Positions 1 to 64,000 of a stretch of 64,000 bases of DNA are shown here, one piece after another. The position numbers and the translations under genes are program-made. The stretch covers positions 3,730,272 to 3,794,271 of the forward strand of contig CBDHGE010000001.1 of the NCBI GenBank assembly GCA_965262955.1. The letters are read 5' to 3'. The first letter of the stretch is position 1; each line of letters opens with the position of its first letter. The notes beneath the pieces were generated by a model. It saw nothing but the letters and a program-made list of their open reading frames with translations, made no database searches and had not been told where the DNA came from. The DNA is from Candidatus Poribacteria bacterium (GTDB lineage: Bacteria > Poribacteria > WGA-4E > WGA-3G).

Positions 1-2
1 AG

Positions 3-797
3 CACTTTTCAAAAGCATATAAGCAACTTCTCCGTGGACGCAATACCAATATTGATCATTTGATCACCAATATCCGCAGAGATCCACACTTTGAAAGAAT
101 CTTGACGAGAATTACGGCTTACGAAGAGGGTGTGGATTTCAACCTGCGTGATGCGCTCATTGATGAACTTGCTACTTATGGGGTCATTTCCGAAGGTGCT
201 GATGGTATGTGTGAAATTGCCAATCCAATTTATCTATATTCTATTTTGCAAGCGTTCAAGCCAGCAGTGAATGGATTAGAGGATGCGTACTTTTCTGAAG
301 ACACCGGTGAGAGTTTTTTGGATTACCTCACCCCCACGGGACAGATGGACATGGACCGACTTCTCAATAATTTCCGTGACTTCATTGCCCGCGCAGGTTT
401 CAAGATACTTCAGGTTCCTGATACGCCTCTGGAGTCTGTAGGTCGTTATCTTCTCCTCACCTATCTTGACCAATTTGTTAAGTTGGTGGGTGGTTTTATG
501 TATATTGAAGTACAAACCGGACGAGGCAGGATAGATCTCCTCATCACACACAAAGATCGAAAATATATCGTTGAGACAAAGATTTGGCGCGGTGAAACTC
601 ACTATCAGGTCGGCAAAAAGCAGCTTGTCGCATATCTCAAATTGGAGGGTGCCGGGCAGGGGTATTATGTTGTTTTCGATCATCGGAGGAACCCAGAACC
701 GCGAGTAGAGACAGAAGAATTGGATGGGATAATCCTTCGGAGTTATGTGATACCAGTAATGCAAGAACCGCCCACATCACATAAAAGCACGAATTAG
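3..797 (+). CDS. C-terminal part of AAA-ATPase / PD-(D/E)XK nuclease-domain protein (5'-truncated by window edge)
   Basis: Frame is open from position 3. Contains the PD-(D/E)XK-type motif EVQTGRGRIDL...IVETK and Q-L-x-x-Y. Confidence 0.7.
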   Translation, partial: HFSKAYKQLLRGRNTNIDHLITNIRRDPHFERILTRITAYEEGVDFNLRDALIDELATYGVISEGADGMCEIANPIYLYSILQAFKPAVNGLEDAYFSEDTGESFLDYLTPTGQMDMDRLLNNFRDFIARAGFKILQVPDTPLESVGRYLLLTYLDQFVKLVGGFMYIEVQTGRGRIDLLITHKDRKYIVETKIWRGETHYQVGKKQLVAYLKLEGAGQGYYVVFDHRRNPEPRVETEELDGIILRSYVIPVMQEPPTSHKSTN

Positions 798-871
798 GAA
801 CATTCACCTCAAAATATGAAACAACTTGTGGAAGCAGTCTGTGATTGTGACGCATCCAAGGAGGACAACTT

Positions 872-1147
872 ATGGAAACATCAGAAAAAAACAAGGCGTA
901 TTGGCGGAAAAATTTACAATATCTCGCGACTTTATTGGGAATTTGGTTCATCACCTCATATCTCTGCTCAGTTGTGTTCGTGGAACAACTGGATAAGATT
1001 CGGATCGGAGGATGTCCGCTTGGGTTCTATTTCGCTCAACAAGCATCGATTTGGATTTTCGTTGTCCTCATCTTCGTCTATGCTTGGTTGATGAACCGCT
1101 TGGAGGAAAGATTTCGCACAAACGATGATACGGAGGTCACAAAGTAA
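872..1147 (+). CDS. DUF4212 small membrane subunit of solute:sodium symporter
   Basis: 91 aa with YWRKN...LGFYFAQQASI and two TM segments; RBS GGAGG; directly upstream of an SSS gene. Confidence 0.85.
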   Translation: METSEKNKAYWRKNLQYLATLLGIWFITSYLCSVVFVEQLDKIRIGGCPLGFYFAQQASIWIFVVLIFVYAWLMNRLEERFRTNDDTEVTK

Positions 1148-1149
1148 TC

Positions 1150-2847
1150 ATGGGTGTACAAGCATGGACCTTCGTAATGGTGGCACTCTCCTTCGCACTA
1201 TATATTGGCGTGGCACTCTGGTCGAAAGCGCGTTCGACTGGCGATTTTTACGTCGCTGGAAGTAACGTGCACCCCGTTGTAAACGGTATGGCAACCGCAG
1301 CAGATTGGATGAGTGCGGCTTCTTTCATCTCAATGGCAGGACTTATCTCCTTTATGGGGCGCGACGGTTCTGTCTATCTACTCGGATGGACAGGCGGCTA
1401 CGTCCTCTTGGCGTTGCTATTAGCACCGTATCTCCGTAAATTCGGAAAATATACAGTTCCCGATTTCGTTGGCGACCGATATTACTCCCAATTGGCACGG
1501 ATTGTCGCTGTTGTATGCGCTGTTTTCGTCTCGTTTACCTACGTTGCCGGACAGATGCGCGGTGTCGGTATTGTTTTCTCTCGGTTTCTGAGCGTTAACG
1601 TTGAAATCGGTGTTTTTATCGGCATGGGGATTGTGTTCTTTTATGCTGTACTCGGTGGGATGAAAGGCATTACTTACACACAGGTCGCGCAATATTGTGT
1701 CCTGATTTTCGCATTTCTTGTACCTGCAATTTTCATTTCTATGTTGATCACAGGGAACGTTATCCCGCAGTTCGGGTTGATCGGAAAAGTAGCGGACGGC
1801 TCAGGGCTCTATCTCCTTGATAGACTCAACGGTTTGAACGAAGAATTGGGATTTAATCTCTATACAGACGGAAATAAAAGCACCATTGATGTGTTTTTTA
1901 TTACTGCCGCTTTGATGTTGGGGACGGCCGGACTCCCACATGTGATTATCCGATTCTATACCGTCCGAAAAGCTTCTGAGGCACGGATTTCTGCCGGTTG
2001 GGCTTTACTCTTCATTGCAATTCTCTATACAACAGCACCCGCCGTGGCGGCATTTGCGCGAACGAACCTACTCAAAACCGTTAGATTCGAACAGAACGGT
2101 GAACGAACGGATGTCAAATATGAAGATGTCCCGACGTGGTTTAAGAATTGGGAAGCGACAGGTCTTATTAAATTCGAGGACAAAAACGAAGATGGTGCGG
2201 TTCAATATCGCGGTCCTAAATCAGATGTACAGAATGAATTGACGATTGACCGAGACATCATGGTATTGGCGAACCCTGAGATTGCGAAACTCCCAAACTG
2301 GATTGTAGGATTGGTTGCCGCTGGTGGTTTAGCTGCCGCACTCTCAACCGCAGCGGGCTTATTATTAGTAATCTCAACTGCGGTCGCACACGATCTCCTT
2401 AAGGGTGCGATTATGCCGACCCTACAGGAAAGGGATGAATTGAATGCGGCACGCATTGCAGCTGGGGTTGCAGTCTGTATCGCTGGCTATTTCGGGATGA
2501 ATCCGCCTGGATTTGTAGGACAAGTCGTCGCTTTCGCCTTCGGGCTCGCAGCGAGTTCATTCTTCCCCGCAATTGTCATGGGAATTTTCTCTAAGCGTAT
2601 GAACAAGGAAGGCGCGATTAGTGGTATGATCGTCGGTATTACCTTCACAGCAGCCTACATCATCTATTTCAAATTTATCAGCCCGGAACTCAATACATCA
2701 GATCACTGGTTATGGGGTATTTCACCGGAAGGTATCGGCACCGTCGGTATGGTCTTAAACTTTATTGTTTCCCTCAGCGTGTCCGCTTTGACCGCACCGC
2801 CTCCGGACGAGGTACAAGCACTCGTTGATGATATTCGAGTTCCTTAA
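1150..2847 (+). CDS. actP: Sodium:solute symporter, ActP-like (acetate/monocarboxylate)
   Basis: NGMATAADWMSAASF, GTAGLPHVIIRF and AAALSTAAGLL motifs; many TM helices. Confidence 0.85.
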   Translation: MGVQAWTFVMVALSFALYIGVALWSKARSTGDFYVAGSNVHPVVNGMATAADWMSAASFISMAGLISFMGRDGSVYLLGWTGGYVLLALLLAPYLRKFGKYTVPDFVGDRYYSQLARIVAVVCAVFVSFTYVAGQMRGVGIVFSRFLSVNVEIGVFIGMGIVFFYAVLGGMKGITYTQVAQYCVLIFAFLVPAIFISMLITGNVIPQFGLIGKVADGSGLYLLDRLNGLNEELGFNLYTDGNKSTIDVFFITAALMLGTAGLPHVIIRFYTVRKASEARISAGWALLFIAILYTTAPAVAAFARTNLLKTVRFEQNGERTDVKYEDVPTWFKNWEATGLIKFEDKNEDGAVQYRGPKSDVQNELTIDRDIMVLANPEIAKLPNWIVGLVAAGGLAAALSTAAGLLLVISTAVAHDLLKGAIMPTLQERDELNAARIAAGVAVCIAGYFGMNPPGFVGQVVAFAFGLAASSFFPAIVMGIFSKRMNKEGAISGMIVGITFTAAYIIYFKFISPELNTSDHWLWGISPEGIGTVGMVLNFIVSLSVSALTAPPPDEVQALVDDIRVP

Positions 2848-2867
2848 AGAAAAAGCGGAGGTCCCCA

Positions 2868-4571
2868 ATGAAGGCAAAATTTCTACGGAAAAGGGAACAA
2901 TTTGCCATTCAATGCAGAGAAAAATCATTTCGGGGCAGCTTGTCAATGATTTTTCGGACGTGTTGTGTCACCCTACTACTGCTAACCGTCTCTTTTGCGT
3001 ACGCTGCGCAGGTGGAAGATTTTATGCCCCAGGAGAGTGTCTTCTATCTGAAATTCCAGGATATAGACGCAATCTACGGTGAAATTGAGACTTCGGAAAA
3101 TTGGGAGAAAGTACTTGCGTTACTAACCGACACACCTAATTGGCAGGAGATACAGCAAAGCATCACGATGTTCCAAGGAATTCTTGGAACAGATCCCTTA
3201 GGCATATTTGAGACGATAGGATACCGAACAGCACTCGCTGCATGGCGGGATGAAGCGGACAGCTTGCAAGTTGGTGTCGTGATACATTCAGGTGGGAATC
3301 TCGCCAGGCTCCAGCAGCTTACGAAAATCGTAGAGGGTCTCATAGGCATGAGCGAAGAAAACACCTTACGCGTGGATGCGGGGGTCTACCAACGAGTTCG
3401 CTACAATGCCATAGAAAGGTTCGACACTATTATCAAGTACGGGTTTGTGGGTGATTTCCTTGTTATCGGGGCAAACGAAGGATGTTTTGAGAAAATGCTG
3501 GACATCTACCAAACGGACATACCGTCTATTGAGGAGAACCCAAATTTTGCGAATGCCTTAGAAGAAATAGGTTCAGGAGAAATCGTCATATTTGCCGATG
3601 TTCTACATGCTTTGTCTTTACCGATAGGTTTAGATGAGTCGTTGCAAAGGCAGATTGGTATGTTCCAATCTCTTTTCGGACGACTGAATTTGCTGGATAC
3701 GGGTCCCCTCCTTCGAGTTGCTACGGTATTTGATCCGAATAATGACATAGAAAACGAAATAAATCTATTTTTAAAGCAAGGACAACAACTCAAAACGCTA
3801 AACGCATTATCCAGCGAAGACGATCTATTTGTTACCGTAGCACCCAAAATTGCAGAAAGTGTATGGGAATTTGTTCCGACTGATGAAAATCCCGGAGCGG
3901 TCTCTTTTCTCGAAGGTGTTCTGAATCTCAATCTGGAAAACGATATTATGACTGGACTGACAGGTGAATACGCCTTGTCGGTCCCCGACCTATCACATTT
4001 TGATCCAGAAGCCTTGAGTGGCATAAGTCTCGAATTGGATGGGGTAGTTGAACTTGATACCGGTGATGTGGAGACAGGTAGTTCCCTTATTTTCAATCCC
4101 AGTAACAGGTCAAAGTGGAATCAGCTTGTCAATAGTCTTTCTAACCTACACAATGCTTCTGTTTCGCAAACGGAATACAAGGGAGCGACGGTTTCAGAGG
4201 TCGCTTCCAATATTTACCACACCGAAATAGATGGACTGTTTCTTATAGGTTTCTCGGAAGAGCATGTCCATGCCCTCATTGATGAAATCAAAAAAAAGAA
4301 GAAACCGTCCTACTTAAAACAACTCCCGAAAACACCCACGGCGTTTGCGCAGTTAAATTTAGCGCGGGTACTGGAGATTGAAAACGGATCGCCGCCCGCT
4401 GACAAATTGATTGTTGATGCTAAAGAGATAACACCGTTAATCGCATGGATTGCAATTAGCGATAACAAAGCGTTGTTAGAAGCAACACTCGCGGAAAAAG
4501 AAACGGGACTTGAACTGCTCGCGAAACTGGCTCCATTTTTCATTTGGAATATGAAGGCGGAAGCGGAATAG
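2868..4571 (+). CDS. Secreted hypothetical protein, DUF3352-like
   Basis: 567-aa ORF with RBS; signal-peptide-like segment (alternative start 2946); family guess from overall pattern only. Confidence 0.55.
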   Translation: MKAKFLRKREQFAIQCREKSFRGSLSMIFRTCCVTLLLLTVSFAYAAQVEDFMPQESVFYLKFQDIDAIYGEIETSENWEKVLALLTDTPNWQEIQQSITMFQGILGTDPLGIFETIGYRTALAAWRDEADSLQVGVVIHSGGNLARLQQLTKIVEGLIGMSEENTLRVDAGVYQRVRYNAIERFDTIIKYGFVGDFLVIGANEGCFEKMLDIYQTDIPSIEENPNFANALEEIGSGEIVIFADVLHALSLPIGLDESLQRQIGMFQSLFGRLNLLDTGPLLRVATVFDPNNDIENEINLFLKQGQQLKTLNALSSEDDLFVTVAPKIAESVWEFVPTDENPGAVSFLEGVLNLNLENDIMTGLTGEYALSVPDLSHFDPEALSGISLELDGVVELDTGDVETGSSLIFNPSNRSKWNQLVNSLSNLHNASVSQTEYKGATVSEVASNIYHTEIDGLFLIGFSEEHVHALIDEIKKKKKPSYLKQLPKTPTAFAQLNLARVLEIENGSPPADKLIVDAKEITPLIAWIAISDNKALLEATLAEKETGLELLAKLAPFFIWNMKAEAE

Positions 4572-4600
4572 TATAAGTTAAACGATCAAGGAGGCACACA

Positions 4601-5779
4601 GTGATACAAAAACGAATTAGAGCAAATACAAACACTAAACGATGGTTCTGGGTAACAGCAACCTTCATCGGTGTATTGATAGGTTTGGGAATTGGTCAGA
4701 CAGTTCGCTTTCAAGAAGCAACAGCGGAATCACATGATGATGGCTTGTCCCAACTTAGGGAGGAACTCAACTTACTGAAAGCGAAACAGCGTGCCATACA
4801 AGCGGAATGGCAATCCGAATTACTTGCACAAGTCGCCCCGACTTTGATTGACGAATCTGAGCGGATAAAGCGTCAATTTGTGGATTTCCTTGAAGACATT
4901 GGGAATCCAGGTAGTGCTGCACTCATCGCTATGCTGCGAGATCCAGATGAAGATGTCCGCCAAAAGGTAATCGATACATTAGGCGGAATCGGTGAACGTG
5001 AAAGGAAAGCGAATCGCAATGTTGACGCTATCGCTATCGCACTTTCGACGGCTCTCAACGATCCTTCTGACGACGTTTTCCGTGAAGCACTTGAGGAATT
5101 AGAGGACGTTCGTCCAACATCTCCAGAATCGACCGCTGTCGTCATTCCCGCCCTTATTGCAGTGCGGACGAAAGGTTCATCGCGAGCACGCGACGAGGTT
5201 GTGGAAGTATTAGGACAGATTGGCGAAATCCTTGCAGAAAAAGGAGAACCTGTTGACACAATCCGCGACGCATTAATCGCAAGCCTTGCCGATGATTCTT
5301 CAAGAGTCCGAACCAATGCTATAGAGGAGTTGTCTGATATACGAGCAACATCCACGGAAACCTTCAGCGGTATGATAGGTGCTTTAGCAGACAAGTCCGA
5401 ATCTGTCCGAAATCGCGCGGAAGACGAGTTGATTCAACTTGGCAAAGGTGCTGCTGCAACCGTGATTCCGATGTTGGCGGATGCGCTCGGAAACAGCACA
5501 TCAGCTACAACCCGTGGGCACATTGTCGATGTCTTAGGGGCAATTGGCGAAAAGGGCAAAACAACCGAAGATTCCCGTGAAATGATTGTTCAAACGCTCC
5601 TTGCAGTGCTGCAAGACCCACACGAGAACGTCCGTCGGAACGCTGCTGATGAACTCGGTGAGATGCGGGCAACTTCGCCTGATGTCCTCCCCGCATTGAC
5701 AAACGCGCTCAAAGATAGTTCCAAAAAGGTTCGCAATGCTGCACAAAAAGCAATCCAACGGATTGAAAAAGCACAATAG
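4601..5779 (+). CDS. HEAT-repeat protein with N-terminal membrane anchor
   Basis: Repeated L.D....VR..A...LG units after an N-terminal TM and coiled coil. Confidence 0.85.
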   Translation: MIQKRIRANTNTKRWFWVTATFIGVLIGLGIGQTVRFQEATAESHDDGLSQLREELNLLKAKQRAIQAEWQSELLAQVAPTLIDESERIKRQFVDFLEDIGNPGSAALIAMLRDPDEDVRQKVIDTLGGIGERERKANRNVDAIAIALSTALNDPSDDVFREALEELEDVRPTSPESTAVVIPALIAVRTKGSSRARDEVVEVLGQIGEILAEKGEPVDTIRDALIASLADDSSRVRTNAIEELSDIRATSTETFSGMIGALADKSESVRNRAEDELIQLGKGAAATVIPMLADALGNSTSATTRGHIVDVLGAIGEKGKTTEDSREMIVQTLLAVLQDPHENVRRNAADELGEMRATSPDVLPALTNALKDSSKKVRNAAQKAIQRIEKAQ

Positions 5780-5885
5780 CAATTTCCCTGATACAGTGGA
5801 ATCCGGATCTGAAAGCATGCACCTTTTCTGCCTCAAATCGCATCTTTAATATAGAGGATCAATTAATGACCCTTCGCGAACCGAC

Positions 5886-5909
5886 GAGGGCAGGGAACTT
5901 TCTGCCCTC
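5886..5909. terminator. Intergenic hairpin, possible terminator
   Basis: GAGGGCAG-n8-CTGCCCTC stem after the HEAT gene; weak U-tract. Confidence 0.35.
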
Positions 5910-6045
5910 CTTAAACTTATTTACGATTGCTACGTCTTAAAACACAGAAAGCAGAACCCTTCATATAAATTAACAACAAAAAGTAACATAGGGAGACCGC
6001 TCTCACCAAATCCAAAGTCGCCACCGACTCCAGAGCGTTCACACC

Positions 6046-7815
6046 ATGCAACAGACACTGAATACATCTTCACTTGTTGAGGTCGTACGACAGGCATCTG
6101 CTATCTCTGAGCAAGACTATAAAGACATTATCGCAGAAATTAAACAGACCGGTGCCTCCGAAGCCGCTGTACTTTCCAACTATGGTGTACCGTCTGACAT
6201 TCTCACGCTCGCCACAAAAAGTGTGGAATACGGAACACCCTTCATTCAATTGGAAGGCATCTCCCCGGAATCTGCTGTGCTTGAGAAGGTATCACCCGGG
6301 TTCGCGTACCGCAATAAAATTGTGCCTACCGAATTAGTGGACGATGAACTCACCGTCGCTATGGCAGATGTCTTGGATGTCGTTCTCGTCGACGAACTCC
6401 AACTCATCACAAGCTGCCGGATTACCCCTATCCTCGCCGATGAAACAGATATTGATGAAGCAATCGTCCGTCTCTATGGACGAACAGCCGAAAGTCTTCT
6501 TAGTGCAGGCATTAAGGGACCCGTTGGGGCAACTGCCACGCTTGAACGTGAAACCATTGACGACTTCGGGATTGACGAAAAAGACCTCAGCCAAGACCCA
6601 ACCGTCATACACGCAGTTGACCAGATGATTATTGATGCCGTTCGGATGGGTGCAAGCGATATCCACATCGAACCCTATCCAGCGCAATTAAAGATTCGGT
6701 TCCGCGTTGACGGTGTGTTAGAAGATCAACCGCAACCCCCTGCTTATTTACAATCCGCAATCACCTCCCGTATCAAAATTATGGCTGGTATGGATGTCGC
6801 AGAACGCAGACGTCCCCAAGACGGGAAAATCAGTCGGCAGATCGGCAGTGTCGGTAATCGACAGATAGATCTCCGTGTCTCTACTGTTCCAACCGTTGCA
6901 ACCCTACACGGCGAAAGCGTTGTCCTCCGTATTCTTGACCGACAGTCCATTGAATTTGGGCTTGAAGAACTCGGATTGAGTGCGGATAACCTCGAACTCT
7001 TCCACCGCATGATTCGCAAACCCCACGGCATTATCCTTGCTACAGGTCCCACGGGTAGTGGAAAAACGACCTCACTTTACGCCTGTCTAAAAGAGATTAA
7101 CTCCCCCGATGTAAAAATTATCACGCTTGAAGACCCTGTAGAGTATGAGTTAGAGGGTATCAACCAAATTCAGGTCAACCCAGATATCCATTTTACTTTC
7201 GCTGATGGACTTCGTCATATCTTACGCCAGGATCCTGACAAGGTATTAGTCGGTGAGATTCGCGACTATGAAACGGCAGAGATGGCGATTCACACATCGC
7301 TTACAGGACACCTCGTCTTTAGCACACTCCACACAAACGATGCACCTGGAGCTATCACGAGGCTCATTGACATGAATGTTGAAGCGTATCTCGTTGCCTC
7401 CACGGTAGAAGGTATCATCGCCCAGAGGCTTGCTCGGCGCGTTTGCAAAGCATGTTGTGAAATGTACCTTCCCGAAATGCGCGAACTGGAAGGACTTATG
7501 GGGAATGGCAATGGTAGCGGCTCTCCTATCCCTTACGATCTACAGATTCCACGAGCCGTCGGCTGCAAAGAATGCCGAGGGAGAGGTTACAAAGGCAGAA
7601 TCGGTATCTTTGAAGTTCTGCTCATGAATGAAGAAGTCCGAGCAATGGCTCTTAAACAGGCATCAACGAGTGAGATTCGTCGTCTCGCAATCCAATTGGG
7701 TATGAAAAGTTTACGTGAAGACGGTTGGCGCAAAGTCGCTGCTGGCTTAACAACAGTCGAAGAAGTTATCCGCTTGACACAGGAAGACGAATTCGATTTC
7801 GGAGAAGTCGTGTAG
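6046..7815 (+). CDS. gspE: Type II secretion / type IV pilus assembly ATPase GspE
   Basis: ASDIHIEP, Walker A GPTGSGKT, LRQDPD..LVGEIRD, His box TGHLVFSTLHTND, tetracysteine motif. Confidence 0.95.
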   Translation: MQQTLNTSSLVEVVRQASAISEQDYKDIIAEIKQTGASEAAVLSNYGVPSDILTLATKSVEYGTPFIQLEGISPESAVLEKVSPGFAYRNKIVPTELVDDELTVAMADVLDVVLVDELQLITSCRITPILADETDIDEAIVRLYGRTAESLLSAGIKGPVGATATLERETIDDFGIDEKDLSQDPTVIHAVDQMIIDAVRMGASDIHIEPYPAQLKIRFRVDGVLEDQPQPPAYLQSAITSRIKIMAGMDVAERRRPQDGKISRQIGSVGNRQIDLRVSTVPTVATLHGESVVLRILDRQSIEFGLEELGLSADNLELFHRMIRKPHGIILATGPTGSGKTTSLYACLKEINSPDVKIITLEDPVEYELEGINQIQVNPDIHFTFADGLRHILRQDPDKVLVGEIRDYETAEMAIHTSLTGHLVFSTLHTNDAPGAITRLIDMNVEAYLVASTVEGIIAQRLARRVCKACCEMYLPEMRELEGLMGNGNGSGSPIPYDLQIPRAVGCKECRGRGYKGRIGIFEVLLMNEEVRAMALKQASTSEIRRLAIQLGMKSLREDGWRKVAAGLTTVEEVIRLTQEDEFDFGEVV

Positions 7816-7852
7816 ATCACTTTAAATCCTTTTCTGCCAAAGGAGTGTTACA

Positions 7853-8665
7853 ATGAAATTGACCGTGATTGGAAGTGCGATTTTACTTCTCATCTTCCCG
7901 GCATGGGCTGGAACATTTCTGGAGAATTTCGATAATGGAAACTTGAACGAATGGCAAGAATTTAACATGCGTAATGCGCCCGACGGGACTTGGAAAATCA
8001 TTAACGATGAATTACATGGGATAAGCCCAGATGCAGCAATACGTCTACTGACAATTGGTGATAAAACATGGCGCGATTACACTATTGAATTTGATGTCAA
8101 ACTTCTCAGGAAACGAGGTCGCGGAAATATTACTATTGCTGCTCGGATTACTGGAGATTGGGCAGCGTGGTGTATGATGGGTGATGATCCATTTGGCGGG
8201 AACATCTCAATGGTTGCGTATTCAGCAGGTAATTTTCGAGATCCTTCACCGTTTATTATTTTCGATTCCAAACCGCATCAACCTTTGAATATGAAGGAAT
8301 GGTCGAAACTGAAGTTAGAGGTTGAGGGAAATATGCTGAATTTTTGGATTAACGGAAATCACGTTCTTGGACCTGTACGACTTCCGAACCGTCAAACTTT
8401 CATAAACTTTGACGCTGCCAGAAAGCGGCATCTGGAACAGCATGCGGCTGAAAACAACGCGGAGAATCCCCCGAGATTTCGACCGATGGAATTAGGTAGG
8501 TTCCAAGACCTTCTAACAGGCGGAGTGGGGATAGGCCTCTCCAATCACACGGCGAGATTCGACAATATTGTAATTACGGGTGAGAGCATCCCGGGCACAC
8601 ATGGATTGTCGGTAGATCCCAAAGCGAAACTCGCGACGTTGTGGGGAAATCTGAAGCGTCTTTAA
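7853..8665 (+). CDS. Secreted concanavalin-A/DUF1080-like beta-sandwich protein with C-terminal KLATxWG tail
   Basis: Signal peptide (PAWA), W.DYTIEFDVK and ARFDNIVI motifs; ends SVDPKAKLATLWGNLKRL. Confidence 0.7.
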   Translation: MKLTVIGSAILLLIFPAWAGTFLENFDNGNLNEWQEFNMRNAPDGTWKIINDELHGISPDAAIRLLTIGDKTWRDYTIEFDVKLLRKRGRGNITIAARITGDWAAWCMMGDDPFGGNISMVAYSAGNFRDPSPFIIFDSKPHQPLNMKEWSKLKLEVEGNMLNFWINGNHVLGPVRLPNRQTFINFDAARKRHLEQHAAENNAENPPRFRPMELGRFQDLLTGGVGIGLSNHTARFDNIVITGESIPGTHGLSVDPKAKLATLWGNLKRL

Positions 8666-8748
8666 GATATTCCTTGAGGAAGTATAAATTTAGTTTCGGG
8701 AAAATTGTATAACGGATTCTAAACCCTCCTCTTCAAAGGAGAATTCCG

Positions 8749-9552
8749 ATGAAATTAATCGTGATTGGCAGTGCGATTTTTCTCCTCACGTTCCCGGTAT
8801 GGGCAGGGACATTGCTGATGGATTTTGACAGAGGAAACTTAGGTGGATGGCAGGAATATTTGATGGTCGGAGTATCCCCCGGTTCTTGGGAAATCATTAA
8901 CCGTCAACTGCATGCAGTCTCTAATGGTCAGTCGACACGTTTACTGACAGTTGGTGATGAAACATGGGGCGATTACACCGTTGAATTTGATGTCAAGCCG
9001 CTGAAAAAACGAGATCGTGGTAATATCGCGATTACGGCTCGGATCAAAGGAGACTGGGTAGTGTGGTGCGTGATCGGAGATCTCCCACCATTTCCCGACA
9101 AACTCTCCAGGGTTTTGTGTCTGGCAGGTAATTTTCGGAGTACTGATCCGCTTTACTCGTTCGGTTCTAAACTGCATCCACCATTGATTTTAAAGGAATG
9201 GTCAAAACTGAAGTTGGAAGTTGAGGAAAATACGCTAAATTTTTGGATTAACGGAGAGCATGCGCTGGGTCCCGTGAAACTCCCAAGTCTCCGAACTTTT
9301 CAACAACTTGACGCTCACAGAAAACAGCATCTGGTGGAGGGACACGGGTTGGATCCGAAAAACTTTGAAGCAATGAACTTAGACGGGTTCCAGGACTTCC
9401 TGACAGGTGGTGCGGGTTTGGGTCTCTCCAATCAGACAGCAAGATTCGACAACTTTGTAATTACGGGTGAGAGTATACCGAACAGACATGGATTGTCGGT
9501 GACACCCAAAGCAAAACTCGCGACGTTGTGGGGAAATCTGAAGCGTCTTTAG
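8749..9552 (+). CDS. Tandem paralog of 7853..8665, secreted beta-sandwich protein with KLATxWG tail
   Basis: Colinear similarity to the upstream ORF; ends SVTPKAKLATLWGNLKRL. Confidence 0.7.
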   Translation: MKLIVIGSAIFLLTFPVWAGTLLMDFDRGNLGGWQEYLMVGVSPGSWEIINRQLHAVSNGQSTRLLTVGDETWGDYTVEFDVKPLKKRDRGNIAITARIKGDWVVWCVIGDLPPFPDKLSRVLCLAGNFRSTDPLYSFGSKLHPPLILKEWSKLKLEVEENTLNFWINGEHALGPVKLPSLRTFQQLDAHRKQHLVEGHGLDPKNFEAMNLDGFQDFLTGGAGLGLSNQTARFDNFVITGESIPNRHGLSVTPKAKLATLWGNLKRL

Positions 9553-9592
9553 GATATTCCTTTAGTCCGAAAGGATAACGGAGAGGTGGATC

Positions 9593-10819
9593 GTGCCGAT
9601 ATTCCGATATGAAGCCCTCACCCACAGCGGCGGAACCGTTAATAACACATTGGAAGCCGAGTCCAAAGCCGAACTTATCTCCCGATTGCGGCAGATGGGC
9701 TATTGGCCCACGAATATTGTTGAGGAAACAGAGGACGCTGTCCCCACAGACATACGACGGTGGCTCCAGATCGGGCGTCGCGGAGTCAAACCAGCGGACG
9801 TTGAGTTCTTCACCTATCAGTTGGCAACACTGGTAAACGCACACGTTCCGTTGCCACGCGCATTAGATGTTACCCTTGGACAAATCGAGAGTCCCGCGCT
9901 TCACCGAATTGTATCACAAGTCAAATACGATGTCGAACACGGGGCAACCTTCCATGACGCACTCACCCAACACCCAAAGGCATTTTCAAATCTCTATGTC
10001 AATATGGTAAGAGCCGGAGAGAGCGGCGGCGTACTCGGCTTGGTTTTAGAACGCCTCGCAGAATTCGCTGAACGCCAGCGACTCCTGAAAAACGACGTCG
10101 TCTCAGCACTCTTCTATCCCATTATTTTATTGACGCTGAGTATCACCGCCGTCACAGTCCTAATGATTCTCGTTATACCAAAATTCACCGCAATGTTCAA
10201 TGATTTGGGAGTCGCGTTACCACTTCCAACCCAGATCCTGATTAACATAACGGCTGCCTTTCAGACCTATTGGTGGGTGGGACTTCTCATCGTTGTTATA
10301 GGTGGGGCAGGGATAAGACAATATCTCCAGCATGAAACCGGTCAAGTCTGGTTTGATAGATTAAAACTCAAATTGCCACTTATTGGTCCCATATTTAGCA
10401 CTTTTGCTATTGTCCGTTTCACGCGGACGATGGCAACCCTTTTAGAAAACGGCGTACGCATGCTACCCGCACTCCAAGTCGTCAAAGACACTATCGGAAA
10501 CAAGGTATACAGCAACGTCATCGCAGCAGCAGAAGTAGAGGTAGAACAGGGCTCCACTCTCTCTCGTGAACTCGGTAGAAGCAAGGACTTTCCTGAATTT
10601 GTTACGCACATGGTCGCTGTCGGTGAGGAGTCCGGTGAACCTGTACACATGCTGGGCAAACTCTCTGAATACTATGATTTAGAAATAAAGAAGAGTCTTG
10701 AACGTTTAACCAGTTCCATCGGTCCCCTTGTTATCTTACTGATGGGAATTATTATCGGATTCATCGCTGTCGCGATGATCCTCCCAATCTTTGAGGCAAA
10801 CCAACTCTTAAGCAATTAA
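9593..10819 (+). CDS. gspF: T2SS inner-membrane platform protein GspF/PilC
   Basis: MPIFRYEA start; duplicated MVRAGESGG / MVAVGEESG motifs; three TM segments. Confidence 0.95.
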   Translation: MPIFRYEALTHSGGTVNNTLEAESKAELISRLRQMGYWPTNIVEETEDAVPTDIRRWLQIGRRGVKPADVEFFTYQLATLVNAHVPLPRALDVTLGQIESPALHRIVSQVKYDVEHGATFHDALTQHPKAFSNLYVNMVRAGESGGVLGLVLERLAEFAERQRLLKNDVVSALFYPIILLTLSITAVTVLMILVIPKFTAMFNDLGVALPLPTQILINITAAFQTYWWVGLLIVVIGGAGIRQYLQHETGQVWFDRLKLKLPLIGPIFSTFAIVRFTRTMATLLENGVRMLPALQVVKDTIGNKVYSNVIAAAEVEVEQGSTLSRELGRSKDFPEFVTHMVAVGEESGEPVHMLGKLSEYYDLEIKKSLERLTSSIGPLVILLMGIIIGFIAVAMILPIFEANQLLSN

Positions 10820-10861
10820 TGTGCTTATAGGCACTGGCGTGCCACTTTATAGGAGAAAATA

Positions 10862-11317
10862 ATGTTCATGCAAATTAAATCAGACCAATCTGGATTAACC
10901 CTAATCGAGTTGACGATTGTCATCGTCATCTTAGGTATTCTGGCAGCCTTCATCGCGCCGCGGGTCATAAACGCACCACAGCAGGCGAAGGTCGCAAAGG
11001 CACAAACAGAAATTAACAGTATTAAAACCGCATTGGAACAGTATGCAATAGCCACGGGAGAATATCCCACAACTGAACAAGGACTCAGTGCCTTGTGGCG
11101 TGCCCCAAGTCCCGCACCACCAAACTGGAACGGCCCCTACGTGGATAGCCCGAGTTTCATGGATCCATGGAGTAACGCATACGTCTACCGCCAACCCAGC
11201 ACCCATTACGGCTATGACTACGATCTCTATTCGATGGGAAAAGATGGGAAGGTAGGTGGCGAGGATTTGGACGCTGACATTACCAATTGGGTTGACGAGA
11301 CAACCGGAGTCTATTAA
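10862..11317 (+). CDS. gspG: T2SS major pseudopilin GspG
   Basis: G|LTLIEL prepilin site; YPTTEQGL.AL, WNGPY, DPW.NAY and ADITNW motifs. Confidence 0.95.
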   Translation: MFMQIKSDQSGLTLIELTIVIVILGILAAFIAPRVINAPQQAKVAKAQTEINSIKTALEQYAIATGEYPTTEQGLSALWRAPSPAPPNWNGPYVDSPSFMDPWSNAYVYRQPSTHYGYDYDLYSMGKDGKVGGEDLDADITNWVDETTGVY

Positions 11318-11321
11318 AACA

Positions 11322-12023
11322 GTGCTGCAAACTACAAATAAGCGCGATCCTCAGGTCGCCGCTGCATGTTCTCAATCTCAGAGCGGTTTTACGGTCACTG
11401 AATTACTGCTCGTTTTGGTGCTCATCGGCGTACTTTCGGCAATTTCGATGCCCACGCTGAAGGGGTTTGCAGCATCGCGACGCTTAAAAGCATCCGCTCA
11501 GACGCTTCGCAGCCTACTCACATTCGCGCGAGACATGGCGATAACGGATCGGACAGCATATCTCGTGGTCTTTGATCTCGACAGTGAACAGTACTGGCTT
11601 GCTTCCAGCGAAACATTTAATCCGAGTAATCCGCTCAGCTCAGCACTGACTGCGCGAAATTCTACAGCATTAGCCGCCATTCAGAACAATATGAACGGAA
11701 CCAATCTTACAACTGGCAATCCTGTTCAACAGAATCTTGTGTCCCGTACCAGTGGTATCCTTGGTGTGCCACACGCAATGGAACAGAACGTAACCTTAGA
11801 CTTAATAATAACCAATCACAACGGTAGAACTGCGCAAATTGATTCAGGTGTAACATACATCCCTTTTTCGCCCAACGCGACGTCCGAGGAGGCACTTGTG
11901 TACCTTCGGAACACCCGAAATCAGATAATGTCTGTCACTGTTGAGGCGGCAAGTGGACGCGTCCGCGTCCGACAACTTCTCCCTGCAGAAATTGAAATGT
12001 TGGGGTTTGAAACGGAAGGTTAA
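11322..12023 (+). CDS. gspH: Minor pseudopilin GspH/FimT-like
   Basis: G|FTVTELLLV prepilin motif, ARDMA, SGRVRV. In-frame GTG at 11322 chosen to avoid overlap with gspG (ORF track starts at 11256). Confidence 0.8.
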   Translation: MLQTTNKRDPQVAAACSQSQSGFTVTELLLVLVLIGVLSAISMPTLKGFAASRRLKASAQTLRSLLTFARDMAITDRTAYLVVFDLDSEQYWLASSETFNPSNPLSSALTARNSTALAAIQNNMNGTNLTTGNPVQQNLVSRTSGILGVPHAMEQNVTLDLIITNHNGRTAQIDSGVTYIPFSPNATSEEALVYLRNTRNQIMSVTVEAASGRVRVRQLLPAEIEMLGFETEG

Positions 12024-12119
12024 TGGTAAATTATAAAAATTAAGTAAACTTCACAATAACTTGTGGGAGGGGTTTTGCGGCGTACTCGCCCAAATGCAAC
12101 GTGCATTCTAACCCCGATT
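12022..12119. repeat. Composite repeat: MITE-like left end, GTGG-type REP hairpin and 30-bp insert
   Basis: Left end resembles those at 52854 and 58191; GGGGTT...AACCCC arms are interrupted by the 30-mer at 12076..12105. Confidence 0.6.
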
Positions 12120-12136
12120 TTCCTTGGTAACATCGG

Positions 12137-12589
12137 ATGGAAGGTGCCAGAAACATGAACCCTTCAATACACACAAAACCAACAGAAAAAAACGGTTTTA
12201 CGCTCATTGAAATACTCATAACGCTGACGATTTTGGCGGCTGCGCTTCCCGCACTTTTGCAGGCATTCACCACCGCTACACGTAGTCAAGGGCTTTCAGA
12301 TAATAGTACAACCGCCCTCTACCTTCTCAAATTTCGGATGGCGGAGATTGAGATGGAAGGCTATCCAGATGTAGGTCAGGAGACAGGTGAATTTGGTGAA
12401 AATACGCGTTACCTTTGGAGTTCCGTTGTTGAAGAAATCGAATCTGAAGAGGTAGAAAATATCCGACGGGTCACCGTAACGGTCACGTGGCAATATAAAA
12501 GCAGAGAACGCTCAATGTCTATGACGACCTTTATAGCCGATAGACAAATGCCACAGGCACAACAGGGACAACAAAGTGGTAGTCGATAG
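12137..12589 (+). CDS. gspI: Minor pseudopilin GspI-like
   Basis: G|FTLIEIL prepilin motif, RRVTVTVTW; operon position. Confidence 0.8.
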   Translation: MEGARNMNPSIHTKPTEKNGFTLIEILITLTILAAALPALLQAFTTATRSQGLSDNSTTALYLLKFRMAEIEMEGYPDVGQETGEFGENTRYLWSSVVEEIESEEVENIRRVTVTVTWQYKSRERSMSMTTFIADRQMPQAQQGQQSGSR

Positions 12590-12607
12590 CGGTCTCCAAT
12601 CATTTCA

Positions 12608-13531
12608 ATGGAGTTCTCAAGGACTGTGAAAACGCAAGAAAAGCAAACCTTCGTTACCACTGATAGCGGCCTGACGCTCATCGAAATGCTCATGGCAGTC
12701 AGCATTCTCGTTATTATTGGCGGCTCAGCATATTTTGCCTTCAAGACAGCGGTAGATGCTTACCATCAGACGGAGGCAAGGATATTGGCGGCACAAAGAT
12801 GCCGGATCGCTATGGATCGGCTTGTGACGGATCTGCATAACATATACATCTCACTTGAAGCACCAGAACTCGCCCTGTACACACAAGACGGACCGAGTCA
12901 ACTCGGGGACAGGGATATGCTCAGTTTCGTTACACTGGTAAAAACAGACCCCGATCCTTTTCTGGGGCAGCTTGCGAGTTTTCAAGCGCAGAGCGCATCA
13001 CAAGTTCCAGCACCGCTTTTAAGCGACGTGCAGCGTGTAGCTTACTTCGTTGGACCTGAGCTGCCACCGGGCGAATCCGTATTGGGTTCGGGGAACTTTC
13101 AGGGTGGAATAACAAGCGACACAAGTACCGAAGAGACTGGCGAATACGCCCTCTTTCGCGTTGCTACGACAACCCTTGACCCTGAAGCCGTTATCGGCAC
13201 CTTTATGGAAACAGGTCAGGTTCCCCAAACAGACGAAGAAGGCAATCCCATTTATGTCGATATCGCGACCCTCGTCGCCGGACTTGCCAGTTTCGATTTG
13301 ACGTATTTTGACGGACAAGCGGAGACCTGGCGTACCTCATGGGACGATACCGAAAGCATTCCCAGTGCCGTTCAAATTCTCATCACTGTTCAAGGCGAGC
13401 CACAGCAGACAATAAATGTTGATACAACACAACTTGCGGTCCAGAATCAGCCTGTATCGCAACCGAATAGTATGACCCAATCAACGATGGTGTACCTGCC
13501 CGCAAGTGCTACCGCAGGTGGTGCACCATAG
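12608..13531 (+). CDS. gspJ: Minor pseudopilin GspJ-like
   Basis: G|LTLIEML motif, W..SWD...IP.AVQI C-terminal pattern; operon position. Confidence 0.8.
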   Translation: MEFSRTVKTQEKQTFVTTDSGLTLIEMLMAVSILVIIGGSAYFAFKTAVDAYHQTEARILAAQRCRIAMDRLVTDLHNIYISLEAPELALYTQDGPSQLGDRDMLSFVTLVKTDPDPFLGQLASFQAQSASQVPAPLLSDVQRVAYFVGPELPPGESVLGSGNFQGGITSDTSTEETGEYALFRVATTTLDPEAVIGTFMETGQVPQTDEEGNPIYVDIATLVAGLASFDLTYFDGQAETWRTSWDDTESIPSAVQILITVQGEPQQTINVDTTQLAVQNQPVSQPNSMTQSTMVYLPASATAGGAP

Positions 13532-13543
13532 GAAAAATTACAG

Positions 13544-15097
13544 ATGACGCAACTTGTAAGACGGATTTCCTACACCTTCCCTAAGGAGGAGCAGAGCGGG
13601 TTATCCCTTGTCTCAACCCTCTGGATACTGACGATTCTCTCAATTCTGGCGACGCAGCTGCTCTATTCAATCCACATAGAACAGCGCACACAACGGAATT
13701 TCTTGGACAGAGCGAAATTTCACTACGCCGCCAGAGCCGGGTTTGAATGGACGCTTGCGCGTATGCGTGGTGATCAAACGCCTTTCGATTCACTCGGCGA
13801 AAGTTGGGCTGAACCTATTGACGGACAGGTTGAAGACGGTATCCAAGTCGGTAATTTCTTAAATTATCGTGTGACAATCATCGACGAAGCGTCAAAGGTT
13901 AACCTGAACGCTGCAGATGTAGGACTTATCAGTAATTTGCTTGCACAGGTAGGGGTTTCACCAGATGAGGCACTAACCGAGGAACTTGCCACCAAAATTG
14001 TGGAAGGGCAACCATATCGCACTGTTCGAGACCTCGCCCGGGTCGAAGGAATGACATCCGAAGTCCTTTATGGCGTGCAACAGACAGGAGGGTTTGTACA
14101 AGCCAGTCCCACTGCACAAAACACAACCACTGAACTCTCAATAGCAAATTCTGGAAACGGCCAACAAGCTTCAGTGGATGCGCATCCAGGACTCGTCGAT
14201 TTAGCAACCATCTATTCAATCGACGCGAGCACCGACCCAAATGGGGAGCAGCTGGTCAATATCAACACCGCTGAAGCAGATGAACTCACTCAAATTAATG
14301 GGCAGCAAAACCAACCCATTTTTTCACAAGGTGAGGCGGAATCACTTATCCAGCAACGCGATTTTGATAGGTTTGCTGCACTCATAGACGTACAAGCGGT
14401 CTCCGACGAAATTTTTAATAATATCCAAGACCGACTGACGACAGAAGAAAATCGCGAAGATGAACAGGAAGAAGAAAACGACGATTCACAGGAACAAAAC
14501 TCACAACAGCAAGACGAAAATGGGCGAATCAATATTAATACTGCCGATGTTGAAACCTTTGAATCGCTTGAAGGTATTGACCAAGGAATAGCCGAACGGA
14601 TCGTCAATCACCGTGATACACAAGGACTTTTTCAGAACATTGATGCCATCAAAGATGTCAAAATGTTAACACAGCAAGAATTCATCGGCATTGTCGATAA
14701 AATAACATTAAAAGATGGAAATACCCGCAGCGGGCTCATTAACGTAAATACAGCATCAGCGGAGATCCTCGCACTACTACCCGGGATGGATCCAGAAAGG
14801 GCAAGGGCAATCGTTACACGCCGCGAAGAAGATCCACCCGATACTGCACAGATACAGAGTTTTACTGAAGAGGAAATAAAGGGAAATCCGTTTACCAACA
14901 TCTCACAAATTTCCGAGTTACCGGAAATTGACTTTGCAACGTTCCGTGAAGTTGTGGATTGGGTAACCTATCGTTCACATGGATACCGAATTGAAGCAAA
15001 TGGCGTTGACAGGGCAGATAATATTATCGCATCCTGTATCGGTATCATTGATCGCACAGGCAACGAGGTACGCGTTCAGTACTGGCAACAAGATTAG
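13544..15097 (+). CDS. gspK: Minor pseudopilin GspK-like with several helix-hairpin-helix modules
   Basis: G|LSLVSTLW (no E5), DSLGESWA, DEASKVNLN; repeated (I/V)N(I/V)NTA-HhH units. Confidence 0.85.
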   Translation: MTQLVRRISYTFPKEEQSGLSLVSTLWILTILSILATQLLYSIHIEQRTQRNFLDRAKFHYAARAGFEWTLARMRGDQTPFDSLGESWAEPIDGQVEDGIQVGNFLNYRVTIIDEASKVNLNAADVGLISNLLAQVGVSPDEALTEELATKIVEGQPYRTVRDLARVEGMTSEVLYGVQQTGGFVQASPTAQNTTTELSIANSGNGQQASVDAHPGLVDLATIYSIDASTDPNGEQLVNINTAEADELTQINGQQNQPIFSQGEAESLIQQRDFDRFAALIDVQAVSDEIFNNIQDRLTTEENREDEQEEENDDSQEQNSQQQDENGRININTADVETFESLEGIDQGIAERIVNHRDTQGLFQNIDAIKDVKMLTQQEFIGIVDKITLKDGNTRSGLINVNTASAEILALLPGMDPERARAIVTRREEDPPDTAQIQSFTEEEIKGNPFTNISQISELPEIDFATFREVVDWVTYRSHGYRIEANGVDRADNIIASCIGIIDRTGNEVRVQYWQQD

Positions 15098-15188
15098 GTA
15101 AATACTGTCTCTTATAGATGCTACAGTGTAAAGCAAAGACAAATTTTGCCGCGTATGGGCAAAATTTGGTGCTCGCAAAAGGATAAAA

Positions 15189-16940
15189 ATGGCAAAAAAT
15201 CGAGTTGTGGCGATAGATATCGGCACAAACACAGCGAAAATGGTTCAACTTGAACTGTCATCTACAGCCCTGCATCTCATCAATGCAAACGTCGTGACCT
15301 ATCCAAACGGAGCTGAACGGCAGCAAATCGTCGAATCAATAGCGCGTCTCTGGTCACCGTTAGGTAACCCGCCAACACAACGTGACCTTCGTTCGTTCTT
15401 TAACAGGGATAAGACGGAGATCGCTGTCGCCCTCCCACGATTCTTAGTGAGCACAAAACGCTTAGGGAACCTACCCGCTGCAACAGACGATCAACTCTCC
15501 AATATTGTTGCAATCTCGGCAGAAACAGAACTACCCTTTCGGATTGATGAAGCCATCTTTACCTATCACGATGTACAACGGACACCAGAAGCAGTGTCCG
15601 TAGAGTTAATATCCACGCGACGCTCCACAGTTACAGATTATCTTACTCTTCTTGAACAAATTGGGGTGTCCGCTTCCGCTGTTGTCCCCTCAACGATAGC
15701 AATTGCTGAAGTGGCTGCAAAGAGCGGATGTTCACAGCCTACATTCATCGTTGACATCGGTGCCGAACAAACGGACTTCTGTTTCATGCAAGACGGTGTG
15801 CTGCGGTTTTCACGGAGTTTTCGACTCGGTGAAAACCATCTATCTGAACATGTGAGTCGCGCATTGAATGTTGATATTGAAACAGCAGCGGAAGAAAAAC
15901 AGCATATTTCAGCAAGCGAAGCTCCTATATCTACGTGGACGACCCAATTCGTTGGTGAACTTCGGCGTTCTATTGCTGCTGCCAGAACATACCACGGGAC
16001 TACTGATTCTGAAGATCTCACCCCATCGAACACGGAAACCGAACTCTGGTTGTGTGGCAGCGGTGCCCGCGTTCCAGAACTGACAACAGCATGTGAAACA
16101 GAGCTCAACATTGCAACACGGCTATGGAATCCGTCCCATGCTCTTGAACAACACGTAGGTATTGACACACGTTTCTCAAGTGCGGAAGCGAAATCCGCGT
16201 TTGACGAATGGGGGGATACGCTCGCTGTGCCGTTAGGTGTTGCTCTAAATACGTTGAATCCTAAAACAAAGGTGTCTCTGCTCCCAAAAGAAGCCGTCGA
16301 GACGTTAACCCAAGCAACACGGCAACGCCAGATTTTCGCTTCCGCTGGATTGGGTGTGTTAGTAATCGGCGCACTTCTTTTTGGCGGCTACACGCTTCAA
16401 CGCGCACAACAATACAGGTCTCAGACTCTCGACACGCAGCTCGCGCATTATGCGCAGCCGCTGGCATTAGCCAAAGCACAGCTCGGACGGGAATTAGCAA
16501 TAACTGAGATGCTAACGCATCACATCTCGCCACTCGATATTCTACACTCGCTCAGCGCGATGTTTAGCGATAGAACACAAGTCGCTTGGACAAATTTCAA
16601 TATTACAAATCTCAATACACCTGAGACCGCTCGCATTATGTTCAATTTAGAAAGTTCCTCTCATAACGCAATCAACTCTCTCTTGAGTGCACTTAATCGG
16701 TCTAATGTCTTTACCAACGTGCAAGCTGGTGAAGTTACAACAACCACGCAGAATAAAAAACAGATTTTCCAAGTCCAGGTACGATGTAACCTTACGTCAT
16801 CTGCCGTTCGGGCATTTGCAAAAAAACGTTACCCAATGCCCGAACCGACAATCGGTGAAACAGCGATAGGTGCTGAATTCAATATTAACCGCCCTACACC
16901 GGAGACCCTTGAGAACGAAAAGACTGTGGAAGACAACTAA
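15189..16940 (+). CDS. PilM/GspL-like actin-fold assembly protein fused to a TM and a PilN-like domain
   Basis: VAIDIG and IVDIGAEQT actin-ATPase-fold motifs, LCGSGARV, SLLP followed by a TM helix. Confidence 0.8.
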   Translation: MAKNRVVAIDIGTNTAKMVQLELSSTALHLINANVVTYPNGAERQQIVESIARLWSPLGNPPTQRDLRSFFNRDKTEIAVALPRFLVSTKRLGNLPAATDDQLSNIVAISAETELPFRIDEAIFTYHDVQRTPEAVSVELISTRRSTVTDYLTLLEQIGVSASAVVPSTIAIAEVAAKSGCSQPTFIVDIGAEQTDFCFMQDGVLRFSRSFRLGENHLSEHVSRALNVDIETAAEEKQHISASEAPISTWTTQFVGELRRSIAAARTYHGTTDSEDLTPSNTETELWLCGSGARVPELTTACETELNIATRLWNPSHALEQHVGIDTRFSSAEAKSAFDEWGDTLAVPLGVALNTLNPKTKVSLLPKEAVETLTQATRQRQIFASAGLGVLVIGALLFGGYTLQRAQQYRSQTLDTQLAHYAQPLALAKAQLGRELAITEMLTHHISPLDILHSLSAMFSDRTQVAWTNFNITNLNTPETARIMFNLESSSHNAINSLLSALNRSNVFTNVQAGEVTTTTQNKKQIFQVQVRCNLTSSAVRAFAKKRYPMPEPTIGETAIGAEFNINRPTPETLENEKTVEDN

Positions 16941-16994
16941 AACATATATTTTCGCTTCTTCTGATAAACGTTCACGTTTATAGAGTACTAACTT

Positions 16995-18281
16995 ATGGAA
17001 CTAAATCTCGAATTAACACCTCGAAGTAAAATTTTACTCGGCATTTTAGGCGTGGTCCTTCTGATTGTGATCATATTACAAGGTGCCCCAGCCTTCTATC
17101 GCTTATTTGCAAATCAAGATACAAAAGCGAAACAGGAAGAGTTACTAAAAACCGAAGATTTGGTCCATGCAGCAGCAATCTTAAAACCCGTAGAATTTGA
17201 AATTTACAAAGCGACAGGATTGGCACTTGCAGTAACGCCGCAAGTGAACACTCGCACACAAGGTGCCGCTACACTCTTTGATACAGAATCTCCAGAAACT
17301 GTCATTCGCACCCGCATCGATGCGCTCGTCAGACGGGCTGGTATTCAACAAAATTATCAGCTCCTGACGAAGCCGGGAACCGCTAAACAGACACAAAAAC
17401 TAACAATGCAAACACGTGAAAACCTTGTCCGCTATTTCTACTTCAAACAGATAGAAACGGAAGAAAAAGAACTCACGGAAATTGTTGAACGGGAGATTGA
17501 GGCGGACTCCTTCAACATGCTAATGGATGCTTGGCTCTCTGAAACCAAAACTAAAACCAGTGAAAACGCAGAGGAAGCGGATGGTGCGTTTTCCAAAACG
17601 GAACCTTCTAAAAATTATCCCGAAGTTGAGGATAGGGAGCGTCCGATCAATCCGATAGACGCTGTAGGACAGTGGAAATTTGCCCCGCTGCCAGAGGTGA
17701 TCCCTATCCAACTTCGTATTAAACTCGCCGCATTCATCAAAACGATGACCCTACAGCAGCTACGCGGTGCTACAGACTTCAGGCAAGGCTTCTTTGAAGC
17801 ACAGATTCACAAAGCCACAACCCCCGCTACTCCGGGGATCTTCGGCATCGGTGCCAAACCTGCTACCATCGAAATCCAATTGCGTAGGGACAGTGGGCTT
17901 TTGAATTTTCTTACACGAGCGTTAGACGAAATGTACGCCGAGAAGCCATTAGATATAGGTGAGATTCAATCTGCGCTCGTCAAATACATTGAAGGGATTC
18001 AAGAACAACAAGCGACACTTCTGGATCAGCTCGCGTTGGCACCGCCAACTTATCAGACGGAACTGTACACCGTCGAAATGAAATTCAAAACAAACCTTGA
18101 AAAACTCGTTAATTTAAACCATCTAATTGAGACAAGTGCTAAATGGCTGACAGTGCGCGATTTACGGATTTCTGCTGATAAACAAGGCGCATCACGTCCC
18201 CAGGCATCACGCGGACGGAATTCTGAGAATACTGATGCAAATTTGAATGTGGATATATTCCTCATCGCCCGAATATTTTAA
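16995..18281 (+). CDS. GspM/PilO-like bitopic membrane protein (large insert)
   Basis: N-terminal TM; C-terminal LE.LV.L...IE....WLTVRDLRI pattern; operon position. Confidence 0.55.
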   Translation: MELNLELTPRSKILLGILGVVLLIVIILQGAPAFYRLFANQDTKAKQEELLKTEDLVHAAAILKPVEFEIYKATGLALAVTPQVNTRTQGAATLFDTESPETVIRTRIDALVRRAGIQQNYQLLTKPGTAKQTQKLTMQTRENLVRYFYFKQIETEEKELTEIVEREIEADSFNMLMDAWLSETKTKTSENAEEADGAFSKTEPSKNYPEVEDRERPINPIDAVGQWKFAPLPEVIPIQLRIKLAAFIKTMTLQQLRGATDFRQGFFEAQIHKATTPATPGIFGIGAKPATIEIQLRRDSGLLNFLTRALDEMYAEKPLDIGEIQSALVKYIEGIQEQQATLLDQLALAPPTYQTELYTVEMKFKTNLEKLVNLNHLIETSAKWLTVRDLRISADKQGASRPQASRGRNSENTDANLNVDIFLIARIF

Positions 18282-18288
18282 TACCTAT

Positions 18289-18409
18289 TGGCTATCAGTA
18301 ATCGGCTATCGGTAACCCGTTTGGGGCGGTAAAACGTTCACTCCCACTACAGGACTTAGCTGACTGCTGAGAGTGGAGCACAGCGGAACGCCCTAACTGC
18401 TGATAGCCA
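18289..18409. repeat. ~120-bp MITE-like element built from degenerate heptamers
   Basis: Perfect 10-bp terminal inverted repeat TGGCTATCAG / CTGATAGCCA. Confidence 0.55.
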
Positions 18410-18418
18410 TAAAAAGGA

Positions 18419-21373
18419 TTGTATGTTATGCAAGGACGAAAACTCTTATTTATTTCATTACTCTGTTTGGGATTACTCATCACAGGACTTGCTGAGTTGC
18501 CCGCTCAGGAAGAACCAACCATGCGTGTTGCCCAAACAGACGAAGAAGGGCGTGCAATCCGCTTCGACTTTAACTTTACAAGTCAAGAACTCAAAGGTCT
18601 CTTTGAATGGCTCTCACGCGAAACAGATCTCACTATTATCGCCAGCGAAGAAGACATTAAAGATAAAAGATTCTCGCTCATCAATCTCAAAAACGTAACA
18701 ATTGAAGAAGTAATTGAAAAAATCAAAACCGTTCTGACGCAATACGACCTCACACTCATCCAAACCGATAGTACGCTCTTAATCACCACTTTCGAGCGCG
18801 CGATGGTAACAAAGGGAACTGTTAAAAATATCACACCAGATCCTGAACTCGTCGAGATGACCGACGAAATCCAAACCTATATCATCCAATTAAATACCGT
18901 CGTTGCCGCCGAACAGGTGGAGCGTCTCAAACCATTACTGAACAAACAAGCAAACATTTTCGCAGACACCGCAACAAACACACTCATCATAACCGATGTC
19001 GCCTCCAATATACGCCGAATTGTCGCAATTCTCCAAGTCGCAGATGAAGGCGAACGCTTTCCCTTAAAGATTCTCATTATCCCTCTCGCTTATGCTGAAG
19101 CCAGTTCTTTGGCACAAACGCTGAGCAATATCTTTCAGGAGACAGATGATGATGACAGACAGCAAAGAGGTACTGGTCCAGGTATGAGTGCAGACGAGGC
19201 AAAAACAGCAGCTGCCGAAATGAAAGCCGAAGGTGTTGGTTACGAAGTTCTCGATGGTACAATCAAAATTGTTGCTGAAACCAGTTCCAATTCACTCGTT
19301 CTCAAAGCCTCTGAGGCAAATCTGATTTTCCTCCAAGAGATCGTCAAGGAGCTTGATGTCGCACCCAGTTTACAAACCCAGATACGGACCTTTCGACTCA
19401 ACTATGCAGTCGCCCAGGATGTCGCAGAAACCCTTCAAGAAGTCCTTACCGGTGAGGATAGCCGAAACCGCGGCAGACTAGACGCTTGGGACCGTGCGAA
19501 ATTAAGAAACTGGAAACGTGAACAAGGACTCGAAGATTCACAAGGCATCGTTGGCACTGTCAACGTCTCCCACAATGATAGGCTCAATATCATCGTCGTT
19601 TCCTCAGATCCTCGTAATTTTTCCATCATCGAAAAGGTTATTAACGAACTTGATCAAGAGCAAACACAAGAAGAAATCAGACTCTACTTTCTTAAGTACG
19701 CTGATGCCGAAACCCTCGTCCAGAGCTTACAGGACCTGTTTGAAGGCGGCAGTGCCGGGCGCGACAGAGACCTTCCTTGGTGGGAGCGAGAGCGCAGAGC
19801 ACGACAACGACAACTCTCCGAAGGTAGCACCGGATTTGGTGTCCAAGGTGAAGTTCACATTGTTTCCGATATACGGCTCAACGCAATTCTCATTTCTACG
19901 AGTGCGCAGAACTTCGAGACGATAGATGGACTGATGAAAAAACTTGATGTTAACATGCCGGATCAGGAATGGGGAACCCGCATGTATAGACTCAAATACG
20001 CCGATGCAGAGAATGTTGCAGCTATTATCAATAACGTCTATCAAGGCAGCTCTGGAAACAGTGGAAATTTCTTCTTTTTCCTAATGGAACGCCAGCGCAA
20101 TCAGACGCAAGGTTCATTAGCAGGGAACGTTACTGCCGAACCTTATCCTACGCTCAATGCGGTTATCGTCTCGACCGCTACACAACGCAACTTTGACCTC
20201 ATCACAGAGTTTATCGACTCCATGGACACACCTACACCTGAAGGACAAAAAGAGATTACCGAGACAATTCGGCTTGAGTATGGCAATGCGGATCATCTCC
20301 AGGAAGTCCTTCAACAGGTCTGGGAAAGTGAGGAAGGTGACGGTGGCTTTAGTTTTAGCCGTTTCTTCGCTTCTGGTGGAAGGCAGGAGCAGCAAGACAT
20401 CAACTCGCTACGTGGAAAAGTCACCGTCTATGCCGATGCAGACACCAATTCTCTGATTGTCACAACGCGGCAACGATACATGTCCGCAGTTAGAGCACTC
20501 ATTCAGAAATTAGACTTCGTCCGAGGACAGGTCTGGGTAGACATTCAGATTCTGGAAGTTACTCTCGACGAAACCACCAAACTCGGTATCGAACTCACAG
20601 CGCAAGAAAACAAAATCTTCGGTGTCACCGCAGGTCCCGGCAACCCGCTTATAGGCAATTTTGACAGCCAACTCGGACTCGAACAAGAAATCTCCGGTTT
20701 TAACCTTGGCTTAGCGACCAAAGAATATATGTCTCTGCTTCACGCCCTTATGCGTGAGAACAAGGTTCAAACCCTTTCAACACCTTCACTTTTAACACGA
20801 GACTCATGGAATGCTACGTGGAGCAGTGGTCGTCGCATTCCCTACCTTCAGAGTGTTGACACAACCAGTATCTTGGGTGAGAGTGTTTCACAGCCGCTTT
20901 TCAACTACGACTTCATTGATCCGCCCGTCGGTATTAACATCTCTCTTACGCCTTACATTGCCAAGTCGCAAGTAGGAGAAGACGGCAAGCGAACCATTGG
21001 CTTGGACATCGAAAACATCAGTGCAAGTAACTTCATTGAGTTTACTGATTTCAATGCCCCCATCACCGATGACAATTCCATTAGCGTTTATATCGACGTT
21101 GAAGACGGTCAACAGATTGTTGTCGGCGGTATCATCCGCAAGAAACAAAAACAGGTAGAAAACAAACTCCCGATTTTAGGGGACATTCCGTTCATCGGTA
21201 GGCTCTTCAAAAACACAGAAACCGCTGTTGAAGATGCAGAGATTGTAATCATCATTACCCCGCACATCGTTGACATCAAAAATCCCGAAGACCTTGAGAA
21301 ACTCAAAGAAAAAGCACAAGATTGGCAGAATAACGGGACTTCTGGTAAAGAAACAGAACCTGTAGAGGAATAG
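18419..21373 (+). CDS. gspD: T2SS secretin GspD with an extended periplasmic N-domain stack
   Basis: Signal peptide, six N-domain repeats, secretin core (LPILGDIPFIGRLFK, IIITPHIV). Confidence 0.93.
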   Translation: MYVMQGRKLLFISLLCLGLLITGLAELPAQEEPTMRVAQTDEEGRAIRFDFNFTSQELKGLFEWLSRETDLTIIASEEDIKDKRFSLINLKNVTIEEVIEKIKTVLTQYDLTLIQTDSTLLITTFERAMVTKGTVKNITPDPELVEMTDEIQTYIIQLNTVVAAEQVERLKPLLNKQANIFADTATNTLIITDVASNIRRIVAILQVADEGERFPLKILIIPLAYAEASSLAQTLSNIFQETDDDDRQQRGTGPGMSADEAKTAAAEMKAEGVGYEVLDGTIKIVAETSSNSLVLKASEANLIFLQEIVKELDVAPSLQTQIRTFRLNYAVAQDVAETLQEVLTGEDSRNRGRLDAWDRAKLRNWKREQGLEDSQGIVGTVNVSHNDRLNIIVVSSDPRNFSIIEKVINELDQEQTQEEIRLYFLKYADAETLVQSLQDLFEGGSAGRDRDLPWWERERRARQRQLSEGSTGFGVQGEVHIVSDIRLNAILISTSAQNFETIDGLMKKLDVNMPDQEWGTRMYRLKYADAENVAAIINNVYQGSSGNSGNFFFFLMERQRNQTQGSLAGNVTAEPYPTLNAVIVSTATQRNFDLITEFIDSMDTPTPEGQKEITETIRLEYGNADHLQEVLQQVWESEEGDGGFSFSRFFASGGRQEQQDINSLRGKVTVYADADTNSLIVTTRQRYMSAVRALIQKLDFVRGQVWVDIQILEVTLDETTKLGIELTAQENKIFGVTAGPGNPLIGNFDSQLGLEQEISGFNLGLATKEYMSLLHALMRENKVQTLSTPSLLTRDSWNATWSSGRRIPYLQSVDTTSILGESVSQPLFNYDFIDPPVGINISLTPYIAKSQVGEDGKRTIGLDIENISASNFIEFTDFNAPITDDNSISVYIDVEDGQQIVVGGIIRKKQKQVENKLPILGDIPFIGRLFKNTETAVEDAEIVIIITPHIVDIKNPEDLEKLKEKAQDWQNNGTSGKETEPVEE

Positions 21374-21384
21374 ATGTACCAAAG

Positions 21385-23277
21385 TTATTGGACAAGCGCA
21401 CGGAATGCCGGGGTAAAACGGATAGCATCAAATTCGCTTTGGGTCTCTACCCGCTGGACAATACGCCTATTGAGTGCAATAGCTTGGCTTAAGTATTCCA
21501 ATGCCTGAGAAGATTGACCGGTTTTCATAGCAGCCAAACTGCCGTGATATAGATATTCAGAGTTATTTGGTGCACGCGCCAGTACTTGTTCAAATGCTTT
21601 AAGGGCTTCACCATAACGTTCCTGCTTATACAATATCCATCCCAATGTATCATAAATATGCGTTGCATCCGGGTCAAGTTCGTATGCGCGTCTTGCCAAT
21701 CTTTCTGCCTCCGCTAAGTTCGTTCCCAACTTATCGGCGTAGAGCCATGCCAGCGTATTATATGCCGCTGCGAATTCTGGGCCTGTCGCAATTGCTTCCG
21801 AGAGCAACGCAACCGCATCCTCAAGATTCCCCGCTGCACTGGCACGCCGTCCCTGTTCCCACAGCTGATAGGTTCTAAACGGATATTTTTCCGCCTTCAG
21901 TTCACTGGCGAATGCGACCAACTGTACAACCTGCGAGTTGGGACGAATGGTTTGAACGGTTTTTCCTGCTTGGATCGCAGCGTCAAATTGTTGTAGATTG
22001 AAGTATACCCACACCAAGTTTTCGTGTGCTGTCGCGTAACGTGGACTCAACGCAACTGCCTGTTCCCATAACTTAAGCGCAGTCGGTGTATCCCCTCGAT
22101 TTGCCGCAGACATCCCTTGCCTCCATAAGCGATAAGCCCGCATCGTGTATTCGCCTGATTTTATATCTTGTGCGGTCTTAAGCGTGAATCCGATGATGTT
22201 CAATTCCGATGGTGTAACACGCGGATTCTTACCTAAAGAAAGCGCGGTTGTGTGTGCCTTTAATGCAGACTGGCATGCCGAAATCGCTACATCAAGCCGC
22301 TCCATTTCAAGGAGTGCGGTACCCATGTTTGCCCAAGCGTTTGCCATTTCTGGATTTATATTCACTGCTTGTTGGTAAGCAGAGACCGCTGATTCCAATT
22401 GCTGCGCGGACAGATAGCAGTTACCGAGGTTATAGAAAATGTCTGCCATGCCGGTAGGTTGGGCGAGTTCACCATCGGATATCAACCCAATCGCTGAAAG
22501 GTACGTGCGAATTGCGGATTCATACTCATTTCTCTTAAAGTAGAGGTCAGCCAACTGCAGATACGCCTGTAGATACTTCGGACTTTCGGCAGCGGCTTGC
22601 TTCCAAGCACCGATCGCCGCTTCCATTCTTCCATCGCGCTGAGCACGTACGCCTACCTGATAGTGTCGATGTGCAGCAAGTGAATAAATTCCAGCCTGCA
22701 GGTCGCGAGCAGTTGCGAGATTGGCATGCAACTGAGGCAGATTTGGATTGAGTGTCAATCCCTCCTCGTATGCTGCAATAGCGTCGTCAAACTGGCCTAA
22801 TTCTTGATAGGCAAGCCCTAAATTGTTGAGTGCTTCTACGTTATGTGGTCGGATTTCAAGGGCAGTCTGATAAACCTCAACTGCCTTTTCATAGAAAGCG
22901 CGCTTCGCGGGGGTATTAGCGGTGTCCAAACCTCCTGCCCTATGTGAAGCCAATCCTAATTTTACAAGGGCATCTACATCGCGGGGGAGGAGTTCTAAAG
23001 TTCGGGTAAATGCTTCAATCGCTTTTGGATATTCTGCTTTCTGATAATGAGCCAATCCAAGGTGGTAATGTGCATCGGCGAAGTCAGGTAGGATTATCGT
23101 AACCTGCTCAAATGTCTCAAGTGCGGCGTCCAACTGTCCAGCGTTTAATTCCGCGATGCCTTGTACAAACAGAGACATAGCCTCTTCATTTGCTAATAAA
23201 GTCGCATTTCCGACAGTGACAAGAAAAACACATATCCAGATTAGGCGTAAATAGCGGCACATCAATTTCTCTCCCAA
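21385..23277 (-). CDS. Secreted TPR-repeat protein
   Basis: Signal peptide and many TPR units (AHYHLG, ALNNLG, IYDTLGW). Confidence 0.9.
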   Translation of the reverse strand: MGEKLMCRYLRLIWICVFLVTVGNATLLANEEAMSLFVQGIAELNAGQLDAALETFEQVTIILPDFADAHYHLGLAHYQKAEYPKAIEAFTRTLELLPRDVDALVKLGLASHRAGGLDTANTPAKRAFYEKAVEVYQTALEIRPHNVEALNNLGLAYQELGQFDDAIAAYEEGLTLNPNLPQLHANLATARDLQAGIYSLAAHRHYQVGVRAQRDGRMEAAIGAWKQAAAESPKYLQAYLQLADLYFKRNEYESAIRTYLSAIGLISDGELAQPTGMADIFYNLGNCYLSAQQLESAVSAYQQAVNINPEMANAWANMGTALLEMERLDVAISACQSALKAHTTALSLGKNPRVTPSELNIIGFTLKTAQDIKSGEYTMRAYRLWRQGMSAANRGDTPTALKLWEQAVALSPRYATAHENLVWVYFNLQQFDAAIQAGKTVQTIRPNSQVVQLVAFASELKAEKYPFRTYQLWEQGRRASAAGNLEDAVALLSEAIATGPEFAAAYNTLAWLYADKLGTNLAEAERLARRAYELDPDATHIYDTLGWILYKQERYGEALKAFEQVLARAPNNSEYLYHGSLAAMKTGQSSQALEYLSQAIALNRRIVQRVETQSEFDAIRFTPAFRALVQ

Positions 23278-23502
23278 GCAGATTAAATCTCCTAATATTG
23301 TAGCGATTTTACCATTTTATTGCAACTTGACAGTGGCAGTGAATAGGATCATTCCGTTTTCCAACAATGTACATTTGGACGCCCGAACTTGTTCGGGATA
23401 TCCATTTTATCATAGGTTGGGTTTCAGCTGCGTTTCAACCCAATTTCTTACCAAAAACCTCCAATGGAAAAAAAACACTAAAATCCGCGAGAATCCGTGA
23501 TT

Positions 23503-23532
23503 TGCGGCGTACTCGCCCAAATGCAACGTGCA
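23503..23532 (+). repeat. 30-bp micro-element, copy 2
   Basis: TGCGGCGTACTCGCCCAAATGCAACGTGCA, identical to 12076..12105, flanked by TT on both sides. Confidence 0.8.
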
Positions 23533-23540
23533 TTCAGACA

Positions 23541-23575
23541 ACTTATAACCAACAACTTATAACTTATAACCCAAC
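23541..23575 (+). repeat. Degenerate heptamer tandem repeat (ACTTATA)
   Basis: ACTTATA ACCAACA ACTTATA ACTTATA; a related array lies at 37564..37619. Confidence 0.55.
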
Positions 23576-23657
23576 TGAAAGATACTGGATTTCTACACAT
23601 AGACGCGGTATAATACCCAAAAAACACTAACGAGAGGTTGCATTTACAGGGATTTAT

Positions 23658-25313
23658 ATGAAAATTGCATTCCTACTTCTCCTGAGCCTTATCATTATCT
23701 CCAATGGGAGTGGACAACCAAGTGTTACGTTTACAGATGTAACACAGGAGAGTGGGGTTACATTCCAGCATGAGGATGGTCGTAGTTACAAGAAATATTT
23801 TGTTGAGACACTCGGCTCTGGCGTTGCACTGTTCGATTATGACAACGACAACGATATAGATATGTATCTCGTCAACGGGACCAATTTAGATTCACCCGAC
23901 GCTGCGCCAGAGGCAATGAACCGCCTCTACCGCAATGATGGAACTGGACATTTTGTTGATGTAACCGAAGCAAGCGGAGTTGGAGATCGAGGCTACGGAG
24001 CAGGAGTTTGTGTCGGCGACTACGATAATGACGGTTGGTTGGATCTGTACGTAACTAATTTTCACTCAAACGTACTTTATCGAAATAATGGCGATAGCAC
24101 CTTCACAGACCGAACAGCAGAAGCGGGAGTCCAAGTCCTTGACTGGAGTGCGGGGTGCGCCTTTGCGGATGTGGATGCGGATGGCGATTTGGACCTTTAC
24201 GTTGCTAACTACGTTGATTTCTCTGTGGAGACACATACACCGTGTCGGGTCAACGGGATATTAGTCTACTGCAGCCCTCGCGTCTACGATGGAGTAAAAG
24301 ACACTTTTTTTCGTAACAACGGTGACGGCACATTTACCGAGGATACGGAGAACACTGGTTTTGACAATCTCGCATCGCGCGGACTCGGTGTCACCTTTGC
24401 TGACTATGACGCCGATGGCGACACCGATCTCTACGTCGCAAACGATGCAGATGCCAATTTCCTCTATAACAACGATGGAAACGGACGATTTCAAGAACAG
24501 AGTCAATTCTCTGGGGTAGCACTTAGCGAGCACGGATTGGTCGAAAACGGCATGGGCGTTGCTTTTGGTGATTATGATAACGATACGTGGTTAGATCTCG
24601 TAGTCACTAACTTCCAACACCAAACGAATACGCTCTATCATAGCGATACTGGCGAGTTCTTTACGGATCAAACCTATGCCTCCGGTACCGGAGATGTTAG
24701 TCTACCCTATCTGGCATGGGGCGTGAATTTCTTTGATTTCGACCACGATGGATTCCAAGACATCTTCATTGCGAACGGGCATATCCACAACAACGTAACG
24801 CTCATTGATAACGCAACCACTTATGCCCAACTGAATCACCTGTTCTGGAATAATAGGAATAGCACCTTTACTGATGTCACGGCAGAAAGCGGTTCAGGGC
24901 TCGCGTTGCAACGTTCCAGTCGTGGGAGCGCGGTCGGTGACATAGATAACGACGGAGATTTAGATCTGGTGGTGTCAAACGTCGGGACAGGTGTGGATGT
25001 CTTGCGAAATGACGGTGGCAATCAGTCGGGGAACTGGATAAATCTTAAACTGGTAGGTACCGTTTCAAATCGATCTGCTATTGGGACACGGGTACTTCTC
25101 AAAGCAGGTGAGACCCACCAAATCCGAGAGGTGCAGAGTGGTTCAAGCTACCTCTCACAAAACGATCTGCGTTTACATTTCGGAATCGGAACACAAAAGA
25201 AAGTCGAATTGGAAATTCGCTGGCAAAATGGAACCGTTCAGCGTTTTGGAGATATCCCTATTAATCGGTTCCTAAAAATTGTGGAGGGTACTAATCAAAT
25301 CGAGTTGTATTAA
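23658..25313 (+). CDS. CRTAC1-family FG-GAP/VCBS repeat protein with ASPIC/UnbV domain
   Basis: Repeated DxDxDGxxD loops; C-terminal SGSSYLSQND.RLHFG. Confidence 0.9.
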   Translation: MKIAFLLLLSLIIISNGSGQPSVTFTDVTQESGVTFQHEDGRSYKKYFVETLGSGVALFDYDNDNDIDMYLVNGTNLDSPDAAPEAMNRLYRNDGTGHFVDVTEASGVGDRGYGAGVCVGDYDNDGWLDLYVTNFHSNVLYRNNGDSTFTDRTAEAGVQVLDWSAGCAFADVDADGDLDLYVANYVDFSVETHTPCRVNGILVYCSPRVYDGVKDTFFRNNGDGTFTEDTENTGFDNLASRGLGVTFADYDADGDTDLYVANDADANFLYNNDGNGRFQEQSQFSGVALSEHGLVENGMGVAFGDYDNDTWLDLVVTNFQHQTNTLYHSDTGEFFTDQTYASGTGDVSLPYLAWGVNFFDFDHDGFQDIFIANGHIHNNVTLIDNATTYAQLNHLFWNNRNSTFTDVTAESGSGLALQRSSRGSAVGDIDNDGDLDLVVSNVGTGVDVLRNDGGNQSGNWINLKLVGTVSNRSAIGTRVLLKAGETHQIREVQSGSSYLSQNDLRLHFGIGTQKKVELEIRWQNGTVQRFGDIPINRFLKIVEGTNQIELY

Positions 25314-25387
25314 TGTTCTGTCCACATTAAAATGATAGGTAAAAAGTCATAGGGGTCTCTGGATTCGGAAATGCGCACACCTCTTCT

Positions 25388-25414
25388 TGTAGGAGCGAGC
25401 TGTGCTCGCGACTT
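25388..25414 (+). repeat. GTAG-type REP element
   Basis: TGTAGGAGCGAGCTGTGCTCGCGACTT, identical at 50528..50554; stem GCGAGC/GCTCGC. Confidence 0.8.
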
Positions 25415-25443
25415 CTATAAATTCAACTTGCCGTGCCAAAACA

Positions 25444-26352
25444 CTAAGGAGATGGCGTCGCCGCGCATCGAAAACCGATCGTCAGATTACGGGTCTCTGG
25501 ACGTGCATGAAAGCGATACGCACACCGCATCTGATAAATCCCAAAAACATTGTTACTCCACGAACCCCCGCGCAGGATTCGGGTCTGTCCTACCTTAGGT
25601 CCCTGTGGATTCTCGTCCTGACCGTGCTGGTAATAATCTGACGCATACCAGTCGGCACACCACTCAAACACGTTGCCAGCCATATCGTGTAATCCGTATC
25701 CGTTAGGTGGGAAACTGCCAATCGGGGAAGTCCAGAGCCACTTATCTTTTCCCCAAGCTCCTACAGTGTTTGCATTGTTTCGAGAAGACTCGTTGCCCCA
25801 CGGATAGTTTTGATTGACAAGTCCACCCCGTGCTGCCTTTTCCCATTCGGCTTCTGTAGGCAGCCGTTTCCCTGCCCACTCACAATACGCCACAGCATCG
25901 GTATAAGAGACACCGACAACTGGATGTGCGCCGTGTTTGGCACCGACGGGGAAGGATTCTTCCACTCCCATGTGTGGCGCGTATGTCCAATATTTTGGTG
26001 TCGGATGCCCCGTTGCTGCAATGAAAGCCGCGTATTGGGCGTTCGTCACAGGGTGTCGGTCAATATAGAACGCCGAAACTGAAACAGAACGTTGCGGATG
26101 TTCAGCGTAAAAAAAATCTGTGGACAGCCGATCGTCCTTGTCAATCAGCGCGTCGGTCTGTGCCGGGGTGCTTCCCATCAGGTAGGTTCCCGATGGAATC
26201 AGCATCATCTCACTACCGTCAATTTCATTGACAATAACAGGTGGCAGTTCAGTGAACCCTATGTTCGTAGGAGTAAAAAAAGAGACACTCAACAGAACAA
26301 AAATGAGTCTGTTTCTGATCCATTGGCGAATTGTTATGTGTTTTAAATCCAT
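25444..26352 (-). CDS. Formylglycine-generating-enzyme (SUMF1/FGE-sulfatase) domain protein
   Basis: HPVVGVS, RLPTEAEWEKAARGG, GLHDMAGNVFEW, RGGSW and GFRC motifs. Confidence 0.92.
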   Translation of the reverse strand: MDLKHITIRQWIRNRLIFVLLSVSFFTPTNIGFTELPPVIVNEIDGSEMMLIPSGTYLMGSTPAQTDALIDKDDRLSTDFFYAEHPQRSVSVSAFYIDRHPVTNAQYAAFIAATGHPTPKYWTYAPHMGVEESFPVGAKHGAHPVVGVSYTDAVAYCEWAGKRLPTEAEWEKAARGGLVNQNYPWGNESSRNNANTVGAWGKDKWLWTSPIGSFPPNGYGLHDMAGNVFEWCADWYASDYYQHGQDENPQGPKVGQTRILRGGSWSNNVFGIYQMRCAYRFHARPETRNLTIGFRCAATPSP

Positions 26353-26514
26353 TTTTCTTCAGCCTTTTTGGGATATACAGAGTGTAGCAGAGAATATGCG
26401 GCGTGTCAAATTCTGCATTCTAAAGATGGTAACTTATCCAATGACTTCCAATGCAGAACGTCCCGTAGCCCACCAGCACATCAAAAGACAAAGACGCCTG
26501 ACAAAAGATGTCGA

Positions 26515-26543
26515 TTGACAGGTGAACACTGTTGGGATAAAAT
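26515..26543 (+). promoter_or_regulatory. sigma-70-type promoter
   Basis: TTGACA-17 bp-TAAAAT upstream of 26585. Confidence 0.6.
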
Positions 26544-26584
26544 GCATTTAATAAATCATACGCCACACACCGAAAGGAAAATCA

Positions 26585-27307
26585 ATGAATTGCCTTGATT
26601 ATGGACTCTCTTTTATCAACTCTGTTGGCAATGGAAATGCCCCCCGCTTTTGGGTCGAATCTCGATGCCGCATCATAGATGACACAGATGGAAGTTTCAG
26701 CGATTATTACCAATGTGGTTCGTGTAAGAGTGAACACACCTTTGCGGAGAAAAATCTCTTCATAAATCCAAACTATGACTTCCTTCCTGTTTTTGGCGAA
26801 GAACATATAGCCGTATTCAGAAGACACGCATACTGCAACGATAACTACGTCGAGTACAGACCGGCGCGGGAGTATTGGGGAGGCCCGGTGTTTGATGTTC
26901 AAGAGGCATCGCGGGTCGAGGTCCTTGATAGCAACGCAGCTATTTTTGAGGCAACACGAAAATGTCTACCCATCGTAACGCAGACAGAAATATGGGATAC
27001 CCATACACATCAGCGGGCAATTATCGAGTGTCCGGTTAAAACGATGAACATGGATGAAAACGCAGACATCTACCAAGTTGATACAGGTATTGTTCTACTT
27101 CCAGATCTGTCAAAGCGATATGATCGGCAGATTGAGACGTTCAGCCTCGCTTACGTTGCTTTCAACGCCTCGCACTTTGCTGACTTCGTTATCGAACGCC
27201 CCACTGCCATCGTTAAAAATGGAGTGGAAGTTGCCCAAGTTTACCACTATTCCGAAATTCGGAGTTTAGAAGCAAAGAATACTGTGTTCTGCATCGGTGA
27301 ATTTTGA
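26585..27307 (+). CDS. Hypothetical cytoplasmic protein with CxxC motif
   Basis: 240-aa ORF with promoter and RBS; YYQCGSCKSEH. Confidence 0.7.
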   Translation: MNCLDYGLSFINSVGNGNAPRFWVESRCRIIDDTDGSFSDYYQCGSCKSEHTFAEKNLFINPNYDFLPVFGEEHIAVFRRHAYCNDNYVEYRPAREYWGGPVFDVQEASRVEVLDSNAAIFEATRKCLPIVTQTEIWDTHTHQRAIIECPVKTMNMDENADIYQVDTGIVLLPDLSKRYDRQIETFSLAYVAFNASHFADFVIERPTAIVKNGVEVAQVYHYSEIRSLEAKNTVFCIGEF

Positions 27308-27351
27308 CAAGCACTCCCTTTTATTCGGGAAAATAGACAAGAAGAGGGGAC

Positions 27352-28632
27352 ATGGCGGCATCTATGAAAATACGAGTTGGGGGGCTCTGGAGGCATTCAA
27401 ATTTTTTGAAGCTGTGGACGGCTGAATCTATCTCCGTCTTTGGTAGCACAATATCTACCGTCGCTCTCCCTTTGGTTGCCATTCTCACGCTCAATGCGAC
27501 TGCAGGTCAGATGGGGATTCTTAAAGCCCTCAGTAGTACGCCGGTGCTTTTATTCGGATTGTTTATGGGAGTCTGGATTGATCGGAGCAAACGACAGTTA
27601 TTGATGATAGCCACCCAGTTTGGATACGGCATTCTCTTAGCACTTATTCCGATAGCAGCGGTATTCGGAGTGCTTCGCATTGAATTGCTCTACTGCGTCA
27701 ATTTCTTCAGCGGCACGCTCTTAGCGATCTATATTCTCGCCAGTGCCTCTTTCCTCCCATCGATTGTTAATCGGGACACTCTGGTTGAGGCGAATTCAAA
27801 GCTGTCAGCAGGTCGATCTGTATCAAAAATCGCGGGACCTGGGCTCGGCGGTGTTTTGATTGAAAGTCTGACTGCCCCGATTACCATTCTACTTGATGTC
27901 TTTTCATCACTAATATCTGCTGTCAATTTGTTATTTATCCGATCGCCAGAATCAGTTGAAGTGGACAAACAGAAGCATGGCGGCATGTGGCGCGACATCG
28001 GGAATGGTCTTCGCACAATTTTCTTTCACCCAATTTTGAGGGCCGTGACGGTTGGCCCAGCGATTGGGAGCTTTGGCGGCGCGATACATTCGACGGTCTA
28101 TCTACTTTACTTGACGCGTGAGTTGCGGATTGGACCTACTTGGCTCGGAATTATCCTGGGCTGTGAAGGAATCGCGGCACTTGTTGGCGCGACCATGATT
28201 GGGTCGGCTGCGCGTCGTTACCGTCCAGGTTTACTGCTGACCAGTGCTCCATTGTTTCAGAGTGTTGGCTTGGGACTTGTTCCGTTTGCCGGGATGTTAG
28301 GCATCTGGGTCATTCCGATATTGATTGTAGCAACGGCATTTTCGAGTGGGGCATTTACCGTCTATAACATCACCCAATTGAGTCTCAGGCAAGCCGTTAC
28401 ACCTGACGAATTGTTGGGACGCGTCAATGCCAGTTGGCGAGTACTGGTGGGAGGCGTTATTCCATTAGGAGCCATGATTGGCGGTCTAATGGGCGAGAGA
28501 ATCGGATTGCAACGGACACTTGTTGTAGGTGCCTTCGTCACATTTATCTACTTTGTTTTTCATTTGTGTTCGCCGTTACGGCATATCTCCGACTTTGATA
28601 AAATGTCCAAATCGACAGATTTTAAGGCGTGA
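27352..28632 (+). CDS. MFS transporter (DHA3/MefA-like)
   Basis: About 12 TM helices; G.WIDR..R, GPGLGG and LLGRVNA motifs. Confidence 0.9.
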   Translation: MAASMKIRVGGLWRHSNFLKLWTAESISVFGSTISTVALPLVAILTLNATAGQMGILKALSSTPVLLFGLFMGVWIDRSKRQLLMIATQFGYGILLALIPIAAVFGVLRIELLYCVNFFSGTLLAIYILASASFLPSIVNRDTLVEANSKLSAGRSVSKIAGPGLGGVLIESLTAPITILLDVFSSLISAVNLLFIRSPESVEVDKQKHGGMWRDIGNGLRTIFFHPILRAVTVGPAIGSFGGAIHSTVYLLYLTRELRIGPTWLGIILGCEGIAALVGATMIGSAARRYRPGLLLTSAPLFQSVGLGLVPFAGMLGIWVIPILIVATAFSSGAFTVYNITQLSLRQAVTPDELLGRVNASWRVLVGGVIPLGAMIGGLMGERIGLQRTLVVGAFVTFIYFVFHLCSPLRHISDFDKMSKSTDFKA

Positions 28633-28777
28633 CACGTCAAGTATCCCACCCTCTCTTCAGTAGCCTTCTCTCAACACACTCCATATCTTTGCCTTATCAA
28701 TTCATTTTTCCCTTCCCTAACCCACTCGCATCTACTGTAGGATGGATCTCTGTTCAAGTGGATATAATCTTTTCCAC

Positions 28778-29021
28778 ATGCTAAAATATGAAATGCGAAA
28801 CATATACAACGGTTTTCCGAGTATTTTGACGACGAGGTCGTTATTGTGGACGACCCCAACCGATTATGGCGCAACTGGGTAAAAGTATTCCCGATACACA
28901 AATGGGGATGGATGTCCTCAAACAAGCGTCGGAAAAGGTGATGAGTGATATTGAGGAAAAATACGGGTACGACCTCCAGGAAGAACTCAGAAAAGAATTT
29001 CCAACGAGAACCGAGAACTGA
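28778..29021 (+). pseudogene. Possible frameshifted gene remnant
   Basis: Two protein-like + frames overlap near 28865 (..FDDEVVIVDDPN / MAQLGKSIPDTQMGMDVLKQASEKVMSDIEEKYGYDLQEEL..). Confidence 0.25.
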
Positions 29022-29047
29022 ATACATCTAAAATCTTTAAACTATCC

Positions 29048-29077
29048 TTGACAACCATTAACAAAATAGATTATAAT
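29048..29077 (+). promoter_or_regulatory. sigma-70-type promoter
   Basis: TTGACA-18 bp-TATAAT upstream of 29092. Confidence 0.65.
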
Positions 29078-29091
29078 TAAACAAGACTTTT

Positions 29092-29841
29092 ATGCAGACG
29101 GAGGTAACCGCCGTGCGAAAAATAGTTATTTTTTCTTACCTGATAATGTCGGTTCTGCTATTGTGCCAAGTGAGCGATGCGAAACTCCTCGTAGCAGACG
29201 AATTTAAGGGTAAGCTCAATAATAAATACTGGAAGGGCCAAGACGAGTCTTGGGAGGTGAAAAACGGTAGACTGGAAATCCACAGAGTGGGTGGAGATGG
29301 CAATGGAGCCGTTGACTTTGGATATGGGTTGATAGAATTTGCAGATTTTGGATTGCGCCTTGATTTTCATTTGCTCGTTGATCCTTTTGCGAGTAAGATG
29401 GAACTCCTGTTTCGTGCTAACGTAGACTATCATTTCTATCAATTAATTATCACACCTGCTGATGGTGCCGGTCGTCCGAATTCCGCACGCTGGTACAAGC
29501 GCGAAGGAAACGATCGCGGTACATGGAAAGAGTATCGTGAATTGAGAGCGGAATTCCCTTTTGAGGTGCTATCGAAACAGTGGTACACGATCGCATTACT
29601 TGGGCAAGGTAATACTTTCCAGCTCTATATCAAAGAACAGGGTGGCCTTACCTATGAAAAGGTCATTGAGTGGTCGGATCCGAAAAACCTCCATCCCAAA
29701 GGAGTCCTCGGCATCCATACCAATCAGCTCCAACACTACTACATCGACAACCTTTTTCTTTACGATAACCCGCGCGAGGTTAACCTCGCCGTTGAACCTG
29801 AAGGCAAACTTGCCTTAACATGGGCAAGTCTCAAACAGTAA
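29092..29841 (+). CDS. Secreted ConA/DUF1080-like protein with C-terminal KLAxTW tail
   Basis: Signal peptide, beta-rich core ending YIDN; ends AVEPEGKLALTWASLKQ. Confidence 0.7.
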   Translation: MQTEVTAVRKIVIFSYLIMSVLLLCQVSDAKLLVADEFKGKLNNKYWKGQDESWEVKNGRLEIHRVGGDGNGAVDFGYGLIEFADFGLRLDFHLLVDPFASKMELLFRANVDYHFYQLIITPADGAGRPNSARWYKREGNDRGTWKEYRELRAEFPFEVLSKQWYTIALLGQGNTFQLYIKEQGGLTYEKVIEWSDPKNLHPKGVLGIHTNQLQHYYIDNLFLYDNPREVNLAVEPEGKLALTWASLKQ

Positions 29842-29930
29842 GGACGCCAACTTCAAGGAACCTTACTGTTTCGCAGAATCGATTTTGGCGCGAAAAAGCG
29901 TTGTCGCTGATCTACACATCGTTAAATCAC

Positions 29931-29972
29931 GCTATAAGGTTTCCCAGATTTAGTTGGAGGAAACCTTATAGC
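29931..29972. repeat. Intergenic palindrome (REP-like)
   Basis: Perfect 14-bp stem GCTATAAGGTTTCC / GGAAACCTTATAGC. Confidence 0.65.
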
Positions 29973-30130
29973 CTCCCTTGTGTCTCTGGCTATAAGTTAG
30001 GGCACTGTTTAAACTTTCCAAACGCAAAAGCGTCTAATTTTAAGCCGCTTTTTACGTGTGATGCGCTTCAGTCCAGTTTACAAAACATAACAGATACGTT
30101 CAGTTACCCCAAAAAGGAGATTCAATTCAC

Positions 30131-31003
30131 GTGAAAAATCTTTTCCTAATTTCAGCACTCACTTTATCGCTTCTTGCTCTCGCTTTGACAGGTGCGTTTG
30201 CAGCAGACTTGGCAATTTACTCGGGACCGACGAATTCGGGGTGGATTTCACAAGGAGCTGCCATCGCGAACGCTGAAGAGATCATGAATGACGACCGGAT
30301 GAAAGCCATTTTCGCGACTATTAACAACTACGGGGATGGCGACGAAGTCGGTTATGATTCCCCGTTAGGCATGTGGATGCAAGAACATACTGGGAACGGG
30401 CAGCAGGATGTTTTCATTGCTGCATCGGGGACCGCACCAAGTGCTGTCTATCAATTTCCGAACGTAGATCCGGACGGCTCTAATATCGAAAATTTCATTG
30501 AAGATGGGAACGTTTTCATCAACGTTGCAGATTGGCTCCTGTATATGAGCTATGAAGGCGGCTCACGGAGTGCTGATAACGGTGCTGCCGGAGCTGCGAA
30601 TGTTTTTGACATTCCCGGACTTAACTTCGGAAACCGCGGCGGACCTTCGGTACCCACAGCTGATGGGACGAAATACATTCCATCGTTAGAAGAGTTTGAT
30701 TCTGACAGACCATGGCATGTTGAGCAGTTCGACGGCACAGATTGGGAAATCACCGCCTTTGCTGTCTCAAACGATGATCCAAACACCGCTGATCCAGCAG
30801 TTGCTGTGAATACAACATACGGTGGTATTATCGCCGCAATGTGGCAGAAAGCGCAACCTGAATGGGACGGACCCGATCCACGCGCGAGTGGTGTTATTGA
30901 GTTCATTGCCAACTGGCTGATGGAACATGGGGATATTGCAACCCCGGTAGAACCTCAAGATAAAGCAGCGACAACTTGGGGCAGAATTAAAGCCGGGCAA
31001 TAG
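30131..31003 (+). CDS. Secreted hypothetical protein with TTWG tail
   Basis: RBS AAGGAG, signal peptide (AFA); ends PVEPQDKAATTWGRIKAGQ. Confidence 0.8.
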   Translation: MKNLFLISALTLSLLALALTGAFAADLAIYSGPTNSGWISQGAAIANAEEIMNDDRMKAIFATINNYGDGDEVGYDSPLGMWMQEHTGNGQQDVFIAASGTAPSAVYQFPNVDPDGSNIENFIEDGNVFINVADWLLYMSYEGGSRSADNGAAGAANVFDIPGLNFGNRGGPSVPTADGTKYIPSLEEFDSDRPWHVEQFDGTDWEITAFAVSNDDPNTADPAVAVNTTYGGIIAAMWQKAQPEWDGPDPRASGVIEFIANWLMEHGDIATPVEPQDKAATTWGRIKAGQ

Positions 31004-31091
31004 TTGTTTTTCAACTAAACTGGGGTGGTACTAATGTGCCATCCCAACAATTAACACACTGATGGCAACCCAAAAGGAGGTATTGCACATC

Positions 31092-31958
31092 ATGAAAGTC
31101 TATGTAAGTATAGCCATCTTCGCTCTCCTGAGTTGTGTGGCTACAGTTTCAGCAAACGATTTGGCATTTTACTCAGGACCCACCAATCCAGGTTGGATCT
31201 CTGATGGCGCAGTTGCCGAAAATGTCAAAGCGATCAAGGACGACGCAGGTATCAAAGCACTGTTTAATAGTATTGAAGACTTTGGCGATGGTGATGAAGA
31301 AGGCGACGGTTCGCCACTTGCCAAATGGTGTGTGGAACACACAGGCAATGGTCAACAAGACGTTATTATCCTCGCTTGTGGCACCTCACCAAGTGCTCTT
31401 TATCCATTTCCAAACAAAAAGCCAGATGGTTCCAATGTAGAAAACTTCGTTGAGGAAGGCAACGTCGTCATTAACGTGGCAGACTGGATTTTCTACATGA
31501 GCTATGAAGGTGGCGTTCGGAGTCCAGACAACGGTGCAGCAGGTGCAGCAAATGTCTTTGACATCCCCGGGCTTACCTTCGGTAACCGAGGTGGACCGCA
31601 ACAGCCGACGGCTGCAGGGAAAAAATACATCCCTTCAATGAAAGAATTTCAGTCATCTCGTCCGTGGCATCTCGAACAGTTTGATGGCTCAGATTGGGAT
31701 GTAGTTACCTTTGCTGAAGCCGATAAAAACACCGCAGATCCAGCAGTCGCAATCAGCAAATCACCCGGCAAAGATGGTACCGGTATGATTGCAGCAATGT
31801 GGCAAAAAGCCGCACCGGTTTGGGAAGCCAAACCTGACATCCGCGGCGTTGGAGTTACTGAATTTATTAACAATTGGCTGACAGAGAACGGCACCTTTGA
31901 TGTTGAAGCCAAGAACAAGTTGGCGACAACCTGGGGTTCACTCAAGCAGGGTCGCTAA
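31092..31958 (+). CDS. Tandem paralog of 30131..31003 with TTWG tail
   Basis: Shared YMSYEGG.RS.DNGAAGAANVFDIPGL.FGNRGGP block; ends VEAKNKLATTWGSLKQGR. Start at MKVY chosen from the RBS (ORF track starts at 31062). Confidence 0.8.
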   Translation: MKVYVSIAIFALLSCVATVSANDLAFYSGPTNPGWISDGAVAENVKAIKDDAGIKALFNSIEDFGDGDEEGDGSPLAKWCVEHTGNGQQDVIILACGTSPSALYPFPNKKPDGSNVENFVEEGNVVINVADWIFYMSYEGGVRSPDNGAAGAANVFDIPGLTFGNRGGPQQPTAAGKKYIPSMKEFQSSRPWHLEQFDGSDWDVVTFAEADKNTADPAVAISKSPGKDGTGMIAAMWQKAAPVWEAKPDIRGVGVTEFINNWLTENGTFDVEAKNKLATTWGSLKQGR

Positions 31959-32113
31959 TTTCGTACATCTTATCGTTGAGGCAACATTGAGCTGTCTTGA
32001 CATCCTTCTATAAGAAAATGCTTCTGTGTCGCTTGACGGTGTAGAGGCATTTTCTTTTTTCTACGCAACTGACACGTCGAATTCCTATATCCCGATTCCA
32101 CTCACATCCGCCC

Positions 32114-33097
32114 ATGGAGGAATTTACGATGAAATACCTTCCCATAAAACTCGTTTGCATTATCGCTCTTGCGCTGTTGTGCCAGCATCTTTGCTCAACT
32201 TTAGTAAATGCCGCTACTACTGGAGAAATAGCCTTTACGTCCACCCGTGATGGTAATTCGGAAATTTACGTCATGAATTCCGATGGCAGTAGAGCAATGA
32301 ATTTAACGCGACACCGTGCTGAGGATATGGATCCTACTTGGTCGCCGAATGGAGAGCAGATACTATTTGTCTCAGATCGCGATGGTGTGCGAGATCTTTA
32401 CCTAATGGATGCGGATGGAAAAAATGTTCGGCGTGTTTTCCGCAAAAAAGCACATAGAGAACAGCCAGCCTGGTCCCCCGATGAGAAACTGATTGTGTAT
32501 ATAGAGCCTGAAGAGCACGCCCTAATGACCTACTCGATAAGAAAACGCTCTGAGAAGCGCTTGGGATGGATAGACAGAAAGCGTGGGCATCCAGCTTGGT
32601 CTCCTGATGGAACAGAGATAGCCTACGATTGGATGGGGAGTGCCAGCATTCGTCTCATTAACTTAAGGACTGACACCATAACAGTGCTCCTTCCAGAAAG
32701 AAAATTCGCGATGTGGCATCCAGCTTGGGCACCTACTGAGAACAAAATCGCTTTCGCGGGTCTCAAGTGGCCCAAAAATCATGTAGGTCCGCTGAGAATA
32801 GACGATAAAATGACGCTTTACGTTGCGGACCGAGGTGGGGCTTGGGTAAAGGAGATTGTCAAAGAGCCAATTGTTAGCCATCCAACTTGGTCTCCAGACG
32901 GTAGTGAGATCCTTTATGAAAAACGCGTTGACAACCGAAGACAACTCTTTAAGGTCGATTCGGAACGCGGAAAACCGCAACAACTCACTCGCAGTGGGGC
33001 AAATTACATGGCGGATTGGATCAATAGTCCAGGGTTATCTGTTGAGCCAACAAGCTCCTCACTGACAACAGTATGGGGAGAAATGAAGCGAAAATAG
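32114..33097 (+). CDS. TolB-like PD40 beta-propeller protein with TVWG tail
   Basis: IAFTSTRDGNSEIY and repeated P.WSPDG; ends SVEPTSSSLTTVWGEMKRK. Confidence 0.88.
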   Translation: MEEFTMKYLPIKLVCIIALALLCQHLCSTLVNAATTGEIAFTSTRDGNSEIYVMNSDGSRAMNLTRHRAEDMDPTWSPNGEQILFVSDRDGVRDLYLMDADGKNVRRVFRKKAHREQPAWSPDEKLIVYIEPEEHALMTYSIRKRSEKRLGWIDRKRGHPAWSPDGTEIAYDWMGSASIRLINLRTDTITVLLPERKFAMWHPAWAPTENKIAFAGLKWPKNHVGPLRIDDKMTLYVADRGGAWVKEIVKEPIVSHPTWSPDGSEILYEKRVDNRRQLFKVDSERGKPQQLTRSGANYMADWINSPGLSVEPTSSSLTTVWGEMKRK

Positions 33098-33137
33098 TAT
33101 CACCCAAACCTGTTAGATAAAACATACGAGTTGGATG

Positions 33138-34121
33138 CTATTTGGACGACTTGGCTTTCATCTTGCTCCAAGTCGTTGTTAACAAATGCGGTTGAGGTGA
33201 AACAGGTAAGGCAAACGCTGGATCAAACCAATCCCCTACATAATGCCAGAATCCCGGAGGCGTGAGTTGTACGGGGATTCCATTCGCTAAAGAGACTTTG
33301 AACATCTGCAAGTCCCGGTTCTTATCAAATGCATGGAAAAGAAGCGTGTCCCCAGACGGGGACCAACTCGGTTCCACGGCGCGACTGACCGTTTCATCAA
33401 TGACCTGCCGAACGCCTGTCCCATCCCGATTAACAATGTAAATGGTTTCCGCGTCCATATTTCCAGGATTTTTAGTCCAGGAAAACGCGAGTTTGTCTCC
33501 AGTTGGAGCCCACGCTACATGTCGCACCCAGTCAGGGGCTTGGGGCGGAAAGAAAAACCTGTGTTTACGCGTCTGCACATTGAGAATGCTAATACGCTTT
33601 GGATCTCGCGGTCCGCCTTCAATAAAGGCTATCTCCTTGCCATCCGGCGACCACGAAGGTTGACTTCCAATTATCACGCGCTCTTCCTTCTTCCCATTTA
33701 TTGGAGCGATATAGATGTAATTTATCCCCCGCTCCCAGCGCGTGTAAGCAATCTGTTTCCCATCGGGCGACCAGACAGCGGATCTTCTGTCCTTCGATTT
33801 TGCGAAAATTCTCCGCACATTCGAGCCATCAGCATCCATCAGATATAGATCCCAGCTGAGCGGGGACCGATCACGATCTGAGTTAAAAAGAATCTGTTCA
33901 CCGGTGGGTGACCATCTGGGACCGACATCCATTGCAGGATGATGAGTTATCCTCTCCATCCCGGAGCCATCGGGGTTTATCAAATAGATGTCCCGATTCT
34001 TATTGCGAGCCGTCATGAACGCTATTTTAGCGGTCGCGGGTGTTTGTGCCAAAATAGGACAAACATTCGCGCTGAACAATATTAGGCTGAGAATACAAAG
34101 AATGTATACACGTCTCATCAT
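33138..34121 (-). CDS. TolB-like PD40 beta-propeller protein with TTTW tail
   Basis: Repeated WSPDG/WSPTG; ends PVSPQPHLLTTTWSKMKAKSSK; start at MMRRV after GAGG. Confidence 0.88.
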   Translation of the reverse strand: MMRRVYILCILSLILFSANVCPILAQTPATAKIAFMTARNKNRDIYLINPDGSGMERITHHPAMDVGPRWSPTGEQILFNSDRDRSPLSWDLYLMDADGSNVRRIFAKSKDRRSAVWSPDGKQIAYTRWERGINYIYIAPINGKKEERVIIGSQPSWSPDGKEIAFIEGGPRDPKRISILNVQTRKHRFFFPPQAPDWVRHVAWAPTGDKLAFSWTKNPGNMDAETIYIVNRDGTGVRQVIDETVSRAVEPSWSPSGDTLLFHAFDKNRDLQMFKVSLANGIPVQLTPPGFWHYVGDWFDPAFALPVSPQPHLLTTTWSKMKAKSSK

Positions 34122-34204
34122 AATTTCCTCAAGGTTCAAAATCTGAATGCGGATGCGCAAGATCTCTACTGTTTAACCATATATGTCATTGTTTACATCT
34201 ACTG

Positions 34205-34891
34205 CTACCGAATATGGCTATAGAGCCTCGCAAGTCTCTCTGTAGAAATGCCAAGAAAATAGAGCAAAGTAATAAACCAGTTGTTCAGTGTTGTTCGGAC
34301 AATCCCCCTCGCTTCCCACCGCCGTGCGGAGATATGAATACACGGCGTAAGCAGTATCGTCTTACCCAGTCGTCGCAACCCTTTTGAAAATTCCATCTCT
34401 TCCAGAATCGGGACATCCGGGAAACCCCCAATTTTCTCAAAATCCATCCGAGCGAGGAAAATACCGCTATCGCCATAAAATACCTTTAGGTATCTACCCC
34501 GAATGTCCCCTGCTAACTCAATCAGACGATATAGGACATTCTTTCCATCAATCTTCTGACGGAACCCACCACCGACGTAACCTGAAGATATTGCGGTCGC
34601 TACCGCTGCAAATGCCCCCGATTCAAGCCAGATATCTGCGTGTAGGAAGATTAGGATGTCGCCAGTCGCTACTGCCGCGCCGGTATTTAACTGTTTTGCT
34701 CTGCCACGCTCCGACGGAACCACTTTCCCATATTTTTCTGCAATCTGAACTGAGGGGTCAGTACTTCCACCATCTACAACGATAAGTTCATGATGTTCCA
34801 ACTCAGGTTGAAGCTGAGAGAGCGTTTCCTCCAAAATCTTCGCCTCGTTCAGAATCGGAATGATAACTGAGATCCTTGGTAATGTCTCCAT
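34205..34891 (-). CDS. GT2 glycosyltransferase, TIGR04283-like
   Basis: SVIIP.LNE, VVDGGSTD, GRA.Q.N.GA, FLHAD, YGD and SARRW motifs. Confidence 0.88.
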   Translation of the reverse strand: METLPRISVIIPILNEAKILEETLSQLQPELEHHELIVVDGGSTDPSVQIAEKYGKVVPSERGRAKQLNTGAAVATGDILIFLHADIWLESGAFAAVATAISSGYVGGGFRQKIDGKNVLYRLIELAGDIRGRYLKVFYGDSGIFLARMDFEKIGGFPDVPILEEMEFSKGLRRLGKTILLTPCIHISARRWEARGIVRTTLNNWFITLLYFLGISTERLARLYSHIR

Positions 34892-34898
34892 AGGCGAA

Positions 34899-36668
34899 CT
34901 AAATCGGTGTTTGCAAAAACTGATTCAGAGCAAGTATCGGAAAAACAGATGCATAAATCGGATCCGCGTATCCACCGATGATTTCCCAATAAATGCCGAC
35001 ACACTGCTCATGCCATGAACCGTCGTCTCGCTGATGCTTGAGTAGAAAGGTTATCCCATCTTGAACTGCACGTTTTTCCGGGGCAGCAAGCAAAATCGCA
35101 TAGGTACTCCACGCTGTCTGCTCCACTGTGCTTTCAGTCGGATTCCCGAACATGTCCTCTCCCCAACCGCCATCGGTGTTTTGGCTACGTTCCAACCATT
35201 CAACACCACGTCCGACCTCAGGTGTGTCTTTCAACCCAACTTTGACAAGCGCAATAATAGCGCATGCCGTCCCATACGTGTCTTTCGCCAACCAGAGATC
35301 TCGCCAGTATCCGTCTCGATTGATTTGTTTGCGGAGCCAATCAATTCCACGATTCATTTCGCGCTGCATATCAGGTTTATCAGCCACATCACTCCGATCC
35401 AATTCAAGCAATGCTTCAATCGCATGTGCTGTGATGCTGACGCATCCGACATCTCCCTCTCCTGGTTGATATGTGCTCCAACCCCCATCGCGAGTTTGCT
35501 GTATCTTTAGCCACGCGGTCCCGCGGCGAATTGCATCATCTACAGCGTCTCGGTCAGTTGGTTCGCTCACACGAAGCGAGCGGATGAGTGCTAAAGTACC
35601 GAGTGCCGTATCGTCCGCATCGCTCGGCAGTGTACTGTCGTCCAGTCCTGAAAATGCCCAACCTCCATCACTGTTTTGGTGTTTCACGAGCCATTCCGCT
35701 GCACGTTTCACGCTATCAGTTAGCTCAGCATCCAACGGCACATCACCGTCGCTGATCGAATGTACCTCTGTTAAAGCCATGATACTCAAAGCGGTATCCC
35801 AAACGTTCAGGTTCAACGCCTCTCTGCATCCGCCATCAGGGTTCCTTGTGGTGCGGAGCCAATCAAGACCCCTCGCAATAAATGCAGCGGTGTCTTCATT
35901 TGGTTCCCATTTTTTCTGCAATTCGATGAGTGCCAAAACAGAGAGTGCTGTAATATAGTTCACCCGAAACCAACTTCCATCGCTAAGGACACGCGATTTC
36001 AACCAAGTAACGAGCGAATCAATCATTTCAGGACGCCTGGCTGTGTTCAGCTCAATCATAATGAAAACAGGGACGAGCGTATGCTGCTCAGCAATGAAGA
36101 GCGCATCGAACATCGGAGTATTAAACATCGCCACAGGGGGCAAGCGATGCCGCGGTGGTTTCAACCGACTCCCAAGCAGAGGAATCTTTGTCAATTGCCT
36201 CGCAAGTTTCATAAGTGGCAGTGCTTTTTCTGAAAATGTAAGTTCATTCCAATCGAACTGATTAAAAGCGGCGTAAGCCAACTTAACCAAAGCAAGGTGC
36301 GGAGGAAATTCTGGGATAGATGCCAATAGGTTTTGGAGCGACTCGTCTGATGAACATTGATGCGTCTGTTCCAGAATTAAGCGGACGAATCGGGTTGCTT
36401 CTGCGTTCGATATGTTTGCAATATCTAATCCCCATCCGCCATCTTTGTTCTGATTTGCAACAGACCATTCAATTAGATCAGGATCTGGCGTTTCATCTCG
36501 CGCCAGCTGAATCCAAGCGTAGGCACAAGTCGGGAACGTACTTGAAGAGAGCTGTCCTTCAAAAACACCATCCTCGCGCTGTTGCGTGAACAAAGCGGTA
36601 ATGCCGCGTGTTAAAGCAGATTTAACTTGTTCTGTCATACTTTTCACCAAACAACAAGGTTTTTCCAC
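34899..36668 (-). CDS. Squalene-hopene-cyclase-like class II terpene cyclase
   Basis: Several QW repeats (QNKDGGW, QNSDGGW, QRDDGSW), VWDTAL, catalytic DADDTA (DxDD). Confidence 0.85.
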   Translation of the reverse strand: MEKPCCLVKSMTEQVKSALTRGITALFTQQREDGVFEGQLSSSTFPTCAYAWIQLARDETPDPDLIEWSVANQNKDGGWGLDIANISNAEATRFVRLILEQTHQCSSDESLQNLLASIPEFPPHLALVKLAYAAFNQFDWNELTFSEKALPLMKLARQLTKIPLLGSRLKPPRHRLPPVAMFNTPMFDALFIAEQHTLVPVFIMIELNTARRPEMIDSLVTWLKSRVLSDGSWFRVNYITALSVLALIELQKKWEPNEDTAAFIARGLDWLRTTRNPDGGCREALNLNVWDTALSIMALTEVHSISDGDVPLDAELTDSVKRAAEWLVKHQNSDGGWAFSGLDDSTLPSDADDTALGTLALIRSLRVSEPTDRDAVDDAIRRGTAWLKIQQTRDGGWSTYQPGEGDVGCVSITAHAIEALLELDRSDVADKPDMQREMNRGIDWLRKQINRDGYWRDLWLAKDTYGTACAIIALVKVGLKDTPEVGRGVEWLERSQNTDGGWGEDMFGNPTESTVEQTAWSTYAILLAAPEKRAVQDGITFLLKHQRDDGSWHEQCVGIYWEIIGGYADPIYASVFPILALNQFLQTPI

Positions 36669-37450
36669 TATTGTTTAAGAGATCCCCATAAAAGGGGCAA
36701 AGTCAATTCGGTGTATTCGACCGCCTGTGGTGCCTCCAAGTTTGGACTCAGCACATCGGCTTCCCTGGCGATCTCGCTAATTCGGACTTCGTCTATTAAT
36801 CCCTTCCACTTAAACTGCCGTGTGTTCTTGCTGCCGATGATCACATCGTATCCGCCACTCACCAGTTTGCCGCCATGATTCGTTGAACTAACCTCTTTTC
36901 CATCAATATAGAGTTTTATCTGATTGGAGTCGTAGGTGCCGGCGATGTGTTGCCACTCCTCCAGTTCTAACGGTTTTGGAGCACCAGCGAAGGCAACACC
37001 TTTGTCGGTATTAATGTGAAATTTGGTGATGCCATCCTGAACGCCTAAGTGATAGGCACCCGGAGGACCATCCCAGTTCGTAAAGATGAGTCGCCAACTA
37101 CTCAGGTCTTCGGGATAAACCCAAGCTTCGATTGTAATCTCAGTTTTCGGTATAAGGACTTTTGCTTCACCGAGAGAGATTACCGTATTGCCATCAAAAA
37201 CGAACGATTTACCTGGTTTGTTCTCTTTGTTCCAATCTTGGTTCGCGTCCCAGACGGCTTTCCCTTCCACATCACCTTTGACACCATTATCGGATGTGTC
37301 ATCTACACTGTCCCCATCAAAATGCCATAAGCCGAGTGTCGCCTCATCGGGAAGATATTCAAACCCATCAGCAGCAAAACTCAGTCCGACGATCGAAAAG
37401 GAGAGAAACCCACACGATAAAATTGTGAATCGCCATTTAATTAAATTCAT
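36668..37450 (-). CDS. Secreted LamG-like jellyroll protein with LWG tail
   Basis: TIEAWVYP, WQHIAGTYD, LYIDG, GLIDEVRIS; ends LTLPLLWGSLKQ. Confidence 0.88.
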   Translation of the reverse strand: MNLIKWRFTILSCGFLSFSIVGLSFAADGFEYLPDEATLGLWHFDGDSVDDTSDNGVKGDVEGKAVWDANQDWNKENKPGKSFVFDGNTVISLGEAKVLIPKTEITIEAWVYPEDLSSWRLIFTNWDGPPGAYHLGVQDGITKFHINTDKGVAFAGAPKPLELEEWQHIAGTYDSNQIKLYIDGKEVSSTNHGGKLVSGGYDVIIGSKNTRQFKWKGLIDEVRISEIAREADVLSPNLEAPQAVEYTELTLPLLWGSLKQ

Positions 37451-37563
37451 ATCCTATTCCTGCCATAGCACTAAGTGTTGATGTATAGTTTAGCACGTAA
37501 ATCCTATAGTCGTCAAGGTGCCGCCAACAAATTCCGATTCAGATAATTTATCCACCGAATTCC

Positions 37564-37619
37564 AACTGCTAATTACTAATTGCTAACTGCTACAACTAAC
37601 GACTTATAACTTATAACCA
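37564..37619 (+). repeat. Degenerate heptamer tandem repeat
   Basis: AACTGCT AATTACT AATTGCT AACTGCT ... ACTTATAACTTATAACC. Confidence 0.55.
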
Positions 37620-37654
37620 AAAACCAAGGACCCCTAATTGATGCATGTTCACCA

Positions 37655-37684
37655 TTGACTGCAACCACCCAAATATGTTATAAT
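37655..37684 (+). promoter_or_regulatory. sigma-70-type promoter with extended -10
   Basis: TTGACT-18 bp-TATAAT with TGn, upstream of the TonB-dependent receptor. Confidence 0.55.
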
Positions 37685-37768
37685 TGCTCCAATGAAAGCA
37701 AATGAACCACAATAAGATCCACAATTAATAACACACTCCGAACATGAATCCTTGCCAGCAATAGAGCG

Positions 37769-39850
37769 GTGTTTACGACACTGCAATTCAGGATAATAAA
37801 GATGCTGAGAGGCGATAGAATATTCAACACTCGTTTTCCACGCATAATCTACTTTTTTGTTTACGTCCTTTTTTTTGGATTGTTAAGCCAGTTCACGGTT
37901 TTCGCTGAAGAGGATACTGAACCTGTACAATTAGAAAAAATCATTGTAACACCGGGACGGTTCACGATTTATGACGGCACCTCGGCAAGAATTGCCTTAT
38001 CTAAACAAGAAATTGAACGTTTCCCTTTGATAGACAATGATGTGATGCGGGCAGGTCATATCTTTCCGGGGGTCGTTTCAAGCGATTACAGCGCACGATT
38101 CAGCGTACGCGGTGGTGAAAAGGACGACATCTCGGTCAGATTAGATGGAATGGAACTCTATAATCCGTACCATCTTCAGGACTTCGGCGGTGCAGTTTCA
38201 CTCATAGGTATCGATCTTATTCAGAACACCGAACTACTCATAGGTGGGTTCCCTGCAGCATACGGCGAGAAGATGTCGGGCGTCTTTGACATCACTACAA
38301 AAACACCAAATACCGAAAAATTCGCCGCTAATTTTGGGGTAGACCTGATTAACGCAACGGCTATGTTGGAAGGTCCGCTCACTGAAAAAAGTAGTTGGCT
38401 CCTGTCAGCCCGACGTGGGTATATTGATCTGATTCTCATGTTGATGGATATCGACGAAAACTATAAACCGCAATATGCCGATGTTTACAGCAAACTAACA
38501 TATCAAGTAACACCAACAGATACACTTACCTTCAACGGACTTTACGGTTGGGACAAGAATCGGATTCGTGTAGACGATGTAGACAATAATTTGGATTCCC
38601 GATATGATAACACGACTGCTTGGGCGAAATGGCGACATACATTTGGCGATTCGCACTGGACAGATGTGTTTGTATTCACTGGTATGTCCAGTCAAGATAG
38701 AACCACAGGGAAGGCGGATTTCGACGATCGAGACTTTCGATTTTTGGGAACAAAAGCGGAGCTCACAGCAAACCTTTTTGAAAAACATACGTTTCATAGT
38801 GGTATAACGTGGCGATGGTTAGCTGCGCAATATCAGTACGACGTCCAAGAACGGCAGGCAGGCATAAACGTCTATAAGCCAATTCTCGCAAATGTTGATG
38901 ATAGCGGAAACGAATTCAATGCCTTTCTCCAAGACGAGTGGCAGCTGCATCCAAAACTTGCACTCAATGTCGGTGCGCGTTACCTTTACCAGCTGTATCG
39001 CCAACAAGGCATTCAGCGTTATGAAATTGGACCGCGAGTTGCGCTTGCGGTAAAGCCAACGGATGATCTCGTCTTGCGGGGTGCGTGGGGAATTTACCAC
39101 CAACCAGTTCACCTGATGGGAGTCCCTGTAGAGGATGGAATTGAGACGGTAGGACGTGCCGAGCGAGCCGTGCACTACATCATCGGGGCTGAGTATACCC
39201 CTGCGAACAATTTCTTGTTGAGCGTTGAAGGATACTATATCACGTTTGATAATCTTGTCGGGCGGCTTCGCGAGTTCGGGCGACAGAATCAGATTTTCGT
39301 CTCACCTGAATCTGGAGATGCAAAAGGTGTTGATGTATTCATGACGCACACGGTGTCCAATCGTTTGGCATGGACACTCGGCTATGCGTACGGCATCGCA
39401 GAAGAGATCGCAGGCGGAACGACAATTTTTCGCCAATATGATCGGCGACATTCCTTCGCTGTCAGTAGTAATTATCAGTTCGCACCGACTTGGCATCTCT
39501 ATCTCAGTTGGCGCTTTCATACGGGTGAACCGAGAACACCGCTTATTCACAAAGAGATCCGTTTACCAAATGGTAATATCGCCTGTGACCGGCGATTTGG
39601 CGACACGCACTCACGAAGGATGCCAGCATACCACAGTCTTGATTTTCGCATTACCAAACGGAGTCCTTATCGGCGGTGGGAGTTATCTTGGTATTTCCAG
39701 ATTTTGAACTTATATAACCATACAAATGTAGATCAATACGCGTTTAGCGAAGTCCGCGATGAAAAGACAAATGCTGTCATTGGTTGTGAAATTGAGGAAG
39801 AGCCACTCTTCCCAATTGTTCCAACATTAGGAATGACGATAAACTTCTAA
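37769..39850 (+). CDS. TonB-dependent receptor
   Basis: LEKIIVT box, FSVRGG, GGFPAAYG..MSG plug motifs, beta-barrel, terminal Phe; true start may be later. Confidence 0.9.
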   Translation: MFTTLQFRIIKMLRGDRIFNTRFPRIIYFFVYVLFFGLLSQFTVFAEEDTEPVQLEKIIVTPGRFTIYDGTSARIALSKQEIERFPLIDNDVMRAGHIFPGVVSSDYSARFSVRGGEKDDISVRLDGMELYNPYHLQDFGGAVSLIGIDLIQNTELLIGGFPAAYGEKMSGVFDITTKTPNTEKFAANFGVDLINATAMLEGPLTEKSSWLLSARRGYIDLILMLMDIDENYKPQYADVYSKLTYQVTPTDTLTFNGLYGWDKNRIRVDDVDNNLDSRYDNTTAWAKWRHTFGDSHWTDVFVFTGMSSQDRTTGKADFDDRDFRFLGTKAELTANLFEKHTFHSGITWRWLAAQYQYDVQERQAGINVYKPILANVDDSGNEFNAFLQDEWQLHPKLALNVGARYLYQLYRQQGIQRYEIGPRVALAVKPTDDLVLRGAWGIYHQPVHLMGVPVEDGIETVGRAERAVHYIIGAEYTPANNFLLSVEGYYITFDNLVGRLREFGRQNQIFVSPESGDAKGVDVFMTHTVSNRLAWTLGYAYGIAEEIAGGTTIFRQYDRRHSFAVSSNYQFAPTWHLYLSWRFHTGEPRTPLIHKEIRLPNGNIACDRRFGDTHSRRMPAYHSLDFRITKRSPYRRWELSWYFQILNLYNHTNVDQYAFSEVRDEKTNAVIGCEIEEEPLFPIVPTLGMTINF

Positions 39851-39952
39851 CAACGTGCGTTCGACATGAGGACTTAGAAGTTATCGGAACCGCAAAACAC
39901 GATCTATGTTGTTGATTATCAAGGGAATTGGTTTTGGAGGGCGTATTGTACC

Positions 39953-39969
39953 ACAAACTTTTAGTTTGT
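39953..39969. repeat. 17-bp palindromic repeat
   Basis: ACAAACTTTTAGTTTGT, identical at 58239..58255. Confidence 0.6.
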
Positions 39970-40028
39970 CGGTGTGAAATAGCCTTAGTAATAGTGCAAA
40001 CTGACGGTTCGCTTTCAAGCAAGGAAAA

Positions 40029-40472
40029 ATGTTCAAGTATATCACAAAAGCATTCAGAAAGATCTGGTGGCGTTTTACCGCAAAGGCACGGCAACGGGAA
40101 CTACCGAAGGCTGCGCCAAGTGTGGTGGAGGCGATTCTACCCGTGGATACCGATACGTACACCATTACGCCAAGGTATCTTAAAGAGATGATGGATAGAG
40201 GGGAACCGTTTATTTTATTGGATGTGCGGGAAGAATGGGAATATCAGATGGTTCACCTTGAAGGCGCCATCTCAATCCCATTTGGTGAGTTACTGAAACG
40301 GTTTAGAGAAATTAAACCGGGAAGTGAAGTAATAGTTTATTGCCACCGAGGTATGCGCAGCCTCGATGCAGCATTTCTTTTACAACAACTCGGTTTTAAA
40401 TCGGTCAAACGTCTACTCGGCGGTATGGATCGATGGGCACAAGAAATTGATACGCGAATCATACGATATTAG
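40029..40472 (+). CDS. Rhodanese-like domain protein
   Basis: LLDVRE..E, YCHRGMRS active-site loop, L.GG...W. Confidence 0.9.
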   Translation: MFKYITKAFRKIWWRFTAKARQRELPKAAPSVVEAILPVDTDTYTITPRYLKEMMDRGEPFILLDVREEWEYQMVHLEGAISIPFGELLKRFREIKPGSEVIVYCHRGMRSLDAAFLLQQLGFKSVKRLLGGMDRWAQEIDTRIIRY

Positions 40473-40541
40473 CACATATCATCAATATCGAATTGACACA
40501 TCCCACCTAAAATCAATATCTTAAGAAAAACGAACCCCTAC

Positions 40542-41936
40542 CTACCCATCTGTTTTAAAATCCTGACTTTGAAGCCCATATTTCTGCATCCGGTGCTGAA
40601 GTTTCCGACGCGAAATACCGAGCAATTTTGCAGCTTGAATTTGTGTGCCGTTACTTTTTGCTAATGCGCTACACACATATTCCTTTATAATTTCATCAAG
40701 GGAAACCCCTTCTTCAGGAATATCAAACTCAACATCCGTGGTCGGCAGCGAGGTGTCCAAAATCTCCGGCGGCAATTCGTCCATGTCGATGACCTCATTT
40801 TCTGAGAGCACAAAAATACGACGGAGATAATTTTCCAGCTGCCGAATATTGCCGGGCCACTGATACCGCCTGAGTGCCGACATCGCTTGCGGTGTGACCT
40901 GTTTAGGTGAAGCTTCGGCGTACTCGTTGCTAAACTTCTGAATGAGAAAATTCACGAGCAACGGAATATCCTCCGGGTGTTCGCGAAGTGCTGGAACGTG
41001 AATCGGAATAACATTCAGACGAAAATAGAGGTCGTCTCGAAAATCATTTTCCCGAACTGCTTGAATGAGATCCTTATTTGTTGCGGCAATTACGCAGACA
41101 TCCACTTTGATGTTTTTAGTTCCCCCGATGCGACGTATCTCACGTTCCTCAAGTACCTGTAGGAGTTTGCTCTGCGTTTGAACAGGAAGATCCCCAATTT
41201 CATCAAGAAAAATCACACCCTCGTTTGCTACTTCAAAAAGTCCCTTTTTCTGCTGCGCAGCATCTGTAAACGCCCCCTTTTCGTGCCCAAAGAGCTCGCT
41301 CTCAATGAGCGTATCAGGAATCGCACCACAGTTAATCGCTATGAAAGGCATGTCTTTTCGGTTTCCGTGTTTATGGAGTGCCCGGGCAATCAGACTTTTT
41401 CCCGAACCCGTCTCTCCTGTAATAAGCACTTGCGTGACGCCACGGTGAAGGATCCGTGCCATATTCTTGAAAAGATCCTGCATTTGCTCACTTTCACCCA
41501 CAATTTCATCAATCTGAATTTCAGGTGTTGAGGCGTCGCTTTCCTCTTCAGGACCGCCAAGCGCACCGCGAGTCTGCAAAGCGTGTTTTACTTCTCGTTT
41601 CAGAACATCAATCTGGATAGGTTTCTCAAGGTAGTAGAACGCCCCCTCGTGGGCGACGAGATTGACTGCGTCGTTAAGCTCTGCGTACGCCGTCATAATA
41701 AGGACTGGCAGGTCAGGGTCTGTCCGCTTTATTTCCCGAAGAAGATCGCGCCCCTCAAACCGTGAGGACATCCACATATCGCTGATAACGAGATCGAACA
41801 TCTGCTTATCTAAGGTCTCAAGTGCAGCTTTGCTGTCGCCAACGATTTCAACCGTATAGCCTTCGCGTTTCAAGATACGCTGTAGAATTGTCAGTTGCGC
41901 CCGGTCGTCATCTACAATCAGTATTGATGCCATCAC
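40542..41936 (-). CDS. Sigma-54-dependent NtrC/AtoC-family response regulator
   Basis: Receiver domain, GETGSGK, ESELFGHEKGAFTDA, WPGNIRQL, Fis-type HTH. Confidence 0.93.
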   Translation of the reverse strand: MMASILIVDDDRAQLTILQRILKREGYTVEIVGDSKAALETLDKQMFDLVISDMWMSSRFEGRDLLREIKRTDPDLPVLIMTAYAELNDAVNLVAHEGAFYYLEKPIQIDVLKREVKHALQTRGALGGPEEESDASTPEIQIDEIVGESEQMQDLFKNMARILHRGVTQVLITGETGSGKSLIARALHKHGNRKDMPFIAINCGAIPDTLIESELFGHEKGAFTDAAQQKKGLFEVANEGVIFLDEIGDLPVQTQSKLLQVLEEREIRRIGGTKNIKVDVCVIAATNKDLIQAVRENDFRDDLYFRLNVIPIHVPALREHPEDIPLLVNFLIQKFSNEYAEASPKQVTPQAMSALRRYQWPGNIRQLENYLRRIFVLSENEVIDMDELPPEILDTSLPTTDVEFDIPEEGVSLDEIIKEYVCSALAKSNGTQIQAAKLLGISRRKLQHRMQKYGLQSQDFKTDG

Positions 41937-41964
41937 CGGATCCTCCTCATTTTAACAGATGATT

Positions 41965-43662
41965 TTAGGCGGATTTATCTGGATTGAGTGTAAAACGGAT
42001 CGTAAAAGCCGTTCCCATCCCCATCTTACTTCGGACTTCGATTTTACCTTTATGGGCAGTTATAATCTGGTGAGAGATTGCGAGCCCCAGACCGATACCA
42101 CCAGTAGCATCTTTCGTTGTAAAATACGCATCGTAAATCTGTTCCTGAATATCTTCAGGAATGCCGATACCTGTATCCCGAATTTCAAGAACTATCTGTC
42201 GAATGGGCTTATCTGTCTCGTCAACCATAGTAGTGATATAGATACTGCCACCCTTCGGCATCGCTTGGATGCTGTTCTGCACAAGATTGAAAAGCGTCTG
42301 CCGCATCAGGCTTGGATCCAAGGGAATATCAGGCAAGATTTCATCATAGTTCCTGATTACCTGCACTTTTGCCTCTTCTGCAACGAGCGCAAACTCGGAT
42401 AACACCCCATCGACGAGTGTATTGAGATTTACAGGTTCTATATTTAATCTTCTTGGTCGATTCAGTGTGAGGAACTGTTCTGAAGTCTGCTTCAGTTCAA
42501 TTATCTTTTGGTCAACAATCTCTAAAAGTTCTTTCGCTTCCTCAATATCCTCAGGTTTAATCTTAGGTTGTGAAAAAACAGATTTCAGATGTTGTGCTGT
42601 CATACCAATCGAATTCAAGGGGTTCCGAATTTCGTGAGCCACACCCGCAGCGAATTGCCCTAAAGCAGCTATCCGTTTTGAATGGGAATCGCGAAGTTGC
42701 CAAAGCATCCTTGCGAGGTTATAGGTTGCCCTCCCAATTTCGTCTGACGAATAGTTCTCTTGGGGTGATAAATCACCCCTTTCCGCACTCTGAACAATAC
42801 CAGTCATCCGCTCTAACGGCTTCATAATCAGATGATTCGTTGTCAAATCAATCAGAATCACGAGGAGTGCCCCAACAATTACGATCAGTATCGCGTGCAT
42901 CAGCAGTGAATATCGAATTGACCTACCGATATAAGGAACATCGAAAAGTACTTGGATATAACCGGTTAGTGCTTTCTGGATCCACAAGGTTTCACCTTGC
43001 TTCCATAAATTATAGAGATCGCCTTTTGCCAGATCCCTCATTCGCCAGCGTCTACTTTTTTCCTCAGTTATCACTGGATCGTCTGGCACATAGACATCTT
43101 TACCAAAGACTCTCTCCCAGACCTCATAGGGCAGCGTCCCGTCATCGAGTATCGGTTCGTATTTGAAATCGCGCGGTTCCAACTCAACCGGCTTTGGTCC
43201 GATCAAGACGACCATGTATTTAATAACAATAGCCGTTGCGTTCTGTCCCTCAATAGTATGTATCGTCGCGCCTTTTGTCTCAATTTGATTAAGATCCTCG
43301 GAATCAAGGTTTATATCAACGGCAGCTTCACCGACAAGTAGACTGGAACGAACACGAGTATCATTTAAAGAGACGTGGATATTCAGTACATCTCGCATAT
43401 CTGGATGTTCCCATTTCAGTCTATTCAGCACTCGATCCAGTCCTTGGGCATCAAATACTCCTGCAGTTTCGATTTCTCTCTCAACGGCGTTAAGAATCGT
43501 GTTTTCAGCGATTTTCCTCAGCTCAGCACCGCGCTCTGCCCCCAAGGCGTGAAGGGCATTCATCTCATTTCGGACACGGATACTATCAAAAAAGTAAAAC
43601 GCCACGAGGATTGCTATTACACAAAGATTGATAACAAGTGAATATTTCCATTGGAGTCGCAT
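41965..43662 (-). CDS. Membrane sensor histidine kinase (HAMP, HisKA, HATPase)
   Basis: AHEIRNPL, NLVQNS, DTGIG, GLGL, two TM helices. Confidence 0.93.
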   Translation of the reverse strand: MRLQWKYSLVINLCVIAILVAFYFFDSIRVRNEMNALHALGAERGAELRKIAENTILNAVEREIETAGVFDAQGLDRVLNRLKWEHPDMRDVLNIHVSLNDTRVRSSLLVGEAAVDINLDSEDLNQIETKGATIHTIEGQNATAIVIKYMVVLIGPKPVELEPRDFKYEPILDDGTLPYEVWERVFGKDVYVPDDPVITEEKSRRWRMRDLAKGDLYNLWKQGETLWIQKALTGYIQVLFDVPYIGRSIRYSLLMHAILIVIVGALLVILIDLTTNHLIMKPLERMTGIVQSAERGDLSPQENYSSDEIGRATYNLARMLWQLRDSHSKRIAALGQFAAGVAHEIRNPLNSIGMTAQHLKSVFSQPKIKPEDIEEAKELLEIVDQKIIELKQTSEQFLTLNRPRRLNIEPVNLNTLVDGVLSEFALVAEEAKVQVIRNYDEILPDIPLDPSLMRQTLFNLVQNSIQAMPKGGSIYITTMVDETDKPIRQIVLEIRDTGIGIPEDIQEQIYDAYFTTKDATGGIGLGLAISHQIITAHKGKIEVRSKMGMGTAFTIRFTLNPDKSA

Positions 43663-43663
43663 G

Positions 43664-45205
43664 TTAACTCATCACTCGTTGGACTGCCCTTTTCCATTCC
43701 GCGAGTTTCTGATTGCGTTGGTTCGCGTCAATCTGTGGTGAAAAAACCTTGGCTTCCAGTGTATCGGTTGCTGGCTGAGTGTGCTCAGCTCGATGTGTCT
43801 CCAATGCTTCAATATTGTCCCATACACCCGTTGTAATACCAGCAAGATATGCCGCACCCAGTCCTGTCGATTCTATTTGTGCTGGTCGTTCTACATCTAT
43901 TCCCAGAATATCCGCTTGAAACTGCATAAGAAAGTCGTTGGCAGCAGCACCGCCATCTACCCGTAATCGGTCAATCGGCACCGCTGTTTCGCTTAACATC
44001 TCAGTAACAACATCCGCGGATTGATATGCAATCGACTCTAAGGTCGCGCGGACAATATGGTCACGCGTACTCCCTCGCGTTAAACCGAAGATGGCACCCC
44101 GCGCTTCAGGATCCCAATACGGTGCCCCAAGTCCAGTAAAAGCAGGCACCACGAAAACGCCGTCTGAATCGGAGACACGCGTTGCGATCTCTTCCGTCTC
44201 TTGGGCACTACTAATAATCTCAATGCCATCTCGGAGCCACTGGACAGCAGCACCTGCGACAAACACACTTCCTTCCAAGGCGTAAACAGGGGTTTCATCT
44301 AAACTACAGGCGAGTGTTGTCAGCAATCCTGTCTTTGTCTCAACCTTTTCAGCACCCGTATTCAGCATGAGAAAACATCCAGTTCCGTAGGTGTTTTTCG
44401 CCATACCGGGATTTGTACACAATTGGCCGAAAAGAGCCGCCTGTTGATCCCCCGCGATTCCTGTGATTGGAATGCCATCTAAGGATATATTTTTACCAAA
44501 AGTTTCAAGCCAAAAATTGCGATAGAAACTGGTTGTGCCGAAATTGCTTGCAGAGGGATCGACTTCGGGTAATATGGCTTTTGGAACGTTGAATATTTCT
44601 AAAAGGGTTTCGTCCCATGAAAGGGTGTCTATATTAAAGAGTAGCGTCCGCGATGCGTTTGTATAGTCGGTTTTATGGACTACTTTATCTGTTAATTTCC
44701 ACAGAAGCCAAGTGTCTACAGTTCCGAATGCGAGTTCGCCTTGTTCTGCCCGTTCTCGAGCCCCGCTAACATGATCCAGAATCCATGCTACCTTTGTTCC
44801 AGAAAAGTAGGGGTCCAACACAAGACCCGTCTTTGCTTTTACCGCTTCACCGACGCCCTGTTTCTCAAGGGAAGCGCACATATCTGCAGTGCGTCGGCAC
44901 TGCCATACAATTGCGGGATGGATCGGTTTTCCTGTTTGCCTGTCCCAAACGACGGTCGTTTCGCGTTGGTTTGTGATTCCGATCGCAACAATATTCAGCG
45001 GATCATCTTTAAAAAGTTTATCTATTGCTTGTAGGGTAGCATCCCAGATTTCCTCTGGATCGTGTTCTACCCAACCGGGGTGTGGATAATATTGTGTGAA
45101 TTCTTGGTATCCTTGGGCGATGATGTTGCCCTCTACATCAACGAGAAGGGCAGTCGTCCCTGTTGTCCCTTGGTCGATTGAAAGAATGCAAGCCGTATTC
45201 GACAT
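43664..45205 (-). CDS. glpK: Glycerol kinase
   Basis: DQGTT, GITNQRETT, PYFSGTK, GDQQAALFGQ, KNTYGTG, GLGAPYW. Confidence 0.95.
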   Translation of the reverse strand: MSNTACILSIDQGTTGTTALLVDVEGNIIAQGYQEFTQYYPHPGWVEHDPEEIWDATLQAIDKLFKDDPLNIVAIGITNQRETTVVWDRQTGKPIHPAIVWQCRRTADMCASLEKQGVGEAVKAKTGLVLDPYFSGTKVAWILDHVSGARERAEQGELAFGTVDTWLLWKLTDKVVHKTDYTNASRTLLFNIDTLSWDETLLEIFNVPKAILPEVDPSASNFGTTSFYRNFWLETFGKNISLDGIPITGIAGDQQAALFGQLCTNPGMAKNTYGTGCFLMLNTGAEKVETKTGLLTTLACSLDETPVYALEGSVFVAGAAVQWLRDGIEIISSAQETEEIATRVSDSDGVFVVPAFTGLGAPYWDPEARGAIFGLTRGSTRDHIVRATLESIAYQSADVVTEMLSETAVPIDRLRVDGGAAANDFLMQFQADILGIDVERPAQIESTGLGAAYLAGITTGVWDNIEALETHRAEHTQPATDTLEAKVFSPQIDANQRNQKLAEWKRAVQRVMS

Positions 45206-45381
45206 CTATGGTTGCAACTCCTAAATGTTTTCTTTAAAGGATAGCACGACAAAAGAAAAACATCAAGTGAAAACAGGGAAAACATGACTATAGTAAATGT
45301 GAGTTTGATAAGAAATTTGAAGTTGACACACTATCGATGGGAAAACCAAAAAAGCGTTTTTAAACTCCCATCCTTTTCCTG

Positions 45382-46611
45382 CTAATTCCCGATTGCACCT
45401 GCAACTTTCACCAAATCCAGGACATTAAAAACGCCATCACCGTTGACATCTGCGGGATCCCCATCTGCCGGCACATTCTGTCCTATCCGGGATGCGACGC
45501 TCACGAGATCTAGTACGTTGACGACTCCATCGCCATTGACATCGTGCATATCCGCAGGTTTAAATGTTTCCATCAACTCGGAAGAACTATCGGCTTCATT
45601 GCTACCATCGTCATCTTGGGTTACGCTAAACACAGCCCAAACTGGACGGTGGTCACTCACGGCAAGATTCGCAGCTTCATCGTCGTTTCCGAAGTCCGTT
45701 TCATCAAACCTGTCGATCCCCGATCTATTGAGGTATTCTGTAACATAATTCTTCTGGAAAAAGATATTGTCGTAAAGACTGGAGTCTCTGATATGGGATT
45801 TTTGTGGGAATTGAAACAGGTGAGTCATCGAGGGGATCGCCATAATTTGGCTGTAAGATTCCGTGTCCGTCGGGTTGCGGTTGAAATCACCAACAAGGAG
45901 AACATCGTCCTCATCTCCGTTGGATTCCTGGACGTACTGATAAACGTTCGCCAACGCTTTAACCTCGGCTTTTCGTTCGCCAACCGTTTTACCCCAGACG
46001 ACATGGACAGCTATCACTGAAAAATTGAACGCACCCGCACGAAAGGTCGCCCAGTATGGATCACGCATGAAGTCGTCCGTACCATCCGCTGCATCTGGAT
46101 ACAATTCCCCTGGTCTGATAACACTGACAAGCTCTGGTTTGTAGAGGAAAGCATACCGCTCTTTCACACCGCGCCCAACCGCAGGACTAAACTGGTAATC
46201 ATACGCCGCGCCCATCTGTGAGAGGATTCTCTGTGTCCGTTCTAAAACCGCTTCATCGCGCAGCTCCACAATCGCGATGAAATCATAGTCAACGAGGATT
46301 TCTGCGATTGCCATTAATTCGGCATCAGTTCGACTGTTATTACTCATAATCCGGATGTTCCAAGCTGCTAACTTCAATTCAGACTGTTCAGAATCGCTGG
46401 CGGTGGTATTCTGACTTACTACTAAATCAGCATCAATTTCAGCTGGTTGCGAATCTTTTACACCATGCTTATGATATTCACCCGTCTCGCGATTATAATG
46501 TCCACCATTTGCGTCTGTTCGCCCAGGATGAGCGTCCCCAAAATCATAGGGTATAGCGAAAAAAATCAATAAAAAGGATGCTAATATCCTGAAATTAACC
46601 TTTCTATACAT
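45382..46611 (-). CDS. Secreted DNase I-like EEP nuclease with N-terminal YHYH-like motif and C-terminal dockerin-like domain
   Basis: HPGRTD..GGH...GEYH.H; WNI, ERYAFLY, GDFN, YDNI, SDH.PV; duplicated DVNGDG..NVLDL. Start at MYRK is uncertain (ORF track 46659). Confidence 0.85.
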   Translation of the reverse strand: MYRKVNFRILASFLLIFFAIPYDFGDAHPGRTDANGGHYNRETGEYHKHGVKDSQPAEIDADLVVSQNTTASDSEQSELKLAAWNIRIMSNNSRTDAELMAIAEILVDYDFIAIVELRDEAVLERTQRILSQMGAAYDYQFSPAVGRGVKERYAFLYKPELVSVIRPGELYPDAADGTDDFMRDPYWATFRAGAFNFSVIAVHVVWGKTVGERKAEVKALANVYQYVQESNGDEDDVLLVGDFNRNPTDTESYSQIMAIPSMTHLFQFPQKSHIRDSSLYDNIFFQKNYVTEYLNRSGIDRFDETDFGNDDEAANLAVSDHRPVWAVFSVTQDDDGSNEADSSSELMETFKPADMHDVNGDGVVNVLDLVSVASRIGQNVPADGDPADVNGDGVFNVLDLVKVAGAIGN

Positions 46612-46827
46612 CAAAAAGTTGCCTTCCACAAAAAATATAAAAAAATTGCTTACATACAAAAATTGTTGTCTTAAATACTCACCGTAATTAGGACATCACG
46701 ACTGAACAGTGTTTGGTGTGATGTCTTGACAGATTCCGTTCTCTTGTGAGGTCTTCTTACTGTGATTTTATCAGAAATATGCCGTTGTGTCAAAAGTGTG
46801 GTATTACAATCCAAGTTGCCACAACGA

Positions 46828-47093
46828 AAAAAAATCTGCCAGCTGGAGCAACAGCGCAACTCGGTAAAGGCAATATTTATGCTGTAGCGTATTCTCCAGA
46901 TGGCATGCATATAGCGGCTGCCAGTGCTGTTGATACTTGGCTATACCATGTAGAACATGAAGAGGTACGAATGTTTCCCGCCATTAACACGGACGCTGTT
47001 GGGAGTCTAAGTTTTTCCCCTGATCGCAAGACGCTGGCAACAGAGAATTGGTATGGCACAGTTCTCCTATGGGACATGTCCTTGCTTGACTGA
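46828..47093 (+). pseudogene. Internally deleted WD40-repeat protein remnant
   Basis: LPAGATAQLGKG, only about two WD40 blades, then GTVLLWD; no convincing start. Confidence 0.55.
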
Positions 47094-47397
47094 CATATCT
47101 GAAGTGGGCATATAACCGTAAAATCCCGCAACCATCGGACAGGTCGTCGCCACAGTCAAGTTGCAGCTCGAACACCTATCACAAGAATCCGTCAACTTCC
47201 CAATTGCACAGGCAACCTTGGCAGGTATCCGCAAGGAAGGTAACCACCCGAATTGGTTCGACAACATCGAAACATTACACCCATTGGACGATGCCCACAT
47301 TGCAGAAAGCAATCCTGCAAAGCGCAAAGCAATGACGCTATGGTGGGCAGAATTAACAGCAAAGTAGACCATCCGTAAGATTAGGTGGGCACGGTTT

Positions 47398-47426
47398 GGC
47401 AGCGTACTCACCAAATGTAATCTGCA
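47398..47426 (+). repeat. Diverged copy of the 30-bp micro-element inside a perfect hairpin
   Basis: GGCAGCGTACTCACCAAATGTAATCTGCA (23/30 match), TT on both sides, within GGCACGGTTT/AAACCGTGCC. Confidence 0.7.
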
Positions 47427-47668
47427 TTCCAAACCGTGCCGATCCACCTTATTTAATCTCTGTTCCCCTCTTTTCCAACTCAGCTAACCTACCTTGCAAC
47501 AGAAACACTTGTGAAAAATAATATTTATTTCCCTCTGAGTGAAATAATTTAGATTATTCTATCTTTTCGCCCACAATTGTATCTATAACAATAAGAAGGA
47601 TTCCCTTTTTTACGGTAAACTTATATTTCTGCATCGAACTTCCAATGGATATACTGTAGAGGAAAAAA

Positions 47669-48901
47669 ATGCGAAAAATATTGAGTATCTCACTTCTATT
47701 ATGTACAACATTATTGATTTCTGGTTGTGCTGCTTCATTTTTGTCAGGAAACCACCAAAAAATTCGACTCATGTTAAACCGACCCGAACAGATTCAGGTC
47801 CAAGCATCTATCGCTCCAATTACATATTCTAGTGGAGATTTCCATCTGAAATGGGAGTCACTCACAAACCTGAGTGAGGTAGAACAACAACGAGATTATC
47901 CAATGTCAGTATTTCAGGGTTTTCTCCCTAAAAGATCCGTCTCTATCGGCAAGGCATGGGAAATTGATCGTGAAGCTGCACTTCAATTGCTCAAGCAACT
48001 TGCAGAGAAGCCGCAATTTAAAATGCACATCAGTCCTGGCACTACAAAAATCAGTATCGGTAGTATCAAAACTTTCGAGATAGGTGGTGACGCAGATGGA
48101 CGTTGGGCATTGCTTCGTGCATTTAACGACGATTATGCTGAAATTCTGTTCCGGATTCATGCCGAGTTCGTCTTAGAAGATGGCTATTTTACACCCTCAC
48201 AATTCGCAGGACGTTTCATTCTTGACAGACACGCACAAGAATTAGTTTACTTTAAGATGCATGTCCCTCAAAGCACGCTTAACTTCGATGTCAATAGAAA
48301 ACACCCAAATGGGAGTGTCACAACTGCTACCGGGGTTTGTCAAATTGAAATGACCGCTGGGGGAGACGTCGCCACGGATATTACTTTCTTGGAAAAGATC
48401 TCTATGGATCAGGCGGAACTCGTACTCGCCAGACAGTTTTACAAAGCACAAGAAATTGAATGGGTACCTTTAGATAAGGCAGTAGAGAAAGCAAAATCAC
48501 TTGACCGTCCCATCCACGTCGTTTCGGCGGACGGTACCTTTATGGATGAGTCGTGCTGAGGGAGTGGGAAAACCCTGAGGGCAGTTGTCCTCTCTGATAA
48601 GAAAACAATTAAGTATTTGAATGCTAACTTTGTTAACGTCTGGGTACTCAATCGCGATCTCAAACTACATCGTGACGCTAAAGGCATTGACAGTATTTCA
48701 CCCTTGGAACGGGCGATCATTAGCGGATGGAATAAGGGATCACCTGTAGATTGCCAAGTGATTTCAAAAGACTTAAAGCTGCTTATGAGCCTACCCCTTA
48801 ACGATTTTATGAAAAAATCTGGTTTTTCGTTTTTTTATAAAGGTGGAAGTCTCTATCGGGATGCTATGAACGAGGCATTAACTGGAGCAAACCGAGAATA
48901 A
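47669..48901 (+). CDS. Selenoprotein N (SELENON)-like lipoprotein; in-frame TGA 48557..48559 predicted as selenocysteine
   Basis: Lipobox ISGC; FRIHAEF, F.P.QF.G and DESC*GSGKTLR..VL motifs; ORFs 47669..48559 and 48617..48901 share a frame with no other stop between them. Confidence 0.88.
48560..48596 (+). promoter_or_regulatory. Candidate bacterial SECIS hairpin
   Basis: Stem GAGGGC (48577-82) / GUCCUC (48587-92) with loop AGUU; 23 nt separate the UGA from the loop. Confidence 0.6.
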
Positions 48902-48982
48902 ATGATTCCGATCAGTGTTCACAAGATAGCATAACCTCGGTTATCCCATTGATGAACCCATCACCGACAAAAGGAGTCTCAA

Positions 48983-49867
48983 ATGACAAAGTCTAAGCGG
49001 TTAGTCGCTTTTCTGATCTTTTCTCTCCTATTTCTATCAGTAGCGACCCTTGTTCTATTCGTAGGAGAGGCCGGAAACTCTCACCGGAATAGATCCGGTT
49101 TATCCGTTAATCCAACTGGGCATTTAACAGTTGATTTGGAGTTTGGTACGATCAATATAGAAACCACGGATCAGGATCATATCAATATTGCATACACACA
49201 GGAATGGAAAGCAAAGTTCCGGGAACTACGACCGAAGTCTTTCGTATGGATTACTAAATTACCCTATGATTTTGAAATCACAACTGAACATGAAGAGGCA
49301 GATACCGAATCAGATGTTCGAATTGAAGGAAAGTTCAAGCGTGGACGAGAACATTGGCAAGAGGGATTGAAGTGGTACACTGTCGACGTTCGTGTGACAG
49401 TGCCGCGCCAGTATAATGTCACGCTCAAAACTGCATCTTCTGGAGATATTCATGTTGACAACTTAATGGGGGCGGTAAGCGTAGAAGTGTTGGACGGCAA
49501 CCTGCACCTTGGCGAAATCCAGGGTGAAGTGTGGGGAAAAACCTATGGGAGTGGAGATATTACACTCAACGGGTGCAAAAATCGCCTCAACCTGACAGCT
49601 GCTATGGGGAATATCCGAGCGGAAATGACAACACAACCAGAACATCCATGGGTGCTGAGCACATCCGAGAGCGGAGAGATAGATGTCACGGTCCATCCCA
49701 ATATCGCAGTTGACGTAGATGCCCAAACGCAAGGGAACATCTCAAGCGATTTTCCCATTCAACCTAACAGAAACATCGAAAATAGAATAAAGGGAATGGT
49801 TAACAGCGGTGGACCACTACTGAAATTGCGCGCTGCTGCCGGCGAAATCCGCTTGAGGAAGAAGTAG
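48983..49867 (+). CDS. DUF4097 / adhesin-like beta-strand repeat protein
   Basis: N-terminal TM; VTVPR.YNV.LKT.SGDI, repeated G.I units, GGPLLKL...GEI. Confidence 0.8.
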   Translation: MTKSKRLVAFLIFSLLFLSVATLVLFVGEAGNSHRNRSGLSVNPTGHLTVDLEFGTINIETTDQDHINIAYTQEWKAKFRELRPKSFVWITKLPYDFEITTEHEEADTESDVRIEGKFKRGREHWQEGLKWYTVDVRVTVPRQYNVTLKTASSGDIHVDNLMGAVSVEVLDGNLHLGEIQGEVWGKTYGSGDITLNGCKNRLNLTAAMGNIRAEMTTQPEHPWVLSTSESGEIDVTVHPNIAVDVDAQTQGNISSDFPIQPNRNIENRIKGMVNSGGPLLKLRAAAGEIRLRKK

Positions 49868-50259
49868 CTTGTTTTTCACAGAAAGTTGAAGACTACAAAT
49901 TGCCTTTAGAGACACCCGGTGAGAAAAGTTTGAAATAATACAATATAGCAGTACCTGCCGAACCCTGCGCAATCACTCGATTCATAGACGGAAAGCGATA
50001 ACCAACCTTACCTTTCGCACGAGATCAGTTTAACACAGCAATTTTTGCGCTTTATACCACACTTCTTGCATACTGCTGATAGCAGAGAGACCGCCAATAA
50101 ATTCCCCTTCTTCAATGCAAGAGTTCCTAAAAAAATGATGAATACGCTAACACCTCTACACAAACCTAATGTTTTCCTATGTTTTAGAGTCACTACAGTG
50201 AAACGCCGTTGGAATTTCACTGGTAGTTCGGTGCAACGACTCCATGTTATTTAGAACAT

Positions 50260-50275
50260 TGGCATAGAACTTGCT
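50260..50275 (+). promoter_or_regulatory. sigma-54 (-24/-12) promoter motif
   Basis: TGGCATAGAACTTGCT: GG-N10-GC in TGGCA/TTGCT context. Confidence 0.6.
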
Positions 50276-50457
50276 TAACAATAACGAGATTCAGTTTCTG
50301 TTTCATCAACGCTTGTGTGATAAACCCTTAAGTCAAACACACGTCAAAATATTAATGATACGTAAGGACAGGTGAAAAGAAAACCTTCTTGTTCCTCTAC
50401 TGAAGGTTTCGCATCCGCGGTTTATGAGAAGGCTAAGTATTTGACAATGTGTTATAA

Positions 50458-50620
50458 GTGTCAACTAACTTTTGTCAGGGGTGTTTAGTTCTCCAGTAGG
50501 AAGAGTCTCTAAATCCCAATTTCTTTCTGTAGGAGCGAGCTGTGCTCGCGACTTTTGGACATAATGGCAAATAAACCGAAAACTAAATAGCCCTAAATTA
50601 TTGTTAATTCAAGTTGACAC
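50458..50620. mobile_element. Nested MITE-like element containing a REP
   Basis: Outer TIR GTGTCAACT/AGTTGACAC; inner TIR AGGGGTGTTTAGTT/AACTAAATAGCCCT (12/14); REP at 50528..50554. Confidence 0.55.
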
Positions 50621-50642
50621 CGTAGCCGTTCTTAGGTATAAT
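50614..50642 (+). promoter_or_regulatory. Consensus sigma-70 promoter
   Basis: TTGACA-17 bp-TATAAT. Confidence 0.75.
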
Positions 50643-50880
50643 AGGTATTACGTCTTTAGTAATTGACTTGTAAGGCTCGTAATAATTTCAATATTACACA
50701 GAACCGCCCTTTTTGCCTTCAGTATAAAAGGATCCACAAACTTTCCCACCACAAGACTTTGATTGGGAGATTAAATAGCGAAAAGGCGAATTAGATAACT
50801 TTAACGATTCAATTAATTTGCACGTGAGATTTTGTCAGAATATAAACAGATCTCTAATAGTTCAGAGAGGAGTAAATGTT

Positions 50881-52761
50881 GTGAAAAAGGTTTTGCTTTG
50901 CGCGCTTGTGGTATTCTGCTTAGCTGCACCTCATAGTTATTCGCAGATCGAGTGGGACGCTGAAAAGTTTATGCCGTTGTCTGAAGTAAAGAAGGGCATG
51001 AAAGGGAAAGGCTATACAGTATTTTCCGGAACAACGGTTGAAGAATTTGAATTTGAAGTTGTAAGTGTTGAATACAACTTTATTCCGGGTTGGCACGTTG
51101 TGTGGGTTGAAGGACTGAGCGATAACTTTAAGTACACTGGGGTCGCAGGCGGTATGAGTGGCAGTCCAATGTATATTGATGGACGGCTCATGGGAGCAAT
51201 CTCGCTTGGGGGCTTTAATCAGAGAGAACGCTCCAATCTTTGTGGTGTTACGCCGTTTGAATTGATGGTCAAAGTCGCAAAGCGCGGGATGAAACCCAAC
51301 CTAAGTTACGAAGGTGCACAACTCTTTAACCTCGGTTCAGCTGCTGCGACGCAAGACTACGGCTTGGACATCGGACAGTCTCTCTTGGGTGATGGTAAAA
51401 TTCCACATGCCCCACCTACCTTCAATGAAATATCGTTTGACGATATCTCCGGTGCCCCTTCCCAAATGAGATCAGCACAGTTGCCAATACCCGTCACACT
51501 TCCAACGCTTAACTCGGACGTAATACGGATGGTCAAACCGCTCTTTGACCGGTTCAATTTTATGCCTGTACAGGCAGCAGGGGGTGGAAGTCCAGTTAAG
51601 GAATCACCCGTTGAAGAAGGTCAGATAATTGGGACAGAGTATGTGCGTGGTGATGTTTCGCTCTTTGGCTATGGAACCATTACATACGTAGATGGAAACG
51701 AGTTACTTGCCTATGGACACTCTGGCTCCGGAGAAGGCAATGTCAACCTACCTCTGTCGGGTGGGTATGTGCACTTCATTTTTCCCAGCCGATCCCGCTC
51801 CTCCAAAATAGCATCTGCTACACAGCCCATTGGCACGTTAGTGCAAGATCGAGACCCTGCTATTGCTGGAATTATCGGTAGACATCCAAGCTATATTCCT
51901 GTGAATGTCAATGTGCAAACAACCGACGGAAAACAGCACGAGAAATACTATGAAGTGATACGGCACCGCAGTTTCTCTCCTATTTACACTGCAATACCGG
52001 CTTGGATGCTCTTGGATACGCTTGATTTCTATTTCAATGACCACACGCTCAGTATGGGAGCGACTATCACTTTAAAAGAAAACGCTGACCTCAAAACGCG
52101 TGAATTAGTTTATAAAAACATCTTTTCTTCCAGTGGCTCACCAGGGTTTGGGGTTATGCAGACGCTCATGTTGCCGCTATTCCAACTCAGTATCAACCCG
52201 TATACGACGGTTCATGTTGAGAACGTCACCCTTGATCTGAAGATAGACGATAAACGACGGACGGCGAGAATTCAGAGCCTCCGCGTGGATAAACTCCGCT
52301 ATCGTCCTGGAGACACTGTTGAGGTAGAAATGACTTTGCAGCCCTACCTCGAAACACCTATAGTGCAGACCGGAACGATTACAATTCCGAAGGATGCTCC
52401 AGACGGGCTTGTTATGCTCCTTGCCGGAAATGGGAACTTTCACGAGTCGTGGCAACGTTCGCGGGCTCCCCTGAATTTCCGCCATAAGAACATCAACCAG
52501 CTCATCAAGCTGTTGCAACGCGGCGAGCGTAACACCGATATTATTATGGAACTGTTTGTTCCCGAACCGGGACTCACTGTCCAAGGTGAAGAATTCGAGA
52601 ATTTGCCGCCTTCAGTTATGTCTGTGATGAATACCGCGAAGCAGGTTGGCGATAGTGGGTACACTGCAGGAACAACGTTACATATTGACAGACATTCCAC
52701 CGACTACGTTGTCTATGGCAGCGGCATCATTCGATTTGTTGTTGACAGGAACGCTGAATAG
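50881..52761 (+). CDS. SpoIVB (peptidase S55) domain secreted protein
   Basis: GMKGKGYTVF.G, catalytic-type GVAGGMSGSP, GT.TYVDG...AYGH; GTG start after GAGGAG. Confidence 0.85.
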   Translation: MKKVLLCALVVFCLAAPHSYSQIEWDAEKFMPLSEVKKGMKGKGYTVFSGTTVEEFEFEVVSVEYNFIPGWHVVWVEGLSDNFKYTGVAGGMSGSPMYIDGRLMGAISLGGFNQRERSNLCGVTPFELMVKVAKRGMKPNLSYEGAQLFNLGSAAATQDYGLDIGQSLLGDGKIPHAPPTFNEISFDDISGAPSQMRSAQLPIPVTLPTLNSDVIRMVKPLFDRFNFMPVQAAGGGSPVKESPVEEGQIIGTEYVRGDVSLFGYGTITYVDGNELLAYGHSGSGEGNVNLPLSGGYVHFIFPSRSRSSKIASATQPIGTLVQDRDPAIAGIIGRHPSYIPVNVNVQTTDGKQHEKYYEVIRHRSFSPIYTAIPAWMLLDTLDFYFNDHTLSMGATITLKENADLKTRELVYKNIFSSSGSPGFGVMQTLMLPLFQLSINPYTTVHVENVTLDLKIDDKRRTARIQSLRVDKLRYRPGDTVEVEMTLQPYLETPIVQTGTITIPKDAPDGLVMLLAGNGNFHESWQRSRAPLNFRHKNINQLIKLLQRGERNTDIIMELFVPEPGLTVQGEEFENLPPSVMSVMNTAKQVGDSGYTAGTTLHIDRHSTDYVVYGSGIIRFVVDRNAE

Positions 52762-52853
52762 TGAAAAGCACAATAGGGCGGAAACATCTAACTTCTGCTT
52801 ACACTTGCGGTAGGATGGACATACGGAAATGTATCTCTACGTGCCAGTGAAAA

Positions 52854-52975
52854 CTATGGTGAATTATATAAATAAATGAACATTTCAGTAAATGGTCGCA
52901 GCGAAACTACACAACCGCTGCTGGTGAGGTTTCTTAACCTCGCCGCCCTAAAGGTAATTCTATAGTTCACTATAA
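52854..52975. mobile_element. MITE-like element with internal REP-like hairpin
   Basis: Imperfect TIR CTATGGTGAATTATA / TATAGTTCACTATAA; internal GGTGAGGTTTCTTAACCTCGCC; related to 58191..58320. Confidence 0.55.
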
Positions 52976-53057
52976 ATCATACAAAAACTTAAATTTGGCA
53001 ACTTGCAACGTGACCTTTCAAGTTTCGCCTAAATAACCCTATAGGAGGGTATTTCCA

Positions 53058-55199
53058 ATGCGCCGTGTCATCTCCTTTTGGAGTCTTATTTTAACTGTTT
53101 TTATTTTCGCGAATGCCGCACTTGCAGTCAAAACTTCCCTGTGGCAACAGCAACATCACTCGGACTTTGAAGAAGGCAAACCGAAAAACCTGTCAATGAC
53201 CAGCAACGGCGACGTTATGTTGTCTCCCAAAATTGATGCCTTCACAAAGCTGAAGGAGACCCAAGTCTGGGCGCTCGTTGAGGATTCAGCTGGAAATCTC
53301 TATGCCGGAACCGGGAACGAAGGAAAAATCTACAAAATTAACGCAGATGGCGACACTGCCGAACTCTACTATAACTCACCCGAAGTTACAATTTACAGTC
53401 TCGCTATTGGACCCGACGATGCCCTCTACGCCGGTACAGGACCCGATGGATTGATATACAAAATCACTGACGCTACAACACCTCCAACAACCATCCTCAA
53501 TGAAGGCGATAAATATGTATGGGCGTTGCAATTTGATGATGAAGGTAATCTCTACGCCGCAACAGGCACTGATGGTAAAATTTACAAAATCACACCCGAA
53601 GGTGAATCCAGTGTCCTCTTTGATGCCGAAGAGAAAAACATTATGACATTGTTGGCACAAGAAAACGGTTTCTATGCAGGCAGTAGCGAAAACGGGATTA
53701 TCTACCACGTTATGGCGGATGGCACAGCGAAGGTAATCTATCAAGCCAAAGAGAAAGAGGTGCGTGCGCTTGAAATGGATAGCCAAGGAAACCTCTATGC
53801 CGCAGTTGTTACATCAGCACCCGCTGAATCCCCAAGAGGTCGGCGCGGTCAAAATGGACCACCGACACCCAGCGGACCACCACCGCCTGGGGGCGGCGCG
53901 CCCGAAGAAAATAAATCTAACATTTACAAAATTCGATCGGACGGGACTGTTGTACCAATTTGGAATTCGCCAGAGCCGCTTATCTTGGCGATTGTTATCG
54001 AAAGCGATACCCAAATCCTTGTAGGTACCGGAGATGACGGGAAACTTTACCGCGTCAACCCGATGAGTGGAGACTCTGTTGAAGTCGGAAAATGTTCTGC
54101 GAACCAAATCATCGCGATACACCAAAAAGAGGTAGACGGAAACACGCGAACACTCCTTGCTACCGGAAATCCGGGTAAACTCTTTACACTCACAGCGACT
54201 TACGTTGAAGAAGGTACACTTGAGTCAACAGTTCACGATGCACAGAGTCTATCCCGTTGGGGCAAACTCTCATGGGAAGGCGAAATGGCAGAAGGAACCG
54301 CTATCACCTTCTCAACCCGCACTGGCAATACCAAAAAACCGGATGACACATGGAACGACTGGTCAGACGAACTCACAACCGCTGCAGGATCTCAGGTCCC
54401 GAACGCAGACGCGCAATATATCCAATGGCGCGCCAAGTTCACCACCAGCGATACCGCGCAAACGCCTGTCTTGAAGAAAGTAACGCTTGCCTCCGTTCAG
54501 ACCAATGTTGAACCGCGGTTTACCAGCATTGAAGTAGATGACGGCAGTGGCAGTGGCAACAGGGATCAAGGACGCCGTTCCTCTGGAGGTGGATTACCTC
54601 CGCCCGGTGCGCGCGGTGGTGATAGTGGTCGATCCAGTAGTGGAAATAGCACGCCTTCTAAAAACTGGAAAGTTACTTGGAAAGTGGAAGATGCAAATGA
54701 TGATACATTGCAATACAACATCTACTACAAAGCGGTTACTGAGAGCAACTGGCGGCTCCTAAAAAAAGAATTGTCCAAAGCGGAATATGAGTGGGATATT
54801 ACCACTGTTCCAGATGGACGATATACCGTGAAAGTTGCCGCAACTGACAAACTCAGCAATCCTGTTGGCTGGGCGAAATCTGTTGAAAAGGTGAGTATGC
54901 CGTTTGATATAGATAACACCCAACCCTCTATCGGAGAAATTCAGGTCAATGCAAACGGCAATGGTACCTACAAAATTGCCTGTGACGTTATGGATGTGAG
55001 CACACCAATTCAAAAAGCCGTCTATAAAATTGACAGTGATGAACACTGGAAAGCAATCTTTCCTGAAGATGGCATCTTCGATTCCAAGCAGGAAAACCTT
55101 TTACTGGAAACCGGTGAACTCCCCGAAGGTGCACACACTATTATCATTCAGGTAACAGACAGAGCACAAAACACGGCAGTGAGTCGAGCAGGTTTCTAA
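53058..55199 (+). CDS. Secreted beta-propeller plus Ig/FN3-like protein
   Basis: Signal peptide, repeated LYAGTG..G.IYKI blades, Gly/Pro/Ser linkers, C-terminal PDGRY.VKV.A.D. Confidence 0.8.
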   Translation: MRRVISFWSLILTVFIFANAALAVKTSLWQQQHHSDFEEGKPKNLSMTSNGDVMLSPKIDAFTKLKETQVWALVEDSAGNLYAGTGNEGKIYKINADGDTAELYYNSPEVTIYSLAIGPDDALYAGTGPDGLIYKITDATTPPTTILNEGDKYVWALQFDDEGNLYAATGTDGKIYKITPEGESSVLFDAEEKNIMTLLAQENGFYAGSSENGIIYHVMADGTAKVIYQAKEKEVRALEMDSQGNLYAAVVTSAPAESPRGRRGQNGPPTPSGPPPPGGGAPEENKSNIYKIRSDGTVVPIWNSPEPLILAIVIESDTQILVGTGDDGKLYRVNPMSGDSVEVGKCSANQIIAIHQKEVDGNTRTLLATGNPGKLFTLTATYVEEGTLESTVHDAQSLSRWGKLSWEGEMAEGTAITFSTRTGNTKKPDDTWNDWSDELTTAAGSQVPNADAQYIQWRAKFTTSDTAQTPVLKKVTLASVQTNVEPRFTSIEVDDGSGSGNRDQGRRSSGGGLPPPGARGGDSGRSSSGNSTPSKNWKVTWKVEDANDDTLQYNIYYKAVTESNWRLLKKELSKAEYEWDITTVPDGRYTVKVAATDKLSNPVGWAKSVEKVSMPFDIDNTQPSIGEIQVNANGNGTYKIACDVMDVSTPIQKAVYKIDSDEHWKAIFPEDGIFDSKQENLLLETGELPEGAHTIIIQVTDRAQNTAVSRAGF

Positions 55200-55215
55200 C
55201 AGGCTTGGCAATCGT

Positions 55216-55246
55216 GGGCGGGTTTCAAACCCGCCCTATTTTTTTT
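55216..55246 (+). terminator. Rho-independent terminator (REP-like stem)
   Basis: GGGCGGGTTT-C-AAACCCGCCC followed by TA and T8. Confidence 0.8.
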
Positions 55247-55382
55247 AACGGATCCCTTCGTCTTGAATGGTTGAAATTTACCAACCATCAACCGAAAAGA
55301 GGACTATGCGTTTCTGCTGTGTCAAGACACGATCAGAATTTCCGACATGTTATGCCCTATAGCATAAAGCCCATCTGTGCTC

Positions 55383-56729
55383 CTACTGTGTCACTGCCTC
55401 AATTGACGCATAAACGGTGTCCAGAAGCGTGTCTAACTCTGAAATCGGGATTTGCAATGGTGGCATCAGGACGATAGTATTGACAAGTGGTCGGAGTATC
55501 GCGCCACGGGTGAGTGCTTCTTTACAGACCCGGATACCTACCTTCTCCTCAAACGGATAAGGCGTATTGGTGTCTGGGTTTTTCATTAACTCTACGCCTG
55601 CGGCAAGTCCACATACACGTACATCACCGACATACGGGAGTTTGTGGAATGCTTGGAGTCGGTTTTTGAAGTGTTCAATGGTAGGTTGGAGTCGGGAAAG
55701 AAGATTCTCACGCTCGAAAATGGCGATGTTTTCTAATGCGACAGCACACGCTAACGGGTTACCAGTAAAGGTGTGTCCATGGAAAAAGGTCTTGAGGTCC
55801 TTATATTCGCCGAGGAAAGCATCGTAGATTTCGTCCGTAGTTAGCGTTGCGGCGAGGGGAAGGTAGCCTGCGGCGAGTCCTTTTGCTGTGCATAAGAGAT
55901 CGGGTGTGACCCCTTCATGTTCACATGCCCACATTTTGCCGGTACGCCCAAAACCGGTCATCACTTCATCAACGATGAGAAGTGTATTCCACCGTTTCGC
56001 TAATACAACAAGTTCCTTCAGGAACCCTTGAGGCGAAATAAGCATGCCACCCGCGCCCTGAATTAGCGGCTCTAAAATGATTCCGGCAATCTGCTCTGTG
56101 TGCTCAGAGAGGGCATTTTCTACTGCATTTATCCATCGAGTTTTAACCGCAGCGTCATCAGCACAGGTAGAATGATAGGTTTCGGGAGCAGACACGCGGA
56201 TCCCTTTGAAAAGGAGGGAATCAAAGGTTGTGTGGAAACTATCAATACCTCCGACACTCATAGCACCTATCGTGTCTCCGTGATACGCCTTATCAAAATG
56301 GATAAATAGTTTCCGTTGCGGTTTTCCCTTGTGTTGCCAGTACTGATACGCCATCTTTAAGGCAATTTCGACAGCGGTTGAACCGTTATCGGAATAGAAC
56401 ACCTTATTAAGCCCTACCGGCGTAATCTCTACCAATTTTTTTGCCAGTTCAATCGCGGGAATGTTGCTGTAGCCAAGTAGCGTGGTATGTGCAATCTTAT
56501 CCAGTTGTGTTTTGAGCGCGGTGTTCAACTCAGGACAATTGTGACCATGGACATTCGTCCACATAGATGCAACGCCATCAATATACCGATTTCCGGCGGT
56601 ATCAATGAGGTAACATCCTTCGCCGCGTTCAATAATCACTGGCACCTCTGTCAGCCAATCTTGCATCTGAGTAAATGGATGCCAGAGGTAACGCTTATCC
56701 CAAGCGACAAGCGTCTCATTGTCAACCAT
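55383..56729 (-). CDS. bioA: Adenosylmethionine-8-amino-7-oxononanoate aminotransferase
   Basis: WHPFTQM, SDNGSTAVEIALKMA, YHGDT, DEV.TGFGRTG, FFHGHTFTGNPLAC. Confidence 0.95.
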   Translation of the reverse strand: MVDNETLVAWDKRYLWHPFTQMQDWLTEVPVIIERGEGCYLIDTAGNRYIDGVASMWTNVHGHNCPELNTALKTQLDKIAHTTLLGYSNIPAIELAKKLVEITPVGLNKVFYSDNGSTAVEIALKMAYQYWQHKGKPQRKLFIHFDKAYHGDTIGAMSVGGIDSFHTTFDSLLFKGIRVSAPETYHSTCADDAAVKTRWINAVENALSEHTEQIAGIILEPLIQGAGGMLISPQGFLKELVVLAKRWNTLLIVDEVMTGFGRTGKMWACEHEGVTPDLLCTAKGLAAGYLPLAATLTTDEIYDAFLGEYKDLKTFFHGHTFTGNPLACAVALENIAIFERENLLSRLQPTIEHFKNRLQAFHKLPYVGDVRVCGLAAGVELMKNPDTNTPYPFEEKVGIRVCKEALTRGAILRPLVNTIVLMPPLQIPISELDTLLDTVYASIEAVTQ

Positions 56730-56749
56730 ATCTTGTATTTACAGGTTCA

Positions 56750-58009
56750 CTACCCCTTCAGTTTCGCGTAATGGATGGTCGGCTCAATTCCAAGTGCTTC
56801 GCAGCTTCCATTTTTGGCAACGACGATTGTCAGTACTTTATTTCGATAAATCGCTTGAAAATCTTCCGGCTGCCCTGAAAGTGGTAGGGTGTTTGTGAAG
56901 CCATTGGGGAATGAACTCGCGCGTCCCAAGACAGGAGCGAATCTCGGATCGTCCAACTGCGTTTGAACAGTTAAAACACTTTCAGGGGACGGGGTTTCAT
57001 CAGGCATATAGGGTGAACTGAGGTTAATCTCATAGGCGTAATCCGGCATTAGATCTGGAAGGTCATACTCTTTTTTCCCAGCGAAATTGGGCACCCATCT
57101 TGGGAATTCAATCTCAACTTCATAATGGTTTGCCATTTCTGTAACGCGATTTACCATGCCGTAGCGTCTGTAACGTTCGCGCACGTCATCCGAATAAACA
57201 GCACCAGCGGTATCTACCGATCCAGGCATTGTTGTACGCTCACCGCCCGGTGTGACAGTTATAGCAGAACGTAAGCCGAGTAGTATCGGGTAAGCGATCA
57301 ATGAGGGAACCCAACCATAGAACGCCGCACCATAACGCGGTTGTTCCGCTTCTGAACTGAGTTCATCTTTAAACCGGTAAATCCCTTCTACAATCGCGAT
57401 AACTATCCCTAAGAAGATCATCAAATTGCCTTGACTGGCGAAGAGACCGGCGTCTTGCCCGCGTATACTGATTAAAAACAGAATAAGCGGATAGAGTGTT
57501 ATGTTGATTAGACAGTTAATGCCTGTTGATACAGCTGAACTAAAGACAATCGGATTTCCTGCCATCTCCTCAAGTCGTGCTTTAAATTTCGCTGAAAAGG
57601 CACCGAGAAAAGGCTGAGAGAGCATCGTAAAAACATTATGCGGTGCTCGAAGTCTGGATTCTGGGACCTCTGGTATTTGTGCGAATTCTTCGGGAATGCC
57701 CTGTTCTTTTCCTCTCCCAGTTGTTCCCGTCTCGCCGTCTGCGCTATCCGATGTTTCGGGTTTAACGAAAGTCTCAAAAAATTTACGGTTTATCTCAATA
57801 AATGGTTGCCACTCAGCAGGCACATCGCTTTCCATTGAGATGGCGTCAACAGGACATGCCGGTTCACAGGCAGCGCAGTCGATACATTCATCAGGATTGA
57901 TATAAAGTTGATTTTCGCCTTCCGTGGTGTGTATACAGTCAACTGGGCATACATCAACGCATGCGGTATCCATTACGTCAACGCACGGTTCACAAATTAT
58001 GTAAGCCAT
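56750..58009 (-). CDS. Dicluster ferredoxin fused to a membrane domain and a C-terminal Hsp20-like domain
   Basis: N-terminal FdxA-like CVDVCPVDCI / CIDCAACEPACP; about 3 TM helices; C-terminal AIYRNKVLTIVVAK. Confidence 0.75.
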   Translation of the reverse strand: MAYIICEPCVDVMDTACVDVCPVDCIHTTEGENQLYINPDECIDCAACEPACPVDAISMESDVPAEWQPFIEINRKFFETFVKPETSDSADGETGTTGRGKEQGIPEEFAQIPEVPESRLRAPHNVFTMLSQPFLGAFSAKFKARLEEMAGNPIVFSSAVSTGINCLINITLYPLILFLISIRGQDAGLFASQGNLMIFLGIVIAIVEGIYRFKDELSSEAEQPRYGAAFYGWVPSLIAYPILLGLRSAITVTPGGERTTMPGSVDTAGAVYSDDVRERYRRYGMVNRVTEMANHYEVEIEFPRWVPNFAGKKEYDLPDLMPDYAYEINLSSPYMPDETPSPESVLTVQTQLDDPRFAPVLGRASSFPNGFTNTLPLSGQPEDFQAIYRNKVLTIVVAKNGSCEALGIEPTIHYAKLKG

Positions 58010-58097
58010 TTTTCCCTCCTTTTTATAGATACCTTAGTATATTAAGTATACCATAATTAATGGGATATAGCAAACAAATATTCCCACCACTCACGAT

Positions 58098-58126
58098 TTG
58101 ACAAACAGGACAACAGCGTCTATAAT
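58098..58126 (+). promoter_or_regulatory. Consensus sigma-70 promoter
   Basis: TTGACA-17 bp-TATAAT upstream of truD. Confidence 0.75.
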
Positions 58127-58190
58127 GGAATAGAAATTACGCGTTTTTCGTAAATGAAATAACCGTTCGTGAACGAATAAAATTTCGCAA

Positions 58191-58320
58191 TTATGGTGAA
58201 TCATAAAAATAAGTAAACATTCCCGAACCTGCTGTCCTACAAACTTTTAGTTTGTGCCGCTGGCGAGGTTTCCTAACCTCGCCGATCTATAATGTCTAAA
58301 TCATCCTAAAATCTCCATAA
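58191..58320. mobile_element. MITE-like element with internal palindromes
   Basis: Ends TTATGG...CCATAA; contains ACAAACTTTTAGTTTGT and GGCGAGGTTTCCTAACCTCGCC. Confidence 0.55.
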
Positions 58321-58333
58321 AAGCAAACAAAAA

Positions 58334-59422
58334 ATGTTAAAAATAGCACCAGAAGATTTCATCGTTGAAGAACTTTCGCTCTATGAACCTTCACGTGCTG
58401 GAACACATACCTTTTTTGCCATTCGGAAACAAAACCTGAGTACATTAGAGGCGATTAACCGAATTGCGCGAGAACTACAAGTGCCTTCCAGAAACATCGG
58501 CTATGCTGGACTGAAAGATAAAAACGCAGTCTCAACACAGGTATTGTCTGTCGAAGGTGTTCCACCAGAACGGATTTTGAGGGTTGAACACTCCCGTATT
58601 GAAATCTTATGGGCAGAACGGCATGCCCATAAATTGAGAGTAGGGCATCTCCGCGGCAACCGCTTTCAAATTACAATCCGAGATTTCGCTCAAGACCGCC
58701 TCACAATAGTCAAAACAAACATGAAGCGATTGGCAACCGAAGGTGTCCCGAACCGGTTTGGCGTACAAAGATTCGGAAACAGAAACGACTCGCATCTGAT
58801 TGGTAAGGCATTAATGAAATCAGAATGGGAAACGGTTGTCCGCTATATGCTTGCAGATGACACACCGCAATCCAACGATGTGACACGCCGCATACAACGG
58901 GAAGTAGAGCGGAAATCCGCCGAGAAAGCCGTAAAGTGTATTCCTCACCGGCTCCGCAAACTATTTCTGTCGGCGTATCAGGCATATCTGTTCAATTGTA
59001 TATTGGAGAAACGCTCACCTCATTTAGGAAAACTTCTTGAAGGCGACCTTGCGGTAAAGCATAGCAATGGTGCTCCCTTTCTCGTTACAGACGCAAGCAT
59101 TGAACAACATCGAGCAGATGCCCTTGAAATTAGTCCATCAGGACCAATTTTCGGATATAAAATGCGTCTACCAGCTAACGACGTGCTAACCTTGGAGACA
59201 TCCCTTCTCGCAGACGAGGGAGTTCGGCCTGAAAAGTTTCGTAAAGTTGTGGGTATCCGATTACCCGGGACGCGCAGACCACTGCGAATGCCTATGACCT
59301 GCCCTGAAGTCTCCGCGGTTAACAACGAAGGCATCCGTCTCAGTTTCACACTACCTGCAGGTGGTTATGCTACAGTAGTGTTGGAAGAAGTGCTATCTGA
59401 CATGGAATTTTTGAGATGTTAG
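58334..59422 (+). CDS. truD: tRNA pseudouridine(13) synthase TruD
   Basis: PEDFIVEE, GYAGLKDK.A, GHLRGNRF, PN.FG.QRFG, F.LP.G.YAT. Confidence 0.95.
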   Translation: MLKIAPEDFIVEELSLYEPSRAGTHTFFAIRKQNLSTLEAINRIARELQVPSRNIGYAGLKDKNAVSTQVLSVEGVPPERILRVEHSRIEILWAERHAHKLRVGHLRGNRFQITIRDFAQDRLTIVKTNMKRLATEGVPNRFGVQRFGNRNDSHLIGKALMKSEWETVVRYMLADDTPQSNDVTRRIQREVERKSAEKAVKCIPHRLRKLFLSAYQAYLFNCILEKRSPHLGKLLEGDLAVKHSNGAPFLVTDASIEQHRADALEISPSGPIFGYKMRLPANDVLTLETSLLADEGVRPEKFRKVVGIRLPGTRRPLRMPMTCPEVSAVNNEGIRLSFTLPAGGYATVVLEEVLSDMEFLRC

Positions 59423-59493
59423 CACACTTGGCACAGAAATTTCGCATAAAAGCATCAAAAATCAACCGAAGTCATACATAACGTGTTTTTTTC

Positions 59494-59523
59494 TTGACAC
59501 ATTATGTAAAAATAAGGTAAAAT
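59494..59523 (+). promoter_or_regulatory. sigma-70-type promoter
   Basis: TTGACA-18 bp-TAAAAT upstream of the ECF sigma gene. Confidence 0.5.
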
Positions 59524-59694
59524 TATGATAACTTTTTTCTTAAGATGTTTATAGATGTTTATGCGCGTTAATCCTCCAAGGCGTGCCATTTTTCTTTCAT
59601 AATTTTTTTACATATTTTGAAACGCAATTGAATATATCTACGTTATATCATTTAGCCTGCTATATGGATATTATAGGTAAAGGAGCAGATAGTA

Positions 59695-60309
59695 ATGGCG
59701 CGCCAAATATCTAACGACTTATCTGCTGTCGAAGATACCTATCTCGCGACGCAAGCGAAAGCGGGTAATGATGCTGCGTTTAGGCAATTGTTCGACAAGC
59801 ATTATAAGTGGGTGTATAACAAAGCCCATCGAATGCTTGGGAACTACCAAGATGCGGAAGAAGTAGCCTCGGATGTGTTTATCAAGGTCTGGCAAAAGCT
59901 GGGCAAATGGGACACAGAACAGGGCAGTTTTCAAGCATGGCTAAATACAGTGGCTCGAAATACGATCATCGATGCAATACGCAAACGGGATCGAATTCGA
60001 GAACGCCCGCTCAGTGGCTTGCCCGATGAGGATGAACAGCCGTTGAGTCAATATGAGGATTTACGTCCTGGCCCCGAACAAGAATACGAAGCTGCGGAAG
60101 CACAAAGGATCTTGGAGGGGGCACTTGAACAGGTGACGAAACCCAATCATCGTATTGCTTGGATGCTGCGGCACTTGGAAGGCTACAGTATTGCTGAGAT
60201 TGCCCGAATTCTGAATCGGAAAGATGGCACTGTAAAGATTTGGATCTTTCGGTGCACCGAAGAATTGCGGAAAATCTTGGTTGCTAAAGGTATCCAGTGG
60301 ATATATTAA
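59695..60309 (+). CDS. ECF RNA polymerase sigma factor
   Basis: DAEEV...VF.KVW, F.AWL..VARN..ID, EGYS..EIA..L....GTVK. Confidence 0.93.
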   Translation: MARQISNDLSAVEDTYLATQAKAGNDAAFRQLFDKHYKWVYNKAHRMLGNYQDAEEVASDVFIKVWQKLGKWDTEQGSFQAWLNTVARNTIIDAIRKRDRIRERPLSGLPDEDEQPLSQYEDLRPGPEQEYEAAEAQRILEGALEQVTKPNHRIAWMLRHLEGYSIAEIARILNRKDGTVKIWIFRCTEELRKILVAKGIQWIY

Positions 60310-60335
60310 TTTTATTGATTGGAGGATTAACCCTT

Positions 60336-60989
60336 ATGCGTTTTTGGAAGAGATCGCGGAAGCTTAATATCTCTGCGGATGATTTGAAAAAAGCAGAGAT
60401 GTTAGAAGTTTATACGCGATGGCTTAAAAACGAAAAATTATCACGTAAACAAAAACGTCTTCTGAAGGATATTAATAGTTTGACGGAGCTTCAACCCCTA
60501 AAACAGTTGGTTGAATTCGCACACTACCGCTTCGAGGAGCGGGAAAATATTATGCCGCGACCTGGGGCGGAAGAACGGGCGAAAGCACGCGTGATGGCGG
60601 AAATTCGGGGCGAAGCACCGGAGACAGTTTCCATCGACGGGCTGCAAGCGCAACCCGTTTATGAGGAGCAAGGTATGGGTAGCGAGACTACTGAAATCAT
60701 GCAAGTTGACGCATCCTTACCCGACCCAGACGCAGTAGAGAATTGGGATGAGGGGCAGTCGACTACTGCATCCCCGGAAGAGTTGAAACGTTACGACACA
60801 CTCCAGACGCTTTCCCGTCTGCACGTCCGGTTTGAACAGAAAGATGACGATGTATATGTCACAGATTTAGGCGGTTCCGATGCAACTTATGTTGATGGCA
60901 TCCACGCTAAAAATCAGACTCGCGTTCAATCGGGTTCTACGCTAAAATGCGGTAAAGTTAGTTTTAAAGTCGTCAACATTAAACGTTAA
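60336..60989 (+). CDS. Cytoplasmic protein with C-terminal degenerate FHA domain (candidate anti-sigma)
   Basis: SR.H, V.DLG.S..TYVDG; start at MRFW after GGAGGA; directly after the ECF gene. Confidence 0.7.
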   Translation: MRFWKRSRKLNISADDLKKAEMLEVYTRWLKNEKLSRKQKRLLKDINSLTELQPLKQLVEFAHYRFEERENIMPRPGAEERAKARVMAEIRGEAPETVSIDGLQAQPVYEEQGMGSETTEIMQVDASLPDPDAVENWDEGQSTTASPEELKRYDTLQTLSRLHVRFEQKDDDVYVTDLGGSDATYVDGIHAKNQTRVQSGSTLKCGKVSFKVVNIKR

Positions 60990-62114
60990 TTGTCACGTAG
61001 GAGAAGGATTGTGCTGTGCATTGGGGATGCACACTTCAATGCACTTCCATTCCTTATAGAGGCAGTGTACTTAAATCATACCAGTTCGCTGGCTTTGTCA
61101 CATTTTCAACAGGCAACGCTCAGCTATGGGCAAGCGTGCTACGTTGAAGCCATCCAACACTACCTCGCCGGCTTGAGATTAGGTGCAGCACAGCATCACT
61201 ATATCTATGCGGACCTCGCGAAAGCATACGAAATGGTTGGGCAGTGGGATAAGGCGTTAGCATGCCTTGATGTCGCACTGCAATTATGTCCGGATTCACC
61301 CACAGCACTTAGACGTAAAGCACGTATCCTTGATGAGAAAGCATGTTACGATGCATTGATTTGTCTGGACGATTTTCGTGAACCGCCTCCCCACGAATTC
61401 CTCGAACGGTTGCTCGAACGGTTGCAAGACGAACCCACAACACCACCTAAACAGATCGTAAATTCCGAATTTTTCAACCTCACTTGTCATTCCGTGATGG
61501 AACCACAGACGGTCTGGAATATCTATCGGCTTGTTCATCAAGCCCACGCTGAACTTGGTGAAATGTTTGGGTGTTATCCCATCGTCCCAGTACCGATCTC
61601 GATTATCAATACAAATGGTATTGCTGCGTCCCAAAGTGCTCTCCCGAAGTGGGCGGGTGGATGTTACGACGGAAGCATTCACTTGGTATATTGTGCTGCT
61701 GGTGAGCCAGTTTTGAATATTCTCTATTCCCTGCTACGGCACGAGTGGGTACATTTATTAATCCATTACTTAGCACACGGGCATTGCCCTATATGGCTCA
61801 ATGAAGGACTCGCACGAAGCATAGCACGTCCGATGTTCCAATCCGAACGGTTTGAGTTGGAACACGCGATTAAGAAAAAATCCCTGTTTTCCTTTGCGGA
61901 ATTGAGCGAACCCTTTAGCCAACTTCCAGCAAAATCTCGGAAATTAGCTTATATCCAATCTGCAGCGATAGCAGAATTTCTCATCCAACATTTCGGTTTC
62001 CCGAAGATTCGTGAGCTACTTCACGAACTAAGCGACGGCACCCCAATAGAGAACGCAATTGAAGAGGTATGTGAGCAAACTTTGACGGAAATACCGTTAG
62101 CAGGTGCGTTCTAG
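60990..62114 (+). CDS. TPR plus peptidase-MA-like zinc metallopeptidase domain protein
   Basis: N-terminal TPRs; LRHEWVH...P.WLNEGLA; AYIQS. Confidence 0.82.
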   Translation: MSRRRRIVLCIGDAHFNALPFLIEAVYLNHTSSLALSHFQQATLSYGQACYVEAIQHYLAGLRLGAAQHHYIYADLAKAYEMVGQWDKALACLDVALQLCPDSPTALRRKARILDEKACYDALICLDDFREPPPHEFLERLLERLQDEPTTPPKQIVNSEFFNLTCHSVMEPQTVWNIYRLVHQAHAELGEMFGCYPIVPVPISIINTNGIAASQSALPKWAGGCYDGSIHLVYCAAGEPVLNILYSLLRHEWVHLLIHYLAHGHCPIWLNEGLARSIARPMFQSERFELEHAIKKKSLFSFAELSEPFSQLPAKSRKLAYIQSAAIAEFLIQHFGFPKIRELLHELSDGTPIENAIEEVCEQTLTEIPLAGAF

Positions 62115-62153
62115 ACATAGATCCCAATCTCCCCATACTGCAGAATACCAACG

Positions 62154-62648
62154 ATGACAAAATTAGATATCGGTATCCTTATTCTTGTCGCATTAGCCGG
62201 ACTGAGTTGTTACCGAGCGGGTTTTACTCGGAGTGCTTGGGGTATATTCGCGTTGGGTGCCGGTTTTGCGACCGCTTGTCAATTTTGGCATTCCCTTGCA
62301 ACATACCTCCAAAAATTCATAGAAAATCCGACCTTCGCAAAATGGGTGAGTATTGTCGTCCTAATTGTCGTTACCTCTATTATAGTTGATACCCTCTTTG
62401 AACGCATCCAACGAATTATTGAAAAAGGAGTTTTGGGCTGGCTAAATCGCCTCCTTGGACTTTGCTTTGGCGTCGCGTCAGGCGGGCTTTTAATCGCCTT
62501 CGCCCTCATCTTCCTTAACAGTTATGCTGGTGACGGCTTTAAAAACGAAATTGCGAACTCCCGTTTTGCCCCACAACTCCTCGATATTGGTAATCGCGTT
62601 TGGGCAGTTACTAAACAACACGTGGAAAAACAATTGGATACCGAATGA
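62154..62648 (+). CDS. cvpA: CvpA (colicin V production) family membrane protein
   Basis: LDI.I, GF.R, LG.LNRLLG..FG...G, S.FAP. Confidence 0.85.
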   Translation: MTKLDIGILILVALAGLSCYRAGFTRSAWGIFALGAGFATACQFWHSLATYLQKFIENPTFAKWVSIVVLIVVTSIIVDTLFERIQRIIEKGVLGWLNRLLGLCFGVASGGLLIAFALIFLNSYAGDGFKNEIANSRFAPQLLDIGNRVWAVTKQHVEKQLDTE

Positions 62649-63562
62649 AAAACCTTCTCGTAGCCTCGGCTTTGATTTTCTTATGTGTGCTCCCGATACC
62701 TGTGTCAGCACAGGTATCTGATTTTGCGGACTCACTCTTTCAGGAAGGCGATTACCTCAATGCTGCTCACGAATACAAACGGATCCTCTTTCTACATCCT
62801 AATCTCCCACGTATCGATTTCGTAGCTTTTCGTGTTGCCGCATCATACCAGAACGCTGGACAATTGGAAAAAGCAATCTCTGCCTATAAGTTTCTGATTG
62901 ATACCTATCCAAATAGCTCGCTTGTTGAACGTGCTACAAACAACATTGCCCAGTGTCACATCTTGTTAGGGGATAGAGAGCAAGGGATTGCCGCACTCGA
63001 AAACTTCCTCACCAAGCATAAGAGGAGCGACCTATCACCACTCGCGCATTTTACAATTGGGATGCTTCATATAGATAAAAGCGAATGGACAGAAGCAGGG
63101 AGGGTATGGAATGAGGTCTTTTCAGCCTATCCAGATAGTCCTTTTGCTAAAATCAGTGCGAGATTAGCACGAATGGTAAATAACGTTGATACGCTACCTC
63201 GCCGTTCACCAACGGTTGCTGGTGTGCTTTCAGCGTTGATGCCGGGGAGCGGACAAATTTACAGCGGAAAAACTGTGGATGGACTTTATGCCTTTATGAG
63301 CGTGGCAGTGTTAGGTAGCGCCAGTGTTTATTATATCAGCGAAGAACGCTATGAAGTTGCTGTCCCTGTGGCAGTTCTTGGGGCGGTCTTTTATGGTAAT
63401 AGCATCTATCGGGGGATCCGAGCCGCGGAAACATTCAATCTGCAGCACGAACAGCGTTTTCGGAATCAAATTCAACAGGAAATTAGGGATTCAGGATTAT
63501 TCGGGGCAACATCGACACTGAAAGACAGCCCGAGATTGGTCCTGTGGCGGTCCAGATTTTGA
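62645..63562 (+). CDS. Secreted TPR (BamD/YbgF-like) protein with C-terminal membrane segment
   Basis: Signal peptide, TPRs with YP.S, SP..AG.LSA..PG.GQ.Y; ATGA overlap with cvpA. Confidence 0.8.
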   Translation: MKNLLVASALIFLCVLPIPVSAQVSDFADSLFQEGDYLNAAHEYKRILFLHPNLPRIDFVAFRVAASYQNAGQLEKAISAYKFLIDTYPNSSLVERATNNIAQCHILLGDREQGIAALENFLTKHKRSDLSPLAHFTIGMLHIDKSEWTEAGRVWNEVFSAYPDSPFAKISARLARMVNNVDTLPRRSPTVAGVLSALMPGSGQIYSGKTVDGLYAFMSVAVLGSASVYYISEERYEVAVPVAVLGAVFYGNSIYRGIRAAETFNLQHEQRFRNQIQQEIRDSGLFGATSTLKDSPRLVLWRSRF

Positions 63563-63564
63563 GC

Positions 63565-64000
63565 ATGACAGTATTGCCTTTGTATCTCTCTATCATAGCT
63601 TTCGCAATTAGCAGCGTCCCTGAGGACGGAAGTCAACAGCACCGTTACGCAGAACAACTTTTCGCGTCGGGCAATTATCAAGCAGCGAGACGTGCCTATA
63701 AACGGATCCTGTTTTATCAACCCGATACCCAACTCAAAGATGTAGCCGACTACCGAATTGCCCAAACCTATTATCATCAGAACCTTACCCAAAAGGCGGA
63801 GCGGCTATTTCAAGAATTTCCAGCTACACATCCCAATTCAACGCTACGGTTTCAGAGCCAATTGATGCTTGGACAGATCCAGTTTGATACTGGACAATAT
63901 TCACTCGCACGGACAACACTCTTTGAACTCCTACACACAAACCAGGATGCGGACGTTACAGCAGCAGCACACTATTTGCGTGGTTGGTGCTTCGTTTACA
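63565..64000 (+). CDS. TPR protein similar to 62645..63562 (3'-truncated; absent from ORF track)
   Basis: MTVLPLYLSIIAFAISS...YAEQLFASGNYQAARRAYKRILFYQPD; frame open to window end. Confidence 0.8.
   Translation, partial: MTVLPLYLSIIAFAISSVPEDGSQQHRYAEQLFASGNYQAARRAYKRILFYQPDTQLKDVADYRIAQTYYHQNLTQKAERLFQEFPATHPNSTLRFQSQLMLGQIQFDTGQYSLARTTLFELLHTNQDADVTAAAHYLRGWCFVY

Follow-up and report, generated by a model that had tools for sequence, protein, structure and literature searches.

The window, that is, the whole stretch of 64,000 nucleotides analysed here, contains a T2SS-type cluster and eight genes for exported proteins with a shared C-terminal tail. The relevant features, with the score of each tail in a motif matrix described below, are as follows.

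6046..21373, + strand: T2SS-type cluster (Pfam), given as context only
6046-7815, + strand: gspE (Pfam)
7853..8665, + strand: DUF1080/3-keto-disaccharide-hydrolase-like exported protein, 270 aa, between gspE and gspF; tail at 8606-8665 (LSVDPKAKLATLWGNLKRL), 42.9 bits
8749..9552, + strand: tandem paralogue of the 7853 gene, 267 aa, 64% identity to the 7853 protein; tail at 9493-9552, 40.9 bits
9593-10819, + strand: gspF (Pfam)
10862-11317, + strand: gspG (Pfam); the cluster also has three pseudopilin-like ORFs
13544-15097, + strand: gspK (Pfam)
15189-16940, + strand: pilM-like gene (Pfam)
16995-18281, + strand: ORF of the T2SS cluster without assigned identity
18419-21373, + strand: secretin with six Secretin_N repeats (Pfam)
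29092..29841, + strand: exported protein without Pfam match, 249 aa; tail at 29785-29841 (LAVEPEGKLALTWASLKQ), 42.0 bits
30131..31003, + strand: exported alpha/beta protein, weakly ThuA/GATase1-like, no Pfam match, 290 aa; tail at 30941-31003, 47.4 bits
31092..31958, + strand: paralogue of the 30131 gene, 288 aa from the Met at 31092; tail at 31896-31958, 49.1 bits
32114..33097, + strand: PD40 (TolB-like) beta-propeller protein, 327 aa; weaker, PD40-subfamily variant of the tail at 33038-33097 (SVEPTSSSLTTVWGEMKRK), 12.8 bits
33138..34160, - strand: PD40 beta-propeller protein, ORF of 340 aa with the signal peptide starting from an internal Met; tail at 33138-33206, 22.3 bits
36668..37450, - strand: Laminin_G_3 (LamG) exported protein, 260 aa; degenerate tail at 36668-36724 (AVEYTELTLPLLWGSLKQ), -3.4 bits
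45382-46659: Dockerin_1 protein (Pfam match)

An earlier note on this DNA had proposed that all eight proteins end in one motif. Their ORFs and C-termini were confirmed, and six of the tails are strong by matrix score; that of the 32114 protein is weaker and that of the 36668 protein degenerate. The score of the latter is inseparable from background, and the tail is recognisable only through the homology of the LamG core with paralogues that carry it, in a 79-member LamG cluster. Pfam assigned 3keto-disac_hyd/DUF1080 to two of the eight proteins (the second under the cut-off), PD40 to two and Laminin_G_3 to one, and gave no match for three, bearing out the claim of at least four families. Two of the three Pfam-less proteins form one ThuA/GATase1-like family. 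The ORF of the 31092 gene opens at 31062, with the signal peptide beginning at 31092.

To follow the tail through the genome, which is that of an uncultivated organism, we used a position-specific scoring matrix spanning -14 to +4 around the Trp and trained on the genome's own tail copies, with the 46,029 Trp positions of all six-frame ORFs as background. Of these positions, 172 scored at 20 bits or more, none between 15 and 20 bits, and eight between 0 and 15 bits. The tail stands at the C-terminus in 170 ORFs, 1-9 residues before the stop codon, and is internal in only two copies; the earlier note had thus understated its extent. A strict degenerate DNA pattern matched 54 times in the genome, and its reversed control gave no match here or across the 176 genomes of the phylum. 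The 17-residue core reads L-x-V-[ED]-[PA]-x-[GD]-K-L-[TA]-T-T-W-[GA]-x-[LI]-K and is followed by 1-9 residues, mostly polar or basic. Both the Trp and Lys(+4), described previously as invariant, are present in 172/172 copies of this genome, but Arg replaces the Lys in a few orthologues; Val(-10) is kept in 158 copies and Lys(-5) in 151. The tail is Thr-rich and polar, with a longest apolar run of ~4 residues and no invariant Cys. Its C-terminal residues vary, the last being Arg or Lys in 85/170 tails, and basic residues never occur in a run. No Pfam or NCBIfam model matched the tail in the tail proteins scanned, and no description of it was found in literature searches.

Selection on the tail works at the level of protein, not DNA. 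At identical four-fold degenerate residues third-base identity is 0.29, the codon usage is that of the genome, and the wobble positions are randomised. This combination of residue-specific conservation and free codon choice fits protein-mediated recognition better than a lipid or DNA feature.

The carriers are diverse. By BLAST the tail proteins make up 33 clusters unrelated to one another, and Pfam searches of 39 representatives returned Laminin_G_3, 3keto-disac_hyd, PD40, Kelch, LTD, CBM9_1, CBM_4_9, F5_F8_type_C, GH43_C2 and HmuY. With at least 10 Pfam families, they cover three fold classes, beta-sandwich, beta-propeller and alpha/beta, the ThuA-like alpha/beta fold among them. In the AF2 model of the 7853..8665 protein the beta-sandwich core has pLDDT >90, and residues 250-270 have pLDDT 38-39. 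Low pLDDT was also seen at residues 267-290 of the 30131..31003 protein, and across 20 homologues of this protein the linker ahead of the tail differs in length. Over the two different folds, pLDDT in the tail is 38-64, with a low-confidence helix drawn there. As judged from these models, the tail is a modular, flexible or disordered appendage and no part of the carrier folds. That it is nothing but a strand belonging to each fold, or a repeat at the level of DNA, has a negligible chance of being right: nothing was found in its favour, and it is contradicted by the occurrence of one motif on beta-sandwich, beta-propeller and alpha/beta folds, as well as by the low pLDDT, the variable linker and the randomised wobble positions.

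The tail is restricted to extracytoplasmic proteins. By a crude heuristic of our own (not SignalP), signal-peptide-like N-termini were found on 162/170 tail ORFs versus 489/1804 control ORFs. Of the eight exceptions, three show a clear signal peptide when translation is taken from a later start, four are fragments of no more than 62-138 aa, and one is an ECF-sigma/TM/Kelch fusion that places the tail outside the membrane. No clearly cytoplasmic carrier was present among the 170 ORFs, in agreement with the earlier note, which had seen the tail on no cytoplasmic protein. The same holds for the proposed lack of a transmembrane helix, since no 19-residue hydrophobic window follows residue 40 in 165/169 tail proteins. 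Only 10/170 tail proteins are lipobox-like and 1/170 Tat-like. Being modular, extracytoplasmic and of low pLDDT on two folds, the tail is neither frequent on proteins without signal peptides nor a structural strand of each fold, the two outcomes that the earlier note had named as speaking against a sorting signal.

We next consider whether the tail is a signal or tag for T2SS substrates. Inside the T2SS operon, gspE is separated from gspF by two tail genes, and four further genomes from the genus have the same arrangement. The window secretin is the sole one in the genome, the 64-kb window has 8 tail genes where the average for this length is 2.1, and dependence on T2SS is described for other short C-terminal tags in PMC11980579. 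However, gspE directly adjoins gspF, without an intervening tail gene, in 18 genomes from other genera and families, so that tail genes inside the cluster occur only in the window's own genus. Genus g25 retains the secretin yet has few, divergent tails, and the tail carriers of a second phylum (see below) have no close homologue of the window secretin at E<=1e-15. In the known systems, as described in PMC11980579, the tag anchors and T2SS recognises the folded protein. Where a T9SS CTD follows the conserved tail, a T2SS signal would moreover be redundant. We therefore regard this explanation as unlikely. The link of the tail to T2SS is weak and the tail is independent of this T2SS subtype, contrary to the tie suggested in the earlier note.

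By the strict pattern the tail is present in 174/176 Poribacteria genomes, and the other two carry a divergent form. Beyond Poribacteria, a small second-phylum clade without T9SS has it too; here genomes G226 and G228 have 4-8 conserved tails and no CTD or SprA match. Tail genes have no conserved neighbour at the T2SS cluster, the SprA-like gene or the second-phylum cassettes.

The window genome itself has 63 T9SS CTDs, a SprA-like ORF of 2291 aa, at least three PorU-like giants and seven PorV-like matches. In one orthologue group, FG-GAP/UnbV_ASPIC, tail and CTD occur in series, the tail preceding the CTD at an exact distance of 11 residues (Trp to NYPNP). This architecture recurs in 78/80 of the closest homologues, most of them 57-86% identical, in two more at 36%, and in the divergent genus g25. 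If the CTD were cut off at its border, Lys(+4) and ~4-6 residues would remain, inside the natural range of 1-9. In the LTD family, nine members carry the tail and 10 homologues a T9SS CTD in its place. Conservation of the tail directly before a CTD suggests a function distinct from export, and the architecture speaks against a plain signal for export across the outer membrane; the argument draws on this one orthologue group and presumes that the CTD is cleaved as in Bacteroidota.

The T9SS-like gene set, the fixed spacing of tail and CTD, and their alternation in the LTD family could also speak for the tail as a minimal T9SS-related signal, read for example by a PorV-like or PorU-like paralogue. 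This we consider very unlikely, given the tails of G226 and G228, the absence of an Ig-like fold and of an HMM match from the tail, and the fact that the tail genes near the SprA-like gene are not kept in other genomes (0/19 and 1/20 loci). The tail is independent of T9SS.

The best explanation, which we favour tentatively and at somewhat less than even confidence, is that the tail serves exported proteins as a recognition peptide for docking to a shared partner of the envelope or surface, and is not itself the export signal. The carriers are Sec-exported proteins that bind ligands or glycans, mostly with a single domain, and a linker of variable length joins the tail to them. Outside the cytoplasm the tail would provide a common handle, and a single shared partner at the cell envelope or surface, either a receptor or a processing enzyme, may use it to recognise ~170 different proteins. 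Here we infer the existence of a single partner, the docking function and the site of docking. The task of the tail would be localisation, as an anchoring tag, rather than transport across the outer membrane. Tail-only proteins would probably cross this membrane via the single T2SS and the FG-GAP protein with tail and CTD via T9SS, removal of the CTD then exposing a tail-type C-terminus. We count as a precedent for docking the MYXO-CTERM and GlyGly-CTERM proteins, in which, according to PMC11980579, the tag anchors and T2SS exports regardless.

Alternatively, the proteins might stay in the periplasm and the tail act there, whether as a propeptide at the C-terminus, as a signal for retention, or as a handle recognised by a chaperone or a C-terminal processing protease. 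PD40/TolB-like and DUF1080 families, both among the carriers, are typically periplasmic in other bacteria, which leaves room for such a role. The conserved L-x-V-E-P stretch could serve as a cleavage site, a position 1-9 residues from the C-terminus suits enzymes that read C-termini, and the tail-CTD architecture would fit if the tail acted before export. Against this, many carriers are usually extracellular modules (CBM9, CBM4_9, discoidin, LTD, HmuY) and the C-terminal residues are variable, unlike in PDZ-type recognition. We judge a periplasmic function to be quite unlikely.

In our reading of the sequence logo, Leu(-4), Trp(0) and Leu/Ile(+3) would share one helix face flanked by Lys(-5) and Lys(+4). 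Together with the low-confidence AF2 helix and the frequent tandem arrangement of tail genes (51/168 adjacent versus ~13 expected), this would accommodate a foldon-like self-association tag or an in-plane amphipathic anchor in membrane or LPS. The hydrophobic moment, however, comes from three residues only, and conservation of Val, Pro, Lys, Thr-Thr, Trp and Lys is far above what is usual for lipid-binding helices, making such a role highly improbable.

Docking to a shared partner can be compared with several known C-terminal systems. Like the tail, T1SS signals are C-terminal, uncleaved or loosely defined, and without a transmembrane segment. However, T1SS substrates are devoid of N-terminal signal peptides, whereas 162/170 tail proteins have signal-peptide-like N-termini by our heuristic. 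The type A CTD of T9SS (TIGR04183/PF18962 Por_Secre_tail) resembles the tail in being a C-terminal module on Sec-exported proteins of many families. Both occur in the same poribacterial genomes, alternating on homologous LTD passengers and standing in series in one orthologue group. The CTD differs in being a folded, Ig-like domain of ~70-100 aa; the tail has 17-25 aa, is disordered in models and forms no sandwich. Por_Secre_tail gave no match on the eight window proteins (Pfam, NCBIfam), its 63 matches in the genome being other, mostly larger proteins, and tails are present in genomes without a CTD or SprA match.

The tripartite signals (LPXTG/sortase, PEP-CTERM/exosortase, GlyGly-CTERM/rhombosortase, MYXO-CTERM/myxosortase and PGF-CTERM/archaeosortase) are likewise short and lineage-specific, and are carried by dozens of proteins with signal peptides. 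They share with the tail an upstream signature motif and perhaps a basic end, Arg or Lys being the last residue in 85/170 tails. GlyGly-CTERM and MYXO-CTERM proteins reach the surface via T2SS, which exports them irrespective of the anchoring tag, as stated in PMC11980579. These signals are defined by a transmembrane helix, which the tail lacks, as it does an invariant Cys. Exosortase (PF09721) had no match in the 96%-complete genome; the PEP-CTERM model also had none, in a search whose control was uninformative. It is possible, if rather doubtful, that the tail represents a new class of sorting signal, a short linear tag without transmembrane helix that has a dedicated putative receptor or sortase-like machinery and is common to all Poribacteria and the small second-phylum clade.

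Finally, the dockerin of cellulosome-type dockerin-cohesin pairs differs from the tail in being a folded, Ca-binding domain of ~60 aa, and a cohesin-like receptor for the tail is not known. Dockerin_1 (PF00404) gave no match on the eight window proteins or the 39 representatives. The likeness lies in a uniform C-terminal module on many secreted binding or catalytic modules, which would be gathered on a common scaffold. If the tail is indeed a new class of sorting signal with its own machinery, ~170 lectin-like binding modules (~4% of genes) would be displayed or organised on the envelope by a 'peptide dockerin' system, which could be central to the handling of sponge matrix glycans by these symbionts.

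All eight open reading frames (ORFs) named in an earlier note on the window (starting at 7853, 8749, 29092, 30131, 31092, 32114, 33138 and 36668; proteins 1-8) were present, with C-termini as it gave them. The peptide they were said to share, hereafter the tail, reads L-x-V-[ED]-[PA]-x-[GD]-K-L-[TA]-T-T-W-[GA]-x-[LI]-K followed by 1-9 residues, with Trp as position 0. We scored it with a position-specific matrix covering positions -14 to +4 around Trp and trained on the genome's own tail copies. Six proteins have a strong tail, five of them at 41-49 bits and the PD40 protein at 33138 at 22.3 bits. The tail of this protein and the weaker one of the second PD40 protein (32114, 12.8 bits) are a subfamily variant. 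The Laminin_G_3 (LamG) protein at 36668 has a degenerate copy (-3.4 bits), which we could recognise only through the membership of its core in a large tail-bearing LamG cluster. Pfam assigned 3keto-disac_hyd to proteins 1 and 2 (protein 2 below the curated cut-off), PD40 to proteins 6 and 7 and Laminin_G_3 to protein 8, with zero matches for proteins 3-5. All of these matches stop short of the tail, and no NCBIfam model overlapped it in the eight proteins at E<=1.

Tail genes are frequent in the window, which has 8 where 64 kb of the genome has 2.1 on average; 64-kb windows with at least seven cover 3.6% of the genome. Clustering is general among these genes, 51 of 168 adjoining another (~13 expected). 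Other genes of the window near tail genes 7 and 8 and beyond are listed here; the type I dockerin is another C-terminal docking module of the same genome.

Further features of the window.
34205-36668 (-): squalene-hopene-cyclase-like gene and family 2 glycosyltransferase gene, between tail genes 7 and 8
37769-39850: TonB-dependent receptor gene, after tail gene 8
45382-46659 (-): exported Exo_endo_phos (nuclease/phosphatase) protein with C-terminal type I dockerin domain

The host genome comprises 5.10 Mb in three contigs. Among 46,029 Trp positions in six-frame ORFs of at least 60 aa, 172 scored at least 20 bits, none fell at 15-20 bits and 8 at 0-15 bits. A stop codon follows 1-9 residues after the tail in 170 of the 172 copies, most commonly at a distance of 3, and no copy ends exactly at the Lys. 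The logo of the 172 copies is L(-12), x, V(-10; 158 copies), E/D, P/A, x, G/D, K(-5; 151), L(-4; 147), T/A, T(-2; 137), T(-1; 119), W(172), G/A, x, L/I, K(+4; 172), and 85 of 170 tails terminate in Arg or Lys. At the DNA level, a strict degenerate pattern had 54 matches in the genome and its reversed control 0. Codon usage at the conserved residues is the genome's own, and where four-fold degenerate residues are identical between tails, third-base identity is 0.29. Thus, selection acts on the peptide and not on a DNA repeat.

By our own, crude heuristic, 162 of 170 tail ORFs were signal-peptide-like, compared to 489 of 1804 controls of similar length, a control count inflated by membrane proteins. 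Read individually, the eight exceptions were three ORFs whose signal peptide begins at a start codon further in, four fragments of 62-138 aa and one fusion. The latter (locus L223, G000:C1:562099-564078, +; G000 denotes the host genome and C1 its contig) is a single 659-aa ORF in which ECF sigma regions 2 and 4 and one transmembrane (TM) segment (residues 227-245) precede a Kelch propeller of six blades and the tail. The tail is extracytoplasmic; the ORF looks like a fused sigma/anti-sigma-like sensor with a tagged outer domain. Lipobox-like (10 of 170) and Tat-like (1 of 170) signals were rare. After removal of signal peptide and tail, BLAST at E<=1e-3 sorted the cores into 33 unrelated clusters, of which the biggest had 98 members (79 at E<=1e-6). 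Pfam families on 39 representatives were Laminin_G_3, 3keto-disac_hyd, PD40, Kelch, LTD, CBM9_1, CBM_4_9, F5_F8_type_C, GH43_C2 and HmuY; many had no family. Carriers are mostly single-domain proteins of 220-350 aa, with nine at 388-1182 aa.

We modelled two window proteins with AlphaFold2 from alignments of natural homologues. For 30131-31003, an alpha/beta core (by Foldseek weakly ThuA/GATase1-like; TM 0.40-0.45, best E 7e-4) ends in a last helix at residues 250-266, after which pLDDT drops over residues 267-290 to 64 and then 47. For 7853-8665, a beta-sandwich with pLDDT >90 extends to ~residue 244, and residues 250-270 have pLDDT 38-39. In the family alignment, the linker ahead of V-E-P differs in length by up to 8 residues. 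One peptide is thus common to beta-sandwich, beta-propeller and alpha/beta folds and hangs off each; the low pLDDT, the linker variation and the three fold types contradict a reading of the tail as a structural strand of each fold. A complex prediction on residues 226-270 of the DUF1080 protein, taken in triplicate, scored 0.02 against a mark of 0.42, which counts neither for nor against self-association.

The strict pattern was present in 174 of 176 genomes of the phylum, with 0 control matches in every genome. Counts were 18-82 per genome in the window's genus and in single figures in the most distant families. The two genomes without a strict match, from the divergent poribacterial genus g25, had 14 and 16 matches to a relaxed core (controls 2 and 1). 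In one of them, 9 of 16 relaxed matches were C-terminal tails of the divergent form V-D/N-P-x-x-K-x-A-T-A-W-G/A-x-L-K and 1 was a tail followed by a type A C-terminal domain of the type IX secretion system (T9SS CTD). A contrast within the phylum was rejected on these grounds: g25, without strict matches, keeps the secretin and T9SS CTDs, yet has divergent tails. Among 132 distinct strict matches in other poribacterial records, the stop lay at most 9 residues past Lys(+4) in 127; of the other five, one had a distance of 12, one of 91 (a CTD case) and three ran off the locus. Of 75 complete ORFs among these matches, 66 look signal-peptide-bearing. In a whole-collection pattern scan, 74 of 80 among the matches listed carry the Poribacteria label, which is no proof of restriction to this phylum. 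The ESM Atlas returned nothing beyond poribacterial hypothetical-protein clusters.

Among the listed loci, one bore the label 'Pseudomonadota' and pointed us to a second GTDB phylum, in which 3 of 131 genomes (G176, G226 and G228) had strict matches, those of G226 and G228 on main contigs of ~2.9 Mb. Tail-like matches numbered 4, 8 and 4 in the three genomes (controls 0). The carriers are tandem pairs of paralogous exported proteins, both members tail-bearing, with zero Pfam families and zero conserved neighbours across 5 loci. One carrier kept the tail in 20 of 20 database homologues. Carriers are 39-68% identical between genomes and gave a single weak match to a poribacterial tail protein; therefore, they are not recent imports.

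Tail loci in the second phylum (C, contig; L, locus).
G228:C1: L284-L286, L294-L296
G226:C1: L287, L293
G176:C186: L288, L297

The earlier note had proposed an uncharacterised export or surface-anchoring signal and implied a tie to the window's type II secretion system (T2SS) subtype. By Pfam, the T2SS cluster in the window comprises gspE, gspF, gspG, pseudopilin-like proteins, gspK, a pilM-like protein and a secretin. The secretin (18419-21373, +), the sole one of the genome, has 984 aa with six Secretin_N repeats and an unusually long periplasmic part; just downstream lies a convergent gene for a secreted 630-aa TPR protein (21385-23277). Tail genes 1 and 2 are located between gspE and gspF, and one or two copies occupy this position in four other genomes of the genus. 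When gspF was looked up in 20 genomes from other lineages, gspE and gspF abutted without an intervening tail gene at 18 loci, and at another locus the only match was a gspF paralogue of 33% identity. A conserved T2SS coupling was rejected, the gspE-gspF tail genes being confined to the window's genus. G226, G228 and G176 do possess secretins, none homologous to that of the window at E<=1e-15; 47 tail-less relatives gave ordinary 26-38% matches to it. Proximity to the T2SS genes is therefore a local and recent feature that does not belong to the tag itself, and the implied tie to this subtype is not supported. That the tail is a T2SS export signal is unlikely; the evidence here gives the idea of a linear signal no support.

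Other neighbours offered no receptor. The largest neighbour-enriched 'family' was an artefact of single-linkage clustering, which had lumped together TPR, FG-GAP, PD40 and LamG proteins. In a second family of about 121 members (e.g. G000:C1:93108-93908 and C1:151509-152369), 27 have a tail gene no more than two genes away, a mild enrichment (p about 1e-3) mostly on the same strand; these are cytoplasmic proteins, PhyH-type dioxygenase-like by eye, and were excluded as tail receptor.

The genome also encodes T9SS-related proteins. We found 63 CTD matches, mainly on large proteins, and a 2291-aa SprA-like ORF (G000:C1:2059342-2066214, -) with weak, collinear matches, whose conservation extends to 19-20 of the 20 genomes compared. 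Three PorU-like giants (1688-2137 aa) each have strong central matches, two of them adjoining an ORF with a PorV-like match; PorV-like matches total seven. Kamke et al. 2014 noted the CTDs in single-cell genomes of Poribacteria but reported no structural Por genes there.

T9SS-related ORFs of the host genome (G000; C1 and C3, contigs).
PorU-like giants and further PorV-like barrels:
C1:2025258-2031560
C1:378882-385292
C1:657567-662630
C3:137085-138263
Two further ~2100-aa CTD-bearing ORFs with a PorV-like neighbour:
C1:1964766-1971149
C1:1038995-1045204

Tail genes flank the SprA-like gene in the host genome. Conserved SprA adjacency was rejected, with a tail gene at 0 of 19 N-side and 1 of 20 C-side loci, the C-side count coming from 1.5-kb flanks, shorter than the distance of the downstream tail gene in the host genome. 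One FG-GAP/UnbV_ASPIC protein (L224, G000:C1:2301551-2303431, -) has a tail followed by a CTD; this tail, 91 residues from the stop, is the sole deeply internal copy in the genome. Among its best 120 homologues, 80 keep the tail, namely 78 among the nearest 80, mostly at 57-86% identity, plus two at 36%, and the Trp is invariably 11 residues ahead of NYPNP. Tail and CTD are both missing from a paralogue in the window (23658-25313). In the LTD family, nine members bear the tail and ten homologues a CTD instead, with differing junctions. Large LTD tail proteins (e.g. L191, G000:C1:3386148-3388934) have a conserved segment ...TDTTAKPNVxYYYRIEDxS...G...R(L/M)(K/R)G ahead of the tail; to the eye this segment is similar to the final strands in an Ig domain of T9SS/FlgD type, although Pfam made no call on it. 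Tail and CTD thus occur in tandem and in alternation. A T9SS mini-signal is nonetheless very improbable: G226 and G228 conserve their tails with 0 CTD and 0 SprA matches, which is evidence against dependence of the tail on T9SS.

The residue-specific conservation across ~170 paralogous contexts and two phyla, the disorder of the tail alone and its extracytoplasmic location suggest that it may serve as the handle by which a single protein partner recognises all carriers. The tail would act after, or apart from, outer-membrane translocation, in docking or anchoring. We favour this because the tail is under selection ahead of a functional-looking CTD, whose removal from the FG-GAP protein would recreate a tail-type C-terminus. 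A docking or anchoring tag for a putative shared partner is accordingly our tentative choice. A role in periplasmic processing or retention we consider unlikely. Exosortase and PEP-CTERM had zero matches in the host genome.

The tail was unmatched by Pfam (the eight window proteins and 39 representatives) and NCBIfam (the eight). Full-text literature on Poribacteria with secretion or C-terminal terms, exclusive of tables S8/S9 of Kamke et al. 2014, held no description of it. Specific motif strings had 0 occurrences in the literature searched, 'TTWG' appearing only in unrelated acronyms, and a 2023 survey of new C-terminal sorting signals does not mention Poribacteria. New here are the genome-wide census, the genus-specific T2SS adjacency, the conserved tail-CTD architecture, the tail/CTD alternation in the LTD family and the presence of the tail in a second-phylum clade that lacks T9SS. 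The tail would offer a handle to predict the surface and secreted proteome of abundant, uncultivated sponge symbionts, in which ~170 'hypothetical' proteins per genome otherwise carry no localisation annotation. Its presence in 3 of 131 second-phylum genomes gives unusual power to a partner search by phylogenetic profiling.

To our knowledge, all short C-terminal sorting tags characterised so far combine a TM helix with a membrane-embedded processing enzyme, and we know of no helix-free signal on Sec-exported proteins other than the folded T9SS domain. A helix-free tag of 17 residues, on ~4% of genes and phylum-wide, would extend the catalogue of sorting tags. In MYXO-CTERM and GlyGly-CTERM, according to PMC11980579, the tag anchors and T2SS exports the folded protein regardless. 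The TM helix that defines these systems is absent from the tail, as the earlier note had stated, but they are its nearest functional analogy.

Follow-up and report, generated by a model that had tools for sequence, protein, structure and literature searches.

A probable selenocysteine-containing homolog of animal selenoprotein N in Candidatus Poribacteria

Within the window, by which we mean the whole 64,000-nucleotide stretch of DNA from an uncultured Candidatus Poribacteria bacterium analysed here, positions 47669..48901 of the forward strand very probably constitute one gene, encoding an exported 410-residue lipoprotein that is homologous to animal selenoprotein N (SELENON/SEPN1), carries selenocysteine (Sec) at U297 and would have a redox role in the cell envelope. 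A conserved UGA codon, purifying selection on the frame beyond it, natural cysteine forms, a hairpin, the sel genes and homology to SELENON together lead to this identification. A sequence-only reading had proposed a true selenoprotein of a family usually treated as animal-specific, and the conservation, the Sec machinery and the homology described below all argue in its favour.

The layout of the gene is summarised in Table 1. An open reading frame of 296 aa (47669..48559, forward strand) ends at the TGA, and the frame beyond stays open until the TAA. The two reading frames first noticed do therefore lie in one frame with a TGA between them, the second of them (48617..48901) being merely what follows the first TTG of that frame. 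Read through, the product is ...DESC-U-GSGKTLRAVVLSDKKTIKYLNANFVNVWVLN..., as originally written out, and both of the segments singled out in it, FRIHAEF and FTPSQFAG, are present. Gene callers take residues 1-296 for a hypothetical protein of 296 aa, and the C-terminal part contains the conserved motifs GSGKxLRA…NFVNxW…SPVDC.

Table 1. Coordinates of the SELENON-like gene and associated features in the window
Feature	Position	Strand	Detail
Shine-Dalgarno-like GAGGA (putative)	47659..47663	+	ATG 5 nt further on; read off the sequence
N-terminal part of SELENON-like gene	47669..48556	+	residues 1-296, the last being Cys296
Predicted lipoprotein signal peptide with lipobox …L-I-S-G-C	47669..47728	+	Cys20 codon 47726-47728
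Predicted Sec codon (in-frame TGA), U297 in SCUG motif	48557..48559	+	aligned with a TGA in all homologous loci examined
C-terminal part of SELENON-like gene	48560..48901	+	residues 298-410 and TAA stop 48899-48901
Candidate bacterial SECIS-type hairpin	48577..48592	+	6-bp stem GAGGGC/GUCCUC, 4-nt loop AGUU
Membrane-anchored DUF4097 ('toastrack') protein gene	48983..49867	+	Pfam DUF4097, E 1.3e-11

Relationship to animal SELENON

A profile of the Poribacteria proteins, searched against a library of 1.84 billion proteins in which names were obtained via cluster members, matched a Potamilus 'EF-hand domain-containing protein' (E 3.0e-31), a Nucella protein (E 4.6e-31), a cluster holding 'SEPN1 [Acanthosepion pharaonis]' (E 7.7e-29) and a Nematostella protein (E 8.4e-29). 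Compared directly by BLASTP, the read-through protein and the Nematostella SELENON-type protein align over query residues 78-382 (94 bits, E 2e-25), reaching about 85 residues beyond the Sec position. The identity between bacterial and animal proteins is about 26 % in pairwise comparison.

Such homology could have arisen by recent gain of the gene from the sponge host, which would make it a eukaryote-like symbiont protein with no ancient bacterial family behind it; we consider this very improbable. SelN is present in sponges (Table 1 of PMC3473315), in which Poribacteria live as symbionts, and several of the sequencing runs that have words in common with the stretch carry the label sponge metagenome; no RNA run is among those listed. 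However, in a FastTree phylogeny of 137 rows, which is unrooted, includes no sponge sequence and has taxon names for few of its rows, the rows from Poribacteria come together in a single clade (98). This sits inside a larger clade (99) of 73 rows that also holds Cys forms with bacterial signal peptides and fusions to extracytoplasmic function (ECF) sigma factors. All 12 rows of animal type group apart in a clade of their own (100), and the rows closest to them bear bacterial lipoprotein signals; for relatives outside Poribacteria, the label 'bacterial' refers to signal peptides, lipoboxes and sigma-factor fusions and not to taxon names. The Poribacteria genes, moreover, carry a hairpin within the coding region and no 3'-UTR SECIS.

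A real bacterial selenoprotein might also resemble SELENON by convergence, or only at the SCUG motif, being in truth an unrelated thioredoxin-fold protein. The low pairwise identity would fit this, as would the lack of any Pfam or NCBIfam model matching both the bacterial family and the SELENON core. Against it, the profile match and an hhalign comparison of bacterial with animal proteins (243 columns, probability 100 %, E 2.1e-43) fall nearly entirely in the sequence before the motif, the blocks FR[IM]HAEF and FTP[SA]QF are common to both groups, and the pairwise alignment continues well past the Sec. Similarity to SELENON is significant before as well as after the TGA, and we regard convergence as very unlikely.

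The resemblance to animal SELENON extends to a core of some 330 residues, whose homology covers the sequence before and after the Sec, and to the motif itself, S-C-U-G followed by GSG[KR]xLR (the human motif as it appears in the available text of PMC12839072). Both proteins would occupy an extracytoplasmic oxidising compartment, the ER lumen in animals and, as predicted from the signal peptide, the periplasmic side in the bacterium. Both genes have a coding-sequence RNA hairpin soon after the UGA, named 'SRE' in SELENON (PMC12839072, available text). Of the features of the SELENON family, the homologous luminal core and the Sec in S-C-U-G are found. The EF-hand that precedes the core in animals and the ER membrane anchor of type II are missing, which also speaks for convergence. 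Weak EF-hand matches occur in the animal proteins P0347 and P0357, whereas none occurs in the bacterial protein, which begins with a lipoprotein signal peptide in place of the anchor. Animal SELENON further differs in depending on a 3'-UTR SECIS rather than a SelB-type hairpin inside the reading frame, and in being single-copy, whereas this genome has eight copies and its relatives up to 13 family matches each.

Decoding of the in-frame UGA

The genome, which is 96 % complete, contains the whole Sec machinery, the genes for which had been named as something to look for. Profile matches to selA (596 bits), selB (357 bits) and selD (368 bits) and a tRNA-Sec (77.7 bits, anticodon TCA) all exceed their curated cut-offs. 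The tRNA-Sec starts 40 nt past the end of the selB match and is likewise called by ARAGORN as tRNA-SeC with anticodon TCA; selD itself has an in-frame TGA.

Matches to the family occur in 131 of 176 Poribacteria genomes, concentrated in three families (109 of 111, 10 of 11 and 11 of 29 genomes) with none in the 24 genomes of eight others. Among the matches listed, 150 of 150 have the in-frame TGA (656 further matches exist in Poribacteria genomes), and all 35 locus segments past a filter that would also have admitted C, G or W at the Sec site have U, encoded by TGA, in [SA]CUG. All 41 locus sequences keep the TGA while synonymous sites nearby vary, and its recurrence at one column in every homologous locus examined goes far beyond chance. 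The profile search of the protein library returned 427 representatives at E<=1e-3, and 118 of the best 150 of these stop exactly at a ...D[DE][EQ][SA]C motif, with Cys before the TGA, which indicates that gene callers stopped there.

This habit of annotation is also what might be expected if the TGA were a real stop, the 296-aa protein being whole or a pseudogene and the remainder being non-coding or a small gene from TTG 48617. Apart from the annotated 296-aa protein, many database entries of 249-303 aa are cut at the same Cys, and the genome uses TGA routinely as a stop. Yet the frame downstream of the TGA is under purifying selection at the protein level. Differences from five orthologs at codon positions 1/2/3 number 12/8/33, 6/3/23 (counted over 88 codons), 7/3/27, 8/5/22 and 8/4/23, and only 8-16 % of residues are changed downstream as against 21-27 % upstream. 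There is no conserved start codon after the TGA from which a separate small gene could be translated.

The same column is read through in animal SELENON and in cysteine forms of the family. In the Sec/Cys alignment, a check that had been asked for, Cys stands at the U column in P0238, P0240, P0244 and P0260 (SCCG, within SCCGSGK), and P0265 has ACCA; P0238, which is 31 % identical over an alignment of 395 residues, has its C facing the U. Taken with the Sec machinery, these observations leave a real stop with very little probability as an account of the locus, although UGA termination probably competes with Sec insertion and a short product may exist when selenium is scarce.

Nor is the TGA an error of assembly, a possibility that the earlier reading had itself raised. 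It recurs across hundreds of independent assemblies, and a 706-nt contig from a different study spans 48423-48950 with one letter different. Among the 40 contig rows listed (319 more were matched) there is no change at 48557-59; the pile-up of contigs at 48520-48611 reflects a segment common to contigs from many paralogs.

Downstream of the UGA, the hairpin begins its stem 17 nt past the codon (+21..+36) and its apical loop 23 nt past it. All 40 homologs have it, 38 of them with standard pairs at all six positions and two with a 6-bp stem whose register is shifted by 2 nt, and it is folded in most of them; the apical loop reads AGUU in 20 and AGGU in the other 20. Codons +6..+9 and +11 have a third-position entropy of 0-0.17, where conserved degenerate codons elsewhere have 0.9-1.9, and synonymous choices within the hairpin are frozen (Arg AGG in 40/41, Ala GCA in 40/40, Leu CTC in 41/41). 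Compensatory covariation is thin, since most stem pairs never vary. The window sequence folded singly over the post-UGA region does no better than shuffles (z -0.88), and Rfam has no SECIS-type family matching the hairpin; support for it thus comes from conservation across homologs and not from single-sequence folding. Models of bacterial SECIS elements comprise a stem-loop shortly past the UGA with a G in the apical loop, and both the spacing and the G are found here. Its position, where SelB-dependent elements of bacteria lie, suggests a candidate SECIS.

That TGA might be read throughout as Trp or Gly under a variant code (NCBI tables 4 and 25), with no site-specific recoding, has next to no plausibility: W does occur at this position in the database entries P0098 and P0099, and G in P0025 and others, but of the 2328 stop-to-stop frames in the genome that are 300 codons or longer, 437 end in TGA, which is thus an ordinary stop, there is a dedicated tRNA-Sec alongside selA, selB and selD, the W forms come from short contigs and were probably called with table 4, and the G forms examined are genuine GGA or GGC codons of other species. 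The TGA stops that had been cited in support of site-specific recoding, at 27307, 28632 and 62648, are indeed TGA in the sequence, and the genome-wide count bears out the same conclusion. In one paralog group, certain species have Gly in place of Sec, encoded by GGA or GGC in the two no-stop orthologs sequenced, which implies that the selenol is dispensable for at least some family members. Considering all of these comparisons, the TGA at 48557-59 is very probably a selenocysteine codon and not a stop, an assembly error or the product of a variant code.

Envelope location, redox centre and gene neighbourhood

The N-terminus carries a segment ending in LLISGC, which by its consensus we take to be a lipobox with Cys20. 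Orthologs retain a …[FP][GS]GC lipobox, lipoprotein signals also open the more distant bacterial relatives, and the conserved core begins about 30 residues past the lipobox. A Pfam scan of the read-through protein gives no EF-hand family at E<=1. The lipobox and the lack of an EF-hand, both of which had been read from the sequence at the outset, are thus upheld, and the protein is predicted to be an exported lipoprotein. The ER lumen, where animal SELENON resides, is topologically equivalent to the periplasmic side.

Searches of the read-through protein against Pfam, NCBIfam (including its selenoprotein models) and PDB sequences returned nothing significant. Thioredox_DsbH matches weakly at residues 259-326 (E 0.14); it appears at E<=1 in 5 of 22 relatives, the best at 0.0028, all under the Pfam threshold. 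For a thioredoxin-like fold around the Sec, a trait of the SELENON family, the sequence thus offers sub-threshold matches and no PDB relative. Residues 285-410 used alone as a query returned no homologs despite the known full-length relatives, a result to which we give no weight.

The C-terminal G-C-U-G of mammalian thioredoxin reductase offers one analogue of the SCUG motif, an adjacent Cys-Sec pair followed by Gly, from which a selenenylsulfide/selenolthiol couple would be expected; the comparison is drawn in the SelN literature (PMC12839072, available text). The two proteins have no sequence or domain relation, and the motif lies at the flexible C-terminus of a flavoenzyme in one and internally, after a beta-strand-like PIHVVS, in the other. 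In thioredoxin-fold proteins a CxxC is placed after such a strand, and known bacterial selenoproteins include Sec-containing DsbA-like and peroxiredoxin-like examples. Exported thioredoxin-fold oxidoreductases of bacteria (DsbA/DsbG-type, Thioredox_DsbH/DUF255) are a second analogue, as exported redox proteins that may share a reactive chalcogen pair at a helix start. They differ in having CxxC or CxxU where the SELENON-like motif is C-U, and they have no counterpart of its conserved N-terminal domain of about 250 residues.

In animals, SELENON is concerned with redox regulation of SERCA and ER calcium sensing (PMC12839072, PMC7474598), and the Sec in SCUG is the catalytic redox site of human SelN in the ER lumen (PMC12839072), according to the available text of these papers. 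We propose that the bacterial protein would be made by Sec-dependent translation, then exported and lipid-anchored on the periplasmic side, where its Cys296-Sec297 pair might alternate between selenol/thiol and selenenylsulfide states in the manner of the thioredoxin reductase GCUG centre. So placed, it could act on oxidised thiols of the envelope, by reducing or by sensing them, in parallel to the part that animal SELENON plays in the ER lumen. Its catalytic mechanism, substrate and electron donor can be suggested by such analogies. To our knowledge, bacteria provide no SERCA or ER context.

The sequence-only reading had noted one gene; the family is large, diverse and multi-copy, with an expansion throughout Poribacteria. 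In this genome five of the eight SELENON-like copies are clustered round an ECF sigma factor gene, which lies within the cluster. Among the relatives, P0240 is a sigma70_r2/r4 fusion, P0176 has ECF sigma Pfam domains, and the N-terminus of P0274 looks sigma-factor-like by eye. These links of some relatives to ECF sigma factors, by adjacency or by fusion, are a hint that the family may serve in redox sensing or in signalling.

A wider scenario, which we offer as a speculation that is more doubtful than probable, would derive the SELENON core from an exported bacterial selenoprotein family. An ancient transfer from a bacterium to the animal stem could have been followed by gain of the EF-hand and membrane anchor, leaving the 'SRE' that follows the UGA in SELENON mRNA as a relic of a bacterial in-frame SECIS. 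The Poribacteria copies, some of them wired to ECF sigma factors, would then form a periplasmic redox battery of selenol-based sensors or repair enzymes, perhaps acting at the interface between symbiont and sponge.

SelN has been counted with the selenoproteins that seem restricted to animals (PMC2375036) and placed within a metazoan accretion of ER calcium components (PMC7016017), in the accessible text of both papers. The initial suggestion that SelN-like sequences of Poribacteria may have been mentioned before found no support: the main texts of the openly searchable literature yielded no report of a bacterial or Poribacteria selenoprotein N, and term searches found no SelenoN in a 2022 review (PMC9312934) or in the main text of a 2026 review of prokaryotic selenoproteomes (PMC13188914). 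A bacterial SCUG family removes the claim that SelN is animal-specific, and bacterial selenoproteomes gain a major unannotated family whose members gene callers split at the TGA. The family also suggests that a phylum dominant among sponge symbionts makes heavy use of selenium in its envelope. Small, soluble orthologs free of the EF-hand, together with the natural Cys forms, provide material for the structure and enzymology of the SELENON core; a 2020 paper states, in its available text, that the SELENON 3D structure had not been solved (PMC7474598), and sequence searches of the PDB found no relative of the bacterial protein. The practical interest is increased by SELENON being a human disease gene, responsible for SEPN1-related myopathies.

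The gene neighbourhood in the window includes no obvious redox partner for the SELENON-like gene. The DUF4097 gene that follows it is found downstream in four of five distinct same-genus ortholog genomes, at 56-76 % identity; the flanking sequence retrieved for the fifth does not contain it, and the three loci of family f2 lack it. The 82-nt spacer before it has no terminator-like site on the forward strand, and the two genes are possibly co-transcribed. Genes on the opposite strand of the window encode a sigma-54 regulator, a histidine kinase, an FGGY kinase and a nuclease with a dockerin.

A single frame interrupted by UGA

Two open reading frames that a sequence-only reading had joined into one gene do share a single frame, and are split solely at the TGA at 48557-48559. 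The frame opens at ATG 47669 and, beyond that codon, remains open up to TAA 48899-48901, the apparent start of the second ORF at 48617 being simply the first TTG there. When the TGA is read through, the product has 410 residues, with position 297 lying within …PIHVVSADGTFMDESC-U-GSGKTLRAVVLSDKK…. Its first residues read as a lipoprotein signal (…LLISGC, Cys20), as had been proposed from the lipobox, and Pfam likewise found no EF-hand in the read-through protein. Pfam returned no significant family for it (the sole match was Thioredox_DsbH, E 0.14, residues 259-326), and searches of NCBIfam and PDB sequences gave no matches.

That the TGA might be an assembly error is refuted by a public contig of 706 nt, from another study and under another organism label, that agrees with 48423-48950 at all but one letter; the TGA is also bridged by contigs that diverge more and come from sponge-metagenome-labelled runs. 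The code is not a variant one, since TGA terminates 437 of 2328 long frames genome-wide. The source genome (5.10 Mb in 3 contigs, 96 % complete) was searched for the Sec machinery, and selA (596 bits), selB (357 bits), selD (368 bits) and tRNA-Sec (77.7 bits, anticodon TCA) were all found, the last of these starting 40 nt past the end of the selB match. selD has one in-frame TGA of its own, and is itself a selenoprotein.

When 5.8 billion proteins were searched by shared words, 316 relatives of the read-through protein emerged, and for most of the 120 listed among these the query coverage is just 65-72 %. All six short relatives that were fetched end at …[EQ][SA]C, and gene callers therefore broke off at this one site. 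In a species-genome collection the in-frame TGA recurs on three Poribacteria chromosomes, followed each time by a near-identical downstream protein. Phylum-wide, matches occur in 131 of 176 Poribacteria genomes, at up to 13 per genome; by family they are found in 109/111 (f1), 10/11 (f2) and 11/29 (f3) genomes, and in 0/24 genomes of the remaining eight families. An in-frame TGA is present in all of the 150 matches listed (a further 656 lie beyond these), and U (TGA) stands within [SA]CUG in 35 of 35 fetched-locus segments passing a filter that also let through C, G or W at the Sec site. Compared with five orthologs, the window gene differs 3' of the TGA mainly at third codon positions (in one ortholog, 6, 3 and 23 differences at codon positions 1, 2 and 3 over 88 codons), and the proportion of residues changed is 8-16 % downstream of the TGA and 21-27 % upstream. 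The third-position bias and the conserved TGA argue that the downstream frame is translated and under purifying selection. A fourth contig, labelled as a Flavobacteriales MAG (locus L003), holds a copy that shares 75 % identity with the window gene and is frameshifted ~95 codons into the fetched stretch; either the copy is a pseudogene or the contig belongs to Poribacteria and was binned in the wrong genome.

Positions of the selenoprotein N (SelN)-like genes and associated features (G000, source genome; C1 to C3, its contigs)
Feature	Position	Strand	Remarks
SelN-like gene, window copy	window 47669..48901	+	
GAGGA	5 nt upstream of ATG 47669	+	precedes lipoprotein signal
SECIS-like hairpin	window 48577-48592	+	17 nt after UGA; stem GAGGGC/GUCCUC, loop AGUU
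DUF4097 'toastrack' membrane protein gene	82 nt after window SelN-like gene		
SelN-like gene, single copy	C1:~1,617,400-1,619,400		
SelN-like gene, single copy	C2:~56,700-57,900		
SelN-like genes, five-copy cluster	C1:~911,800-921,300 (locus L061 814-10310)		one in-frame TGA per copy
ECF sigma factor gene	between fourth and fifth cluster copy		441 aa; Sigma70_r2, Sigma70_r4, Sigma70_ECF; long C-terminal extension
selD region	G000:C3:496891-497814		
selB/tRNA-Sec region	G000:C1:757454-759481		

Relationship to animal selenoprotein N

A profile running from residue 35 to just beyond the Sec motif, for which 18 loci (orthologs and paralogs) were used and the window protein left out, was scored against 1.84 billion cluster representatives and produced 427 matches at E<=1e-3, of which 307 reach <=1e-10 and 126 reach <=1e-30. 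Four are animal proteins: an 'EF-hand domain-containing protein' of Potamilus streckersoni (E 3.0e-31), a Nucella lapillus protein (E 4.6e-31), a cluster holding 'SEPN1 [Acanthosepion pharaonis]' (E 7.7e-29) and an 'EF-hand domain-containing protein' of Nematostella vectensis (E 8.4e-29). The three fetched models reaching the Sec site (one from Nucella, one from Potamilus, and P0357, an unnamed protein that falls with these two in the tree) end at …LWG[AT]LDDQSC and are truncated at their own Sec codon. The Nematostella gene model is garbled at Sec and includes the downstream exon, so that its alignment crosses the Sec site, with GSGKTLRAVVL…NFVNVW in the window protein opposite GSGRTLREGPL…NYVNCW. 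BLASTP against this entry (94 bits, E 2e-25, 26 % identity, query 78-382) upholds the proposed similarity to SELENON, and a profile-profile comparison of 22 Poribacteria with 12 animal-clade sequences gave a probability of 100 % (E 2.1e-43, 243 columns). A 2026 review places the Sec of human SelN within an SCUG motif and likens this to the GCUG of thioredoxin reductase (PMC12839072).

Judged by these sequence comparisons, the homology of the window protein to SELENON is firm. Animal SELENON has an EF-hand and a type II anchor, however, and both are absent from the bacterial protein; for this reason the gene is a SELENON homolog and a domain-architecture variant, and is not filed as an ortholog with the same regulation. 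The claim of a hidden bacterial selenoprotein N homolog is real and well supported, as are a new EF-hand-less, lipoprotein variant of the family and its massive expansion in Poribacteria. A 2007 survey states that SelN appears animal-specific (PMC2375036), a 2020 analysis counts its EF-hand as one of the ER calcium components accreted in metazoans (PMC7016017), and in a 2026 review on the selenoproteomes of prokaryotes a term search of the main text found no mention of SelenoN (PMC13188914). NCBIfam and Pfam contain no model covering the family, and no report of a bacterial SELENON homolog was found in the searchable literature; because supplements, subscription journals and InterPro/PANTHER lay outside this search, we put the chance of some prior automatic or passing mention at roughly one-third.

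The tree (FastTree only, unrooted, 137 rows, most without a taxon name and none from sponges) places the Poribacteria rows in one clade (support 98), inside a 73-row clade (99) that they share with Cys forms, and the 12 animal-type rows in a separate clade (100). Rows grouping nearest the animals, at a weak support of 83, begin with bacterial lipoprotein signals. A recent transfer of the gene from sponge to symbiont is very improbable given the separate animal clade and these signals. A bacterial origin of the SELENON core would fit this tree, which, being unrooted and lacking sponge rows, sets no direction for any transfer.

The Sec site and its downstream hairpin

Among the best 150 of the 427 profile matches, 118 terminate precisely on the Cys that precedes the Sec column. 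Full-length Cys forms also occur, with SCCG in P0238, P0240, P0244 and P0260 and ACCA in P0265; P0238 and the window protein share 31 % identity across 395 aligned residues, C opposite U, the Sec/Cys alignment that the sequence-only reading had proposed to check. Within one Poribacteria paralog group the 21 closest matches divide into 12 that keep the TGA and nine with no stop, and DNA from two of the no-stop orthologs has GGA or GGC as real codons at the Sec site, where Sec has therefore been replaced by Gly. The group consists of orthologs of the database match P0031, which have a Gly codon (GGC/GGA; loci L057, L059) or TGA (L058, L060) at this site; in the no-stop orthologs the following residue changes from G to A, and the downstream hairpin sequence is still present.

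By the spacing and loop-G criteria of published models, the hairpin fits the position of a bacterial SECIS. All six stem pairs are standard in 38 of 40 distinct homologous sequences, and the remaining two have an equivalent 6-bp stem displaced by two bases; AGUU and AGGU loops occur in 20 sequences each. The hairpin codons are synonymously frozen (Arg AGG in 40/41, Ala GCA in 40/40, Leu CTC in 41/41), with a third-position entropy of 0-0.17 compared with 1.3-1.6 at nearby invariant Gly, Pro and Ile codons. Such freezing is characteristic of an RNA element superimposed on a coding region. Most pairs are invariant across homologs and compensatory covariation is thin; a single-sequence fold of the post-UGA region is unremarkable, and an Rfam search gave no family matching the hairpin. 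In four public runs, of which two carry a sponge metagenome label, summed contig depth rises 10- to 40-fold at window 48520-48611; this stretch of ~90 nt, containing the TGA and the hairpin, is common at nucleotide level to contigs of many paralogs.

Possible function, paralogs and neighbouring genes

At the level of sequence the gene is one ORF whose UGA is conserved, with a SECIS-like hairpin, the full Sec machinery in the genome, variants carrying Cys or Gly, and a predicted export signal. In the mechanism that we propose, SelB·GTP·Sec-tRNA-Sec would bind the hairpin and decode the UGA, and the protein would be exported and lipid-modified at Cys20. Cys296 and Sec297 could then form a reversible selenenylsulfide, a pair that may reduce, or report on, oxidised thiols of envelope proteins. 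Such a role would resemble what has been proposed for SELENON at the luminal cysteines of SERCA.

The source genome holds eight copies of the family, and two of the five in the cluster have SCUA in place of SCUG. P0240 is a fusion of sigma70_r2/r4, a transmembrane segment and a SelN-like domain in Cys form, P0176 has ECF sigma domains, and the N-terminus of P0274 is, by eye, sigma-factor-like; these ECF sigma-70/SelN-like fusions come in Cys and Sec forms. The fusion pattern suggests that the SelN-like domain can act as an extracytoplasmic sensor. Judging from the ECF sigma associations, some paralogs at least may feed into a transcriptional response to envelope stress. Beside the window copy there is no ECF sigma factor gene. 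No terminator-like site was found in the spacer between it and the DUF4097 gene, which is syntenic in four of five distinct same-genus ortholog genomes.

An insertion of ~17 residues (…ISPGT.K…IGG…; window 47990-48100, residues ~108-145) occurs in the window's ortholog group and is absent from the other Poribacteria paralogs (columns 100-118 of alignment A3). Upstream, window 45382-46659 (-) encodes a secreted protein of the endonuclease/exonuclease/phosphatase family that carries a dockerin domain at its C-terminus, and between this and the SelN-like gene lies a 115-aa ORF with a WD40-repeat match (46746-47093, +), possibly a gene fragment.
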